DNA of 64,000 nucleotides from Octopus vulgaris (lineage: Eukaryota), in assembly GCA_951406725.2 (NCBI GenBank), contig OX597817.1, positions 99,696,001 to 99,760,000 on the forward strand, in the 5' to 3' direction. A program made the translations under genes and the position numbers. Positions 1-64,000 of this stretch are shown here, one piece after another (the stretch's first letter is position 1; every line of letters starts with the position of its first letter). The notes below the pieces were generated by a model that saw only the letters and a list, made by a program, of their open reading frames with translations, was not told where the DNA came from and ran no database searches.

Positions 1-39
1 CACCATAACAACAGGACCAACAATAAAAAAAAAGGCAAA

Positions 40-390
40 AGATCCAACTGTGGCATATATTTTAACCTGACAGAAGGATCAGAGATCTGTTTCAAACAGG
101 GACAATTTTTCACAATAAGAAATAACTTTACCTGTACATCTGAAAACCTAATCTATCAAGATGTGGAAAACATCACATTGATCAAATGAGAAATGCTTTA
201 TGACAATGTGTCATACATAGATCACAAATTAAAATATGGGCATACAAATAGGACTCTGAGCTTATGCAAGCAAGAAACAATCAAACTTTACAATTTTCCC
301 TTGATATAAATTTAGTGATAATATAACTCAATGACAATGCATCAACATAGAAATGTCCTTCATAGCAAAATACCAACCATGTTTAAATTC
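40..390 (+). pseudogene. Decayed Penelope-like element GIY-YIG endonuclease fragment
   Basis: From 109 reads FTIRNNFTCTSENLIY, followed by frameshifted CGKHHI...IHRSQIK, matching the FTC.S.N.IY...C...YIG pattern of PLE endonucleases (compare 20820-21153 and 43640-43760). Confidence 0.65.
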
Positions 391-830
391 TTGTGATAGA
401 GGAAGGGAGACAACCATCACCAACACCACTTCAACCTTTACTAAATTTACCACAATGACTACTACTAGAAAGATGGACAATTGCTATAGCCACTCCGAGC
501 GCTTGCTGCTACTGTTCCTGTCACTTTCAGTAACAGCTGGCTACTACTACAGTCAATTGCTACCCAGCAGCAATCAGATGGAAAAGAAATACAGCACTAT
601 GCAATCATCATTAGAAAAAATGTGAACTTCAAGAACTGATATAATGAAAAATTAATTCAATTTAATTTATTTCAATTTATGTTTCCTTTTAGCTTAGCAT
701 GACTAGATCAACATTTTAAAGCAACTGAAACCAGTAGCTGTTTAGTTAAATTGTAAATACTGTCTTACTTTTCAAATAATTTTCTTGCTTTCATTTTTTT
801 CTTTATAAATTTACTCTTAAATCATAGTGT

Positions 831-990
831 AGCATGGCTATGTGGCAAGAAACCTGCTTCCCAACCACATGGTTCTGGGTTCAGTTCCACTGTAAGGCAC
901 CTTGGGAAAGAGTCTTCTATTATAGCCTCATGCTGAACAAAGCCTTGTGAGTGGATTTGGTTAACGGAAACTGAAAGAAGCCTGTTGTAT
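831..990 (+). mobile_element. tRNA-derived SINE family A (CORE-like; resembles octopus OR-type SINEs), 5' half
   Basis: TGGCTATGTGG A-box-like and GGTTCAGTTCC B-box-like motifs, then CACCTTGGG(C)AAG CORE-like motif; homologous to the complete copy at 53598-54000. Confidence 0.8.
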
Positions 991-997
991 AAATATA

Positions 998-1143
998 TTT
1001 CTACAGAAGGGCATCCAGCTGTAGAAACTCTGCCAGATCAAGATTGAAGCCTGATGCAGCCATCTGGTTCGCCAGCCCTCAGTCAAATCGTCCAACCCAT
1101 GCTAGCATGGAAAGCGGACGTTAAACGATGATGATGATGATGA
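998..1143 (+). mobile_element. 3' terminal fragment of the RTE LINE family with (GAT)n tail
   Basis: aagggcatccagctgtagaaac...ccaacccatgctagcatggaaagcggacgttaaac(gat)n matches the 3' end of the full-length element at 46190-46340. Confidence 0.85.
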
Positions 1144-1145
1144 TA

Positions 1146-1182
<37 letters not shown>

Positions 1183-1194
1183 TATATATATATA

Positions 1195-2430
1195 TATGAT
1201 GGCCATCCACTCATGACTGAGGAAGACTATTGCTGACCCTCAGGAACATTGTGCGCATTAGGAATAACTTATATTTTGCATTTGTGGCTCTGTTGGTGAC
1301 TTATGAGCCCTGCTTTTGACAAGCATACATGACAGCGAACATTGCAGACCAAGCTTTCCCCATTCACCACACCAGCAGTGCGCTTTCGAGCAGCACACTT
1401 GAGTTCTTCATGCAGAATATGTGCTCTCTCAAAAGTGTCAACCCCCTCCTTAAGCTGCTTCCTCCATCTGTGGTGATGACAGGCATTGCTCTCCCAGTCA
1501 GTTTCCTGCATATCACAGGCCTTTAAGGAGGACTTGCCAGGCTCTCTTTCCATTCACAAGTTCTCCATATAGCATGTGCTTAGGGATCCTACTATCCTTC
1601 ATTCTAATAAGGTGTCCAGTCCAACGTAACCAGTGATTGTGCACCATCACCCCAATACTTGAGATATCAGCTGTCCTCAGGAGTTTTTAAGGTCCAGCCA
1701 ATATGCAGAATGTGTCTGAGACATCTCTGATGAAAGCATTCAAGGACACTTACATGACATTTGTAAAGGGTCCATTTCTCGCATGAGTAAATGAGCGATG
1801 TCAGTACACATGCACAGTTCACAGCAATTTTTGTTTGCTTTGTGATGCCATGCTGGGACCAGATACGAGACAAAAGAGACTGGAAGGAATCAGTTGCTCT
1901 CTGCAGCCTGAAAAATATTTCATCATCCAGGGAGCAAGAACAACTGAGTGTGCTGCCCAGGTAGACAAATTTGTCTACCACTTTCAGAATTGTTCCTTCA
2001 ACCAAGACAGCTGGTTCCACATATGGATTTTCTGGTGCAGGCTGGAACATTACAACAGTCTTGTTCAGGCTAATGTTTAGTCCAAATGCCTTGCAAGAAG
2101 AACAATTATAATTCATAAGTATTTGCATGTCATCCACTGTATGTGCAACTAAGTCACAGTCATCTGCATAAAGGAAGTCATGAATAAGAGACTGGAAAAC
2201 TTTTGAATTGGCAGCAAATTGGCGCAGATTAGAAAGGCAGCCAGAAGATTGATACCTGACATATATTCCCATAGAGCTAACCTTAGCAAAGGCATGAGTA
2301 AAAACAGCAGCACAGTACAAAGAAAAGAGAGTTGGAGCAAGGATGTCACTCTGCTTGACACCATTCTCCACAGGAATGAGGCCTCCATCCCATCATGAAA
2401 TGATTTAATTATAGATACAAAGTGATCCAG
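1195..2430 (-). mobile_element. 5'-truncated RTE/BovB-type LINE, RT pseudogene (distinct from the 46-50 kb family)
   Basis: ORF 1667..2371: GVKQ..LAPTLF, LYADD, FGL.ISL.KT, FVYLGS; ORF 1269..1553 ends in a C2H2-like C...C.SKAGLISH.QSH tail; 3' end abuts (TA)n. Confidence 0.85.
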
Positions 2431-2597
2431 ACATATAGATCTTCTTATACAGGTAAATCGTTACATAATTTAATTTAAACTTAACTTTAAATCCTGTATA
2501 TATGAGGATCTGAATGTATCAAAACATTTGTAGTGATTTAAAAGCTGCCTAACCATACTTACTCTTCCTTTTGACTCTATTACTTTTTACTTTATAC

Positions 2598-2653
<56 letters not shown>

Positions 2654-2771
2654 CAGTAAATAAATGAATACATACCTACAGCGGTTGGACAAAATAATGG
2701 AACCATCTTAAAATTTCAAACAAATTTATTTTAATATGGGGTAGGACTGCATTTGGCAGTAATTACAGCTT

Positions 2772-5460
2772 GGAGTGGAGAAAGCAGTGTAAGAGCAGTC
2801 GACGGAAGAGAAGTATACTGTGAAGGTGTTACAGATGCGCAGATTGTGGTGCAGGGAATAAGGCTGATGCTGCGAGCAATTGTAGTTGGCCACTTGGTAG
2901 ATGAGATTGACGTGGTGATGGGGATGGATGCAATCACCTGTTTGGGAGGTGTCACCTTTAACGAAGCCGGTGTAACGTTCGGGTTTGCGGGGAAACCGTG
3001 TATGGCGAGACCATGCACTGGTGAGAACTGTGAAGAAAAGCATGCTGCACACACCATTGAAGACCAGGACATTCGGGCGTCTTCAATGGCCAGAGGTGGA
3101 CAGTGAAGTGGCACTGGAAGGGAGAACCCCCGATGTTAAAAAATAAAGTGGGCTGCTATCAGCGTACTCTAAAAGGAGATGCCAGAAGTGAGTTCGAGGG
3201 AGAGGTGGAGCGGTGGATTAAGGAGGGCATATTGATCCCTTGGGAAAAAGAAGAGAGCAGAGTCCTGCCACTGATGGCGGTGATACAGCCCACAAAGCAT
3301 AAGGTCAGGCCAGTGCTTGACTTCCGAGAGCTAAATGACCACGTATCATGTCATACAGGCGGTGAGGCCACAGATGTCTGCAGAGACACCTTGCGAGAGT
3401 GGAGACAGATGACAGGGGCCTCCACGATCGTCGATTTGAAGTCAGCATACCTACAGGTACATGTGGCTCAGAAACTGTGGAAGTATCAGCTTGTTAGGTA
3501 TAAGGGCCGGACGTACTCTCTGACCAGGTTGGGGTTCAGGCTGAATTCAGCACCAAAGATTATGGCAACAATTCTCAAGGCCATCCTGGGAAAGGTGGAC
3601 AGAGTAAAAAAGGGAACCAATTCATATATTGATGATATTCTGGTGGATGAAACCATAATGCCAGCAACGGAGGTCATAGGCCACCTGAAGCGTTTTGGAC
3701 TGATCGCCAAGCCACCAGAGGCAATGGAGGGAGGTGCTGCACTGGGCCTCAAGCTATGGAGAGACAAGGCCAGCGCACTGGTGTTCTGGTGAGGGAACGA
3801 GATCCTCAAACTGGGCACCAGCATGAGTAGATAGGAACTGTTCTCGGTGTGGGGGAAGCTGGTGGGACACTACCCAATTGCAGGATGGCTCCGGACAGCA
3901 TGTAGCTTCATCAAGAGATGAACCAAAGGAGTGAAGTGATATGAAAGAGTGGGGGAGAACACGACCGACATGATACAGGAAGTCTTGGTCAGAGTAAGAG
4001 CAGAGGATTCAGTGAGGGCAGTTGGTATGTTCCCAAATCAAAGAGCAGGATTGTATGGTGTGACGCCAGCAGCATCGCAATAGGGATTGTCTTAGAAGTG
4101 GGAGGTGTCATGGTGGAAGATGCAGCCTGGCTCAGGAAGACGGATGACTGCAATCATATCAATGTGGCGGAGTTGGATGCCGTGTTGAAGGGAGTGAACC
4201 TAGCCTTGAAGTGGGGGCTGCACACCATAGAAATCAGGACTGATTCGGCCACTGTACTTGGTTGAGTGATAGCAGTCATCACCAATGAGTAGATGGTGTG
4301 AACCAAAGGGGCTGCAGAGATGCTGGTAAAGTGTCAATTGGGGATACTGCGTGAACTAACCACTGAGTTCAATCTGAAGCTGAGTGTGATCTTTGTGCCT
4401 TCCAAGAAGAACAGGGCAGACATCCTGACCAGGGTAAAGCGAGCCTGGTTGCAAATGCCAGAGGATGCGGAGCAGGCTGTGGCTGCAGTATGCCATCTGA
4501 GTGACTCGGAGTTGAGGAGATTGCATACCATGCATCACAGGGGGGTGGACAGGACGTTGTTTCTAGCCAGGAAAGTTGACTCCGATGTAACAAGACGGAG
4601 TGTACAGAGAGTGGTTAGCAGCTGTGACAGGTGCCAGTCCATTGAGGCAGGAAGTATTCCAGTGGACCACGACTGGAAACGACTAGCAGTGGACATAACA
4701 CACTACCGGCAGGGGACATACCTCTCAATGGTTGACTGTGGACCGGGGCGGTTGGCCATATTGAGGGAGATGAAGATGGGGACCGCAGAGGAAATTGTGA
4801 AAGTATTGAATGAGATATTCCTGGAACGAAGCCCCGTGGATGAACTGCTTCTGGATAATGGCACTGCATTTCACTCGGAGGTGCTGAAAGAAATGCTTGA
4901 TGGGTGGAAGGTCAACCACTTCTTCAGGGCGGCATACCGGCCAAGTGGAAATGGGGTGGTGGAAAGGCATCATCGTACCATCAAGACCATGGTAGAGAGT
5001 GGCCACATTTCACCAATCAAGGCTGTATTTTGGTACAATATGTTGCCAAGGTCAGGACAGGCTGAGGAGTTGGTGCCACACAGGGCAATATTCAGGTACG
5101 AGTGGAGGCATCCATGTACTGTATCAATACGACCCGGGGCAGAGGAAGAGCATGCCTTCGTGCAGGACGGGGAAGAAGTTTGGGTAAAACCCCCAAATGC
5201 ACGGTGTACATCACAATGGGGAAAGGGAACAATAAACTCCACCAATTCAAAGAACAATGTCTCTGTCGATGGTATGCCATGCCACGTTTTGGATGTACTG
5301 AATATTGTCCAAGCCTCAGAGGATGGAACCAGCAGCAGTGGGCAAGAAGACGAAGACAACAACAGTTGGCAAGAAGATGAAGACAACATCAGTAAACAAG
5401 ATGATGAAGCCAGCAGCAACATGCCAGGAACTCAGGCCAGTCCTAGAGTCGTACTGTGAC
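2772..5460 (+). pseudogene. Ty3/Gypsy LTR retrotransposon pol (protease-RT-RNaseH-integrase), disrupted
   Basis: Protease C-part (VVMGMD), RT (RPVLDFRELN, DLKSAY, YIDD), RNase H (WCDAS, HINVAEL, TDS), integrase (H-H-C-C, VDI, LLDNG, NGVVERHHRTIK) in Gypsy order; several stops and frameshifts. Confidence 0.92.
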
Positions 5461-5578
5461 CACAGAGGGAGCAGCACCCTCTTCCCTGGTTGGCTGATTA
5501 TGAAACCAGTTAAGGTGTGAGTTCGGGAGCGAGGAGTGAGTGGGAAAGCCGGCTGAATGATCTGTAGATCAGGGGGCG

Positions 5579-5875
5579 TGTGGTGTTAGTGGTGTTACAG
5601 GCTGTGATGAGCTATGTGGTGTTGGTGGAGAGGATGACAGATGAGGTGGGTGGAAGTAAGGCTTGCAGGGGCCAGTGGAAGAGTGAAAGGGGCATGCGTG
5701 GGCAGGAAGCATGTGTGGTCAGCAAGCACATGTGGTCAGTTCCAGCAAAGAGCGCAGAGCGAAAAGATGTGTTGAATTTGTGAGAGTGACCGCTGATTTC
5801 GCCGAGGTAAGGCCTTTTGTATTTCTTTCCCCCATTGCTTCTTTTTCTGTTGTTCTTTTCCTCCATCACACTACA
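5579..5875 (+). repeat. 3' LTR of the Gypsy element
   Basis: Purine tract AGGGGGCG directly before TGTGGTGT; ends ACACTACA (inverted terminal match 7/8, TG...CA); no 5' LTR present. Confidence 0.7.
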
Positions 5876-6224
5876 CAACACTAATAATAAATCAAAAAAC
5901 ATAAAAATAAACAAGCTTTTGATGGTTTTATAGATATTTCAAAGTTATGATGCTAGGTGTTTCCATTATTTTGTCCAACCCCTGTATATATTACTAAATG
6001 AATGATAAAAGAACAGGAGTTACATAATCATATTCATTGACTTACAGTTATGTTTGTTATAAGAAACTCATATTTGACAGACAGATAGATATAGATATTT
6101 ATGTTTATATGTAAAAATATATACATATTCATGCATATATGTACATGTGTATATATACATACATGTATATATATATAAATACACACACACACACACATAT
6201 ATATATATAATATTAACTAGCACA

Positions 6225-6740
6225 TCCAACATAACTTGGATGTGTTGTTAATACTGCCCTAGTAGACTGGGGTGAACATTCCCCCAAAATCGTTTTGTAT
6301 CGACAACAAATGCTAAGAAGCATTGAAATTCTATTAGTTGACAAAATTTTGTCACAACCAGTGGATGGCAGACCTGTATTATGTGATTTCATGATATAGT
6401 GTATTATAGTGTACTACAGTGTAGTATAGTATATTATCAGTGACAAAAAATCAGTCAAGCTGATACAGAATAATACTGGCCAAACAGCCAGTAGTATCAC
6501 AAAGAGCTTGCATGCTGTGTATAAAATTAGCTATTTGTGAAAGAAGCAGGTTTTGTAACAAATATTAATTAACACATCTAACATAACTTGGATGTGTTGT
6601 GTATAACATTGTAACTGCAGTGAATGTCCTGAAAAATCATTGTGTAGATGACAAATGCTAAGAAGCATCAAAATTCTATCAATTGACAGAATTTCATCAG
6701 CACTGGTGAATGGCACTACTGAATCACATGATTTCACTGT
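6225..6740. repeat. Diverged tandem duplication, ~350 bp period
   Basis: aacataacttggatgtgttg at ~6228 and ~6580; acaaatgctaagaagcat..aaattctat at ~6306 and ~6651. Confidence 0.7.
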
Positions 6741-7055
6741 ATTGCGGATCATCATCAGAAACTAGCCAAGCACCAAATGCCAGACCAAAATGTGCTGATT
6801 AATATTCATTACAAAGGTTGTTTCTGTCGCTAATAGCTAATTTATATACAGCCTACCAGCTTTTTTGCAACATGACTTGCTGTTTGCCCAGTATCACTCT
6901 GATTGATTTTCAGTCTGGCATTCAGTGCATGGCTATATCAAAGTGCATATGTGTGTATGTCTTAGTGTACCTGTGTATGTGTCAAAATATATGTATATAT
7001 GTATCTATATATACACATATGTTTGTGTAAGTGTACGTGTATATATGTGTATATG

Positions 7056-9152
7056 CAGAGATGGGTACCACTAATCGAAAAGTTGACTTTGTTAATTGTT
7101 AATTCTTTGAAAATGCAACAGAAGTCAACGTCAATCCGTTAATGTTAACTTTTAAAGGTATAACTACAGTTTAATACCCGACCAACTTTGTTGCCTCATA
7201 ACTTCCAGAAAAAAATGGATACTTTTTAACAAAACTTTCACCAAATAATTGCTTATATCCTGTAGATTGAGTGTATCTAAAGATTTGTTGGGAAAACATT
7301 TTCTGAGGGGTTGGGGAGAGGAGTTTTAGAAAATTCACAGGACCCGACATTTTCCCCTTTATAACATCCTGGAAAACAGGTATCTTTTAATGAAATTTTA
7401 TATAGATACCTTTCAAACAGTGTAGATTACAATTACAAAGAAATTTGTAGGCAAAATGTTTGGAAGGGGGTAGGGGGAAGAGTTTCTGGAAAACAGAGTT
7501 TTGGATCAGATGGCCCACATAAGATGGAATTTCTCCATTTTGATAGAGATTTTTTCCAATGTTTTTCACCAAAGTCTTCAAAATTATGGGAGGCATCTTT
7601 TCATGGAAAAAAAAACTTTGAAAATTTTTTTCGCTCTCATAACCCCCTCACCACCCCAGTCTGAAACGATTTTGGCCATTTTGTTTTTTCACTACGCACT
7701 TAAAACCTGTGAGAGAAACATTTTCAGTTTAAAAAAAAAAATTGTTAATAATTTCAGAGGAAAATGTGTGATTTAAAGGAAATCTGGCAGTTGTTTCTAG
7801 CACATCCCAAAACATTCCTCCTCGTTTCTTTCTCACTCACATATCTATTGATATTTCTCAATATTTTTCTCCCCATAAAAAAATTTTTATGGAATGATGA
7901 TGTCAAAGTAACACATGTGTAGTTCCAACTGAGTGAGGCCATGTTATGTGTGTGTGTAATGAAAAAAAAAAACATCTAGAAACATCTTTAGTGTTCATAT
8001 TAATCTATCAAATGTTTTACTCATTTGTTCACGTTATTTTGAATTATTCAGGTTCAAGATACTTGCTTGTAAATTTTTTACATACAGATTTGAAATTTTG
8101 TCAGTGGGTGCTTTATATACCACTGGTTTATAGTTATGTAATTTTAGCTCATCTTACTGAGTAAATTTTCATGGGCAGGTAAATTTAATTAACATGTGTA
8201 AAATCAATAACATTATGGATAAACACTAAAATTGAAATTTTTAATGCATCTTACCTATTTGATTTGTTACTAAAATTATCCCAGATGGCAACCAACAAAA
8301 ATTTTGCCACTTTTGAAGATGATGTACTTTAATTTGAATTAATTGAAATACAGGTATTATTGGTACAAGATTTTATTCTTTCAGTAAATATTTTGTATCT
8401 AGGTGTGGAATAATTTTTTTGCTCAGTTTTTTTTTTGGGTGCATTTACTGTAGCTAACCTCCAAAGTATCTAACCTTCCGCAATGTATCTAACCTGCCGC
8501 AAGTTACTTTTTTCAGGAAAAGAAAGGTGGGTGGGGTGGTGGGAACCTCAAAGTTTCCCACCAAGGGAATTTTGTTTTGTGGGTCTTTTTGTCTTTTCCA
8601 GGTTATTTTGCATGCTTTCAACGAATGTGACATCAAAATCACATGCAAATGGCTCCTTTTCCCAGAAAAGGAAATATTTTGTTGCTATTTCTAGCATGTC
8701 TCACTACCTCGTAACAGCTATTTGCATTCACACCAAAATATTTGCATTCACACCGAAATATTTACCAACTTTTTCCTTCCATTTATTTTTTCCCCTTTAT
8801 GGGAGTCAATATTTTCTCTGTTGACATCCACCTCACTGAGGTCATGGATCAACTGGAAACGCATCAATCACTGTTCCCTCTTGATAGGACAAAGAAATTT
8901 CCCACTGTCTTTGCAAGCAACAAGCGGGTGGATTTGGTTTCAAATCCAGCCAAGGCCAAATGAGATCCCAGAAGTTATTTATAATAATAAGTGGTCTTAT
9001 AGCGGAGTTGAAAGAATGACGTGTACAATATTAAACATGCTAAGACAATCTGAAAACAATAGAAAGTTTTAAGTGTTTACTGGTTTTTATGAAATTTTAT
9101 GAATTTAACGGACTTGAGTTAATGGAAGCTAAATGTAACAGAAGTTAATTAG
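7056..9152. mobile_element. Non-autonomous DNA-transposon-like repeat (hAT-like CAGAGATGGG end), composite
   Basis: Starts CAGAGATGGG with GTTAA/TTAAC subterminal motifs; 8555-9150 is homologous to 22900-23450. Confidence 0.5.
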
Positions 9153-9899
9153 ATGTCTTGCAAACAACTTGCACATGCAAGTGCTACCAGTCAAAAGCTC
9201 TGTATACATGTATAAGTATGTATATGTATTTGCACGCACATGTGTGTATGTGTGTGTGTGTGTGCATGCATGTATGTATATATGTATATGCAAATGGTTT
9301 GATACTCTTTAACAGTAACTTCAGGAAACAACAGCAGCCTGAATACCTAATCTGGTGGGCACACAAACCAAACTGACTACGTTCTCACTAGAAAACAGGG
9401 CAAGACAGATGCTTGTAGATGCAAAGAATGTTCTACATTTCATAGATTAGTGGTTAATAACTCCAGACTTAGAACTAGAAGGATTCACAGAAACACACCG
9501 GTCTGGAAAAGAAAGATATGGAAGCTCAAAGGCCCAGCAAACAGTAAGAAATTTAGAGACATACTAATTTAAGTATTTGGCAAAAAGAAGGAGTTAGAGA
9601 CACAGAACACAGAGGACAACTGGAAGTTTGCACAGATCTTCCAGTTGTTCTGAGAGTTCCAGACCAAATCTGTAACTGGAACAAGGGTGATCAGACCAAG
9701 GGTGATGTAATAGTGGAACAGTGAAGTAAATTAAGCTATAAAAGTGAAACGACAGGCCTGCAAGTGGAAGAAATGAGAGTAATAGAGAAATATAGCAGAT
9801 AGCAAGAAGTGAAGCTAGGCGACAGGTTTACATAGCAAAGAGGGAATTAGAAAGGAGGGGATTTATTTATGTTCTACAACATGAAGATTACAAGTGTGA

Positions 9900-11015
9900 G
9901 GTGTTCCAGATTGCAAGACAGTATATCAGAGAAAATGAAGTTGTTGTGGGTAAAAAGTACAAATGGATAATGATGTACTTGCACTTAGTGATTCTGAAAA
10001 GATAGAGGCATGGAAGTGCTACTACGAGAGGCTATTGAACATGGAAATGTCTGGGAGAAAGAGAGTCTTTCCAAGGCAATTAAGGATATGTAGATAGGGA
10101 AGCCCCTAGTACCTCAGAAATTACCACAGAGATACTTAAAATAATTAGCGGGGTAGAATATGGCCAAATCACCTATATAGTCAATCAGGTTGTACAGCAT
10201 TATAGTCAGCTGTAACAAGTGTAAAGAAGATGCCTTCAATAGAAGTAATTATTATCAAATGGTTGGACCAGATCATGAAAATTATGAAGCAAGTTACAGC
10301 TCAAATAATTAAGAAAAGAGTTAGACTAGATGAGATGCAGTTTGGTTTTGTGCCAGGAAGAAGTAGTACTAATGCCATCTTCTAAATAAAACAATGCAAG
10401 AGAAGTTTTAGCTAAATACTTCACCTTTGTACTTGGCATCCATTGACTGAGAGAAAGCCTTCAACAGGGTCCTTTCCTTTGTGATCTGGTGGTTTCTGAG
10501 GAAGATAGTGGTAGATGAATGGCTGTGAAAGCCATACAAGCATGTATAGGGATACCATCAGTAAGGCAAGAGTCAGCATGTGTACAGCACTTAATTTAGA
10601 GTACAGATAAGAGTTCACTAGAGTTCAGTTCTCTGTCCCCTTCTATTCATCACTGTCTTCCAGGCCATAACAGAAGAATTTAAGACCAGCTGAACTTGGG
10701 AACTACAACATACTAATGATCTCACTCTGTAACAGAACTAGGAAAGGCATTCTAGATGTGGAATCAAAGGGCCTTAAAGTTAACTTAGCAAAGACAAAGT
10801 TCTAGTAAGCAGGAAAATGGACAGGAATCTACCTACATAAAAAGCACTCATGCCAGTGTCCAGCACACTCTGTAAAGTAATTGGTGTAAGGAAAGGCATC
10901 TAGGCATAGAAACCATGCCATAACAGACAAATGGAGCCTGGACCACTCTCCCACTGGTCAGCTTCTGTCAAACCATCCAACACATGCCAGCATGTTAACT
11001 GATGATGATGATGAT
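9900..11015 (+). pseudogene. Old, heavily decayed RTE LINE 3' half
   Basis: Remnants of VFRVARQ, LDEMQFGFVPG, EKAF, QAITEEFKT motifs of the 1055-aa ORF; ends with (GAT)n. Confidence 0.85.
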
Positions 11016-11049
11016 AACATGAGTACAATTTGAGGCAAGGAGGAAACAA

Positions 11050-12170
11050 ACAAAAATGCATAGAATCAGACAACCAAAGCACATAGCTGAATAATGTAGA
11101 AACAGAAAGTGAGAAAAGAACAAAGATGTGTACAGTAAACCTTAACATGTCAAAGGAGTAAATAGAAGAAATTCTGATGTTTCAGGTGATACCTGTCATC
11201 AAGCAGAATACAAAAAGAAGCATATAAAAAAGAACTGAGAGGTAAGAGAATCAAAAAAATTTATGATACCAAATATGATGTCTGTCCAGAAGATGGTATG
11301 AAAGCTGGAAAATGGAAAAGGAGAACCAGAAGTGGAAGCACAATCTGGGTTACAGTAGCTTTAAATTGAGAAAGAGTGATGGAGCAAGGGAGAGAGAGAG
11401 AGAGAGAGAATAAGAAGAGTGAAAGAGGAGAGAAAGTAAAAAGAGGGAGGGTGAATGGGAGAAGGAAGAGAAAAAGAAAAGTGGAGGGTGAGAAGTAGTG
11501 AGGGAGGGAAATTGAGAGAAGTAGTGGGGACCACACAATACCAGTAGTTGTGCATGTGCATAGATACACGGGACATGTGTGATAAAAAAGAGATACCAAT
11601 GTGCAATATATTTGTGTGGTGTCTTACGATATAGAAGAATGTGTGAGGGGATGGTAGGTTAGAGATATGTTTGTAGGTTCAAGGTGAGATGATATGTATG
11701 TCAGTATGTTTGTGGGTGCATGCACATGAAGTGGGAAGTTGTGTCCATATGACCATGTAATTTGTGGCATGTTCAATGTTTATAAATGTATAGATGGATA
11801 GGAAAGTGTGGGTGCAGTCTGTGAGATGGGTGTGTAAAAGTGTGGTATACCATGATGGAATGAATGTGAGAGGACGGAACATGGGGCGGTGGAGTGTAGT
11901 TATGTTATCCTAGCCACACTTTTCATACACAAAGGTGGAGAGCAGCCAAGGTGGAAGATTAGGCATTGTTCTTTTTGGTAGCGAGAAGTAAGGGATTTGT
12001 GGTGTGAAATAAAACCAAAGACTGATAGATGAGAAATAGCATGTACAAGAGAGTTGAAAAAGCATCCAACTGGCGATATGGTGTTCTTTAGGTAAATGTT
12101 ACATAAATATTCAGAGATAGAATCCAGTAAATGTTTTTAGTGGTGCAGGTAAAATATAGAAGTGATATTG
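11050..12170 (-). mobile_element. Decayed Penelope-like element 3' end with hammerhead remnant
   Basis: Minus strand near 12150 reads FTCTTKNI; downstream (11170-11210) ttctgcTTGATGAcaggtatcacctGAAACatcagaa. Confidence 0.5.
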
Positions 12171-13663
12171 GTTGCGTCCCAAGAAGCAGGCTACTAACCC
12201 CAAGATTCCAAGTTCAATTCCAGGCAGTGACCTGAATAATAATAATAATAACATCCAAACTGCTACCTAAGAGAATGAAGAATATTCGAATTAAGACTCA
12301 AATGGCTGACTTGCAGAAAAGTGGAATCCTGTATTCTGCAAGAATCCTAAGAAAGATTCTTAAGATTTGAAGAGACTTGTTATGCAGCCTCAGGAAAACA
12401 TCCTTGCTAAATAATATACAGCATGTAATAGTTTTAATAAAAGTAGTAATAATAATCAAAATATATTTATTGTACAAATATACAAACAACATTTCAAAGA
12501 ATTCAAAACTGAAAGTAGAGGATTAAAACAAATCTATATAATAATCTGCTTATTCATTCGATTGTCATATTTTAGTTAGAGAAGTGGAAGTGGAGTGAGT
12601 GAGAGGTGGAGTAAAAGTGGTGAGGAATGTGAATAGAGAAAAAAGAAGAGAGGAGTATAATAATAACTAAGGCTAAATGCATCACATGGTTAGTTGAAGG
12701 GAGAGGCCAAGAGTGAGAAAAAAAGACAGTAAGAGAAAAGAGGGAGAGAGAAGTGTTAATGATGTGATGTAGGGTGGGGAGGTAAAGAGAAAGAGATATG
12801 TTAGGATACAATATTTAGCAGAGGGTGGTGAGGTTAAAGACAGAGAGAGATCGACAGAGGTGGCAGTTACATTGAGAGAGAGAGGGTGGGGGCAGGCAGA
12901 TAGCCTTTGTATTGTCAGAGTAGGGATACATCAACAACAAGAAAAAGTAGATACAAACAAATGGCTGAACTGAACTGAAATGAAATGAGCTTTGTTACTA
13001 AAGAATATAATGATGATGCTGGTGGTGGTGGTGCTGGTACTGGTGGTGGTGCTGGTGGTTTTGTATTGAGAGTAAAAAGAATTTTTTTATGGAACTAATT
13101 CTATATAAGAGGGTACTGAATGCAGACAGATCTGATATTATCCCTCATTACACAGGCATTGCAATGGAAATGAGATAGAATGATAAAGGCAAAATGGGTA
13201 TTCTTCTATTTGTTCACACTTTACACTTTAGTCTGTTAGAGAGGGGGGAGGAAGGGGAGGAGGAGATGGAGGGGGATGTGGAGGAGACGGAGGCAGAGGA
13301 GGAGGGAGTGGGGTAAGAAGAAGAGGGAATGTGAGAGTGAGTGAGAGAACAGATAGCCAGCGGATGCATTATGCAAAGAGAAAGAGAAATGTTAATGACA
13401 TGAAGAGAGGAATTACATGGTTAAAAAGTTTGTTGAAGGGGTAGAGAGAAAGAGAAATATAAAGAGTTTAGCAGAGGGAAATTTCAAAATCATATAATAT
13501 ATCGTTATGATTGGAAGTGAAATAATTTAACAAATTAAAAATAAAAATGCAAATCACCCTTTCTTTCTTAAATAGCTTCCCTTAGTCTTTTCCATTCTGT
13601 GGAATTTCCATGGATCTCACTAGAAAGGAATAAAGTTACAAACTACTAACCGTGAATCGTTTT

Positions 13664-13694
<31 letters not shown>

Positions 13695-14522
13695 TCATCA
13701 TCATTTTACATCCTCTTTTCATGCTGGTATAGGTTAAACAGGTTGTGATGGTCCAAGTTTGCTCATATTTGGGGCCACTGCACTTTAAGATGGGTCAGAG
13801 GATCTCATCTCACTCATACATTCCAATGTAGCATGGCTTTCATGGTTAGATACTATCTGTAATGTCAACCACATTATATCATGATACCAGCACAATTTAC
13901 CCTGTCTCTTGCAAAACTAAAATGTTTTCTCTGCAGTGTCTCTAATCATTCAAAATAAACACGACTAAGAGGGTAAGTAGAATAAAGGGACTGATGATCA
14001 AGTGGATAAAAGAAAAGAGAATATGAATATAATGATAGGAAATAGAGTGATAGAAGGACAATAGTACGGAGAGGGAGTAATGGAAGAGAGATAGTGATAG
14101 CTGCATCCTGGTTGTTGGTAAGGAGATTGAATAGAGAAAGAGCATGAGCAGCATGATGAGATAGCAATAAAGATGGATCATGTTCAGAGAGGACAAATAA
14201 CGGATTGTAATAGAGATAAACAATGATAAATATCAATGAAAAGAGAGACAGTAGAGGGAATTGAATGCAGACAGATTTGAAATTATCCCTCATTACACAG
14301 GCATTGCAATGGAAATGAGATAGATAAAGGAGTAATGGTGGAAGATAAGGAGAGTGATAAAGAGTGATAGTGAAGGAAATTGAATATAGATTAAGTGCCA
14401 TCCCTCACTGTACAGATGGTATGGTACAATGAATAGAAGACAAGTTATAGATGAGAGATGACTGAAGAGGGCAGTAAATGGAGACTTACATGAAATATAA
14501 TGAGCAAGAGACTAAGTATATA

Positions 14523-15142
14523 CCGTAAATCCTCGAGTATAATCCGCATTTTTTTCCTAAAATTTAAAGGTCAAAATCCCTAGTGCATACTATATACGAG
14601 GTTAAAAATTACTATATACAAGGTTTGTATTGGCAGTTTGCATCCTTACCGTGGCAAACAATAGATACTTAATTAAATGCCAGTATTAAATGTTTGAACT
14701 ACTGTGGGTCTTTACTAGGGTTTTTTTATAAGTGCAACTTAAACCTGTACATTAATCTCCAATAAAACATTTTTTACATTACATGCCCATAAAATGCCTC
14801 ATAGATCTTATTCAGCTATTTTTAAACTTGAAGTTATATCATATGCTGAAGAGCATGGTAATAGGGCTGCCAGAAGAAAATTTGATGTTGACAAAAGCAA
14901 TGTCAGGTTATGGAAGAAGAAATAAAGATGAAATTAAACAGATGCCAAAGATAAAGAAGGCAATAATAAAGGATGTTACCATATACATTTTTTTAAAACC
15001 AATGATGTTATATAGACCTCCTTGAGTCAAGTTAGAGAAGGGGTGCGTATTATACACAAGGTTTAGGTTTTTCAGAGGTAAAGCTCCCTAAAAATCCCCT
15101 GCGTATTATACTCAAGGGCGGACTATACTCGAGGATTTACGG
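14523..15142 (+). mobile_element. pogo-type internally deleted DNA transposon (MITE-like, 620 bp)
   Basis: TIR ccgtaaatcctcgagtata(a/g)tccgc at both ends, TA flanks; 14794-14925 encodes MPHRSYSAIFKLEVISYAEEHGNRAARRKFDV (Brinker-type HTH). Confidence 0.88.
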
Positions 15143-15408
15143 TATACATTGTATACCCTAACCTGTATCACTACCACTGTTTGAATGGCTATTGTGCCTT
15201 GCTTGCACTGGATAGGTCTTCCCCAGCATGGCATGTCATCAATCATCACAGCTGTCATCTTTGAGAAGTCCAGCATCTTGAGATCAACTCACCACTCCAT
15301 CCCATATGTGTGAGTGTGAAAGTATATTTATGTATGTGAGTGTGTGAGACTGTCAATTAGATCCTGTCATTATTATATATAATACATTCTTATTATTAAT
15401 AGTGACTT

Positions 15409-15850
15409 TAAGGTGGTGAGACGGCAGAATCGTTATCACACTGGGCAAAATGCTTAATAACATTTCTTCTGGCTTGCCGTTCTGAGATCAAATTCTGTCA
15501 AAGTCAACTTTGTGTTTCATCCTTTCAGGGTCAATAAATTAAGTACCAGTGGAGTACTGGAGTCAAAGTAATCAACTTAACCCCTCCCCCAAAATTTCTG
15601 GTCTTGTACCTATAGCAGAAAGGATTATCAATAATAACTTTAAGGTGGCAAGCTGGCAAAATCATTAGCACACTAGGAAAAATGCTTAACAGCATTTCTT
15701 CTGGTTTTACGTTCTGAGTTCAAATTCCACCATGGTCAAATTTGCCTTCCATCATTTTGGGGTTGATAGAATAAGTACCAGTGGAACACTGGAGTCAAAG
15801 TAATCAGCTTACCCCCTCCTCTGAAAATGCTGGCTTTGAAGCAAAATATA
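15409..15850 (+). mobile_element. Two tandem copies of tRNA-derived SINE family B
   Basis: aaggtggtgag..ggcagaatcgtta..cac / gagttcaaattc / tttcatcctttc.ggggtc.ata.a.taagtaccag repeated at 15409 and 15641. Confidence 0.8.
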
Positions 15851-15994
15851 AAACCATTATTAATAGTAACAGTTTACTTTGAAGTGTTACCAATAGGTTT
15901 TCAATGTTTTGAGAAGTCAGCATGAATTTAACTTTCAAGTAAACAGCCACTATTAATAACGGTTTCTGACTCAGACTTAAAAACAGTAATTTTG

Positions 15995-16460
15995 AACGAA
16001 GGGGATTAATCAATACCATGGATCCTAATAATTAATACTTTACTTTATCAATCCAGAAAGGATGCAAAGTAAAACCAACCTCAGTAGGATTTGAACTCAC
16101 AATGTAAAGTGTCAGGAAATTGCTGCAAGGTATCTTTTCTGAGGAATAAAAGATAACGTTGACTTTGGTTGGATATAAGTGTAAAGAATCATGCCGAATG
16201 TTGCAACATATATTTCCATTGCTGTAACAATCTTGCCTGTTTGCCATCATATAGTCATATTAAGATGACATTGCCTCATCAATAACTGTTTCTAATTTAA
16301 GTGCAAGGTCAGCAACTTTGAGAGGTCAGTACCATTTGACTGGTATTTTATTGGTCCCAAATAGATGAAAGACTTTGGCAGGATTTAAACTCAGAACAAA
16401 AAGAGCTAAAAGAAATACAGTAACGTGTTCTTCCAATGCTCAAATGATTCTGCCTTGCAG
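15995..16460 (-). mobile_element. Two decayed SINE family B copies
   Basis: aaaggatg.aa.g...ggatttgaactca on the + strand at ~16057-16100 and ~16362-16395. Confidence 0.6.
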
Positions 16461-16877
16461 TCATATTAATATGAGATCTCTTATTATAAAAGGCAGATTT
16501 TATCTGCCTCCCTTTGGGAGTTATACAAATCTACAATATAGGATTTCTTCAATTACAATTTACCTAGCAGTTTTAAGAGTACAATGCATCGCGTCATGCC
16601 AGGTCCAGTTTTTAAAATTTAAACTCCAATTAAGCAAAATTTACAGAAAACTCACATTCTGGTGTGTGTGTCAAATGCTTTTCTTAGTCTGGTTTACACC
16701 ACACGCAAACGCACACACACAGTGGGCAACAAATAAAGTGAAACTAGATGTAATATTTGTTTCTCTCTATCACGCTGATAGATACATGAGTAAAATGTAT
16801 GGGAAGCTAACACATAAGTGTGAGTGAAAATGTTCTTGGAAGAGAGTAAATAGTCAGAGATAGTGATTTGAGGAACA

Positions 16878-16894
16878 CTCATACATACATACAT

Positions 16895-16929
<35 letters not shown>

Positions 16930-16970
16930 TACATACACACACACATACATACATACACACATACATACAT

Positions 16971-17010
<40 letters not shown>

Positions 17011-17271
17011 ACACACACACACAGTATTGAAGCTTGAGAACAATCAGATACATTTGCAACACATCTGTTGAAAATATTATTGTTCACACACATACATATA
17101 CATATATACATACAGACAGACAGATAGACACACACACACACATGATCCAGCATGGCCACAACCTCAAGGCTGAAACATATAAAAGAATAACAGAATATAA
17201 ATGTGTGCATGTGTGTGAGAGAGAGAGTGTGTGTGTATATGTATGTATGTATGTATGTATGTATATATATA
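16878..17271. repeat. Compound microsatellite (CATA)n/(CA)n/(TATG)n
   Basis: Directly visible. Similar (TA)n/(CA)n tracts at 2597-2650, 28417-28451, 32035-32180, 37252-37478, 52375-52500, 52648-52728, 57021-57078. Confidence 0.95.
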
Positions 17272-17705
17272 TAATAATGCGGTTTTTTCAACAGCTTGAA
17301 CTAAAAGTCAGAGGGGAATGGGATAAACTACTTATATTAACTTGCTATAAAAGCAGGTAGTAATTTTATCTTGTCCTTATTCATAGTGCAAGTTTTGAAG
17401 AGTGCATTTCGATTTTAACAGCTATTTTTTTCAAAGCTATATTGGAACAGCCTAGAAGACGAGCCTCATCCTGAAAGATCTGTAGAACTCGACAAGGACA
17501 TCCTGAAAACCCTGGTGGAACAAAATATCATCGTAACTGTTGAGGAACTAGCAGAGAAGCTTGGATTTGGTCATTCAACCATTCATTGAGACCTGTGTGC
17601 TATCGGAAAAGTCAGCAAATTGGGTCAATGGGTTCCTCACGAACTTTCCAAGTCTAATTGCATGCAGAGAGTGATTGTATGCTTTTCTTTGCTGTCACAT
17701 CTCAC
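17272..17705 (+). pseudogene. mariner transposase fragment
   Basis: SLEDEPHPERS...TVEELAEKLG...KLGQWVPHELS (mariner WVPHEL motif). Confidence 0.85.
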
Positions 17706-17724
17706 CACTACTGCGCTATGTATA

Positions 17725-18361
17725 TCTATATATATAAAACTGTAGTTGTGTGAGTGTCTGTCCCCTTCGATTTAGATTCCTAACTACTCCCACATTTTGC
17801 GGTGCAGTTTAACCAAATTCAGGTATCTTATAGTCGTGATTCATATCGAGCCCGTCTGAGTATTAGCGCGCGTCTACGATGAGTCTACGATTTAAAAAAT
17901 AATTTAACATCATTTTTTATTCCATTTTAATGCATAATTTTTCGTGTGTCGATGGCGGCGGAGTTGGCGTCCACGCTCACACCTGCACCTGTGGGGAAGA
18001 GAGTGTAAGGAAATCAACGTCGTAATGCGTTGTCAAGGAGACCAGCGTTCTTTTAGAACAACGACTTCATGGCTTGAAGACACCAAAACAGAAATGGCTA
18101 AGAAAGCGTCTACATGAGTCTACGATTTAAAAAAAAATTTACCATCGTTTTTTTTCCATTTTAATGCATTTTTTCGCTATTATATAAGGGAAGTAACTCT
18201 CTAAAAATGTCTACGATGAGTCAACGATTTTTCAAAAAATTTACCATCATCTTTTTTCCATTTTTAATGCATTTTTTGCTATTTTTGGGCTATAACTCTC
18301 TAAAAATGCTTATATAGTTATTTCCCTTACAAACCCGAGCAACGCCGGGCGATACTGCTAG
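17725..18361 (+). mobile_element. Non-autonomous Helitron-like element
   Basis: 5' TC, 3' hairpin cccgagcaacgccggg then CTAG, inserted between A and T; three internal repeats gtctacgatgagtctacgattt; CpG retained (young). Confidence 0.8.
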
Positions 18362-18399
18362 TTATTAATAAACGTAAATAGCAGCCACCTTATTAGTAA

Positions 18400-18610
18400 T
18401 AATCCTTTCTATTAAAGGCCTCAAATTTTGGGGGAGGGAACTAGTTGATTACACCAACCCCAGTGTTTCACTAGTACTTAATTTATTGACCCAAAAAGGA
18501 TGAAAAGCAAAGTCAACCTCGGAGGAATTTGAACATAGACCATAAAGACAGATGAAATGCCACTGAGCATTTTTACCAGTGTGCTAATGATTCTGCCAAC
18601 TTGCCTCCTT
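18400..18610 (-). mobile_element. SINE family B
   Basis: Reverse complement homologous to 15409-15625. Confidence 0.75.
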
Positions 18611-18704
18611 CACCTTGTTAGTAATAATAAAAATTAATATTATCAAATATTCTTTTTACTCTTCTGTCACAAGTGAGTTCTGCATACAGTGCATGTTTAG
18701 TGTA

Positions 18705-19990
18705 CAAGGTAGTATCAAAAAGTTCCTGGACTAATTCTGTAGTGTACCAACAGATGGCAGCAACAGTTGCATGCACAGTGAGAGCTAGCAGTGACCTTCA
18801 TGAGGCAGCGTTCTGAGTGACATTGCTGTGTTTACTTTGCAAGTTGTAAAATTTGTATTTTTATGATCACATGTATGCTGCAGTCTGTGATTTTGTCATG
18901 GACAGCAAGTTGGAACAAAGAGCCAACATAAATTTGCATTAAACTTGAGAAGTCTACTACATAGACATTTGGCAAGCTTACAGTGATGAGGCAATGGGTT
19001 GTACGCAATGTTTCAAGTGGCATGAGCACTTCAAAAGCAGAAGAACATCCCTGGAAGATGATGAGCGATCTGGAAGACATGCCACAAGTGTCACCCTCAG
19101 AAATGTGGAGAAAATTTATCAGCTTATGTATGAGGATCGTTGGAGGACAATAAATGACATTGTTAATGTTGTTGGTCTGTCGAATGGGTCCGTGCAGGTA
19201 ATCCTAACGTCTGAATTGAACATGCAGTGAGTCTCCGACAACTTTGTCACCCGTCTGCTGACCACTGAGCAGAAGACGTCAAAGACTGTCAAGATCTCCA
19301 TCAGCATGCTACTGATGACCCATCCTTCATGTCAAGGATCATCGCCAGTGACGTGTGTTGGGTCTACAGGTACAACCGTGAGACAAAGCAACAGTCATCA
19401 CAATGGAAGAGCCCTTCACCTCCACAACCAAAGAAGGCACAACAGAGTCACAGCTCAATAAAGAGCATGCATATCACTTTTTTCAACATCTGCAGAATTG
19501 TGCAACAAGAATTTGCTTCCCAGGGTCAGACCATCAATCTACTGAAACATTTTGAAGCATTTGAGGGAGGAAATTTGATGAAAGTGCCCAGATCTGTGGA
19601 GCATGAAGAATTGGATTCTTCACACCCACAATATACCCTGTCACCAAGCTCTCCTCACTCATGAATTTCTCACCAAAAATAACATGGGATCGTTTCCGCA
19701 CCTGCCCTATTCGCCAGATTTAGCATTTGCAGGCTTCCATCTCTTCTTCAAAATGAAAAGGCAGCTCAAAGGTTGCTGTTTTAACCCCATTGTCGACATC
19801 CAGAACAAATCACAGAAAGTCCTCAACTGGCTTATGAAAAACGATTTCCAGGTCAGATTCCAAAAGTGAAGGAACCTGGGACAAGTGTATTGCTGTGCAA
19901 GGTGACTCTTTCACAGGAGATCAAGTTAAAACTTAGGTAAATAAGTTTTTTTTATTAAACGTAACTAGTCCAGAAACTTTTTGACACAAT
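18705..19990 (+). mobile_element. Full-length decayed mariner element (~1.29 kb)
   Basis: TIRs tcaaaaagttcctggacta / tagtccagaaactttttga; transposase pieces EQRANI, SLEDDERSGR, IIASD.CWVY.Y.RETKQQS.QW, PYSPDLA with frameshifts. Confidence 0.9.
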
Positions 19991-20819
19991 AACTACACAA
20001 ATTATAAAACAGGTAATTGTTGATTTGAGGGCGTGTGGTGTGGGAGGAGGGGGTAGTGTGTGTGTGTGAGAGAGAGAGAGATTGCGCAAGTGGGCAAGAA
20101 CACTCATGTTTGCTATTGTATGATGGGAAAAGAAAATAAAAACGAAAGAATGAGAGAAAGAGAGAGAGAGAGATAAAGAATAAGCAAATAATAGAAGGGA
20201 GAGAGAAGAGTAAGCATGAGAAAAACTTGAGCTGAGGGTGTTTTCCTCAAGGAAATAGTTGTAGACATGACGTACACCAAATGTGTGTGATATTTATAGA
20301 ACTAAAATTGCCACTACTATAACATGTATATCACTACATCATTTATGTAAATACACGTGTGTGCATGTATGTCAGTTTCTTCGAAAGCACTTATTATTTC
20401 ATGTATAAATTTCAATACGTTTACATAATATATTTGTTTATACTTCTTGCATTGAAGAGTACAGTAATTATATAATTAATTTAATTTAATCTAATTAATT
20501 TAATTAATTCTATTTTAGACCTCTTACTAGGATTTTGATTTGTATAGAACTCAGGATTTTCTTGGACAGGTTGATTATTTTCAGTTGGACTTGTTTATTT
20601 GCTTCCGTTTCACATCTCTGTTTCTCTGGTTTGCATCTAAAAAATGGTTGTAGTATGTGGATTGTAGTGGAAGGTCTGTATTTTGTTTGGTTTGCTGAGG
20701 GAAAGGTGGGTGTAAATTGTGTCTATGGTAGTATGTTTGTGGTGGAGGTGGTTGGGTAGTGTACTGGATTATGGTTGTACTGAGGATTGTTATATCGTCT
20801 GTGGCTAATGTAGTCTGGG

Positions 20820-21153
20820 TTCAAATTTCACCTGCGCCTCAGCAAATGTAATCTATGTCATGACATGCATAGGATGTGGTAAACTCTATATTGGACAAAC
20901 AGGAATTTCGCTCTGTCAAAGAATCACCATTCACAAAGAGCAAATCCGTCACCCACAATACAGACAGTTAAAGGTGAGTGAACACATAGAAAGATATGCC
21001 AGGAATCTTAATCCCAATTTCCAAATATTTCCCTTTTACCAATGCTCACAGAACACCACAATGCAACAAAGGTTGAATAAAGAGGCATTTTTCATCAACA
21101 AATTTCTCCCCCAACTAAATATGAACACACAACTCAATACAGAACACCACTAA
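20820..21153 (+). pseudogene. Penelope-like GIY-YIG endonuclease C-terminal fragment
   Basis: NFTCASANVIYVMTCIGCGKLYIGQTG...RITIHK...VSEH...RLNKEAFFI...PQLN. Confidence 0.88.
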
Positions 21154-22251
21154 CTCTTCAATTGAAACCACTAAACCCTATACACCTCCTACACCACTCA
21201 CATCTCTAAATCCAGAACTACTTACCTCCCTTACAAATAATCTTTTTTCTCGGGAACTATTAGACCTGACACCGTATATTAACTGGCGTTGTTCAAACGA
21301 TGAATAGCTTCGCGTAAACCATTGGTTCATTTTGTTCTCTTACTTTATTATCATCTTATAATCATCTCATAATAATGACCTTTATGACTCGTATTACTAC
21401 CTCAGTCAATCTAAATGTATATATTTGTCGCTACCTGTCATAAATAGCCGTTTTCTATTTGCAATATGCATTTTCGTTGATTTTTCATATTTTACCCTTA
21501 CATTTCCACATGTATTTTATATTTTCTTTTCGTAACATATTTCTACTATGTATATATATATATATATATACATGCATATATACACACATGAGTCATCTAA
21601 GAGACCATAAGTCAGGGAGAAGTTGCACTCATATATCTGTCAACAGAGTGAATATATTATCCAAAATGTATAGTATTATATATCCATCACAGCTGATCTT
21701 ACCACCTGGTTTTGCACAAGGAATACAATGGAGTGTTAGGTAACAATCTGGTTGTATAACCTTACGCTCATCAGAGTTATCCAACATGGAAGGGAATATG
21801 GTGACTACTCTCCATTGTCAGAGGTGGATTAACACAATTGGTGTGCGGTTACTGTAAAAAAGGTGGTGAAATGAGAAAAGACAAGGGGATTAGGTTAGGA
21901 CATTCCCACAAAAGCACCACACTTAATGATGCACACTTTCACCAAAAACACATCAAGATAATTCTCATCAGTCTCACAGCTTACCTACCAAGGGACATAA
22001 TTCCTAACCTAATCCCCTGGCCCTTTCTCGTTTCACCACCTTTTTCACAGTAACTGCACACCAGTTGTGTTAGTCCACCTCTCTTTTGCTGAACTGCTAA
22101 GTTATGAGGACATAAAAGCATTAAGTCAAGCAGTGGAGTTAAGGACAAACACACACACACATTATATATATTATTCGAAATTATCCATCATGGCTGATCT
22201 TACCAAATGGTTTCATGCAATAGAGAGCAGTCGCCATATTCCTTCCATATC

Positions 22252-22342
22252 AGCTAACTCTGATGAGTTTAAGATTATATAATCAGTTTGTTACCTAGCA
22301 CTCCATTGTATTCCTTGCATGAAACCAATTGGTAAGATCAGC
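22252..22342 (+). ncRNA. Hammerhead ribozyme-like motif with long stem II insertion (second, inverted copy at 21690-21780)
   Basis: CTGATGA (22260) ... GAAAC-caattg-GTA with palindromic ACCAATTGGT stem III; stem I imperfect. Confidence 0.6.
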
Positions 22343-22899
22343 CATGATGGATAATTTTGAATAATATATATAATATGTGTGTGTGTTTGTCCTTAACTCC
22401 ACTGCTTGACTTAATGCTTTTATGTCCTCATAACTTAGCAGTTCAGCAAAAGAGACTGACAGAATAAGCATCAGGCTTTAATAAAAATAACTGGGGCTGA
22501 TTCATTTGACTAAAAAGTTTTCAAAGTAGTGCCCCAGCATGACCACAGTCTAATTGGCTGAAACAAATAAAAGATAAAGATAGTGTTTCCACAAGTATTT
22601 TTCAACCAAATTTTCATATCAAATTCAACCAATATATAAGAAACAACTGGGACACCAAATATATTCAGCTCTTGAAAATGAGACTATACAAGTTTGAAAA
22701 ACATTGAATATGAATTTAGAGACTCTATTATTCCAGGAAAAAAATAAAAAACCCAAGAAAATATGCAAGTCTCAGATGAAAATGATGAAACTTGAACATA
22801 ATCATGTATTTAGGCTGCCTCAAAGATGAGTGACAATGATCTCATCTTTGTGGCTGGGATTTCAATAGGTATGTCAGACATGGTATCTGCCATAGTATC

Positions 22900-23535
22900 T
22901 TCCACCAAGGGAGTTTTGTTTCATGGGTCTGTTTTCTTTTCCAGGTTATTTTGCCTGCTTTCAATGAATGTGACATTGAAATCACACGTAAATGGCTCTT
23001 TTTTCCAGAAAAGGAAATATTTTGCTATTTCTAGCATGCCCTGCTACCACATAACAGCTATTTGCATTCGCACCAAAATATTTGCATTCACACAGAAATA
23101 TTTACCAACTTTTTCCTTCCATTTATTTTTTCCATTTTATGGAAGTCAATATTTTCTCTGTTAACATCCACCTCAGCAAGGTCACAGATCGACTCACTGT
23201 TCCCTCTGGGCAAGACAAAGAAATTTCTTCTTTGCAAGCAACAAGCAGGTGGATTTGGTTTCAAATCCAGGCAGGGTCAAACAAGGTCCTACAAGTTATA
23301 TTGGGGTTGAAAGAATAACGTGTACAATATCAAATGTGCTAAGACAATCTGAAAATAATAGAAACTTTTAAACATTTACTGGTTTTTATGAAATTTTTGA
23401 ATTAACTGACTTGAGTTAATGGAAGCTAAATGTAACAGAAGTTAATTACTCCGATAATGATTTTCAAAGTTAACTCGAAATTTGAATCAGTAATGAAAAT
23501 TTTAACTTGTTAATTATTAATTAACAGATTAATGC
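22900..23535. mobile_element. Second copy of the non-autonomous repeat at 8555-9150
   Basis: Colinear similarity; shared spurious ORFs (FAFT.KYLPTFSFHLFFP). Confidence 0.8.
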
Positions 23536-23566
<31 letters not shown>

Positions 23567-23588
23567 TATGTGCGTGTGTGAGTGTGTT

Positions 23589-24820
23589 TCATCATTATCA
23601 TCATCATTTAACATCTGCTTTCCATGCTAGCATGGGTTGGACGATTTGAGTGAGAACTGGTGAACCAGATGGCTGCACCAGGCTCCAATCTGATCTGGCA
23701 GAGTTTCTACAGCTGGATGCCCTTCCTAACACCAACCACTCCGAGAGTGTAGTGGGTGCTTTTACATGCCACCGGCACGAGGGCCAGTCAAGTGGTACTG
23801 GCAACGGCCTTGCTCAAATGGTGTTTTTCTACGTACCACCTGCACAGCTGCCAGTTCAGCGGCACTGATAACAACCTTGCTCGAATGTTTTTTCACGTGC
23901 CAGTTAGGCGATACTGGTAACGATCACGCTCAAATGGTGCTTTTTACATGCCACCAGCATGGAAGCCAGTTAGCTGCTCTGGCAATGATCACACTCGGAT
24001 GGTGCTCTTAGCGCTCCACTAGCACAGATCCCAGTCATTGAATTTGATTTCGATTTCACTTGCCTCAACAGGTCTTCACAAGCAAAGTTTAGTGTCCAAT
24101 GAAGGAAAGGTATGCAAAAGTGGGCTGGTTACACCCCTGGCATAAGCCATTAGATTATGGTCTCACTTGGCTTGCCGGGTCTTTTCAAGCACAGCATATT
24201 TCCAAAGGTCTTGGTCACTAGTCATTGCCTCAGTGAGGCCTAATGTTCGAAAGTCTTGCTTCACCACTTCATCCCAGGTCTTCCTGGGTCTTCCTCTTCC
24301 ACAGGTTCCCTCAACTGCTAGGCTGTGGCACTTTTTACATCCATTCTCGCCACATGACCATACCAGCGCAGTTGTCTCTCTTGCACACCACATCTGATGC
24401 TTCTCTCCAACTTTTCTCTCAAGGCATTTACACTCTGTTGAGTATGCACACTGACATTACACATCCAACGGAGCATACTGGCTTCATTCCTTGCGAGCTT
24501 ACGCATGTCGTCAGCAGTCACGGCCCATGTTTTACTGCCATGTAGCATGGCTGTTCAAATACACGCGTCATACAGTCTACTTTTTACTCTGAGCGAGAGG
24601 CCCTTTGTCACCAGCAGAGGTAAAAGCTCTCTGAGCTTTGCCTAGGCTATTCTCATTCTAGCAGCTACACTTTCGATGCACCCTTCCCCGCTACTGACTT
24701 GATCACCTAGGTAACAGAAGCTATCAACTACTTCTAGTTTTTCTCCTTGGAATGTGACAGAAGTTGTTCTCTGCACATTTTCAGTGCTTATTGCTCCTGA
24801 GCATCTGCCACATACAAAAA
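23589..24820 (-). mobile_element. 5'-truncated RTE LINE (~1.2 kb)
   Basis: MLHGSKTWAVTADDMRKLARNE, GRGRPRKTWDEVV, 3' UTR repeat array and (GAT)n tail as in the full-length copy. Confidence 0.92.
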
Positions 24821-25397
24821 CTATCTTGTGTGTGTCTATATGATGTATGTATATGTAGGATATATATTAAAATATATATCTTACATATACATACATCATA
24901 TACACATACATATATATACATATATATATATATAAATAAAGTCCCATGAGGGTGAATATAATTAGGATGAATATATAATGAATTCAGCTTAAAAAGATTT
25001 ACAAAATTAAAAAATTAAATTAAGATTAGGGTAACTAAGCATCAAAAATAAAAATAATAAAATAAATATTATTTATGTAGCATATTTATAAACCTTTACA
25101 GTGGAAGTGTATATACATCTTATGTAAACCAGGGTAAGGGTTTAATATATAGTGGACTCCAAGTGAAAATTAAAAAAACATTGAATAAAAGATATATATA
25201 AATATATAGTAAAAATATATAAAGTAAAAATAAAAATTACAAAGAACCAGGAGAAATATGAAAAAATAAAAAATATAAAAATTATATCTGCAGTAAGTTG
25301 CTAAACCTTTATGAGTGGAGGTGTATATAAGTTGTAGGTTAAGTCAGGATAATATATAAAACATTCCGTTTTAAAATTAACTAATAAAGGAAATATA

Positions 25398-26653
25398 CAG
25401 GGTGTGTAAGGTATTTGAGGACATACCTTTCTTGGGTCATTGCTGCATTTTTTGCTCTATATAATCTTTGTTTCAGAAAATAATAAAGGCAGACCCTCAG
25501 CTTACTCAAGAAATGAGGAGACATGTTGTTATTGTGGTTATAAAGGCTGAGCATAGTGATTTAGAAATAACTCAATTTTTAAAAGTTGCTAGATTTTTCA
25601 TCTACAAAGTTTGTAAGGAGCTAGAGACTGAAGATGGAAATGTACCACCAGTATCAAAGCATAAAAAGCATTCTAAATGCTCTGAAATCATCAGAACACC
25701 TGAATTTATCCAGCAAGTTCAACAGACCATTGATTATAATGCCAGAAAGTCCATGAAGTCAATTGCAAAAGATCTCCTTATGTCAGAAGGAACAGTCAGA
25801 AATGTTGTCCACGAAGACATCAGATATAAGCCTAATATGACGAGGAAAGGTCAATTTGTCAGAAAAAGCAAAAATAAATTACTACTTCAGATCTAAAAGG
25901 CTCTTAAACAAACTGAAAAATTCAGCAGAAGATTTGATTTTGTTTTTCTCAAATGAGAAAAACTTCAACCAAGATCAAAAAGTTAACAGAAGAAATGATA
26001 GATGGTTATATGTAGGCCTTTCTGAAGTTCCAAGTGATATGCATACAAAATTTCCTGCAGCTATCATAGTTTTAGGGGTTGTCAGCAATGAAGGACATGC
26101 AATGCCTCCTTACTTCTTTCCATAAGGCCTTAGAGTTAACTCTACCACCTACATTGGGGTCCTGGAAATAGTTGTTAAGCCCTGGATAGACAGTGTATGC
26201 ATTGGAAAGTCATATGTGTTTCAGTAAGACACTGCACTATCACACATGACTCAAGTAACACAGGAATGGATGGCTGAAAATTTTCATGATCACATAACCC
26301 CTAACATTTGGCCTCCTAATTCTTCAGACCTTAATCCATTGGACTATTATATGTGGAGCATTTTTGAGAGAGAGGTCAATGAACACACCAATAACACTAA
26401 AGATTCTTTGAAAGCTGCCATAGTCAGAGTAATGTCCAAAATGAACTAGGACCACTTGATTCAAGCATGTAGATGATTTAGATCTCACATAGAAGCAGCT
26501 GTTGAAGCTGAAGGTGGCTTTATTGAATAACATTATAGAAAAGAAAGTTTCTTTTTATCCTCATAACATTTTTTGATAAATAAAGTTATTATCTGTTATT
26601 ATATATGTTTTTTTATAAACATAAATCTGTCCTCAAATATCTTATGCACCCTG
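25398..26653 (+). mobile_element. DD37D (maT-family) Tc1/mariner transposon, full length, decayed
   Basis: TIRs cagggtgtgtaaggtatttgaggaca / tgtcctcaaatatcttatgcaccctg with TA flanks; transposase FS(N)EK, FQ*D, WPPNSSDLNPLDY with 37 residues between the second and third D. Confidence 0.9.
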
Positions 26654-28413
26654 TATATAAAAATGAAAATAAAAATGAAAATAAAAAATTACTTTGAAAA
26701 TTACGAAGAACCAAGTGAAATATGAAAAATTATAAATTACAAATATATATAGATCAAGAGGTGAAATAAACCAGAAATGAATGGTAGGAAGGCAATCATT
26801 GTTTAGACAAAGAGAAATATGAAAAGTGATGGTAGATTATAATTTATAGAAAAAATTATAAATCCTGAATATTATAAAATTATAGTTGGAAAATTGGAAG
26901 GAGCTGAACATAGAAGGTTGGTGAAACCAAAAATCTGTTTAAATGTTTAAAACATGAGTGTGAAAAATTAGCAGATATAAGCTAATTAGGGTTAGCAAAA
27001 ATTGTAGTATAATGTCAGTGATGTAACTGGATGCTAGTATTTCATATATAAGAGCTGTAACAATCATAAACTGACAATCGGATGAACATACATCCCAAAA
27101 TAGAGGACATAATAGTAGTGGAGTAAGAAGTGAATAGAGGGATGGTTTGTAGGGGTAAGTAGGTAGAACATTAAACCTGTTATGGAGCTGTGGGCAGATG
27201 ACTGTGGAATGGTATAGGGTCACTCATCAAGAAAGCTCCATAGTATACAATACACTGGGGTTGGGGTGGGGGTCAGTATGCTGGGGGAGAGTATCTATGT
27301 GTGGAGGGGAAAATAACTAAGGGATGGAGGGGAGGGAAACTAAACTATGTAAGTTTTGCAAAGGTCCTATAGTATTTATGTGGGCACCATATCAGAACTT
27401 CATTTCACTGTTACTACTGTCAGTAATACCTTCCACTGCTTCAAAATTTTAAACAGAGATTTTATAATCATGTCCGTTCTTTTAAGAACTACAGTAAGCC
27501 TAAGTCCACATCACTAGCAGAGGACCCCATATTTGATTTCTTTGACTGTGGTGACGTCTGCACTCCCATACATATGGGAGGAGGAGGTGAATGCAATCTA
27601 TGCACAGCCGATGCACTAGAGATATTACACAATAAGGGTAATAATATTAACAAAAGATGTGTATGTGTGCATATGTGTGTGTGTGGATATATATATATAT
27701 ATATATATATGCCTATGTATCACTAACTATTTCTCTGCCTTTACATTTTATCTTTTTATTTAGCCATACATACTTTAACTTACATACTTTAACTTACATA
27801 CTTTATAATTCTTTTGACCAATCTTTAATTAAACTCTAAATTAATAATTTCTGCTTTAACTTTTAGCCAATACTGCCCCTATTAGAGTTCCCGTCTTTTT
27901 CTGTTTCTCTTTGCATCTCTTTTTCCCTTGCCTACACACACCAGGGTCACAAAGTAGGTCTGCTAGCTGGGAGGCAATTTATGCTACTCTAGCACAGACC
28001 ACACTACTACAGACCCCAAGGAGGAGAAATTCAACCACATAGACTCCATGTTACTGTTAATCTCTTCAATTCAGTGAGGGTCAATTGAACCAGCTCAGCT
28101 ACAAAGATCTGCACCCATCCACTAAGGAATTGGCTCAGTAGATAAGATGCTTTAATGATACTATTACCTGTCAACCTAACTCAATGGGTAAAGTTAAAGA
28201 ATTCAGTACATAGGTATCACACATTCTGAATGAAATAGACAAGATCCAGTGCACCTCCATCATTACCAGTTTGCTGGTGGCACCAGCTCAACAGGGCAAC
28301 CCAACTGAAATGACCCAATTGGTGACATGGTATATTTCTTCATCTTGACAATGCTCATTCCCAAGTCGTTAATTTGACTGAAAATGCTATACAAAAGAGT
28401 TCAGTTGGCATTA

Positions 28414-28454
<41 letters not shown>

Positions 28455-28606
28455 GGAGTAAACACATAAATGTGAAACAACGTGGAAAAAAGAGTACTCA
28501 AATACCAGTGGTAGAGTAATATGCTTTATTTAAAGCAGCAGAAAATTCAACAAGCGTTTGTAAGAGTCTAGATTGAATTGATATATCGGTTCCATTCTAG
28601 CAAAAA

Positions 28607-28644
28607 CTGTCTGATGAACGGCAACGAGAAACTCAGAGTAACAG
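28607..28644 (+). ncRNA. Type I hammerhead ribozyme motif
   Basis: ctgt-CTGATGA-a(cg GCAA cg)a-GAAA-ctc a gag-TA-acag: stem I ctgt/acag, stem III actc/gagt, GUA site. Confidence 0.7.
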
Positions 28645-28697
28645 ATTTTGTTGAATTTTCTGCTGCTTTAAATAAAGTATATATATATATATATATA

Positions 28698-28963
28698 CTG
28701 TTGTGTCTGGGGAGAGTCATTTTCTTTTTGTGCCTTATAATGTAACACACTCACCGGTAAAATTTCCACTTATTTCTTATTTTCATTTTCCTAAAATTTT
28801 CGTTGCGTCTTGCAACCTTTTCAAAAGTCAAGACTATTGAAAAGGTTGCAAGATGCAATGAAAATTTTAGGAAAATAAAAATAAGAAATAAGTGGAAATT
28901 TTACCGGTGAGTGTGTTACATTATAAGGCACAAAAAGAAAATGACTCTCCCCAGACACAACAG
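28698..28963. repeat. Near-perfect 266-bp palindrome next to a (TA)n tract
   Basis: The two arms are reverse complements, centred at 28830/28831, with only a few mismatches. Confidence 0.95.
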
Positions 28964-29051
28964 AATATGCTTGAATACATGAACTCATATAAAGAATCTT
29001 GCAAACCGAATCCAAAAACGAAATATATATATATATATATATATATACATA

Positions 29052-31670
29052 CAGTAATACAAGTTAATTCATTTCCAGAGACCACTCATAATAAAGTGAA
29101 AACTCATGAAGCAGAGCAATGTTATAAATCGTAATTCATTCTCAGAAAAATATTTCACCGATAAAATTTATAATACTTGTAAATAAATGGCAATAAAACA
29201 ATAGTAGAATGTAAAAGATATTTTATGTAAAGTAAAAAGAATGTCAAGATCATTTATAATAAAAAATATTATTATCATAATTGTTTTTTGAATCACTTTC
29301 ACTCACACTAGACTAATGCACAACATCACTTATGTCTTTACTACCCACAAGGGGCCACACACAGAGGGGACAAACAAGGACAGACAAATAGATTAAGTCG
29401 ATTATATCGACCCCCAGAGAGTAACTGGTACTTATTTAATCGACCCTGAAAGGATGAAAGGCAAAGTCGACCTCGGCGGAATTTGAACTCAGAACATAGC
29501 GGCAGATGAAATACCACTAAGCATTTTGCCCGGCATTCTAACGATTCTGCCAGCTTGCAGCCTTAATGCACAACATCACTTGTAGATGTGATCACTGATT
29601 CACTAGCAATCATTGACATATAGATTTCTTTTTAAAAAACAAATCTAGAGTTATATGCTTAGAAGAAGCATTTGCTATGGTAGTAGAAATTTTTGCACTT
29701 CATTCAAAATTTGGATTTCGTACTTGAAAAATTTCCAAGGCTTTATCTAAATGTTGAAATGCTTCCGCAAGTCCTTTCAACATTAATGCATTAATTGGCA
29801 TTTTATCAAGTGTCCTTTTCCTCTTTTATTGTTGCCTGCTCTTGCATTGTAGTAAGCTCTTCATTGGTGAGTTCATCACTGATTGAAGCAGCTCATCTAT
29901 GTCACTTGCCGACACATTGAGATTCAATCCATTTGCCAGGTTTACAATTTCTTCTGTTTCTTTTTGTACATTTTCTTGTACAAAACCCTCAAAATCATTA
30001 AGAAATTGAGAGCAAAGTTTTTTCCAAACACACTTCATATTCTTTTCCTATGATTTTTATTGCAGTATAAATGTAGTGATGTTTCCAGAATTCCATTACA
30101 GTTGGTCCCCCTTCTTTGTTTCTTCATTCAGCATTGCAAATGTGTACCATAAATAATGAGCTTTAAAAGTTGCAATAACACCCTAGTCCATTGGTGGCAA
30201 AAGTGATGTCGTATTCAGAGGCATTAAAAATAACTTTGACATTAGGATGGAGATGATGCAAAATTGGAGGGTGGCTATGTGCATTGTCAATAAGCAACAT
30301 TTCATGAAATGGAAGTTCGTTCTTATCACAATATTTCTTAACTTCTGGCACAATGTGATATGAAAGCCATTCTTCAAATAATGTTGCTTGTAACCCAAGC
30401 TTTTTTATTATATTTCCATATGTTTGGATGTCTTTTTGTCTTTAAGTGCTTTGAAATGTCTTTAAAATAGCTTTAAGTACCCTAGGATTTTCCACTTGGT
30501 CAACTAGCATTGGTTTTAATTTTAAATCCCCAGATGCATTTCTTCTAACTAAGAATGTCAGCCAATCTTTTGCAACTTTAAAACCAGGCAGCACAGATTC
30601 TTCCTTAGCAAAGTAATTTCTAGATGGTATACGTTTCCAGAAAAGTCCTATTTCATTGACATTAAAAATCAATTGTGGCATGTAGTTCCCTTCTTCAATT
30701 ACTTCTGCCAATGTTTCTGGAAATTTTCCTGCTGCATCAACATCTGTGCTTGATGCTTCTCCTTGCACTTTGATGGAATGCCACCCACGTCAATTTTTAA
30801 ATCAATCAAACCATCCTCTACTTGCAACAAAAGTTTCATCTGTGTCACCTTTCATTTCTTTAAGCATACTGAAAAGAGATAATGCTTTGCTACAAATTGA
30901 TGCTTGATTAACATTCATATGCATGCATTGTGTTTTGTCACTTATCCATGCATTTAAAAGTTTTTCCATTTCCAGAATAATGCTTCCAGCATCTCTTTTA
31001 TCTCACTTGAGATAAATATTTTTGTTTTTCTTTGAGAATTGTGCAGACTGTTGATGAGTTAAGTGAAAATTTGTCGCAAATATTTTTCAGTTATACCATC
31101 ATCATGCATTTTTACAATTTCATACTTCCTTTCCAAAGTGATGGCTTTTTGTTTCTTTTTGTTTCCATTAGTGTCCATTGTTCACTTTCGTTTAGATATA
31201 TTGGGTAGGCTTAAAAAATGTCAAGTAGTTTAAAGGCATGAAAATATAGTTGCTCTTACCTCAAGTTGCAATTGGGAACCATGGCCAGACCATTCAGTTG
31301 TTATCACATGTTGACTCTACTGATCTCTCACCAGCTTGGATCACTTCACACTACTGATAACAACACCATTTACCTCTTCCTCAGACACCATAAAAAAGGG
31401 AGAGAGGTGCCCTGTTGCTTGCTAATGTCACAGTCATCTTGTCCACTACTGGTCCTCTTGTGACATCTCTCTTTCTCCCTTCCCATCACACAATATAAAA
31501 TAAGTGGCATGAAAAATTAGCTTATGATAATCGCTCTGAACAGAGCACACATGAAAACTAAGATATTGAAATTTTATACCATCATTTTACTCCACAAAAT
31601 GGCTGTTTAACCATTTTATACTTATTATAAAATAAAACTTGTGAACCCAGGGTCTCGTAAAGCGGGTCAA
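29052..31670 (-). mobile_element. Tigger/pogo (TIGD1-like) DNA transposon, decayed; boundaries approximate
   Basis: KAITLERKYEIV HTH near 31140, GEASS.D..AA..F, IFNVNEIGLFWKRIP, LLIDNAHSHP, PLNTTSLLPPMD, F.GF motifs across 29600-31200. Confidence 0.88.
29332..29563 (-). mobile_element. SINE family B with 18-bp target-site duplication, nested in the Tigger element
   Basis: TSD taatgcacaacatcactt at 29314-29331 and 29564-29581. Confidence 0.9.
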
Positions 31671-32029
31671 TTAAATAATATATATAAATATATATATATT
31701 GTGTTACACTTGGAAAGGATGCACTTTATCAAAACTTTTCAACTTGGCTCCAGCAGAACAAACCACTCCAAATCTTTGTTAAAGTATCCTTCTAAACAAA
31801 GTAAAGAAAGGCTAGCTTGTAATGGTTTAGAGTTGTATAGTATATAATAGTGAAGTCAAACCAAATATTCTGAATGCATTTAATGCACATCTCAAAATGT
31901 CTTAGATGAAGATGTTATGCAAAAGATGAATTTGTTTTCTTCTTGTATAATGATCTGAAACATGTATTAAATACATTCAAAATATTGATTTGACTTCATA
32001 TATGATATATGTTATGGTAAAATATGATA

Positions 32030-32090
<61 letters not shown>

Positions 32091-32514
32091 ATGCATAAAT
32101 ACATACATATACATTCATGCACACACACTCACATGCAACACATACACATGCACACATGCATGCACACACACACAACATATCTAGAGTTAAAAAGATAAAA
32201 TTAATCAGGTTCAGTTCTTCTTTTATCCTAGAAGTTTCAACTAATATAGCTAGGAGCTTCTTGATACTAATTAAAAAACCAACATCTTGTCCGAGTACAT
32301 GGAGCTAAGAATACAGAAAAGAATGGTGTCACTTCCATGGCATTAACAACACATGATCTGAGCTGGCCAACAAGGGCCTAACATCTAGAAGCCATTCTGA
32401 ATTTGTCTTCAATCCCTTACTATTCTTCCAATATCTGATGAGATGGGTCCATTATATAAATCCACAAAACTTAAATCACACAGAGTTGTAACTTAAACTG
32501 TTACTAAAAAATAT

Positions 32515-32775
32515 GATGTCAGTGCCGCTTTGACTGGCTACTGTTGTCGGTGGCATGTAAAAAGCACCATCCGATCATGGTCGATGCCACCGACTCTGGC
32601 CCCTGTGCCGGTGGCACATAAAAAGCACCCACTACACTCACGGAGTGGTTGGCATTAGGAAGGGCATCCAGCTGTAGAAACACTGCCAGATCAGATTGGG
32701 TCCTGGTGCACAGCCGAACTGTCCAACCCATGCCAGCATGGAAAACGGATGTTAAACAATGATGATGATGATGAT
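32515..32775 (+). mobile_element. RTE 3' UTR fragment with (GAT)n tail
   Basis: ggcatgtaaaaagcacc repeats, cactacactcacggagtggttggc, (gat)n. Confidence 0.85.
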
Positions 32776-32864
32776 ACACGCACACACACACATACATATA
32801 TAACTCAAAATCATGAGACAAGTATATCCAAATACAAAACTATATAGCATTAAGCTGTGATGGT

Positions 32865-33545
32865 ATATCAAATTCTTTTGCTTGTTTGCCCGACTACTGT
32901 TATCTGTTGAATTTTACAGTGTCATTGGTGGTTAAGTTGAGGGTTTTAACTCCACTTTCTAGCAGGTAGGTGCTTCATGTACCCTTATGAGAAATATAAA
33001 TTTTAATTGTATAGATACCTAACACTATTTAATACCTGCAGCCACCTATATTGTTGTTGTTATTATTATCAATTTATATTTACCGTAATAACAATAATAA
33101 TATCTTTATAAATATTCATTTTTGAATATTTACTCCTTATTACAAATATATTTACACTGAAGTTTTCCTGAATTTGGCACGAAACAAGTCAGAAAGCCAG
33201 TAGACTTCAATGTGATGAGTTGAATTTTTCACTTGGTAAAACATACTGAAGATTGTGGATGGTGTGTCTAATTTCTTTACTTGTTTGCCTAACTACTGTT
33301 GTTATCTTAGAATTTTTCAGTGTCATTGGTTGTTAAGTTGAAGGTTTTAAACTCCACTTTCTAGCAGGTAGGCACTTCATGTGCCCTTATGATAAATATA
33401 AATTTTTATTGCATAGCTTTCTAACGCTGTTCAATGCCTGCAGCCACCTATATTTTTGTTGTTGCTATTATCAGTTCATATTTACCACAGATAGTAATAA
33501 CAATAATAATATCTTTATAAATATTCGTTTTTGAATATTCACCCA
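32865..33545. repeat. Diverged direct duplication (~270 bp units, ~405 bp period)
   Basis: cttgtttgcc..actactgtt...aactccactttctagcaggtagg...tgcagccacctata present at ~32880-33135 and ~33280-33545. Confidence 0.85.
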
Positions 33546-33552
33546 TTATATA

Positions 33553-33900
33553 TCTCTATATATATAAAACTGAGAATGTGTGTGTCTGTCTGTCTGTGTG
33601 AATCCCTAAAATTTGAGAACTACACAACCAATTTCATTCAAATTTTACACATGCCTTAACTTCTTGCCTAGGGCGAGCCCACAGCAATACCAAATCTTCT
33701 CCACTATTTCAGTATTACATGTTAAAAGTGAAGCAAAAACATCTCTCTATTGTAATGTCAGATACTTTCACTTTAATACTGAAACTATTAAAGTCAAACT
33801 ATTATATAAGAGGGATGAACCATTAACAGTGGACATCCATTTTGCCAGAAGAAGATCCATTATGGTCTTATATGCTACACCACTGGTTTTCAATTCATAT
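33553..33900 (+). mobile_element. Helitron-like 5' fragment
   Basis: tctctatatatataaaactg...gtgtgtctgtc...atttcattcaaattt resembles the 5' end at 17725. Confidence 0.5.
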
Positions 33901-34198
33901 TAATCAAATTAATATTCAATTTCTCACTCTTATTATTTTAAATTTAAATTTAAACCCAGGACCATGTGTTTTGAAACGAAGTTTGTTACCATACAGCCAC
34001 ACCTGCACCTATGTATGTGTGTGTGTATGTGTGTGTATAGCTGTATATGTATACATTTATTTCTATACATACAGATGTATATGTATACATGTATATGTGT
34101 AGATGTATATATATATAGATGTACATGTAATATGTACACATATATATTCACATATATACATGTATACATATATACACCCATACACACATACACATACA

Positions 34199-34520
34199 TA
34201 GGTGCAGGTGTGGCTGTGTGGTAACAAACTTCGTTCCAAAACACATGGTCCTGGATTCAGTCCCACTGTGTGGTGACTTGGCATGTGTCTTCTACTATAG
34301 CCTCAGACCAACCAAAGCCTTGTCAGTGGATTTTGTTGACAGAAACTGAAAGAAATCAATTGTATATATATGTATGTATATATGTAAGTCTGTGTGTGCG
34401 TCTTTGTGTTTCTCCCTCATCACTGCGTCACAACTGGTGTTCGTTTCTTTACATCCTCATAACTTACTGGTTTCACAGGAAGAAACTGATAGAATAAGTA
34501 CCAGGCTTATCAAAATAAAA
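34199..34520 (+). mobile_element. SINE family A
   Basis: aggtgtggctgtgtggtaa...gattcagtcccactg...gacagaaactgaaagaa...gatagaataagtacc. Confidence 0.8.
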
Positions 34521-34572
34521 AAAAAACACTAGGCAGTATCTCATATTTTTGTTTGCCCATACAATTTATCCT

Positions 34573-34605
<33 letters not shown>

Positions 34606-34655
34606 GGATTTCGTAGACAGAAACTTAAAAAATCAATTATATATATATATGTATG

Positions 34656-35307
34656 TAGCGTGTGGTATCTACGAATAGTAGTACCCTCAATATAATATAA
34701 ATGAATATTTTCAAAGAGGAAGAATTTACGGATTTTTTCTCTTACGAGGTTTTTCACGCTGACTACTGATAATTTCTTTTAAAGATTTTATCCTCAATTG
34801 TTAATTTATATTTTTCACCGGAATAGTTCAATACTGAATTTTTATTCCGACTAGGCAATTTGTTACCAAAATGCATTGCGAAAAAGCCTGCCATTTTCAT
34901 AGATATGTAAGGATAAACATTCGTACATGCTACGACGAATTCTACGGTTGGCTATCGAGTTTGTAATGTTATGTTTTTTCTTATATTTCTTGAGTTTGTT
35001 GCACTGACGAACATGAAATGCATATTCTGCATTAAATGCGAAATCACATGTGATATGTAACTGAATTCTTTTTTAAAATGATGTGTTTTGAAGTTTTGCA
35101 TTCGGTAAAATTTTGTTTATTTTTAGTAGTTTTGACCGCATTGGTCCCTCTTAGCGTGTGGTATCTACGAATAGTAGTACCCTCAATATAATATAAATGA
35201 ATATTTTCAAAGAGGAAAAATTTACGGATTTTTTCTCTTACGAGGTTTTTCACGCTGACTACTGATAATTTCTTTTAAAGATTTTATCCTCAATTGTTAA
35301 TTTATAT
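34656..35307 (+). mobile_element. Non-coding 496-bp unit in 1.3 tandem copies carrying a hammerhead ribozyme (retrozyme-like or pLTR-like)
   Basis: 156-bp direct repeats 34656-34811 and 35152-35307 (one mismatch seen); hammerhead at 34998-35061; TA/TATG microsatellite flanks. Confidence 0.75.
34998..35061 (+). ncRNA. Type I hammerhead ribozyme
   Basis: gttgca-CTGACGA-stem II (aatgca/tgcatt)-GAAA-tcacatgtga-TA-tgtaac; 6-bp stem I, palindromic stem III ATCACATGTGAT, AUA site. Confidence 0.8.
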
Positions 35308-35604
35308 ATGTATGTATATATTTAAGTGTATGTGTGTGACTTTGTTTCTGTGTTTCACCCTCATCACTGCTTCACAACTGCTGTTCGTTTATTTACATCC
35401 CCATAACTTACTGGTTTCACAAGAAGAAACTAATAGAATAAGTACCAGGCTTATCAACATAAAAAAAGCACTACGCTGTGTCTCATATTTTTGTTTGTCC
35501 ACTCAGTTGTATCTATTAATTTATCTTTGTGTGTGTATATATATATAATGCACACACACACACACATATATATATATACATGTATGTATATGTGTACATT
35601 CATA

Positions 35605-37250
35605 TTTATTATATCAAAGACAATGTCATTATGTGTTCGTGTATTACTTATACAGTCGAAAACTGCTGCACCGATCATAATGAAATTTGGAACACAAAAT
35701 CGAAGCCTAGGGAGAAGGGTAATGCTGTGTGTTTCATACAATTTCATGGACCAAAATTACTGAATGGATCCTTATGATATTTGAAACTTAGATTCAATGC
35801 ATAAGGGCGGGTATAATGCAATATGTTTGGTTTGAATTTCAGATGGCTTAAAGGGGGCAGAACCCCCATGAAAATTCATGAAATTTCAACCATGGGTAAT
35901 TGACACACATCAAGAAGTATTCTCAAAGTTTCCACTTCACATGAGGATTCTAAGACACCTTAATGGGGGCCTTAACTCCCAAATTTTAGTAATTTCTTTT
36001 ATGATCCAAAACTAAGTCAAAAGTACTGAATGGGCCTTTACGAAATTTGGAAATTATATTCTATGCATAATGGCCACAACCCCCATGACAATTCATATAT
36101 TTTTGCTGTTGATGAAATTTTAACCATAGATATTAGATACAAATGAAGTAATATTTATAAAATTTTATCTTCTTACAAGTTAGAAAGACCCCTTCATGGG
36201 GACTTAACACCCACAATTTAGTCATTTTATCTAAGCAAAGACGAATAGTTGTACTCTTGGAAGCTGCAGGGTCATCCGAGCATAGAAGATGAGCATTATT
36301 TGTAATTCAATGGTGCAACAGTGTAAGAGTTTGCTTTAACATACACTTAGATTGTGATTTCTGCAATGTGCTGCATAAATTGTCAAGTAAATGAGAGGCA
36401 TTTTTGCCTCCACTGATTCAGTTGTAAAGTGCAGATCTTTTTTATTAAAGTGCAGTCCTTTTATTATCACTGGGTCACACATAGTCCCCACATGGTAACA
36501 TTGATTTCAAGGCCTTCCCAGATGAGTGACTGGTTATTCAAAGACATTTATAGATTGTATATTTATTCTGTCCAGTTACGTATCAGTATGGTGGTCATTT
36601 TCAAACTCCAACTTTCATTTCTCCTTAGCCCTCACGTCACACAGTTGTTAATGTTTATTTCAGTTGGGTCATGCCCTTCCAATTGCTATAGATTCGTAAT
36701 GCATCTTACGGCTGTGCCTGTCACCTGCATGGTGAGGAATACTACATTAGGAGTGGTAACGACTAGGGTACTGTAGCTGACTGCTTATTGTGATCATTCA
36801 TCTTTTGGTTTCCTGTAGCTTTGCTCTCTTTTACAAACCCAGTGAACATATATTTCCTATTTCAAAGAAATTCAAACAATAGATATAAGACCCAAGTTAA
36901 AAAGATTCTCCACAATTTAACTTCCCTGGTTGACATTAAGATGCCCACCCCCAATAGGGGCATTAATGCTCTCATTTTAGAGCTCCATGACCTCCATTTC
37001 TCAGGAGCAAAATCCTTTTAACAGGTCCTATAAGACTGGAATTTTGGAATATGCACATAAAAGTCAGTAGTATGGGATACATGTGGCATGATTACAAATT
37101 TTTTTAGGGTGTGTAAAGAGAGAAATAACCCTCATCTGCAATTTTGATGAAATTTGAAACATAAGTATTCCAGTTCATTACAGAAAATATTTCTAAAATG
37201 TCTAATTCTTCAATTGTATGTAACTCGAGCAACGCTGGGTAACTCTGCTA

Positions 37251-37251
<1 letters not shown>
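35605..37251 (+). mobile_element. Helitron-like non-autonomous element; 5' boundary approximate
   Basis: 3' end actcgagcaacgctgggt...CTAG|T matches the 18361 terminus; ccgatc...tgaaatttgg subterminal motif. Confidence 0.6.
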
Positions 37252-37308
<57 letters not shown>

Positions 37309-37388
37309 ATATATATATATATATATGTGTATATATATATGTATATATATGTATGTATATATATATATATATATATATACATACATAC

Positions 37389-37437
<49 letters not shown>

Positions 37438-38022
37438 CACATTTACATATGTATATATACATATATATATTATATATTACAAAAACGCGCCAAAATGAAG
37501 ACATTTGAAAGTTACCCCCCAAATATAATTTGCAGAACTGTTCACAAGTTTTCTTTTGGGTGAAAGTTTCTGTGCATAGTTCCGTGAAATATGTTTGTAA
37601 CATGACAGACTATGCTGAAGAGTTGCAGATATTTGCAGTTTACATTATGCAAGTGTTAACAATGAAATCATGATATGTAGGTAATTGTTTTATTTTGTAT
37701 ATTTTCATTTGTCTTGCTCATTTTCGCATTCTGAGATTTTCGCATTCTGAGATTTTCGCATTTTTGCTGAGATTTTTCTTGAAAACACACTCTTCATGGT
37801 AAAGCGATTTGACATCTATCTTTAGCATATTAGGAATCCACTTCAGTGGTCATTCCTCTTACTAATTATAATATAATTTTAAATCTTCGGAATTTTTAAA
37901 AATATGCTAGACCACTGGTTTAAATAGATGTTAATTGATTGATATCAATTTCTGCCCTCTTTATTTAATTATATTATATATTATATATATATATGTGTGT
38001 GTATATATAAATATATATTATA

Positions 38023-38057
<35 letters not shown>

Positions 38058-39122
38058 AGATAAGAAAATGAAGAAACACATCTAAATCAAATATCAATTA
38101 CCAGATAATACTCAACCACATACTTTATTAAACCACCACATAAGAGGCTGTAGGGTTAAATATAAAAAGCAGAACAAATCAGTGTACATAAAGGAATGTA
38201 CATAAAAAAGTGTACATAAAAGAGTAATGTTGTATAATAATTAGAATATATATAAAAAAAGAATATAAATACAAGTAAATATAAATATAAGCATACATTA
38301 GATCTTACAGCTGTTTCAGCCATGTCGATAATTATGTCTCATTTTACCAATGGTTGGTCAATATATAGATATAAATGATTCGGAGATTATGAAATATAAC
38401 ACAGTCTACACATATACCCACATGAGTGTGGGTGTGTACCCACAATACAACATATATATATATATATACATATGAGTGTATATACTCACACTCCTATACA
38501 TATAAAAAAATATACATTTACATAATGATATAAATAAATAATATAAATTAGTAAACATATATATGTGTTCCACTCCAAATGTCTCAGTTTTTCGACTTAA
38601 TATTGTGATAATAAACATACACAAATTAATATCTAGATGTAAATATACATAGTCAATAGTACATTATATTACTTCATAATAGTTTCCAAAGTGTCATTAA
38701 AGTTAGTATCATTATCGTTGTCAATACAATTAATGTTATCATTGTTATCATTCATAATATTATTAATAACTCTTACATTATGATCCAGAGCAGAATATAT
38801 GTATGTCCGTGTTCCAGTTAATAATTTTCCTTATGGCATAAATATACTATTGGATTTGAATTTAAAATTATCATTATCTTCCTCACGGTTGGTCAGTTGA
38901 GAACCGCCCGATCTCCACCACACCGTACAAGCAAAACATACACATCCACATCTAACCCTAAACCCATACATCCACACAGAGACTCACACACACATGTACA
39001 CACACATGAATACACCCCTACACATCTCTCCAATATTGGAGAGTGCATGTCTGTCATTGTATTGCTTATAGACATATCAGTACAGGCAGCAGTGTCTAAC
39101 ACTAACACACACACTCACACGC

Positions 39123-39343
39123 ACATCCGCATATACGCATAAATATTAATACACTTTCCTATACTGTGTCAGGGAACTTTCGCACACACATATATATATA
39201 TATTTTTAAATATATACCTGCGCACTCATACGTACAAGTAAAACCCATATTTATATTTAAAAATATATATATATATGTGTGTGCGAAAGTTCCCTGACAC
39301 AGTATAGGAAAGTGTATTAATATTTATGCGTATATGCGGATGT
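39123..39343. repeat. Perfect 92-bp inverted repeat with 37-bp spacer
   Basis: 39123-39214 is the exact reverse complement of 39252-39343. Confidence 0.95.
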
Positions 39344-39368
39344 ATATATATATTTTATATATATATAA

Positions 39369-39898
39369 TGAAGTATATTTGCCACCTAAATATGGCTAAC
39401 CCTTGTGGGATTATGCTACTGTAGTTTATATCCCCAGGAAGACATCTCCTCCAGCTGGCTAACGACACACTGTCTGTGCCCGATCAGTATTTGCGAAGGG
39501 AAATCATCGTTCCCATCTCTAGCCTGATGTGATATACACGGACCCAGGTTTCTGAGCAGTAACCCATCATCAGCGTGTAACAATCACCAGCTAGAGATGA
39601 GAAGTGATCTTGAATGCAAATACATATGCTTTTTCTGGTGACAAAAAGTTGCTGATCCTGAAAAAGGAGAAAAACACAATAGTAAATCTCTGAGTGAGAT
39701 GTAAACAGTAGCAGCATGACATCGTGAAGTATATTTGCCACCTAAATATGACTGACCCATATGGGACGATGTTACTACAGTTTATAGCCCCAGGAAGACA
39801 TCTCCTCCAGCTGGCTAACAACACATTGTCTGTGCCTGATCAGTATTTGTGAAGGGAAATCATCGTTCCCATCTCTAGCCTGACATGACACACAGGGT
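39369..39898 (-). repeat. 356-bp unit in ~1.5 tandem copies with hammerhead (pLTR-like or retrozyme-like)
   Basis: tgaagtatatttgccacctaaatatg at 39369 and 39725; agcctga at 39521 and 39877. Confidence 0.85.
39535..39579 (-). ncRNA. Canonical type I hammerhead ribozyme (GUC site)
   Basis: Minus strand tacacg-CTGATGA-tgggt tact gctca-GAAAC-ctgg-GTC-cgtgta; perfect 6-bp stem I, 5-bp stem II. Confidence 0.88.
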
Positions 39899-40427
39899 CT
39901 GTAATGAAACAAAACAAGGTCCAGAGGATTGGGCTAGGAGTTATGTCCCTTGGTTGGGTATGCTGTGAAGCTGGCAAGAGTTATCTTGAAGTGGGGAAAG
40001 CCTGTATTGATAATGTGGTGTCCCTGTAGGGATAGGGTGTGTGACATGGGGTGTGTGGTATGTGTAGCAGTGTTGTATGTATATTTTTATCCAGGTGTGT
40101 AGGTATATATAGCAGTGTTCATTGGTCTGTTTTCTTTCAGTAAAGGATAAAGTTGTGGGTTTTTTGTTACATTAGTGTGAGGTGTGTAATGTGTGCGTGA
40201 GTGTGTGTGGGGGGTCTGTGTGAGTATAATTTGAGTGAGGGAGTATGTGTTGGGAGTGGTGGGAGATAGTTATTTACAAGGTGTCTGCCTTATAGGGGTG
40301 TGTATGTGTGTGTCTTGGTCAAACTTTTTTGCCAGGTTCTAGGTCATTGGTGGAAGGTCGTTTGCAGAAGTTTAAGACATGGGACCTGTGGTTGCAGTCA
40401 TGGTGTGGCGTGCAGATACGATAGAAT

Positions 40428-41460
40428 CTACTTCCTTTCATGCAGGCAAGGAGTAAACACCTCACTCCTGCTACTCAGGTAAACATCTGGGTGTTGGGTA
40501 TCTTTTAGAATCGCTCTCTTCTCAGCTAGGCATAATCTAAACTTCCTGCTGCTACTGAAGTATGGCTTGCACCTTTCTAGAATCTTCCACTTTATTCTGT
40601 ACTCCATTGTGTTTTCTTTCAAAGCTCAGATGTGCCTGGCTAGGGTTGTGGCATTACGTCTCTCTGGGATGTTGAATCAGAACTTGTGGTTATTAAAACA
40701 GGTTCTGAAGAGACCTTCAGTTGCCCCCACATATTTCCACATGCTAGGTTGTCTATTGGGTCCTGCTGCTGTTGCTTCTGCTTCATAAACAACTGTTTCC
40801 ATATTGCAGTGGCCATTTAGTGGACAAGTTGTGTTACCCCTGCATGAACATCCTGCCTCAGTCTCGGGTCTTGGCCAACCTACTAAAATATTTTTTACAC
40901 TAGGTGCACAGCTAAAGGATAATCTCTGGGTATGTCTATTAAATATTTTGTTGAATCTATTGGTACGGGGGAAGTGTCTATCAACTAAACTAAGGAAGAT
41001 CTTACCTACTCTGGTCCTAATGTTTAAAGAGAATGGTGGTGTGAAGCACAGTACTTTCCGGTGGCACTTTCCCTTGGTGGAGCTAGGGTCTGGCATGTAA
41101 CTAATACTATCCTTGAAACTGCTGGCAGCCAGAGCCTGGTTGTAGTGTTGGACGGCAGCATCAAAGATCTCTCTGCTTGAAGACAAGCTGGAGATTCTCC
41201 CACTGATGCCCTTAACCAGGTTCCTGAACACTATGGCTGGATGGCAGGAACCTGTGTTAATGTAAGACAACATCTCATTTGGTTTCCTAAAGGGTCTATA
41301 GGCACCTGATTCCAGGTCCAGGGTCGCGTGAAAGAAATCTGTTTTCAGGTTGGTCTCTATAGTGACTTTCAGTTCGAGGGAGTTCATGGTACTTGTGAGG
41401 TCCTTTCCGAGCCTATCTAGCTTTGGCCTCTACAGGGACGATGCATTGGCAATATCACAT
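40428..41460 (-). pseudogene. Penelope-like element (Naiad-like) RT C-terminus + GIY-YIG, 5'-truncated
   Basis: PFRKPN..L.YIN..SCHP, F.PPFS, CSCRGNTTCPLNGHC linker, VVYEA...YVGATE..F...FNNHK, LCLAEK..I. Confidence 0.85.
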
Positions 41461-42221
41461 ATAATTGTAGTTGCATATATATGTGTATATATATAAGCAT
41501 ATGTAGAAGTGTAGCTGTATTTATAAGTACATGTATGTATGTATTTGTGTATGTGTATATGTATGCAAATATATGCGAATGTATGTGAGTATATATGTAT
41601 GCATATATGTGTGTGTATATTTATGTATGTATGCATGTGTATTTATGTGCATGTATGTATGTGTGTATGTCTATGTACATATGTGTATGTGCCTTCATGA
41701 TTATGAATGCTGTGTTCATATACCCTAAAGTACTTTTATGTGTGGGTGAGTTAGTGTGCATGCACATATGTATGAGTGTATGTTTGTATCTAGATATGTG
41801 TAGGGAGTGTATGTATTATGATGTGGCATGCCTGTGTACTGGTGTCTATTGTAAAACAAAGTCACCCTTTTACCTATATTAACTTGGGCAACAGTAAAAA
41901 TCTGTCATTACATCTCTGGAATAAATTTTTATGACCACAAAACATTCCTCATAGTGATAACAATCCTTTTTTCTGTTTTTCTTCTTTCTTTCCTTCTCTT
42001 TCTTCTTTTCTTCCTACTCCTCAACTCTAAACCACACCCACTCATGCATATTTTAGATCTCGCCCTTTGCTTTCTCTAAACTTACTTCCCTGATTTTTGT
42101 TTTATTAATTTTTTGTTTTTATTTTTTCACTACTTGCTTTTCTTTTCAGTTGATCTCATCATCATATTGTGGCTGACTTAGAAATTCCAGACAACAATGT
42201 TATTTTCATTAAGGTATTCTC

Positions 42222-42288
42222 AGCCTGATGATTAGCTATGCTGAGTAGAGCTCATTGCATAATGATTGCATCACAAACTCCAGTTGCT
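42222..42288 (+). ncRNA. Degenerate hammerhead motif
   Basis: agc-CTGATGA-(tatgc..tgag/ctca..gcata)-CAAA-ctccagt-t-gct; G12 is mutated. Confidence 0.45.
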
Positions 42289-42354
42289 TAAGAAATATAT
42301 GTAGCAAATGTTGTACTTGTTCCACACCCTCAATTTGGTTTTATATATATATAT

Positions 42355-42474
42355 ATGTAAATACAATATGTGACAATTATTCGGTAGCCATGATAAAACT
42401 CTGAGTTTCGGATGTTGGGGCAGAAACTCAGAGTTTTATCATGGCTACCAAATAGTTGTCACATTACATTTACA
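42355..42474. repeat. Fold-back inverted repeat centred on a hammerhead stem III remnant
   Basis: atgtgacaa..gtagccatgataaaactctgagtttc / gaaactcagagttttatcatggctacc..ttgtcacat. Confidence 0.85.
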
Positions 42475-42564
42475 GATAAATTCCTCTATTTACATAATAT
42501 CGAGATTGCTTTCATTCTTTTATTGTCTTACCATTTCTATCAATATATATATATATGTATATAT

Positions 42565-42949
42565 CTTTTATCTTTTACTTGTGACCATGCTGGGGCAGTA
42601 CCTTAAGATTTAATTAAAGGAATCTCAAGCCCAGAATTTTTTTAAAGCCTGGTACTATTTTATTGCTATCTTTTGCTGAACCACTAAGTTATGGGGACAT
42701 AAACAAGCCAACATCAGTTGTCAAACAGTGGTGGAAATGGATAAGCACAGCCACAAAAATAAACACACATAGACATACACACACACATATATATGATGGG
42801 CTTCTTTCAGTTTCCATCTACAAAATCCACTGACAGGGTTTAGGTCAGGCTGAGGCTATAGTAGAAGACACCTACCAACGATGTCACACAGTGGAACTGA
42901 ACTTGGAATCATGTGATTGGAAAGTAAGCTTCATACTCCACAGCCACAC

Positions 42950-42950
<1 letters not shown>
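42565..42950 (-). mobile_element. SINE family A
   Basis: Reverse complement of the 53598-54000 consensus. Confidence 0.8.
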
Positions 42951-42986
<36 letters not shown>

Positions 42987-43021
42987 TTTTATATGCACAC
43001 ACACACACATATATATGTATG

Positions 43022-43061
<40 letters not shown>

Positions 43062-43062
<1 letters not shown>

Positions 43063-44579
43063 TACCACCTCCATTCACTACAAACACACAGACTCACACT
43101 CATACCTAAACGTCTCTTCCTCCCACCTCAAACACACTAAGCTTTCTATCCCCTATTCCCAATTCCTCTGTCTACGTAGACTCTGTAGTGACGACCATGA
43201 CTTTGAGACTCAGTCTCAACTCATGGCTTGCCACTTTACCTTACATGGATATCCCCTCACCACTATCCACACCACCCTTGCCAGAGCACGTTCCGTAGAC
43301 CGTGCATCTGCTCTCTCCCCCCAAACCCGCCCTGCAGTCTCCCGCCTCCCTTTTCCCCTCACTTACAACCCCACCACCCTACCTCTCCAACGCACCATTC
43401 TTAGAGCTTTCCGGCATCTCCAGTCTGACCCGTCCACTTCACACCTCTTCCCTAACCGACCCCTCCCCTCTTTCAAATGAGCCCATAACCTACGAGACCT
43501 CTTGGTCCACAGCTTCTTCCCTGACCCTACCTCCCAACCTGGCTCGTTCCCCTGCTCCCACCATGTTGCCGCACTTGCCCTTACCTCTCCAACACCACCC
43601 TCCTCACTGGCACTCATCACCGACCCTATCGCATCCTCGACTCCTTCACCTGCACCTCCAGCAATATCATCTATTGCATCTCCTGCTCTCTCTGCCATTC
43701 CCTGTACATCGGACAAACGGGACGCCGCTTGGCTGACAGGTTCGCGGAACACCTCCGAGACATCCGCCTTGCCAACGATACACTGGTCTCATGCAATTTC
43801 TGCTCCACCAGTCACTCCTTGGAACACCTATCTGTGTTCGGATTGTCCTTGCACAGAGGCCATCCAGATTCCCATTTGCACCGTGAACAGGGATTAATCT
43901 TCTCTCTTCGCTCTTTTACGCCATTTGGTCTCAACTCTCCCCCCCCTTTTCATCTAACCCACCCCGTGACTCCTACTTCTCTTCAGTCCTTCATCTTTTC
44001 ACCCCTACTCTCTTTCCCTCCTCTCCCTTCTTCCCTCTTCTTCCTCTCCCTTTTTCCCTCCTTTCCTCTTCCCCCTCTCTCTTTCTCTCTGCTCCCTCAC
44101 TCCCCTCCTCTCTCATCTCCCCTTCCCTCTCTTCTCTCCCCCACACCACACTACACTACACCATACAACATTACACATCACATCATACATACATACACAC
44201 GTCCAAACCACCAGCCCTCTTCCACATGCACATACATACTCTCTTATGAACACATGCACCTTCAGGTTTGAGCGAAGTCACTTGACCCTGTTATCTCCCC
44301 TACTATCCCTCTAGCGGCTAACGTCCGTCTGACCTCTAATGTTTGACCTCCGATCTCTGACTTCTGAAATCAGAACGCCATGTTGGATTGTTAGCCCCTA
44401 CACGCAATTTTTTTCTCTCCTTGTTTCTCTTCTTGTTTCTTTTCTGTGTATCTTTCTGTCGAAGAGCGTAGGCTCGAAATGTAAAAGACTTGTTTTATTT
44501 CTATTCCTGAGCGCCATACTAATACATTATTTGTTTGTACTCCACCTGCCTTCGTCTTTTGTTTATTTTCGTAAACCTT

Positions 44580-44580
<1 letters not shown>
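43062..44580 (+). mobile_element. Penelope-like element (Neptune-like), 5'-truncated, with 3' pLTR; flanked by (TA)n
   Basis: TSIHYKHTDSHSYL..SSSH, SQFL.LRRLCS, Cys-rich linker C..CCRTC, FTCTSSNIIYCISCSLC..LYIGQTGRRLADRFAEH; hammerhead-like motif at 44451-44488. Confidence 0.9.
44451..44488 (+). ncRNA. Minimal hammerhead-like motif in PLE pLTR (relatives at 45313-45349 + and 52278-52313 -)
   Basis: tcttt-CTGTCGA-a-gagc gtag gctc-GAAA-tGTA-aaaga; stem I tcttt/aaaga. Confidence 0.6.
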
Positions 44581-44626
<46 letters not shown>

Positions 44627-44629
<3 letters not shown>

Positions 44630-44790
44630 GTGTGGCTGTGGAGTATGAAGCTTACTTTCCAATCACATGATTCCAAGTTCAGTTCCACTGTGTGATATCG
44701 TTGGTAGGTGTCTTCTACTATAGCCTCAGCCTGACCTAAACACTGTCAGTGGATTTTGTAGATGGAAACTGAAAGAAGCCCATCATATAT
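44627..44790 (+). mobile_element. SINE family A, 5' half
   Basis: aggtgtggctgtgg...agttcagttccactg...gatggaaactgaaagaagccc. Confidence 0.75.
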
Positions 44791-44833
44791 ATGTGTGTGT
44801 ATGTCTATGTGTGTCTATTTTTGTGGTTGTGCT

Positions 44834-44873
<40 letters not shown>

Positions 44874-44994
44874 AGTGTGTATGTATATATATATGTAGAA
44901 ATAAATTGAAAGTTATAATGAATAAATGCTCCAATCGGTCAAAACAACTTTATATCATTCCCAAATTGTCATAAATTGAATATAAATATACATT

Positions 44995-45205
44995 CTTTTC
45001 TACTCTAGGTGCAAGGCCCAAAATTTTGGGGGAGGGGCCAATTGATTAGATCGACCCCAGTATGCAACTGGTACTTAACTTATCAACTCTGAAAGGATGA
45101 AAGGCAAAGTCAGCCTCAGCAGAATTTGAATTCAGAATGTAAAGACAGACGAAATACTGCTAAGCATTTCACTCAGTGTGCTAACGTTTCTGCCAGCTCA
45201 CCATC
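44995..45205 (-). mobile_element. SINE family B
   Basis: aaaggatgaaaggcaaagtc..cctc.gc.gaatttgaa...ttctgccagctcacc. Confidence 0.8.
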
Positions 45206-45659
45206 TTTGAATATAAATATATATTAAAACAACAGGGCACCCATTGGTAAAACCCAACAGTATAAAATATACACATATACATGAATAAAAGGTTGGACTT
45301 TCCTATGTCTCCTGTTTTCGAAGAAGAGCTTTGCTTGAAATGTGAAACAACCACTCTTTCTTTACTTCTCTGAGCATCTTATTAATACATTGCATGTACC
45401 ACATCCTTGCATTGTGTTTTTCTTCTCAGTTTTTTTAAAATTAATTCTATCATATATTGATAAATTATAACCAATTGGAGTGTTTAGTCATTATACATTT
45501 TGATTTATTCCTCCTTTCACCTTTGTGTCATCTGAGCACTTCTAGCTGATGCCCTATTTCTATTTTTCTTCTTCAGTTTAACGAAATTACTTTTCGGTTT
45601 AATGAACTTATAAAATTATCTTCTTGCATATATATAATTATGTATATATGTATGTATGT

Positions 45660-46017
45660 TCTTTTATTCTTTTACTTGACTGCAGTCATGCTGGAGCACT
45701 GCCTTGAAGTATTTTTAATTGAGAAAATCAAACCCAGGACTTATCTTTTTCAAGTGTTCCCATTCTATCAGGCTCTTTTGCTGAAATGCTAAGTTATAGA
45801 GATGTAATCACACCAACACCTGTTGTCAAGCGTGGTGGCAGGACAAATACAGACACAAAGACACAGACCCATAAATACACACACACACACACACACAAAT
45901 AAATATAACGGGCTTCTTTCAGTTTCCATCTATAAAATACACTCACAAGGTTTTGGTCGGCGTGAGGCTATAGTAGAAGACACCTGCACAAGATGCCACG
46001 CAGCCACGCCTGTGCCT
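45660..46017 (-). mobile_element. SINE family A
   Basis: Reverse complement similarity to 53598-54000. Confidence 0.78.
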
Positions 46018-46189
46018 ATATATATAGTTTATATTCAGTTAAAAGAAGAAAAGAAAATGGAGATAAGTAAGTTGACAATTATTTATTGTTAACAAATTGG
46101 TCATCTTCACTTCTTATAGCCATTTCAATTAATACTCAATAATTCAATTACAAATTTGTACATGAAATTTGCATTTATGTGACACATAT

Positions 46190-49100
46190 ATCATCATCAT
46201 CATCATCATCATTTAGCGTCCGTTTTCCATGCTAGCATGGGTTGGACGGTTCTGCTGGGGTCTGTGAAGCCAGAAGGCTTCATCAGGCCCAGTCAAATCT
46301 GGCAGTGTTTCTACGGCTGGATGCCCTTCCTAACGCCAACCACTCCGTGAGTGTAGTGGGTGCTTTTTACGTGCCACCCGCACTGGTGCCAGCCAGAGCT
46401 GGCAAACGGCCACGAACGGATGGTGTTTTTTATGTGCCACCGGCACGAGGGCCAGGCGAGGCTGGCAACGAACACGAAACGGGGCGGTGCTGGCAACGGT
46501 CACGAAACGGAAGGTTCTCTTACATGCCACCGGCACTGGTAACACATCTGCAATTTCCATTGATCGATTTCCATTGATCGATTTCGATTCTGATCCTCAC
46601 TTGCCTCAATGGGTCTTCACAAGCAGAGTTTCGACATGCCACCGGCACTGGTAGCACATCCGCAATTTCCATTGATCGATTTCGATTCTGATCCTCACTT
46701 GCCTCAACACGTCTTCACAAGTAGAGTTTTGTGTCCCAAGAAGGGAAGGTATGCATACGTAGGCTGGCTCCATCCCATGTAGAAGGCCACGGGTTGTGGA
46801 CTCACTTGTCCTGCCGGGTCTTCTCGCGCACAGCACACTTCCAGAGGTCTCGGTCTCTAGTCATTTCCTCGGTGAGACCTAAAGTTCGAAGGTCGTGCTT
46901 CACCACCTCGTCCCAGGTTTTCCTGGGTCTGCCTCTTCCACAGGTTCCCTCAACCGCTAGGGTGTGGCACTTTTTCACACAACTATCTTCATCCATTCTC
47001 GCCACATGACCATACCAGCGCAAACGTCTCTCTTGCACACCACAACTGATGCTTCTTAGGTCCAGCTTTTCTCTCAAGGTACTTACACTCTGCCGAGTGT
47101 GAGTACTGGCATTACACATCCATCGGAGCATACTGGCTTCATTTCTAGCGAGCTTACGCATATCCTCAGCAGTCACGGCCCATGTTTCACTGCCATGTAG
47201 CATGGCTGTTCGTACACACGCATCATACAGTCTGCCTTTCACTCTGTGCGAGAGGCCTTTTGTCACCAGCAGAGGTAAGAGCTCTCTGAACTTTGCCCAA
47301 GCTATTCTTACTCTAGCAGTTACACTTTCAGCACACCCGCCCCCGCTGCTGACTTGGTCACCTAGGTAACGGAAACTATCAACTATTTCTAGTTTTTCTC
47401 CCTGGAAAGTGACAGAAGTTGGTCTCAGAGCATTTTCAGTGTTTATTGTTCCTGAGCATCTGCCACATACAAAAACCATCTTCCTAGTTAGCCTTCCTTT
47501 GACATTGCTGCATCTCTTATGTGTCCATAGCTTACACTTGGTGCATCTTATAGAGTTTCTACCTACACCTTTTCTACAGATCGAGCAGGGCCATCTACCT
47601 GAAGGTGTTTGTGATTTGTCTACCTTCCTACTGATTACGACTTTGGTTTTAGCTAGATTGACTCTGAGGCCCTTCGATTCTAATCCTTGTTTCCACACCT
47701 GAAACTTCTCCTCCAGTTCTGATAGTGACTCAGCAATTAGAGCAAGGTCATCAGCATAGAGGAGCTCCCAAGGGCATCCTGTCTTGAATTCCTCCGTTAT
47801 TGCCTGGAGGACTATGATAAATAGGAGGGGGCTGAGTACTGAGCCTTGGTGGACCCCTACCTCTACCCGGAATTCTTCACTGTACTCATTTCCAACCCTC
47901 ACCCTACTAGCGGCGTCCCTATACATGGCCCGCACAGCTCTCACTAACCATTCATCTATCCCTAGTTTTCTCATTGCCCACCAGATAAGGGATCGGGGGA
48001 CCCTGTCGAAGGCTTTCTCCATGTCAACAAAAGCCAGGTACAGGGGCTTATCTTTGGCTAGGTATTTCTCCTGCAGCTGCCTTACCAGGAATATAGCATC
48101 AGTAGTACTTTTCCCTGGCACAAACCCAAACTGCATCTCATCTAAACTAACTCTCTCTCTAATTAGTTGGGCTATGACCCTCTCCGTAACCTTCATCACC
48201 TGGTCCAACAGCTTGATACCTCTGTAGTTGTTTGTATCTAGGGCATCACCTTTACCTTTGTAGCAGTTGACTATTATACTGCTACACCAGTCATTGGGTA
48301 TGACCCCTTTGTGTATCACCTGATTAACTATATGGGTGACTAGGCTATAGCCGACACTACCAGACATTTTGAGCATCTCTGCAGTGATTCCTGATGGGCC
48401 TGGGGCTTTCCCTGTCTTCATGCTTCTAATTGCCTTAGCTACCACAGAACTATCAACTCGGATAGCTGGTCCCTCTGTTGGGTCAACATTCGGCAGACTC
48501 TCTTTATCCCATTCATTTTCTTCATTCAGCAACCTTTCATAGTGGCATCTCCAAACCTCTCTCTTTGCATCCTCATTTAGCGCAAGTGAACCATCTTCCA
48601 TGCGAACACACTTCTCTCCTACCACATCACGATTCTCTCTCACACACTGTCTTGCAACACGAAACACCTCCAGTCTTTGGTCCTCACGGCGCAGAACATT
48701 GGCAAATTTTTTCTTATCTGCTTCCCCTCTGGCTAAATAAACCTGTCTCCTAGCTTCTCTTTTGGCAGTCTGATACAATTCCCTGCTACCCCCATTTTTC
48801 CAGACCTTCCAAGCCTGTCTCTTTTCTCTAATAGCCCTGTCTACAATATTGTTCCACCACCACGTTATTCTAGGTCGAGAGGGGACTTTGCACCAGCCAC
48901 AGATCTGGTCAGTGGCTCTCAGCAGGTTGTCCCTTAGAAACGTCCAGCTGTCTTCTACCCCCTGTGATGCTCTATCCCCTTCTACTTCGTCAGAGGCTTC
49001 AAGTAATATGTCCCTAAATCTCTGTCCATTTGCAGGATCTTTAAGCTTCCAGATCCTTCTTCTCCATATTTGTCGTCTTCTGGTTGTCCTCCTAGTCCTG

Positions 49101-50249
49101 ATCCTAAAGTCACTAACTACCAGTCTATGTTGTGGGGTACATTCTTCACCTGGGAAGGTTTTGGCATTTATAAGCAGCCATCTCTCCCTTTGCCTTGTAA
49201 GGATGTAGTCAATTTGGCTGGTATGTTGGCCCGATTGGTAAGTGACTAGGTGGCTGGTAGGTTTCCTGAAGTTAGTGTTGCAAATCATAAGATTATTTGC
49301 ATCGCAGAACTCCAGCAGCCTGGTTCCCTCCTCGTTGCGGGAGCCATAGCCGTAGCCTCCATGTACGCCATGGAAGCCCCCAGCATGTCGTCCAACGTGA
49401 CCATTGAAGTCACCAGCCACAAAGATAAGGTCTCTGTCGTTCGTCAATGAGGTAGTCTGCAGTAGAGTGTCATAGAATCGGTCTTTCTGTCCATCGGGTA
49501 GCCCCGACTGAGGAGCATAGGCTGATATAATGGTTGCTAAACTATGATGAAGCACTAATCTAATCTTAAGTATTCTGTCACTTACTCTGATTACCTCAAT
49601 TACTTTATCTACCCATTTCTCAGCGATAAGTATACCCACGCCACCAACCCCGTCAGTATTCCCTGCCCAGAAAATCTTGTACCTGCGTTCCTTGCCTGTG
49701 AGGAACCTAGCTGATCCTCCTCTCCACCTTATTTCTTGCATGCAACATATATCCACACATCTCCGTTCAAGCATCTCGACTATCTCACCAGACCTACCTT
49801 TCAGAGTGCCAACGTTGAGGGTGCCAACCCTGAGGGTGTGGAAGGCATGGGCTCTAGAGACCCTGGGACGGTGGACAGTAGCTTCGTGTACCTGAAAAGA
49901 AAACTCGCATTTGGCAGAATTCATGTGCAAAAAATGAAGTAGTAAAGTAGCCTTCAGTACAACCTGCATAACGCTAGCCTTTCATATTTTGCACTGTATG
50001 AACATTACCTTACATAGGTCGAGACTAGGGGTAGGGAGGGGTAGGGATGGTGAGAGCATTTGCAGTCTTCATGGGAAGCAACCCCGGAATGGAAGAGAAT
50101 AGGAACTTCCGGCATGCGTGGTGGGGGTGGGAGGGCGGGTGCACCGTAGCTGAGTAAAGAGGTTCTGTTAATCGTGAGCTAGCAAATGGGTTAGTATGAA
50201 TCGGGAGACAATACTAATTGAAAAATTGAAAAATCAGAGTGGCTATGAA
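46190..50249 (-). mobile_element. Apparently full-length RTE-clade LINE
   Basis: (GAT)n tail at 46190-46212, 3' UTR with repeat array, intact ORF, ~280 bp putative 5' UTR; no TSD found. Confidence 0.92.
46802..49969 (-). CDS. RTE LINE polyprotein: APE endonuclease + reverse transcriptase with PHD-like insert
   Basis: 1055-aa uninterrupted ORF: TLNVGTL, QE.RW, SAYAP, GDFNGH, IDYIL, QH.LV; KAPGP, YRGIKLL, QFGF, FVDMEKAFD, GVHQGSVLSP, YADD, FRYLG, RLRWYGH, RGRPRKTW. Confidence 0.96.
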   Translation of the reverse strand: MQVVLKATLLLHFLHMNSAKCEFSFQVHEATVHRPRVSRAHAFHTLRVGTLNVGTLKGRSGEIVEMLERRCVDICCMQEIRWRGGSARFLTGKERRYKIFWAGNTDGVGGVGILIAEKWVDKVIEVIRVSDRILKIRLVLHHSLATIISAYAPQSGLPDGQKDRFYDTLLQTTSLTNDRDLIFVAGDFNGHVGRHAGGFHGVHGGYGYGSRNEEGTRLLEFCDANNLMICNTNFRKPTSHLVTYQSGQHTSQIDYILTRQRERWLLINAKTFPGEECTPQHRLVVSDFRIRTRRTTRRRQIWRRRIWKLKDPANGQRFRDILLEASDEVEGDRASQGVEDSWTFLRDNLLRATDQICGWCKVPSRPRITWWWNNIVDRAIREKRQAWKVWKNGGSRELYQTAKREARRQVYLARGEADKKKFANVLRREDQRLEVFRVARQCVRENRDVVGEKCVRMEDGSLALNEDAKREVWRCHYERLLNEENEWDKESLPNVDPTEGPAIRVDSSVVAKAIRSMKTGKAPGPSGITAEMLKMSGSVGYSLVTHIVNQVIHKGVIPNDWCSSIIVNCYKGKGDALDTNNYRGIKLLDQVMKVTERVIAQLIRERVSLDEMQFGFVPGKSTTDAIFLVRQLQEKYLAKDKPLYLAFVDMEKAFDRVPRSLIWWAMRKLGIDEWLVRAVRAMYRDAASRVRVGNEYSEEFRVEVGVHQGSVLSPLLFIIVLQAITEEFKTGCPWELLYADDLALIAESLSELEEKFQVWKQGLESKGLRVNLAKTKVVISRKVDKSQTPSGRWPCSICRKGVGRNSIRCTKCKLWTHKRCSNVKGRLTRKMVFVCGRCSGTINTENALRPTSVTFQGEKLEIVDSFRYLGDQVSSGGGCAESVTARVRIAWAKFRELLPLLVTKGLSHRVKGRLYDACVRTAMLHGSETWAVTAEDMRKLARNEASMLRWMCNASTHTRQSVSTLREKLDLRSISCGVQERRLRWYGHVARMDEDSCVKKCHTLAVEGTCGRGRPRKTWDEVVKHDLRTLGLTEEMTRDRDLWKCAVREKTRQDK

Positions 50250-51388
50250 CCTGCACCAAGTGTAAGCTATGCCACATAAGAGGTGCAGCAACGTCAAAGG
50301 AAGGCTAACTAGGAAGATAGTTTTTGTATGTGGCAGATGCTCAGGAGCAATAAATACTGAAAATGCGCAGAGACCAACTTCCGCCACATTCCAGGGAGAA
50401 AAACTAGAAATAGTTGATAGCTTCTGTTACCTAGGTGACCAAGTCAGTAGTGGGGGCGGGTGTGTTGAAAGTGTAACTGCTAGAGTAAGAATAGCCTGGG
50501 CAAAGTTCAGAGAGCTCTTACCTCTGCTAGTGACAAAAGGCCTCTTGCTCAGAGTAAAAGGCAGACTGTATGACGCATGTGTACGAACAGCCATGCTACA
50601 TGGCAGTGAAACATGGGCCGTGGCTGCGTAAGCTCACAAGAAATGAAGACAGTATGTTCCGATGGATGTGTAATGTCAGTGTTCATACTCAACAGAGTGT
50701 AAGTACCTTGAGAGAAAAGTTGGACCTAAGAAGCATCAGTTGTGGTGTGCAAGAGAGACGTTTGCGCTGGTATGGTCATGTGGCGAGAATGGATGAAGAT
50801 AGTTGTGTGAAAAAGTGCCACACCCTAGCGGTTGAGGGAATCTGTGGAAGAGGTCGACCCAGGAAAACCTGGGACGAGGTGGTGAAGCATGACCTTCGAA
50901 CTTTAGGTCTCACCGAGGAAATGACTAGAGACTGAGACCTTTGGAAGTATGCTGTGCGTGAGAAGACCCGGCAGGACAAGTGAGACCATAACCCGTGGCC
51001 TCTACCTGGGATGTAGCCAGTCCACTTATGCATACCTTTCCTTCTTGGGACACAAAACTATATTTGTGAAGACCTGTTGAGGCAAGTGAAAATCAAAATC
51101 AAAATCAAAATCGATGTGATACCAGTGCCGGTGGCATATAAGAGAACCATCCGAACGTGGCCGTTGCCAGCACCGCCCCGACTGGCCTCCGTGCTGGTGG
51201 CATGTAAAAAGCACCATCTGATCGTGGCCATTTGGCACCCACTACACTCACGGAGTGGTTGGCATTAGGAAGGGCATCCAGCCGGAGAAACATTGCCAGA
51301 TCAGACTGGGCCTGGTGAAGCCTTCTGGCTTCCCAGACCCCAGTTGAACCTTCCAACTCATGCTAGCATGGAAAGCGGACGCTAAACA
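50250..51388 (+). mobile_element. 5'-truncated RTE copy, head-to-head with the full-length element
   Basis: ORFs 50269..50631 and 50570..50935 nearly identical to the C-terminus of the 1055-aa ORF; 3' UTR present. Confidence 0.93.
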
Positions 51389-51700
51389 AATCAACCCCAG
51401 GACTTATTCTTCGTAAGCCTAGTGCTTATTCTATCGGTCTCTTTTGCCGAACCGCTAAGTTACAGGGACATAAACACATCAACAATCGGTTGTCAAGCAA
51501 TGGTGTAGGAAAAAAAAGACACACTAACACATACACATATATACAACAGGTTTCTTTCCGTTTCCATCTACCAAATCCACTCACAAGGCTTTAGTCGGCC
51601 TGAGGCTATAGTAGAAGGCACTTGCCCAAGGTGCCACACAGTGGGACTGAACCCGGAACCATGTGGTTGGTAAGCAAGCTACTTACCACACAGCCACTCC
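51388..51700 (-). mobile_element. SINE family A
   Basis: cttgcccaaggtgcc...gggactgaacccggaaccatgtggttgg...cacagccactcctg. Confidence 0.85.
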
Positions 51701-52177
51701 TGATAGATATATTCTATATCTCTTCTATTTACTCTATATCCTTTCAAAATTTCTTTCAAGCATTACCCATTGCAATTTGTCTTGGCCTAACGGCCCTAAA
51801 TGTCTGTCTTCGTCAATCATTTCAGTACATCCACACTGGTGTCGGGTGTTCATTTGAAGCCCTAACTCTCCACAAATTTTATATTTTTAAAATTTCTGAA
51901 TGCTGCTGCCTTATGAAGTAATCTTATCTTGTTGTTAAAAGCATGAAGCAGGTACTAATAAATAGTTGACAACTAAGGAGTTAGACTTCGTTTGATATTT
52001 TGTCAAGTACTTGTCACTCGTTGAGTGTTTACATATTTTTTGCTTGTTGGTGAAGTCCTGTACTTAATGTGTATTTTTCATTTTTATTTTATACATACAT
52101 ACACATAAACACACACACATATATATATATGTATGTATATATATATATGTATGTATGTATATATATATATATATATG

Positions 52178-52375
52178 TAGTTAATCCAAACAAGAAAGCA
52201 CAAAAAAACACAACAACGCGAGAACGTAGAACAAATATAGTATTATTGGACGCTCAGGAAAGAAGGAAAGAAGGAGGATTTAACGTTTCGAGCGGAGTTC
52301 TTCGTCGGAAACATAGGAGAAGGAAAGATCCAGAGAAGGGAAGACAGGAAAAATAATCGCCAACGGTACACATAA
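52178..52375 (-). mobile_element. Solo Penelope pLTR-like fragment with minimal hammerhead; inverted partial copy at 52729-52790
   Basis: Shares ttcctgagcg..aata.ta.tttgtt with 44500-44580; minus strand gttt-CCGACGA-agaactccgctc-GAAACGTT-aaat. Confidence 0.7.
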
Positions 52376-52381
52376 TATATA

Positions 52382-52454
<73 letters not shown>

Positions 52455-52502
52455 ACATATATATACACACACACACAAACACAAACGCACACACACATAT
52501 AT

Positions 52503-52646
52503 ATAAAAGTTAGGATAAGGCCGGTTTATGGGATCATGAGATCTGATGATACGCTTTAAAGCCAAGCCCTTCGTGGATGTGAAACCTAAAGTAATCCCAT
52601 AAACCGACCTTATCTAACTTTAATATATACTGCTCTATAACTTATA

Positions 52647-52648
<2 letters not shown>
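52503..52648 (+). mobile_element. Fold-back mini-element with hammerhead in a (TA)n tract
   Basis: gagat-CTGATGA(52543)...GAAAC-ctaaa-GTA-atccc; inverted arms 52503-52534 / 52594-52626. Confidence 0.7.
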
Positions 52649-52712
<64 letters not shown>

Positions 52713-53106
52713 ATGTGTGTGTGTATATCTTCCCTTCTTTCCTGAGCGTCCAATAATACTTTATTTGTTCCACATCCTCGCGTTGTTGTATATATATATA
52801 TATATATATACATATACTTATTGATTCACACACGCTCGGGACGAGTATGGTAACATAAGAATAGACACCAAGTTAATGCTCAAACAGTTTAAATTTTTAA
52901 AATCCAACATCTTAATAAAAGTAGGTACTCTAGAAGCAGATGAGTAGGTTAGAAAAAGTTCGAGCGAATATCAATAGAGACGGGCAAACTATTACAGGAT
53001 GGTGGAAACATTTACATATGTTGTTACATAAAATTCCATGAAATAAAACAGCCTATGTAAATATATTATATGCACCTGTGAGTGTTTGCCCATCCTTCTT
53101 TACACA

Positions 53107-53152
<46 letters not shown>

Positions 53153-53351
53153 ATAGAAAAGATCCATATATATATATTTACATACATAGATTCATATATA
53201 TATTTATGTGTGAATGTATGTATGAGAGTGTGTGTATGTGTGTGTATGTATTTATTTATGAACGTGTGTGCGTGTATAATTTCCTCTATTTTCATAATAT
53301 CGAGGTCTCTTTCATTCTTTTGTTGTCTTACCATTACTATTTATATATATA

Positions 53352-53537
53352 TATATTAAAGTTAGATAAGGTAGGTTTATGGGATTAGCTTTATAGCGTA
53401 TCATCAGATCCCAAAACCAACAGGTTTGGGGATAGGATGATACGCTATAAACCTAAGCCTTTCATGGACGTGAAACTGAAGGTAATCCCATAAATCGGCC
53501 TTATCTAACTTTAATATATAATGCTCTATAACTAAGA
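53352..53537 (+). mobile_element. Second fold-back copy of the same hammerhead mini-element
   Basis: Nested inverted arms; the inverted arm preserves gggatCTGATGAtacgctata; the forward strand has GAAACtgaagGTAatccc. Confidence 0.7.
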
Positions 53538-53597
53538 GTGTGCTTTTTTTTGGATTTATGTTTTAAATATACATACATACACACAAATATAATATAT

Positions 53598-54000
53598 AGC
53601 GCAGGAGTGGCTATGTGGTAAATAGCTTGCTAACCAACCACATGGTTCTGGGTTCAGTCTTGGGCAAGTGTCTTCTGCTATAGCCCCGGGCCGACCAATG
53701 CCTTGTGAGTGGATTTGGTAGACGGAAACTGAAAGAAGCCTGTCGTATATATGTATATATATATAAGCGTGTGTGTATATGTTTGTGTGTCTGTGTTTGT
53801 CCCCCTAGCATTGCTTGACAACCGATGCTGGTGTGTTTACGTCCCCATCACTTAGCGGTTCGGCAAAAGAGACCGATAGAATAAGTACTGGGCTTACAAA
53901 GAATAAGTCCCGGTGTCGATTTGCTCGACTAAAGGCGGTGCTCCAGCATGGCCGCAGTCAAATGACTGAAACAAGTAAAAGAGTAAAGAGTAAAAGAGAG
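53598..54000 (+). mobile_element. Near-complete young SINE family A copy
   Basis: tRNA-like head, CTTGGGCAAGTG core, internal (TA)/(TG) tract, 3' domain cttagcggttcggcaaaagagaccgatagaataagtac, tail (gtaaaaga)n. Confidence 0.88.
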
Positions 54001-54093
54001 AGTATATATATATATATATATAAACACCTAATAATCTATAAACATCTAATTACTAACGTGGAAAAATTATCAGAAAAGCCATTTCTATTCATG

Positions 54094-54130
<37 letters not shown>

Positions 54131-55839
54131 CGCGCACACACGCACACAGTAATGTTTTTATCTACACATGTATACACATACACGCTGATGTTTGGGAAAA
54201 TGTGTCAGTGTTTTGACAACATAGTATTGTATGTAATACATGAGTTCTATCAATGTCTACTTTCGTAGTTGAGGTTCATGGGATTTTCATTCAGAAATAT
54301 TCCTATGTCTATGAAATACGCTTGAGATAATTTATGATAAAAATGTGAAAACTTGAATACGTCACAACAGAACAGAAAGAGGAGGAGTGTTCAATCGGAG
54401 ATACCGTATCAGGAAAGAACAAGATTACGTAATCATAAAGTTGCTATGATAATCAGCACGCTCTAACAAACCTCAGCTCGAATGATTCGTGGAAACATCC
54501 TACTAATAATAGTTTTGTCTAATAGCAAAAACACAGGTTTAATGATATGGTGTTCTTTTATTGGCAAAAAGAGAAGCGATAAGTTTATGCAGAAGGTGGA
54601 ATGAAAATTTTGCGAATTTCATACATTTCCACGAAAATATAAAATATAAACAAGAAGGAGATATTCAGTTTAAGAAAGTAAAAATCGGAAATAACTTGAG
54701 AGAAAAAGTGATAGTAGCTAAAAACATATTTAAAAGTCGGTTGGGCTAATATTGGAAGTAATTCAAAATATAATAAAATAATTTTACATTGGACATGGTC
54801 TGGAATTGAAAGCCCGTTATAGAGGTTCTTTAATGAATTTGGACAGGAAAACTACTACAAAATAAATGATTTACTCGAAGTGGAATGGTTAGAGTTATAC
54901 AGATCCAAATAATTAATATACACAAATAGAAGTATTGTATGAGAGAATAGCAGCGCTGTGAAAAAAAGAATATTAAAAAAGAAGAATACGGGGAGAAGAG
55001 AATTCTAAGGAAGAAAAAGTTATACGGAAATTACGAATAAAAATGGAAAATGAATTAATTTTTAAATATTACACCTTCTTTTGGCCGTTTTTATAGACAA
55101 CTGTTACGAAAACTTACCTATTAAAGTCAAAACATTTTTTCTCATGCTTCCAAATACTCTTAATTTTGTGTTTGCACAAAGAAAGTATGTAATAAGCGGG
55201 AAACGATTATCCACCGATCAAAAGGTTCCAGGATCAAATCCATGCACATAATTTAAGTAACCCGGCCTATCAGATGAGATGTTCAGTTATTTCTATGACA
55301 TCAGTCACAATGGAAAACCCACATGCCACGTAATAATTATAAAAGCAACAACATCAGGTGCTGTCCGCATTTCATAGTAGATTCCAGGATATTCAGAGCA
55401 TTTTCTGTAAATTCATAGATCGGGGTGTTATTATGCAATGATCTAATTTTAACATTTATCATCGTAGATAACAACTTTAGAAACAGCTAAATGCGTATGA
55501 CAACAATTGTAAATAGTGTAACACGTTAATTGTAAACCGATTTACATTTTTCAGAAACGCATGTCCTCGTATTCATTCATAAATTTTAGTTTAAAGTTAT
55601 CCTGGTTACCAACTTTCTCTACTTCCTACCCTAGAATACATACATACATACATACACACACATATCTCTCTCTCCCCCTCTGTCTTATATTATACTAGCA
55701 ATGCACTCCGGCATTGACCTACAGCCACATTGTATTATTTGTTCCTTTTTTATGGGCAGAATCGGCACACAAGGAGTATGAAGCAAACAACTCTTCTTCA
55801 CAAACATGTTTTTCGGTCATTTTCTGATGAACAGTGCTG

Positions 55840-55992
55840 TAGTTTCCATCTACCAAATTCAATCAGAAGTCTGTGGTTGGCCTAGGGCTATAGTAGAAAA
55901 CACTTGGCCAAGGCACCAGGCAGAGGGACTGAACGTGGAACTATGTGGTTGGGAAACAAACTTCTCAACCACACAGTCATTCTTGCACCTAA
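55840..55992 (-). mobile_element. SINE family A, 5' half (another decayed + copy at ~57080-57230)
   Basis: agtttccatctaccaaat...gctatagtagaa...gggactgaac...accacacag. Confidence 0.7.
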
Positions 55993-57015
55993 TATATGTG
56001 TGTGTGTGTGTGTGTTTACATTTGTTATAGAATCAAATATTGTCTCCCACTGTCTCAAAGTTAGCAGTCCATCAAGCAGAGATCTATAAAATAAATACCA
56101 GATTGAAATACATACTGAAGACAGTATGATCAATGAAATTTTTGAAGGTGATACTGCATCATGGCAACAGTCGAAAGACTAAACCCAGTAATAATACACA
56201 TGTGTTTATGAATGAGAAAGGAAGGAGTAATAGATGAATAAGGAACGAAGGGATGATGTCATACTTGGTAGTAGGATGATGAAAATTGTATGCTGAAAAA
56301 AAAATATCAAGCAGTGCTTAAACTCTGTGTGAATATACGTGTGTATGTAAAAAGGGGTATGTGAATGTGTGTATGTGCATGTGTGTGTGTTTGTGTGTGT
56401 GTGCGTGTGCGCAATGGAAGTGGGATGGTTCATCTTTATTCACTTAGTATTTGGGTTTATTTTTTGATTCGGTTGAATCTTGTTTTTTTTTTTGTTGGTC
56501 AGTTATTTTTAGCATTTTGACAGAAAAAAGTTATTCTAAAATTGTTTTTTAACATAAGTGTGCCCAAACAAGTCGAATGCTTACACAGAGCAGGTTTTAC
56601 AGCCACATCATCCAAACCGACCGGATGAAACTGGGCTTAGTTGCTAGTATATATACATACACAAGTGGATGGACAAACAAAAGAAAAGGGCACTCAATAC
56701 ATTTTGTAGAGTTACATGTATATAATATATATATAAGTGTTCAGTATGTTTGTAGTAGTAAGCTGATAAAGTATGTTTAGTGTCTATGGTTACCTGATGT
56801 CATCCACAGTAATTACACAATTGTTGTTGGATCTATCTCAGGAATTCCTCAGTGATACCTCTTACCACATCACCAGATGAGACGTTTCTGCACTGAGAGT
56901 TGCACTACAACTAGTTGAATAGTTTTCCACCTGCAAGGGATTGATGCAGGATATGTTTCACAATGATTATTTTTGAGCAATAAAGTTTCCTGTGTATTCC
57001 ATTTTCCATCCCTAT

Positions 57016-57084
<69 letters not shown>

Positions 57085-57989
57085 GGCATAACTGTGTGTT
57101 TAAGAAACTCATGTGGTTTGGGGTTCAGTTGCATTCCACTCTACCTTGGACAATTATCTTTTACTGTAGCCCTGAGTTGATCAATATCTTGTGAGTGAAT
57201 TTGATAGGACAGTAACTTTGTAGAATCTTGTGTGTGTGTGTACATTATATATATATATATATATAATATGTAGTCATTGTTTATGACCAGTCAGAAAGTT
57301 ACCATTAGTTTCACTTCTATTATTGTTATTAGCAATGTAGGTGAGTCGTCATATCTGCTGGCCAGAGACACATAACCTCATTGCTAATAGAGGTAAGAAT
57401 ACAGTCTTGGTCAGTATGGTGATGAAAACAATCCCTGAAACAAAATTCTTCAAAATGAAAACCCCTTCTGTATGGGATGGAGTTATCTCTGTTTGAATGG
57501 TCCAGTTGGGTCTGAAAAGGGTCAGTTTACATATATTTTCTGTTCACTAGTCATAAAGCAGAGAAGCCCTTGCCCCCAACATGAATTCTCTCTCATGAGG
57601 GCACTGACTAAACATCTTACATTTTGAATTTAAGAAGGACTCTGTATAAAGTAGATTTTTAGGATCCTTGCTCTCTTAGCCAAGAAAAGTTTGCATTATC
57701 TGCTTCTGTGAGGTATGATCCAAGCTGTTCCAGGAGCTTTCCATTAGATCCAGTATGATATTCCATCTTCTTTTACATGTTAATTGTAGTTGGCTAAAGA
57801 TGTAATGTTACACCTTTCTGGGATCCTAAAATAGGATTTATGGTTATTTAGTTACAGCTTAAAATTTCCCTCCATTGATCCAACATATTTCTGTGTATGT
57901 TTCCTTATGTTGATGGTGCTGCTGATGTTGTTACTGCTGCTGTCACTGCTGGACAACAGTGATGGGGTAGGCGGTGCAGGCATACTTCT

Positions 57990-58700
57990 AGCAGGGAAAT
58001 GGGTCAATAGGGTGACTGAGGTAGTCAGAGAATGTGATAGAATGCTCTAGTTTTACAGAGTTGCACAGCAACAATCATCTCAGCCTATACCCAACAACCA
58101 AGTTCACCAAATAAACAAAAGGACCGCTTTTATGACGATCTTCAACAGGCTACTTCAAAGATAAGTGACAGTGATCTTATCTTTGTGGCTGGTGGTTTCA
58201 ATGGGCATGTCAAGCAGCAACTGGGTGTCTTCCATGGGATATATGGAGTTCATGGAATTGGTTCATGAAATGAGGTGGAAACAAGGCTGCTGGAGTTTTG
58301 TGACACAAATGACTGAATGATCTGCAACATCAACTTTAGAAAACTGGCCAGTCACCTGATAACTTATAAATCTACTGACAATGCTAACCAGATTGACTAC
58401 ATTCTCACCAGAAAGTGAGATTTATGGTAGCTCATAAATGCAAAGACCTTCCCTGGTGAAGAATGTATGCCTCATCATAGGTTAGTCATTAGTGATTCCA
58501 GACTACAGACAAGAAGGAATCCAAGAAGCAAGACAGTTTGTAAAAGAAGGACTTGGAAGCTTAAGGATCCTCTGAATAGTCAGATTTGGAGATGTCCTTA
58601 ATGAAGCATTAATTGAGAAGAAGGAAGAGTTATAGACATGTAACATATAGGATAACTGAAAATTCCTACAAGACAACTTACTGAGAGCAACAGACAAATC
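57990..58700 (+). pseudogene. Decayed RTE endonuclease-domain fragment
   Basis: IISAY, KDRFYD, DLIFVAG.FNGHV, RLLEFCD, QIDYILT, KTFPGEEC, DNLLRATD remnants. Confidence 0.88.
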
Positions 58701-59010
58701 AAGTAATCAAGTCAATGGAAGCATTCAATATCACCTCGCCCCAAAAAAGCACCTGCATATACTGCCTTGAGTGTGAGACAGTTTTTGACCAAAAATGGCA
58801 TGACCCCATTCTTGCTCCCTGCGACTGCGACTTTTTTTTTGTTCCCCCGAATGAAAAATGTCCTTAAAGGAAAACTTTTTGCAGATGTAGAAGAGGTGAA
58901 GAAAAAAATGATGTAGGTGATAAAAGGCATCCTTTCACAAGAGTTCCAGAACTGCTTCAAACAGTGGAAAACGTGTCTGGACCTATGCATTGCTTGTCAG
59001 ATGGAGAAAA
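58700..59010 (+). pseudogene. mariner transposase C-terminal fragment
   Basis: QWK...SPRPKKA, V.QFLTKNGM, LAPCD..LFPRMKNVLKGKLFADVEEV. Confidence 0.8.
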
Positions 59011-59079
59011 ATCAGAAGAGTAAGGAAGATGAGGCAAAACTTACATAGTTAGTACCATAATTTTTTCCTGAATAACTTT

Positions 59080-59900
59080 GGCAATACATGCTTTTAAATT
59101 ATCGTCTAAGAACAATGTCCCTTTATGATTGACCATTGATGGGCATTTCTTCTGCAAATTTTTGTGCAGTGCTTCCAATTGACAATACTTTTCCACATTA
59201 ATTGTTTCATTTCAGTTTAGCACTTCATGATAGACGACACCCCACATATACCACCAACACAGATGTAATCCTAGTTTAGGGATGAACTCTCCTTTTTTAT
59301 CACTTATGATGATTCTGTCTATGAAATGTTTGGTAGCAAGCCTATTTCAATGATGAACTGAGGGAAACTCTTGGATTAAACTAAGTAACAGTCAGGTGAC
59401 GAGGAACGCACTGACCAAGTTTAAATACTTTTCCTAGTTCAAGAAGGTGTTTTATGATCAAAGCGTGACTTGAATTGAACTATTTTACTAATTATCATGC
59501 AGATTGTCTAGGATTTTCCTAATTATAGTTTTCTGAAGCTCAATATTGACAGAACTTGGCTGACTAGATCAAGGGGAATCTGTAAGAGAACAATTTCCCA
59601 AGTGAAACTGGTCAAACCATTGCTGGTTTGTCTGGACACTTAAAGCTTCATTTCCATAGACAGAACAAATACTTCTTGCTGCTTTCATTGGTGAATAGCC
59701 TCTTTTGATTTCATACAGTATGCAATGTCTTATGTGAGTCTGATCGAAACTAATTTTAAAATAGTAAAATTGATACAAATTTAACCACTGGTATGAAGTA
59801 ATCTGCAAAGGAACAATAGAACATTAGAATGTAAAACTTAATGCTCATTTTACTATAAGTGTTGAAAAAGTACCTTCAAAGTGATTGATTCAAAAATACA
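59080..59900 (-). pseudogene. mariner transposase N-terminal fragment
   Basis: HIRHCILYE.KRG....AARSICSVYG.EALS....QQWF..F..GN.SL.DSP, then LGQCVPRHL. Confidence 0.85.
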
Positions 59901-60439
59901 GTATCGATCTTCCATACACTGTATGTATAAAGAGAAAATTTTGTATGTATAGGTATGGTTGAAGCATTGGTATAACCATAAAGTTCTGGTGATCTGATGA
60001 GCTAGACTTCTTTATCTGTACTGATTTGTAAATATACAACCATATTGTGTAATACATAGCATACATATTGGTGCAGACAAGTAAAATAATTTATTATAAA
60101 CTGAGATTATTATTACATGATGAAAGCTGCCAAACGGCCATAATCCTAAGGATAACAAGTGGTTAAATAAATATATTCACCTTTCATACATCCCAAATTT
60201 TTATGGCTTATATACTCTTCATGAAACTTTCTCATTGAGTGGATCTCCTGGTTATCAGCTGCTTAGAACTCAGCATGATACACCTCCATATTGGATTACC
60301 ATGTTGTCTGATAGCCAGGTCTGCTAGAGGAGCTTTCCATGATAGCCACAGAATTCTATGAATCCATATATCACACTACAAATATATATCTATTTATAGG
60401 CCATTATGTGTGTATGTATATATATATATATATATTATA

Positions 60440-61025
60440 TTATATATTTTATAAAATCCCTTCTGTTTGTGTGTGTGTCTTCTAGGATCTCGGGCATCCT
60501 CCATCCGATTGCAGTCAAATTTGATATGTAGATACTGACAGTATCAGGGCATGTATAAGTCTTCAAAAAATTACAAAAAATCGATTCCAGGTGAGAATGT
60601 GATCGATAAAGCCATGGCAATGTGCATTTGTACGTGCAAGTAATCAGCTGTTGCAATTGATACTACGCATATGCAAGAAAAATGCACATGCAATTTGCGC
60701 AAAAAAAGCTGGCTGGCTTGAAATAATGCCACAAAATGCAGTGTATTTAAGAGACCAAAAAAGTTAGATGCAAAAGAGATATTTTCTTCAAACTTGGCAT
60801 GAAGAAAGGAAAGACTATTTGGTTTCTCAAGAAGTTTTTTGGGGGATAAAATCGTTTTTCTTTGGAATAGAAAAAAAAGTCTATCTTTATTTCTTCTTTT
60901 GCTGGTGTCTCAAATTTAGGTTAAATCAGTGTTTCTCAACGGGGAGGCCTATAGTTGTTTTGAGAAAATTTGGTTTAAATGTTTGACAACTCAGCACTGT
61001 CCATTCAACGGAGGGCGTTTTGCTC

Positions 61026-61027
<2 letters not shown>
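60440..61027 (+). mobile_element. Helitron-like non-autonomous element
   Basis: tataaaa...gtgtgtgtc...ccgattgcagtcaaatttg 5' pattern; 3' imperfect hairpin then ctcgt (CTRR variant). Confidence 0.45.
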
Positions 61028-61059
<32 letters not shown>

Positions 61060-62389
61060 TTATATACCATACTTCCCAGCGTTGAAGATGTTTCATCCTT
61101 GAGGATGCACCCTAAATTAAACAACCAAAAAAAAAAAAATAACATAAAAATAAGGTCCCGCCACTTCAGGTCTTGTTAACTTTACAGATGCAATGAAAAA
61201 AAAAAAACATCCCTGTAACCCCAAGCACATCACTTAAAATGTTCCTTGCATTTACTTTGGTTGTTTGTGCTATCCCATATGTTGGCTAACCATGACTGTC
61301 TCCCATTATGACCCCCCATTCTTGCATCTGTAAAACTAACAAAAGGCAGTACTCACCTATCGTACCAATTTGTTTTGTGGGACCATCAATACAAGGACAT
61401 GATATGGTAAGTTTGCTCTCAAAGTTTGCATCTACTTTTATGTACCCACTGTAATACTGAAACTACACTACAACAGGGATGGATTCAGAGGGGGAATAAG
61501 GAAATGCATCCCCCACCAACCAAGAAACTTTACAAATCTGACTGTTTGGTTTAAATATGTATGATGGAAAGCATATTTTTGGACCAGCAACAAACAACCT
61601 TTGACTGGTTCGGTATAAAATTAATTTTTTCAGTATGTCTGAACATATTACATTGTCATTTCATTGATCAACTGCAATGAATCAGACCTCAGAATCACCC
61701 CACCACCAGAAATTTCTAGATCCACTCCTGCACTACAATACTCCAGTTCAACTATTCACTGTTCAGCCCAGCAGTGATTTATTTCATGTGTTCTGTCAGG
61801 AAGGTTCTTGGCCAATAGTGTCTCAGTTCATGCAAGTGGACAGGGTTACAGCTGGTGCAGTATTTTAAGATTTTGGTAGCGTTGGATGTAGACTTATACA
61901 GTACTATTTTTGGCCCAGACAAAGAAAAACCTAAACTCCACAATAAAAAAAATTATTGTGAGAAATACCGAATAACATTTTATTGCACAGTTACACTTTG
62001 TAAAAATACCACATGAACATGACATCCCAAATAGAACAAAAAAAAAAAAAGAATAAAGATTACAGTAAAATCTGCACAATAAAAAACATTTCAATCATAA
62101 AATTCTGAAAATATTCTGCTTATCGTTACCATTTATAGAAGTACCACACAAACACGATATTCCAAATAGAACAAAATAAAAGCAAAACAGAGATTAAAAT
62201 TTGCACAGTTGAAATATTACAAATAAGAAAACATATTTTAATCTTCAAATCCTGAAAATATTTCACATTATTACCCTTTGCAAAAATTTCACATAGATAT
62301 GATAACACAAACGTTACAATTAAATTACAAGGAAAAAGACTAATAAGTGTGCAAATATTAAACATATGAGAATAATGCAAATAGTTCAC

Positions 62390-64000
62390 TCTTCAAATCC
62401 AAAAAACTGACTGCAGTCATCCATAGTCCCAAAACCAGAAAAATCATCAGGGTCACCAATACTGTCCAAAGTGTCCCTATCTTCAAACAGAATGTCATAT
62501 TTTGTGCCATCTAATGCATTATTGGTGCCACATTTTTAAAAAGATTTTACTGCTACTTCAATTTTCCCAGCATTCCATGATATCAGGACCCACTTGCACA
62601 CTTGAGCAATTGTTGGCCTTTAAAAACAATTTGTTGGTGTTAGGTAATTTTCCTTGACTCTCACCCACTGATTCTACCCTTCTCTCATAAATGCCTTAAA
62701 AGGCTTGTTGATTGATATGTCCAGTGGTTGTAATTGGCTTGTTAAATCACCAGGGAACTGCCATTTTCGTAGCCTTTGTTTTGTGGACACAAAACTGGTC
62801 TCACACAAGAAGGGATGCTTTTTTATCCATGCTGGTAGCACGTAAAAAGCACCATTTGAGCGTGATCATTACCAGAGCCACTTTACTGGCACTTGTGTTA
62901 GTGGCACGTGAAAAAATATTTGAGTGAGGTCATTGCCAGTGCTGCTGGACTGGCTCCTGTGCAGGTGGCATGTAAAAAACACCATTTGGGCGTGGCCATT
63001 GCCAGTACTGCCTGACTGGCCCTCATGCCGGTGGCACGTAAAAGCACCCACTACACTCTCGGAGTGGTTGGCATTAAGTAGGGCATCCACCTGTAGAAAC
63101 TCTGTCAGATCAGATTGGAGCCTGGTGCAGCCATCTGGTTTGCCAGTCCTCAGTCAAATTGTCCACCCCATGCCAGCATGGAAAGAGGACATTACACGAT
63201 GATGATGTCACCAGAATGCCTTGACCAGACATTATCTAGTCATAACTTCACTCCCTCTTCATCTATCCACCTCTGTTGGTGGACATGAACAAAAATTCCA
63301 CATGGAATTTTGTCTTTTGGTAAAGTTTTTCTCTTGAAAATAAGCAGCAGTGGCAGTTTTGTTTCATCAGCACAACACGATAGTACCACAGTATATTGGG
63401 TTTTCTCATGTCCAGATGTCTTTACACTTACAGTTTTGAACCCTTTAACATCTACTGTTCTATTTGATACCACATCAAATGTTAGTGACACCTCATCCAT
63501 GCTTCTGATCTGACCCACTTCATAGTCAGTCTTTCTTGCACTGATTGATAATTATCAACCTATGAAATTAGATTATTTTGTTATCATAATCTTCAGGCAT
63601 TTTTGTGCTATTCTTGTTTTCATTCTCATTGCCTGTCCATGCCTCTTCATAAATCTATAACACCAGCTTGATGTTCCATGAAAATCCTCCAGACCCTGTG
63701 CTGCTGTCCTCACTTTTGATTCGTTAATAACCATTTTTATTGATACTGCAAGACCCGAATTTCTCTCCGCAACTATTCACTCTTTCATCTCTTGCTCCAG
63801 TTCTGGCTACTTAGCTGCAGTCTGATGCAGGTTACGTTTAAGTCTTGATGCATGCTTCAACAAGTCCTCTTGTTTCTCCCAGTAGTGGATCATTTTCTCA
63901 GTTGGTGGTATTCCAAAATGCTACTCTGCAGCCCTATTGCCATGCTGTTTGGCATATTCAATCACTTGTATCTTGTAGCCAATTGTGTAAGAGTATCTTC
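62390..64000 (-). pseudogene. pogo-family (POGK-like, BrkDBD-HTH-DDE) transposase, decayed, running off the window
   Basis: YSYTIGYKIQVIEYAKQHGNRAA, SWCYRFMKRHG, MDEVSLTFD, KTSGHEK, KLPLLLIFKRKT, LDIS.NKPFKA, SF.KCG..NALDGT. Confidence 0.88.
62785..63207 (+). mobile_element. RTE 3' UTR fragment inserted in the pogo element
   Basis: Repeat array ggcacgtaaaa(a)gcacc, cactacactctcggagtggttggc, (gat)n. Confidence 0.85.

Follow-up and report, generated by a model that had tools for sequence, protein, structure and literature searches.

A 64,000-nt stretch of the Octopus vulgaris genome (hereafter, the window) was described in a first-pass annotation as carrying 13 full hammerhead ribozyme motifs and three half-motifs, interpreted as a large, diverse set of non-autonomous retrozymes. 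This raises the question of whether the motifs are genuine hammerheads and, if they are, whether they belong to retrozymes or to the pLTRs of Penelope-like elements (PLEs).

Hammerhead motifs exceed chance and are mostly decayed

All 16 listed coordinates matched hammerhead-like motifs to within a few bases. With a strict descriptor, we found four intact-core matches in the window compared to a mean of 0.05 in shuffled sequence (maximum 1 in 100 shuffles); randomly sampled genome, 1.4 Mb in total, gave 31, against 0, 1 and 3 in three shuffles, confirming that the motif frequency is above that of shuffled sequence. Extrapolation from these 31 gives ~60,000 intact-core motifs genome-wide. From the random sample, 1.4 strict matches would be expected per 64 kb vs. 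the four in the window, two of which are the arms of one insertion. A family-based density (24 vs. 5.4) is inflated because the library was made from the window's own sites, and four of the 24 matches were spurious, lying inside LINE copies.

The core majority is CUGANGA, GAAA and UH in type I order in families C, D, E, F, and H, while variants include a U3-A8 pair in family G, C4 in 24 of 30 family B copies, and U6 in 62 of 64 family A copies. Families A, B, C, and G have an extra base between positions 9 and 10.1, and stem III (15.2-16.2) is palindromic in every family examined. Positions 10.1 and 11.1 form a G-C pair in A, B, D, G, and H and an A-U pair in C, and are mismatched in E and the young family F. 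The sequences of helices I, II, and III are family-specific and all pair in aligned copies. The annotation of the motifs as predicted PLE-type type I hammerheads was right, and they fall into many high-copy families. Permuted (SGC/CSG/GCS) hammerheads were considered and rejected, as relatives show type I order for 38301, 42222, 42423, and 59991.

Among the 13 sites annotated as full, only 39535 and 44451 passed the strict descriptor (44451 with a changed core); 52278 fit looser settings, and the others carry decay mutations or a very long loop 2, most window copies being decayed. Two supposed half-motifs proved to be more than that: at 28833, each arm of a palindrome carries an entire U3-A8 minimal hammerhead, and the motif at 38301 is a full one that has undergone an internal deletion. 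The division into families with unrelated flanks does not extend to 44451, 45313, and 52278, which are homologous, and 21690 and 22252 are one family, as are 52538 and 53429. Two sites, 37610-37680 (+) and a degenerate motif at 21295-21333 (+), had been missed.

Most families lie at the 3' ends of PLEs

Seven of the 16 listed sites (families A, C, D, and F and site 11170) belong to families located directly downstream of PLE RT/GIY-YIG frames and are therefore pLTR remnants. The same position downstream of such frames was found for the families of two of the three half-motifs (G and H). The frames are of Neptune and Hydra type. Full-length elements have the order pLTR, leader, RT/GIY-YIG ORF, pLTR; pLTRs were seen on both sides of the ORF in A and F, and downstream in C, D, G, H, G2, and 11170. 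A check of which families adjoin a PLE ORF was positive for A, C, D, F, G, H, G2, and 11170, all tied to the 3' ends of autonomous PLEs, the outcome that the annotation itself had named as failing a retrozyme reading; it was negative for E. The claim that the motifs are mostly non-autonomous retrozymes is not supported: the behavior of a non-coding retrozyme was found in family E (39535) and not in the PLE-linked families. A closed, ORF-free unit was rejected for A, C, D, F, G, and H, given their ORF links and tails that never return to the hammerhead.

The features at site 11170 are as follows:
11172..11208 (-): decayed minimal hammerhead of an old PLE 3' end, with a PLE endonuclease remnant 717 nt upstream on the same strand
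11921..12136 (-): C-terminal remnant of a PLE GIY-YIG domain (tblastn 39% to the family A ORF, E 6.5e-7)

Family A is represented by the following:
43061..44585 (+): 5'-truncated Neptune-like PLE with RT thumb, GIY-YIG, 3' UTR, and pLTR, followed by (TA)n
44451..44488 (+): family A minimal hammerhead with a fixed U6 core (CUGUNGA)

As judged by its clade motifs (CX2-5CxxC linker, DKG, C-terminal GIY-YIG), family A would be classed as Neptune-type, and its RT gave a Pfam match with E 1e-7. The family A pLTR, which ends with a short TATATA, was found downstream on the same strand in 12 of 12 long-ORF loci, with the whole core in 11, and two loci (L145 and L146) contain two such pLTRs as direct repeats 4.3-4.4 kb apart, tying the fixed U6 to full-length two-pLTR elements. 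Position 6 is U in 15,252 exact copies vs. A in 168. This core is predicted to cut weakly or not at all, and the fixed U6 is the single unusual trait of the system.

Two further families, G2 (Neptune-like) and G, follow GIY-YIG sequences:
20809..21153 (+): GIY-YIG end of a Neptune-like PLE, family G2 (Pfam PF01541, E 2e-6)
21295..21333 (+): degenerate hammerhead-like motif with an A3-U8 pair and an extra base after G12, 147 nt past the G2 ORF
28834-28870 (+) and 28791-28827 (-): U3-A8 minimal hammerheads of family G, one on each arm of a palindromic insertion (28676-29022)

The G2 GIY-YIG sequence has 150 scored relatives, many of them >90% identical, and the motif downstream, aligned in 15 copies, may be a ribozyme. 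Longer family G copies have the end of a GIY-YIG ORF upstream (Pfam E 1.4e-5 in L286), and by eye family G lay 0.4-0.7 kb downstream of an endonuclease match in five of 40 long loci, one of them the query locus.

The remaining PLE-linked families have Hydra-like ORFs:
21692..21782 (-): family D hammerhead, decayed, with a long loop 2 and a 2-bp core helix I (copy ~21588-21900)
22253..22342 (+): family D hammerhead; the insertion that carries it (22080-22455) has two inverted arms
39905..41429 (-): 5'-truncated Hydra-like PLE, the parent of family D, with a CxCX5C linker
28607..28644 (+): family F hammerhead, young, with at least 40 identical copies
52540..52596 (+): hammerhead of family C, within a short insertion with two arms (~52498-52645)
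53383..53487: family C two-armed insertion, with a damaged core in the + arm (53431-53487) and an internal deletion in the - arm (53383-53410)
42342..42545: family H two-armed insertion whose arms, 42393-42414 (-) and 42423-42439 (+), begin past the 5' core

Family D lies downstream in eight of 13 relatives of the 40680-41429 ORF, and homology of the parent element to its relatives stops at 39905. The tail of the family F two-armed insertion (28453-28680) is the 5' leader of a Hydra-like PLE and continues into the ORF in locus L140; in five of 16 loci an ORF end was found 1.09-1.13 kb upstream. By their clade motifs (CxCX5C linker, DKT, and RWK in F; the CxCX5C linker only in the D parent fragment), both would be assigned to the Hydra type. 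A Hydra-like ORF lies upstream of family C in three of 13 loci (L033-L035), and the sole linked locus for H (L211), in which an H-type copy follows a Hydra-like ORF, belongs to a related sister subfamily.

Sites without an ORF link

Six listed sites (B, A2, 34998, 38301, 42222, and 59991), along with the missed site at 37615, had no PLE ORF link in the sampled loci, whose flanks were mostly 1.5 kb:
52167..52372 (-): family B solo element of ~210 nt with a C4-core hammerhead at 52278-52312; no ORF link found
45314..45348 (+): decayed minimal hammerhead of family A2, which is homologous to A and B; again no ORF link found
34998..35061 (+): a lone type I hammerhead, decayed and without relatives in the sample
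37610..37680 (+): type I hammerhead with an intact core, likewise without relatives in the sample
38301..38385 (-): long-loop hammerhead in which a deletion has removed most of the 5' core and helix II; its relatives L002 and L247 retain the 5' core
42221..42307 (+): decayed type I hammerhead, loop 2 of 50-60 nt, with one 70% relative (L239)
59991..60145 (+): decayed type I hammerhead, loop 2 of ~130 nt, with relatives L266, L123, and L187

Family B, extrapolated to ~26,000 copies, is homologous to the family A pLTR, and no PLE ORF was found upstream of it at 29 hits in one locus set or at 13 in the random sample. Its 18-nt 5' start has 705 exact matches. In six of 13 A copies and 11 of 18 B copies, the 5' end fell 92-115 nt before the cleavage site, a cluster that is not predicted by random truncation and could mean that these are self-propagating solo units. 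The only B tandem fetched (L284) consists of two copies with (TA)n between them.

Family E is a closed non-coding unit

39341..39897 (-): family E, a non-coding unit of 357 nt present head to tail in 1.5 copies, inside the 3' UTR of the family D PLE
39535..39577 (-): family E hammerhead with an intact core, a 6-bp helix I with internal loop plus long closing stem, and a palindromic stem III

The sequence past the 3' end of E is the sequence preceding its own hammerhead, repeating with a period of 357 nt in the window, and copies of more than one unit exist. Scored by eye, 16 of 40 loci showed head-to-tail continuation (nine on the 5' side, eight on the 3' side, one on both), and two of the 40 contained two cores (L290 was checked); no long tandem array was seen in the scored loci, and no PLE ORF lay within 1.5 kb in nine of nine other loci. 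The longest ATG frame on the E circle is 77 aa, GC content is 42.6%, and the circular fold has a z of -4.0. The criterion of a non-coding unit of 150-450 bp with GC <45% describes E, which likely is a non-LTR retrozyme, judging from its sequence. Other copies share only 81-90% identity with the one in the window, and the family therefore looks old. The window copy, with 1.5 units and one hammerhead, falls outside the two-hammerhead "active" rule as given in the available text of Li 2026.

Insertion pattern and a proposed mechanism

The annotated (TA)n bias was borne out: of the sampled copies, 37 of 55 had (TA)4 downstream, against 16% of random places, and in the window (TA)4 lay within 400 nt downstream at 13 of 16 sites. 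Copies end in (TA)n, and numerous insertions consist of two inverted arms, one of which bears a tail. Opposite-strand neighbor pairs are common, whereas same-strand neighbors within 1 kb are rare (D 0/29, F 0/34, G 0/10, H 0/8, A 2/64, B 2/30). In the random sample, a PLE ORF was upstream of none of 12 F copies and one of 18 A copies (that ORF being from another family), so solo copies dominate even in these proven pLTR families. Only eight of 85 5' ends fell within 5 nt of the predicted cleavage site, about as for a flat spread.

PLEs nick DNA with their GIY-YIG endonuclease, and their RT primes on the nick. We consider it highly probable that most motifs are PLE pLTRs of high-copy families, with short 3' pieces likely arising from early-stopped target-primed reverse transcription at (TA)n, and that E is a closed 357-nt unit, likely a retrozyme whose template is a circular or multimeric RNA and which the same enzymes copy. 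Priming at (TA)n followed by early termination or strand switching would produce the solo copies of 100-250 nt that prevail genome-wide; once inserted, these would decay, chiefly at CpG. Minimal hammerheads are predicted to cut only as dimers via palindromic stem III. For E, the route may be that the hammerhead cuts a multimer, the product is ligated into a circle, and a PLE RT copies this beyond one unit length.

Alternative explanations

Chance matching in AT-rich, microsatellite-rich DNA has a negligible probability; loose descriptors do yield many random matches (13 in the window vs. a shuffle mean of 5.7), and an Rfam search of the window returned no hammerhead match at E<=1, but the strict counts against shuffles refute this explanation and the family-specific helices all pair. 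The annotated large, diverse set of non-autonomous retrozymes is largely refuted and, in our estimate, highly improbable. Family E fits such a set, a second tandem unit (362 nt, L090) occurs in the random sample, and most copies of every family are without a nearby ORF; however, seven families and site 11170 are tied to PLE ORFs, head-to-tail neighbors are rare outside E, and F tails enter the ORF rather than the hammerhead.

It is possible, if not the probable case, that transcription of solo A, B, and A2 pLTRs begins ~100-115 nt ahead of the cleavage site and that these pLTRs spread in trans in the manner of SINEs, B perhaps having no parent. The clustered 5' ends, the many exact matches to the B start, and the lack of an ORF upstream of B in the loci sampled argue for this, but proven pLTR families are equally solo in the random sample, B is homologous to the A pLTR, the L284 tandem is split by (TA)n, and the search for a B parent was shallow, with hits at one near-identical score level that included a known family A locus. 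Such spread is compatible with an origin of most motifs as PLE pLTRs. It is unlikely that E arose from a degenerate PLE end in genomic tandem and spread solely via linear RNA, with no circle. An uncleaved tandem transcript could give more-than-unit copies, and a C23 copy seemingly cut at the cleavage site (L289) is an internal deletion, yet the unit size, GC content, closure, and canonical-like helix I match mussel retrozymes with circles on northern blots (PMC7229834), and the 5' end of the window copy lies within ~1-3 nt of the predicted cleavage site (one case). Weighing against our preferred explanation, PLE pLTRs plus one retrozyme-like unit, are the six listed sites without a link, including the ~26,000-copy B, the A/B 5'-end clustering, the single sister-subfamily locus linking H, the lack of a long E array in the scored loci, the old appearance of E, and 5' ends that are not at the cleavage site.

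Relation to known systems

Minimal hammerheads in PLE pLTRs by the thousands, the (TA)n bias of PLEs, and PLE-derived retrozymes are already published for other animals (Cervera 2014, 2020; Craig 2021; Li 2026), and the system described here is mostly known biology in a new host. As far as the available text of each source goes, the PLE minimal hammerheads of Cervera and De la Pena 2014 (PMC4209133) share the type I order, extra base at 9/10.1, and palindromic stem III; they too number in the thousands, are mostly solo, and fall into many families, with pairs on opposite strands at a spacing of 100-700 bp, and they include U3-A8 and 2-bp helix I variants. The octopus set differs in its host, the fixed U6 of A, the mostly C4 core of B, the A3-U8 pair plus insertion of G2, the mismatch at the base of helix II in E and F, and some loops 2 of 110-130 nt. 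The Neptune/Hydra EN+ PLEs of Craig et al. 2021 (PMC8557442) have in common the C-terminal GIY-YIG, linker motifs, pLTR hammerhead, (TA)n targets, and inverted 5'-truncated partner with a tail at one end, but tails are 30-40 nt there and ~50-70 nt in F, G, and H. Family E shares with metazoan non-LTR retrozymes (Cervera and de la Pena 2020, PMC7229834; Li, Clavereau and Pollet 2026, bioRxiv 10.64898/2026.07.22.740005) a non-coding unit, GC <45%, one type I hammerhead per unit, head-to-tail arrangement, and PLEs in the genome, its 357 nt comparing with 350-390 bp in mussels; unlike those published, it occurs as dispersed 1-2-unit copies, often two-armed.

Natural core variants (Perreault et al. 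2011, PMC3088659) likewise include U3-A8 covariation, U4C, and a position-6 change, an A6C hammerhead having a kobs <0.1 per min; the available text held no counterpart to an A6U fixed in >15,000 transposon copies. A literature search on a hammerhead A6U core brought up a single paper, on twister ribozymes. The 2016 work of Lunse on small PLE hammerheads may list such variants. For cephalopod or octopus hammerheads and PLEs, the accessible literature yielded nothing beyond 235 Rfam hammerhead matches in the giant squid genome (PMC6962438) and cephalopod Naiad remnants (PMC8557442); in an octopus repeat annotation, 31 PLE families are given as recently active, and the word "ribozyme" does not occur in its available text (PMC13282606).

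The need for PLE hammerhead cleavage is posed as an open question in the available text of PMC4209133 and PMC8557442. In octopus, a recently active Neptune-type PLE (intact 1,000-1,200-aa frames, >15,000 copies) appears to have amplified with U in place of the catalytic A6 of its hammerhead, position 7 drifting freely and the three helices being kept, and the G2 core is more altered still. Should such cores fail to cut, the hammerhead fold of PLEs would be retained for a role other than catalysis, for instance to bind the element's RT or to fix the point at which copying ends, and solo A and B pLTRs may spread as SINE-like units, a scenario that we put forward tentatively and with more doubt than confidence. 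The value of the system lies in its scale and in the natural experiment that it offers: a young autonomous family with a fixed core change, with rare A6 copies as controls.

Hammerhead motifs in the window and the genome

The hammerhead coordinates reported in the first-pass annotation, a model's reading of the sequence alone, proved accurate when re-located in the window. With a strict descriptor for type I motifs, which required the exact core or its U3-A8 variant, helix I of at least 3 bp, helix II of at least 4 bp, and a palindromic stem III, the window yielded 4 matches; 100 chunked dinucleotide shuffles averaged 0.05. Across the 2.8-Gb genome (227 contigs), the same descriptor returned 31 matches in 140 evenly placed 10-kb stretches; three shuffles gave 0, 1, and 3. 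Scaled to the whole genome, the 31 matches correspond to roughly 60,000 motifs with an intact core. The high density initially claimed for the window therefore stands only as a slight excess over the genome average (4 vs. 1.4 strict matches per 64 kb) and does not mark a special locus. Decay affects most of the listed window copies. Loose descriptors discriminated poorly (13 matches in the window vs. a shuffle mean of 5.7), repeat finding in the window was overwhelmed by (TA)n, and an Rfam scan of the window at E≤1 gave 120 matches, nearly all of them microsatellites matching miRNA models and none of them a hammerhead.

Each major window site is a single copy of a large family of hammerhead-bearing repeats. 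First-look genome candidates numbered 1655 for family A (window site 44451), 2317 for B (52278), 1203 for C (52538 and 53429), 1856 for D (21690 and 22252), 1568 for E (39535), 1023 for F (28607), and 940 for G (28833). Compared family by family, the majority lines have distinct helix sequences that all pair round one common core. Structural support comes from this cross-family pairing pattern and not from variation inside families, where covariation was uninformative because copies differ mostly by CpG decay. A permuted arrangement was rejected for the half-motifs in the window, which resolve to ordinary type I. A hammerhead-like match in LINE/SINE 3' ends (locus L106) was treated as chance and accounts for 4 spurious window matches in the family-based count. 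A random sample of evenly spread genome stretches held at least eight additional intact-core hammerhead families absent from the window (loci L060, L061, L097, L107, L223, L235, L238, L244, and L253).

At least seven families are linked to Penelope-like element reading frames

The window consists mostly of repeats, with an intact RTE-type LINE frame, Ty3/gypsy-like and mariner remnants, many (TA)n tracts, and two GIY-YIG remnants detected by Pfam.

Features of the window
46802-49981, minus strand: intact RTE-type LINE frame of 1059 aa with endonuclease, RT, and PHD-like finger
near 24056-24827 and 50266-51001: partial RTE-type LINE copies
3061-5459, plus strand: Ty3/gypsy-like RT and integrase remnants
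27445-27678, 40-156, and 19269-19664, plus strand: old Penelope-like element (PLE) endonuclease remnants plus one mariner transposase remnant
39341-39897, minus strand: family E, 1.5 copies of a 357-nt unit (repeat period in the window)
21295-21333, plus strand: G2 motif, a degenerate hammerhead-like sequence; most of 15 copies show an A3-U8 pair plus one additional base after G12

The proposal that the hammerheads belong mostly to retrozymes was not borne out: copies of families A, C, D, F, and G, one H-type copy (family of window site 42423), site 11170, and the motif of G2, a Neptune-like PLE with a GIY-YIG end, were found downstream of PLE frames or remnants. In the window, a truncated PLE (43061-44585) has the family A copy as its 3' end, and family A terminal repeat (pLTR) sequence lay downstream in 12 of 12 loci chosen for long frames. 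At L145 and L146, this pLTR flanks both sides of a 4.3-4.4-kb element, and the 5' pLTR closes with a short TATATA, followed by a leader and then the ORF. Many frames of 1,000-1,200 aa were present among near-identical-score matches, including one known family A locus. In L140, Hydra-type frames are flanked by family F, and in 5 of 16 additional loci an ORF end lies ~1.1 kb upstream. Where solo insertions of this family have a tail on one arm, that tail is the leader running into the ORF. Family D lies downstream of 8 of 13 relatives of the frame at 40680-41429, and 3 of 13 family C loci have a PLE frame upstream. For family G, one of four upstream stretches contains a GIY-YIG end identified by Pfam and a second contains its final residues, and 5 of 40 long loci sit downstream of GIY-YIG endonuclease matches. 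In L211, a Hydra-like frame is followed by an H-type copy. A PLE endonuclease remnant ends 717 nt upstream of site 11170, and the G2 motif, overlooked in the first pass, lies 147 nt past the frame at 20809-21153.

For families B and A2 (45314) and sites 34998, 37615, 38301, 42222, and 59991, no PLE-frame link of their own was found in the loci examined, and a genome search for the family B parent element did not find it. A missing ORF link is weak evidence, because proven pLTR families are also nearly all solo in the random sample: a PLE ORF lay upstream in 0 of 12 cases for family F and in 1 of 18 for family A, that ORF belonging to another family. Site 37615 is an intact-core hammerhead (37610-37680, plus strand) that was missed initially; it had no relative among the loci examined.

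Family E, a probable retrozyme-type unit

The idea of non-autonomous retrozymes fits family E, a closed non-coding 357-nt unit, but not the families carried on PLE frames. The family E window copy interrupts the 3' UTR of a family D element. In five other loci, what lies beyond the usual family E 3' end is the same stretch that sits ~100 nt upstream of the hammerhead in L121, in L124, and in the window. Of 40 loci scored in a search of the genome, 16 continued head-to-tail, and 2 spanned two hammerhead cores (one of them, L290, was checked). The unit has no long frame, a GC content of 42.6%, and a circular fold z of -4.0. It resembles the 350-390 bp mussel retrozymes, and is a retrozyme-type family as presented by Cervera and de la Pena 2020 (PMC7229834); Li et al. 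2026 link such families to PLEs.

Current activity of family E is counted against by the 81-90% identity of copies to the window copy, by only 10 exact genome matches to its 35-nt majority core, and by the lack of long tandem arrays among the 40 scored loci. One family E copy (C23), considered as a start at the cleavage site, was rejected and has an internal deletion instead. Elsewhere, L090:8466-9671 holds a young (99% identical), two-armed tandem repeat of 362 nt that contains a U3-A8 hammerhead, a candidate second retrozyme-like family that is absent from the window.

Insertion pattern

The suggested bias toward (TA)n was confirmed: (TA)4 followed 37 of 55 sampled copies vs. 16% of random places. 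Opposite-strand pairs within 1 kb were common (F, 16 of 34; D, 10 of 29; C, 8 of 20; E, 7 of 15; H, 6 of 8) and same-strand neighbors rare. Inverted partners, a one-sided tail, and (TA)n bias are features that Craig et al. 2021 (PMC8557442) describe for Neptune and Hydra PLEs. Families also sit inside each other's (TA)n tracts, with F beside G at 28417-29051 and B, C, and a partial B at 52119-52790, as expected if the same microsatellite is targeted repeatedly.

As a trace of in vivo cleavage, the 5' ends of genomic copies showed no pile-up at the predicted site (8 of 85). Those of A and B copies cluster 92-115 nt before the predicted cleavage site, a pattern that would allow for solo pLTRs spreading in a SINE-like way. 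Many F, G, C, and H solo copies start immediately 5' of helix I (e.g., window 28597, 28826, and 52538), often where a two-armed insertion folds back; in these families, the hammerhead may be a point at which copying stalls or switches strand.

Core variants and relation to known hammerheads

Of 64 aligned family A copies, 62 carry U at position 6, and all four bases occur at position 7. This U6 core belongs to a family with full-length elements bearing two pLTRs. Exact whole-genome counts were 15,252 for U6 and 168 for A6; a control change from T to A at position 4 gave 102, so A6 copies are near the background mutation level. In contigs from four public runs with four organism labels, position 6 had no variant at ≥10% and position 7 again took all four bases. 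In family B, position 4 is C in 24 of 30 copies. Perreault et al. (PMC3088659) report weak activity for natural A6C and lowered activity for U4C. The U3-A8 pair of family G is an already published variant. The G2 motif is conserved across copies of a young Neptune-like PLE, and no second instance of its core was found in related PLE 3' ends.

The host group appears to be undescribed in the literature reached; the core variants may already be listed in Lunse 2016 or in the supplements of Cervera and De la Pena 2014 and Li et al. 2026. The minimal hammerheads in the window pLTRs are of the kind described by Cervera and De la Pena 2014 (PMC4209133). We conclude that the system is real but mostly known: alongside one retrozyme-type family, it comprises predicted minimal hammerheads in leftover pLTRs from at least seven PLE families.

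Follow-up and report, generated by a model that had tools for sequence, protein, structure and literature searches.

Hammerhead ribozymes in Penelope-like elements (PLEs) and in animal retrozymes, and the view of retrozymes as PLE derivatives, have already been published. In the sections of Craig et al. (2021, PMC8557442) that define it, the Hydra clade of PLEs is characterized by a C-terminal GIY-YIG endonuclease, a CxCX5C linker, a CxH end, no CCHH motif, insertion into (TA)n and a terminal hammerhead. The same sections describe Naiad PLEs as having the endonuclease before the reverse transcriptase (RT), no canonical hammerheads, a (TA)n preference and remnants in cephalopods. Non-LTR retrozymes, as summarized in parts of Cervera and de la Pena (2020, PMC7229834) and of Li, Clavereau and Pollet (2026, bioRxiv 10.64898/2026.07.22.740005), are non-coding units, 150-450 nt long and low in GC, that carry a type I hammerhead, have pairing ends and are repeated head to tail; PLEs are proposed there as their mobiliser or parent. 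The cleavage of PLE precursors by hammerheads is treated as a hypothesis in the relevant passages of Cervera and de la Pena (2014, PMC4209133) and PMC8557442. For PAc, a PLE of the anole and the one such element to have been reconstituted (Frangieh et al., 2024), the pertinent sections of PMC11167929 state that uncut RNA was used in vitro, cleavage not being required, report no RNA-seq ends at the cut and trace the PLE tail to two internal RT starts. Among the papers listed by searches of the open literature, no description was found of the family reported here, of a cephalopod retrozyme or of a count of PLE 5' ends at hammerheads.

The window analyzed is a stretch of 64,000 nucleotides of Octopus vulgaris DNA, animal DNA rich in TA microsatellites. 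It contains a short element that shares with non-LTR retrozymes its unit size, type I hammerhead, low GC, pairing ends and head-to-tail repetition. It differs from them in consisting of 1.48 units with one ribozyme and in beginning at the predicted cut, and its copies seem to be mostly 3' fragments in (TA)n. We file it as a retrozyme-like PLE derivative rather than as an active retrozyme. In our best reading, to which we give roughly an even chance, it is a PLE mini-element that was copied by a PLE into (TA)n from an RNA with a hammerhead-cut 5' end. The interest of the locus lies in its boundary at the cut, a possible trace of cleavage in vivo. The features are collected in Table 1.

Table 1. 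Features of the locus within the 64,000-nt window.
Feature	Position	Strand	Remarks
(TA)n target at the 3' end of the insertion	39335..39368	.	From the sequence; Hydra elements insert into (TA)n
Copy B', post-cut +1 to +172	39369..39540	-	Ends directly in the TA microsatellite; from the sequence
Type I hammerhead motif	39535..39579	-	Core 39573-39541, GUC triplet, predicted cut 39541/39540
Inner part of the 356-nt unit	39580..39676	-	Includes the helix I extension 39615-39580
Copy A, post-cut +1 to +220	39677..39897	-	89% identity to 39541-39369; recurrent family 3' end
3' UTR of the Hydra fragment	39898..40427	-	Without a hammerhead of its own (no descriptor hit)
5'-truncated, broken Hydra-clade PLE ORF	40428..41429	-	RT thumb, CxCX5C linker, C-terminal GIY-YIG ending in CxH

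Hammerhead motif and repeat boundary

Positions given as +n or -n are offsets from the predicted cut, +1 being the first base 3' of it, and hammerhead positions are numbered by the standard scheme. A structured type I descriptor was run over both strands of the whole window, with 200 block shuffles of the window as background. It gave a single hit, as against 2 hits in total across the 200 shuffled windows, and this hit is the minus-strand GUC hammerhead that a previous sequence-only reading had placed, with correct coordinates, at this cut. On the minus strand, helix I consists of 39579-39574 paired with 39540-39535 (6 bp), helix II of 39566-39553 (4-5 bp) and helix III of AC-CUGG-GU at 39549-39542 (2 bp with a palindromic loop), C17 being 39541. 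The type I pattern (CUGANGA ... GAAA ... NUH and three helices) is represented by CUGAUGA at 39573-39567, GAAA at 39552-39549 and GUC. The motif had been called fully canonical, which is true of the intact core and triplet but not of helix III, with its 2 bp, nor of helix II, which closes with U-A and thus lacks the G10.1-C11.1 pair, said to be highly conserved in hammerheads in the corresponding section of PMC4209133. An Rfam search gave no hammerhead match at the gathering score nor at E <= 10 (6 weak unrelated matches), so that the hammerhead call rests on the descriptor and on the variation in the family.

The hammerhead fold of the monomer was calculated at -5.4 kcal/mol, vs. -11.9 for the minimum fold of the same 45 nt, and two copies are predicted to pair as an 8-bp helix III self-duplex (-9.8 kcal/mol), as in short palindromic, dimer-type motifs. 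With such a 2-bp palindromic helix III, a partner copy is likely to be needed for cleavage; a short palindromic helix III, efficient as a dimer only, is presented as usual for metazoan hammerheads in part of PMC4209133. The long extension of helix I pairs with the first ~45 post-cut bases, adding ~30 further pairs (fold z = -4.5; 0 of 200 shuffles as good), and the predicted duplex of this 5' arm with the post-cut bases reaches -39.2 for copy B' and -36.8 for copy A. As far as the relevant parts of PMC4209133 and PMC11167929 go, the palindromic dimer-type helix III is shared with the hammerheads of PLE pseudo-LTRs and with Poseidon PAc, and so are the partial tandem, the tail between two 3' ends and the AT-rich target. 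The window hammerhead differs from those described there in that its 6-bp helix I continues in a long extension and that U-A stands in place of G10.1-C11.1, and the locus differs from PAc in having a genomic 5' boundary at the cut, while in the RNA-seq sections of PMC11167929 PAc appears without a sign of cleavage.

The segment 39541-39369 is repeated at 39897-39725 with a period of 356, ungapped and with 89% identity. Between copies A and B', 19 of the 172 post-cut positions differ, 15 of them by transitions. Upstream of 39897 the identity collapses (39898 is a mismatch, 39899 a match, and noise follows), which bears out the earlier observation that similarity is lost at about 39897-39899, 356 nt from the cut, and puts the 5' boundary of copy A no more than about 3 nt from the predicted cut. 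By a rough, after-the-fact estimate, a random junction in the ~300-nt segment would fall so near the cut about 2 times in 100. The resulting mini-element is 528 nt long and the window holds no further copy of it. Its 356-nt unit has stops in all three sense frames and is therefore non-coding, of retrozyme size and with a type I hammerhead. Copy B' ends at +172, 48 nt short of the end of copy A at +220, which resembles a PLE tail.

The unit had been proposed to be a ribozyme-processed monomer running from cut to cut. The boundary at the predicted cut agrees with this, but the locus has one hammerhead only and therefore could not release a 356-nt monomer. This matters for the possibility of a true non-LTR retrozyme family as in mussels, with abundant 356-nt circles inserted by more-than-unit reverse transcription around the circle. 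The unit size is within the 350-390 nt of the mussel retrozyme as given in part of PMC7229834, the helices (6 bp, 4-5 bp and short palindromic) are of the type called canonical for metazoans in part of PMC4209133, and the whole unit folds more stably than shuffles (z -2.2 to -4.0), with its ends paired. Yet reverse transcription around a circle would have no reason to stop at the cut site, whereas a linear cut RNA gives one; the descriptor found no hammerhead upstream of 39897, which leaves the locus below the two units required in the relevant section of bioRxiv 10.64898/2026.07.22.740005; and no multimer joint was present among the 15 joints listed (212 more). We consider this origin improbable.

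Some further traits of the element and its surroundings must be mentioned. An ATG at 39625, a weak lead as a remnant ORF start, reads MYLH, like the MDLH of Hydra-1_Obim by eye; the starts of other close proteins are unlike MYLH, and this ATG lies at +272, outside the +142 to +186 of the relatives. Pyrimidine tracts ending in CAG and resembling splice acceptors are found on the minus strand at 39680-39655 and 39916-39899, the inner one not being conserved as such since most other copies differ at 39658. A perfect inverted repeat of 92 nt (39123-39214 / 39252-39343) follows immediately on the element's 3' end, although the element's own copies are 11% apart; a recent snap-back, conversion or an assembly effect are possible origins of this repeat.

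The PLE ORF, its 3' UTR and the proposed origin

The ORF upstream had been described as a Naiad-like PLE some 500 bp away. It is indeed a PLE on the same strand as the mini-element, with ~530 nt separating its stop from the repeat and ~855 nt from the hammerhead core, but it is broken and belongs to the Hydra clade. It aligned to residues 371-703 of the 716 of a full-length relative, P0005, with 37% identity over 339 columns (E 5e-69). Its frame, 41429-40431, has two in-frame TGA codons (40679 and 40628), its 5' half is missing and the linker starts at 40850. The domain order, RT thumb first and endonuclease last, gives the C-terminal GIY-YIG of the Hydra clade. The linker and cysteine motifs are present as CSCRGNTTC and CLH, the first C being altered in the CxxC that, with CxH, flanks the conserved E and N, and no CCHH occurs; RWK and DKT were found in full-length relatives and belong to a region that is absent from the truncated ORF. 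The TA run at 39368-39335 and a TA/CA-rich tract upstream of 41449 agree with (TA)n insertion, and a hammerhead lies in the terminal region. Judged by alignment and motifs, the ORF is a Hydra-clade PLE with a C-terminal endonuclease. A Naiad identity was rejected, as the endonuclease here is C-terminal and follows the RT, while Naiads have it N-terminally and lack canonical hammerheads; what the locus shares with Naiads is a PLE-type element with (TA)n. At E <= 0.1 the ORF piece matched no Pfam family, and no full-length relative of its protein exceeded 52% identity. The nearest described family is Hydra-1_Obim, with which the fragment shares distinctive stretches by eye; the window family is a different one, with another hammerhead sequence.

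Other decayed or open coding stretches were seen in the window: a second short Hydra-type endonuclease fragment at 27448-27678 (plus strand; E 6e-7), followed by a TA tract; an open LINE-type frame of 1059 residues with endonuclease and RT at 46802-49981 (minus strand), with a PHD/C1-like cysteine stretch just 3' of the RT core, under the Pfam cut-off; and weak RT and integrase matches at 3061-5459 (plus strand) that resemble a decayed LTR retrotransposon.

The last ~130 nt of the Hydra 3' UTR recur in a second 3' end of PLE type (21908-22035, plus strand; nhmmer E 2.3e-9; alignment score 111 vs. a shuffle maximum of 39). This second 3' end extends for ~100 nt more to a different and degenerate hammerhead core and a TA end, and in the sister 3' end at 21900-21690 the degenerate hammerhead likewise stands ~100 nt past the shared UTR. 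The region 21690-22345 consists of two head-to-head copies of the sister end, with degenerate cores at ~21774 (minus) and ~22255 (plus) and TA ends. A candidate antisense hammerhead at 39960-40010 was dropped, its stretch being sense UTR common to the sister family and without descriptor hit. The Hydra fragment seems to be cut short at 39898, without its own hammerhead and 3' end. Downstream of the element, nothing convincing was found of the remainder of its UTR (34 and 80 of 1000 shuffles), and the comparison of the pre-core segment with the Hydra UTR was not significant (153 and 249 of 1000 shuffles). One 18-nt match to the sister family (19 of 1000 shuffles) came from one of several tests.

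These data bear on the possibility that copy A is a 3' cleavage product (cut to +220) that was retro-inserted into the 3' UTR of an older Hydra copy, so that in this UTR 39898 would be followed directly by 39676 and, farther on, by the UTR's own hammerhead. Both ends of A would then be mechanistically defined sites, and the sister hammerhead stands ~100 nt behind the shared UTR, a spacing similar to the one found here if A is subtracted. Against this, target duplication around A was not significant (285 of 1000 shuffles), the inner part showed no significant homology as an extension of the sister UTR (block shuffles, 162 of 1000; full shuffles, 42 of 1000), and other contigs cross 39676 into A-type sequence. 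We regard such an insertion as highly improbable.

In the favored origin, the retrozyme-like mini-element copied by a PLE, one hammerhead of a tandem transcript, the upstream one, would have been cleaved, probably in a dimeric fold joined by the palindromic helix III, with the downstream hammerhead left uncut. The PLE endonuclease would then have nicked (TA)n, with RT starting inside the RNA at +172. The uncut ribozyme and a complete unit would have been reverse-transcribed up to the cut 5' end (39897/39896), where the RT would have run off; it would then have jumped to a Hydra mRNA, entering at the 3' UTR, and left off at about 41425. Template switching is a known behavior of retrotransposon RTs. 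While the anatomy of the locus is observed, we infer the cleavage, the run-off and the template switch. A template switch predicts a Hydra fragment without its own hammerhead, 3' end and downstream remainder, as is observed. The reading also gains from the two 3' ends (+172 and +220), which match the PLE tail of two internal RT starts, and from the layout of the mini-element, which mirrors that of whole Hydra elements, where cut-to-cut equals one monomer.

It had also been suggested that the PLE is the mobilising partner. A PLE as mobiliser is likely, given the 3' end in (TA)n and the 48-nt spacing of the two 3' ends, which resembles a PLE tail; the adjoining ORF family is not established in this role, because the window hammerhead is unlike those of its Hydra relatives. 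With a broken ORF, copies that differ by 11% and a single hammerhead of a kind that cleaves poorly when alone, the locus is probably a dead fossil today. A narrower claim, that the locus is the fossil of a hammerhead cleavage in vivo, in which the PLE RT ran off the ribozyme-made 5' end of a passenger RNA onto its own Hydra mRNA, is in our opinion somewhat doubtful. If it were true, a ribozyme, its non-coding passenger and the mobilising partner would be recorded in one insertion, and a retrozyme would have been caught at birth from a PLE terminus. Caution is also called for with the mini-element reading itself, as it concerns a single locus that was noticed after the fact. The locus provides one positive case and two weak hints, and taken alone it is a decayed transposon fragment.

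Related Hydra loci and copies of the family

Related loci were fetched for the best 80 of 355 confirmed stretches, giving 79 loci, 71 of them with the ORF end; the values for relatives that follow refer to this sample. A hammerhead followed the stop in 40 of the 58 loci with at least 150 nt of downstream DNA. The distance from stop to hammerhead was 44-515 nt (median 109; 42 loci), as compared with ~855 in the window, whose UTR of at least 530 nt is long beside this median, and the post-cut part of 172-220 nt in the window compares with 31-115 nt in the relatives. Helix III was self-complementary in 47 of 50 distinct motifs and helix I had at least 6 bp in 7 of 50, while the ends of the helix II insert were G..C in 13, U..U in 29 and U and A in none of the 50. 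None of 41 relatives folded as stably over -90 to +50 as the window element, and the mini-element matched 0 of the 79 loci. In 14 of 17 rows the ORF started 142-186 nt past an upstream cut (two of the other three have upstream in-frame ATGs and one a more distant hammerhead); therefore, cut-to-cut equals one whole monomer in the Hydra clade. The TA-flanked 3' ends of the relatives fell at +31 to +57 (9) or +105 to +115 (3) in 12 rows. Seven inner 5' junctions near a hammerhead, hand-picked away from contig edges and leaving out an eighth inside the ORF, were at -203, -44, -38, +6, +31, +91 and +93; that none of the seven is at +1 speaks against the mini-element reading.

Other copies of the family were surveyed at 80% likeness in the contigs of 4 runs (X1, X3, X4 and X10) out of 24, and all counts are lower bounds. 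With 4,991 contigs matched in X1, most of them less than 95% alike, the family is multi-copy. At least 40 X1 contigs leave the alignment at the +220 end (39677) with TA-rich letters (agreement 0.47), as do at least 2 in X3, and at least 4 X4 contigs leave it nearby, at 39683. The +220 position in (TA)n is a recurrent family 3' end, a Penelope-type start of reverse transcription. The inner part is reached by other copies as well: at least 24, 16 and 14 X1 contigs carry other letters at 39676, 39658 and 39637, respectively, and in at least 12 X10 contigs another letter stands at 39676 inside the alignment, so that the +220 junction is shared. Among the matches listed, no contig bridged the whole inner part or the 356-nt unit, and a 356-nt family is therefore a putative one. 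Summed depth in X1, which is not a copy number, came to 78,000-255,000 in the post-cut bins; it was lowest in the inner bin, at 1,574, and ranged from 2,100 to 8,500 across the ORF, and the profile of X10 had the same shape. From this summed depth there is a hint that post-cut 3' fragments dominate, mostly without the ORF, and that the inner part is much rarer. The profile of X3 and X4, which are RNA only by guess, mirrors that of the DNA runs; one X4 contig, 215 nt long, covers the segment from the cut site to the family end (about +2 to +216), although contig ends are not RNA ends. A 23-nt pattern taken from the post-cut segment matched no viral contig and no metagenome contig.

This distribution is relevant to a competing explanation, an ordinary PLE partial tandem, in which A and B would be 5'-truncated pLTR pieces stacked behind an unrelated or deleted ORF, the 356 nt would be accidental, no mini-element family would exist and the boundary may have arisen from cleavage or by chance. 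A partial tandem with a tail is the typical PLE arrangement in the relevant part of PMC8557442, and stacked ends of different families occur in three relatives (L019, L027 and L066, among the best 80 of 355). The post-cut part is commoner than the inner part or the ORF, a hint of the 3'-ward rise that 5' truncation gives, and the contigs ending at +220 in TA (at least 40) compare with at least 24 that continue. However, the +220 junction into the inner part is common to several contigs, strong pairing between the post-cut bases and the 5' arm preceding the hammerhead closes the unit, and the hammerhead is unlike the 50 motifs of Hydra relatives (best 80 of 355). On balance we hold an ordinary partial tandem to be rather unlikely. 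A high-copy family with fixed 3' ends allows the role of the hammerhead to be tested by counting 5' boundaries against the cut site; should they peak at +1 across thousands of copies, the genome would directly document that the retrotransposed RNA owes its 5' end to PLE-type hammerheads.

With respect to the ribozyme itself, the helix III variants of other copies, AC-UCGA-GU in X1 and AC-UCGG-GU with a GUA triplet in X4, are both self-complementary. At 39557, where the window copy has G, at least 60 X1 and 59 X10 contigs have A, which would make a U-A pair possible in helix II or would place a loop-2 A facing an unpaired U1.7 (+7), a contact described for hammerheads in part of PMC11875169. 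At least 89 contigs have G at +6 with pairing kept. The family ribozyme looks conserved and the window copy slightly decayed. The only opposite-strand joint inside the element among the 15 joints listed (212 more) has an arm at +7 and is found in 2 contigs; its true edge may be nearer to the cut, because +7 adjoins a site at which the window departs from most other copies.

Minor observations were also made on the copies and the relatives. One X10 group of loose ends (at least 4 contigs) has no GAAA before the triplet. A GAGCAC motif, which the window element does not have, stands 15-30 nt before the start codon in many relatives (5' UTRs of L007, L011, L016, L036, L062 and L069). Finally, L033, L035 and L078 hold whole Hydra elements inserted in TA-rich sites, and the 5' junctions of these elements, at about +31 or +91, fall near the positions of the family 3' ends, as expected of unit-length permuted copies.
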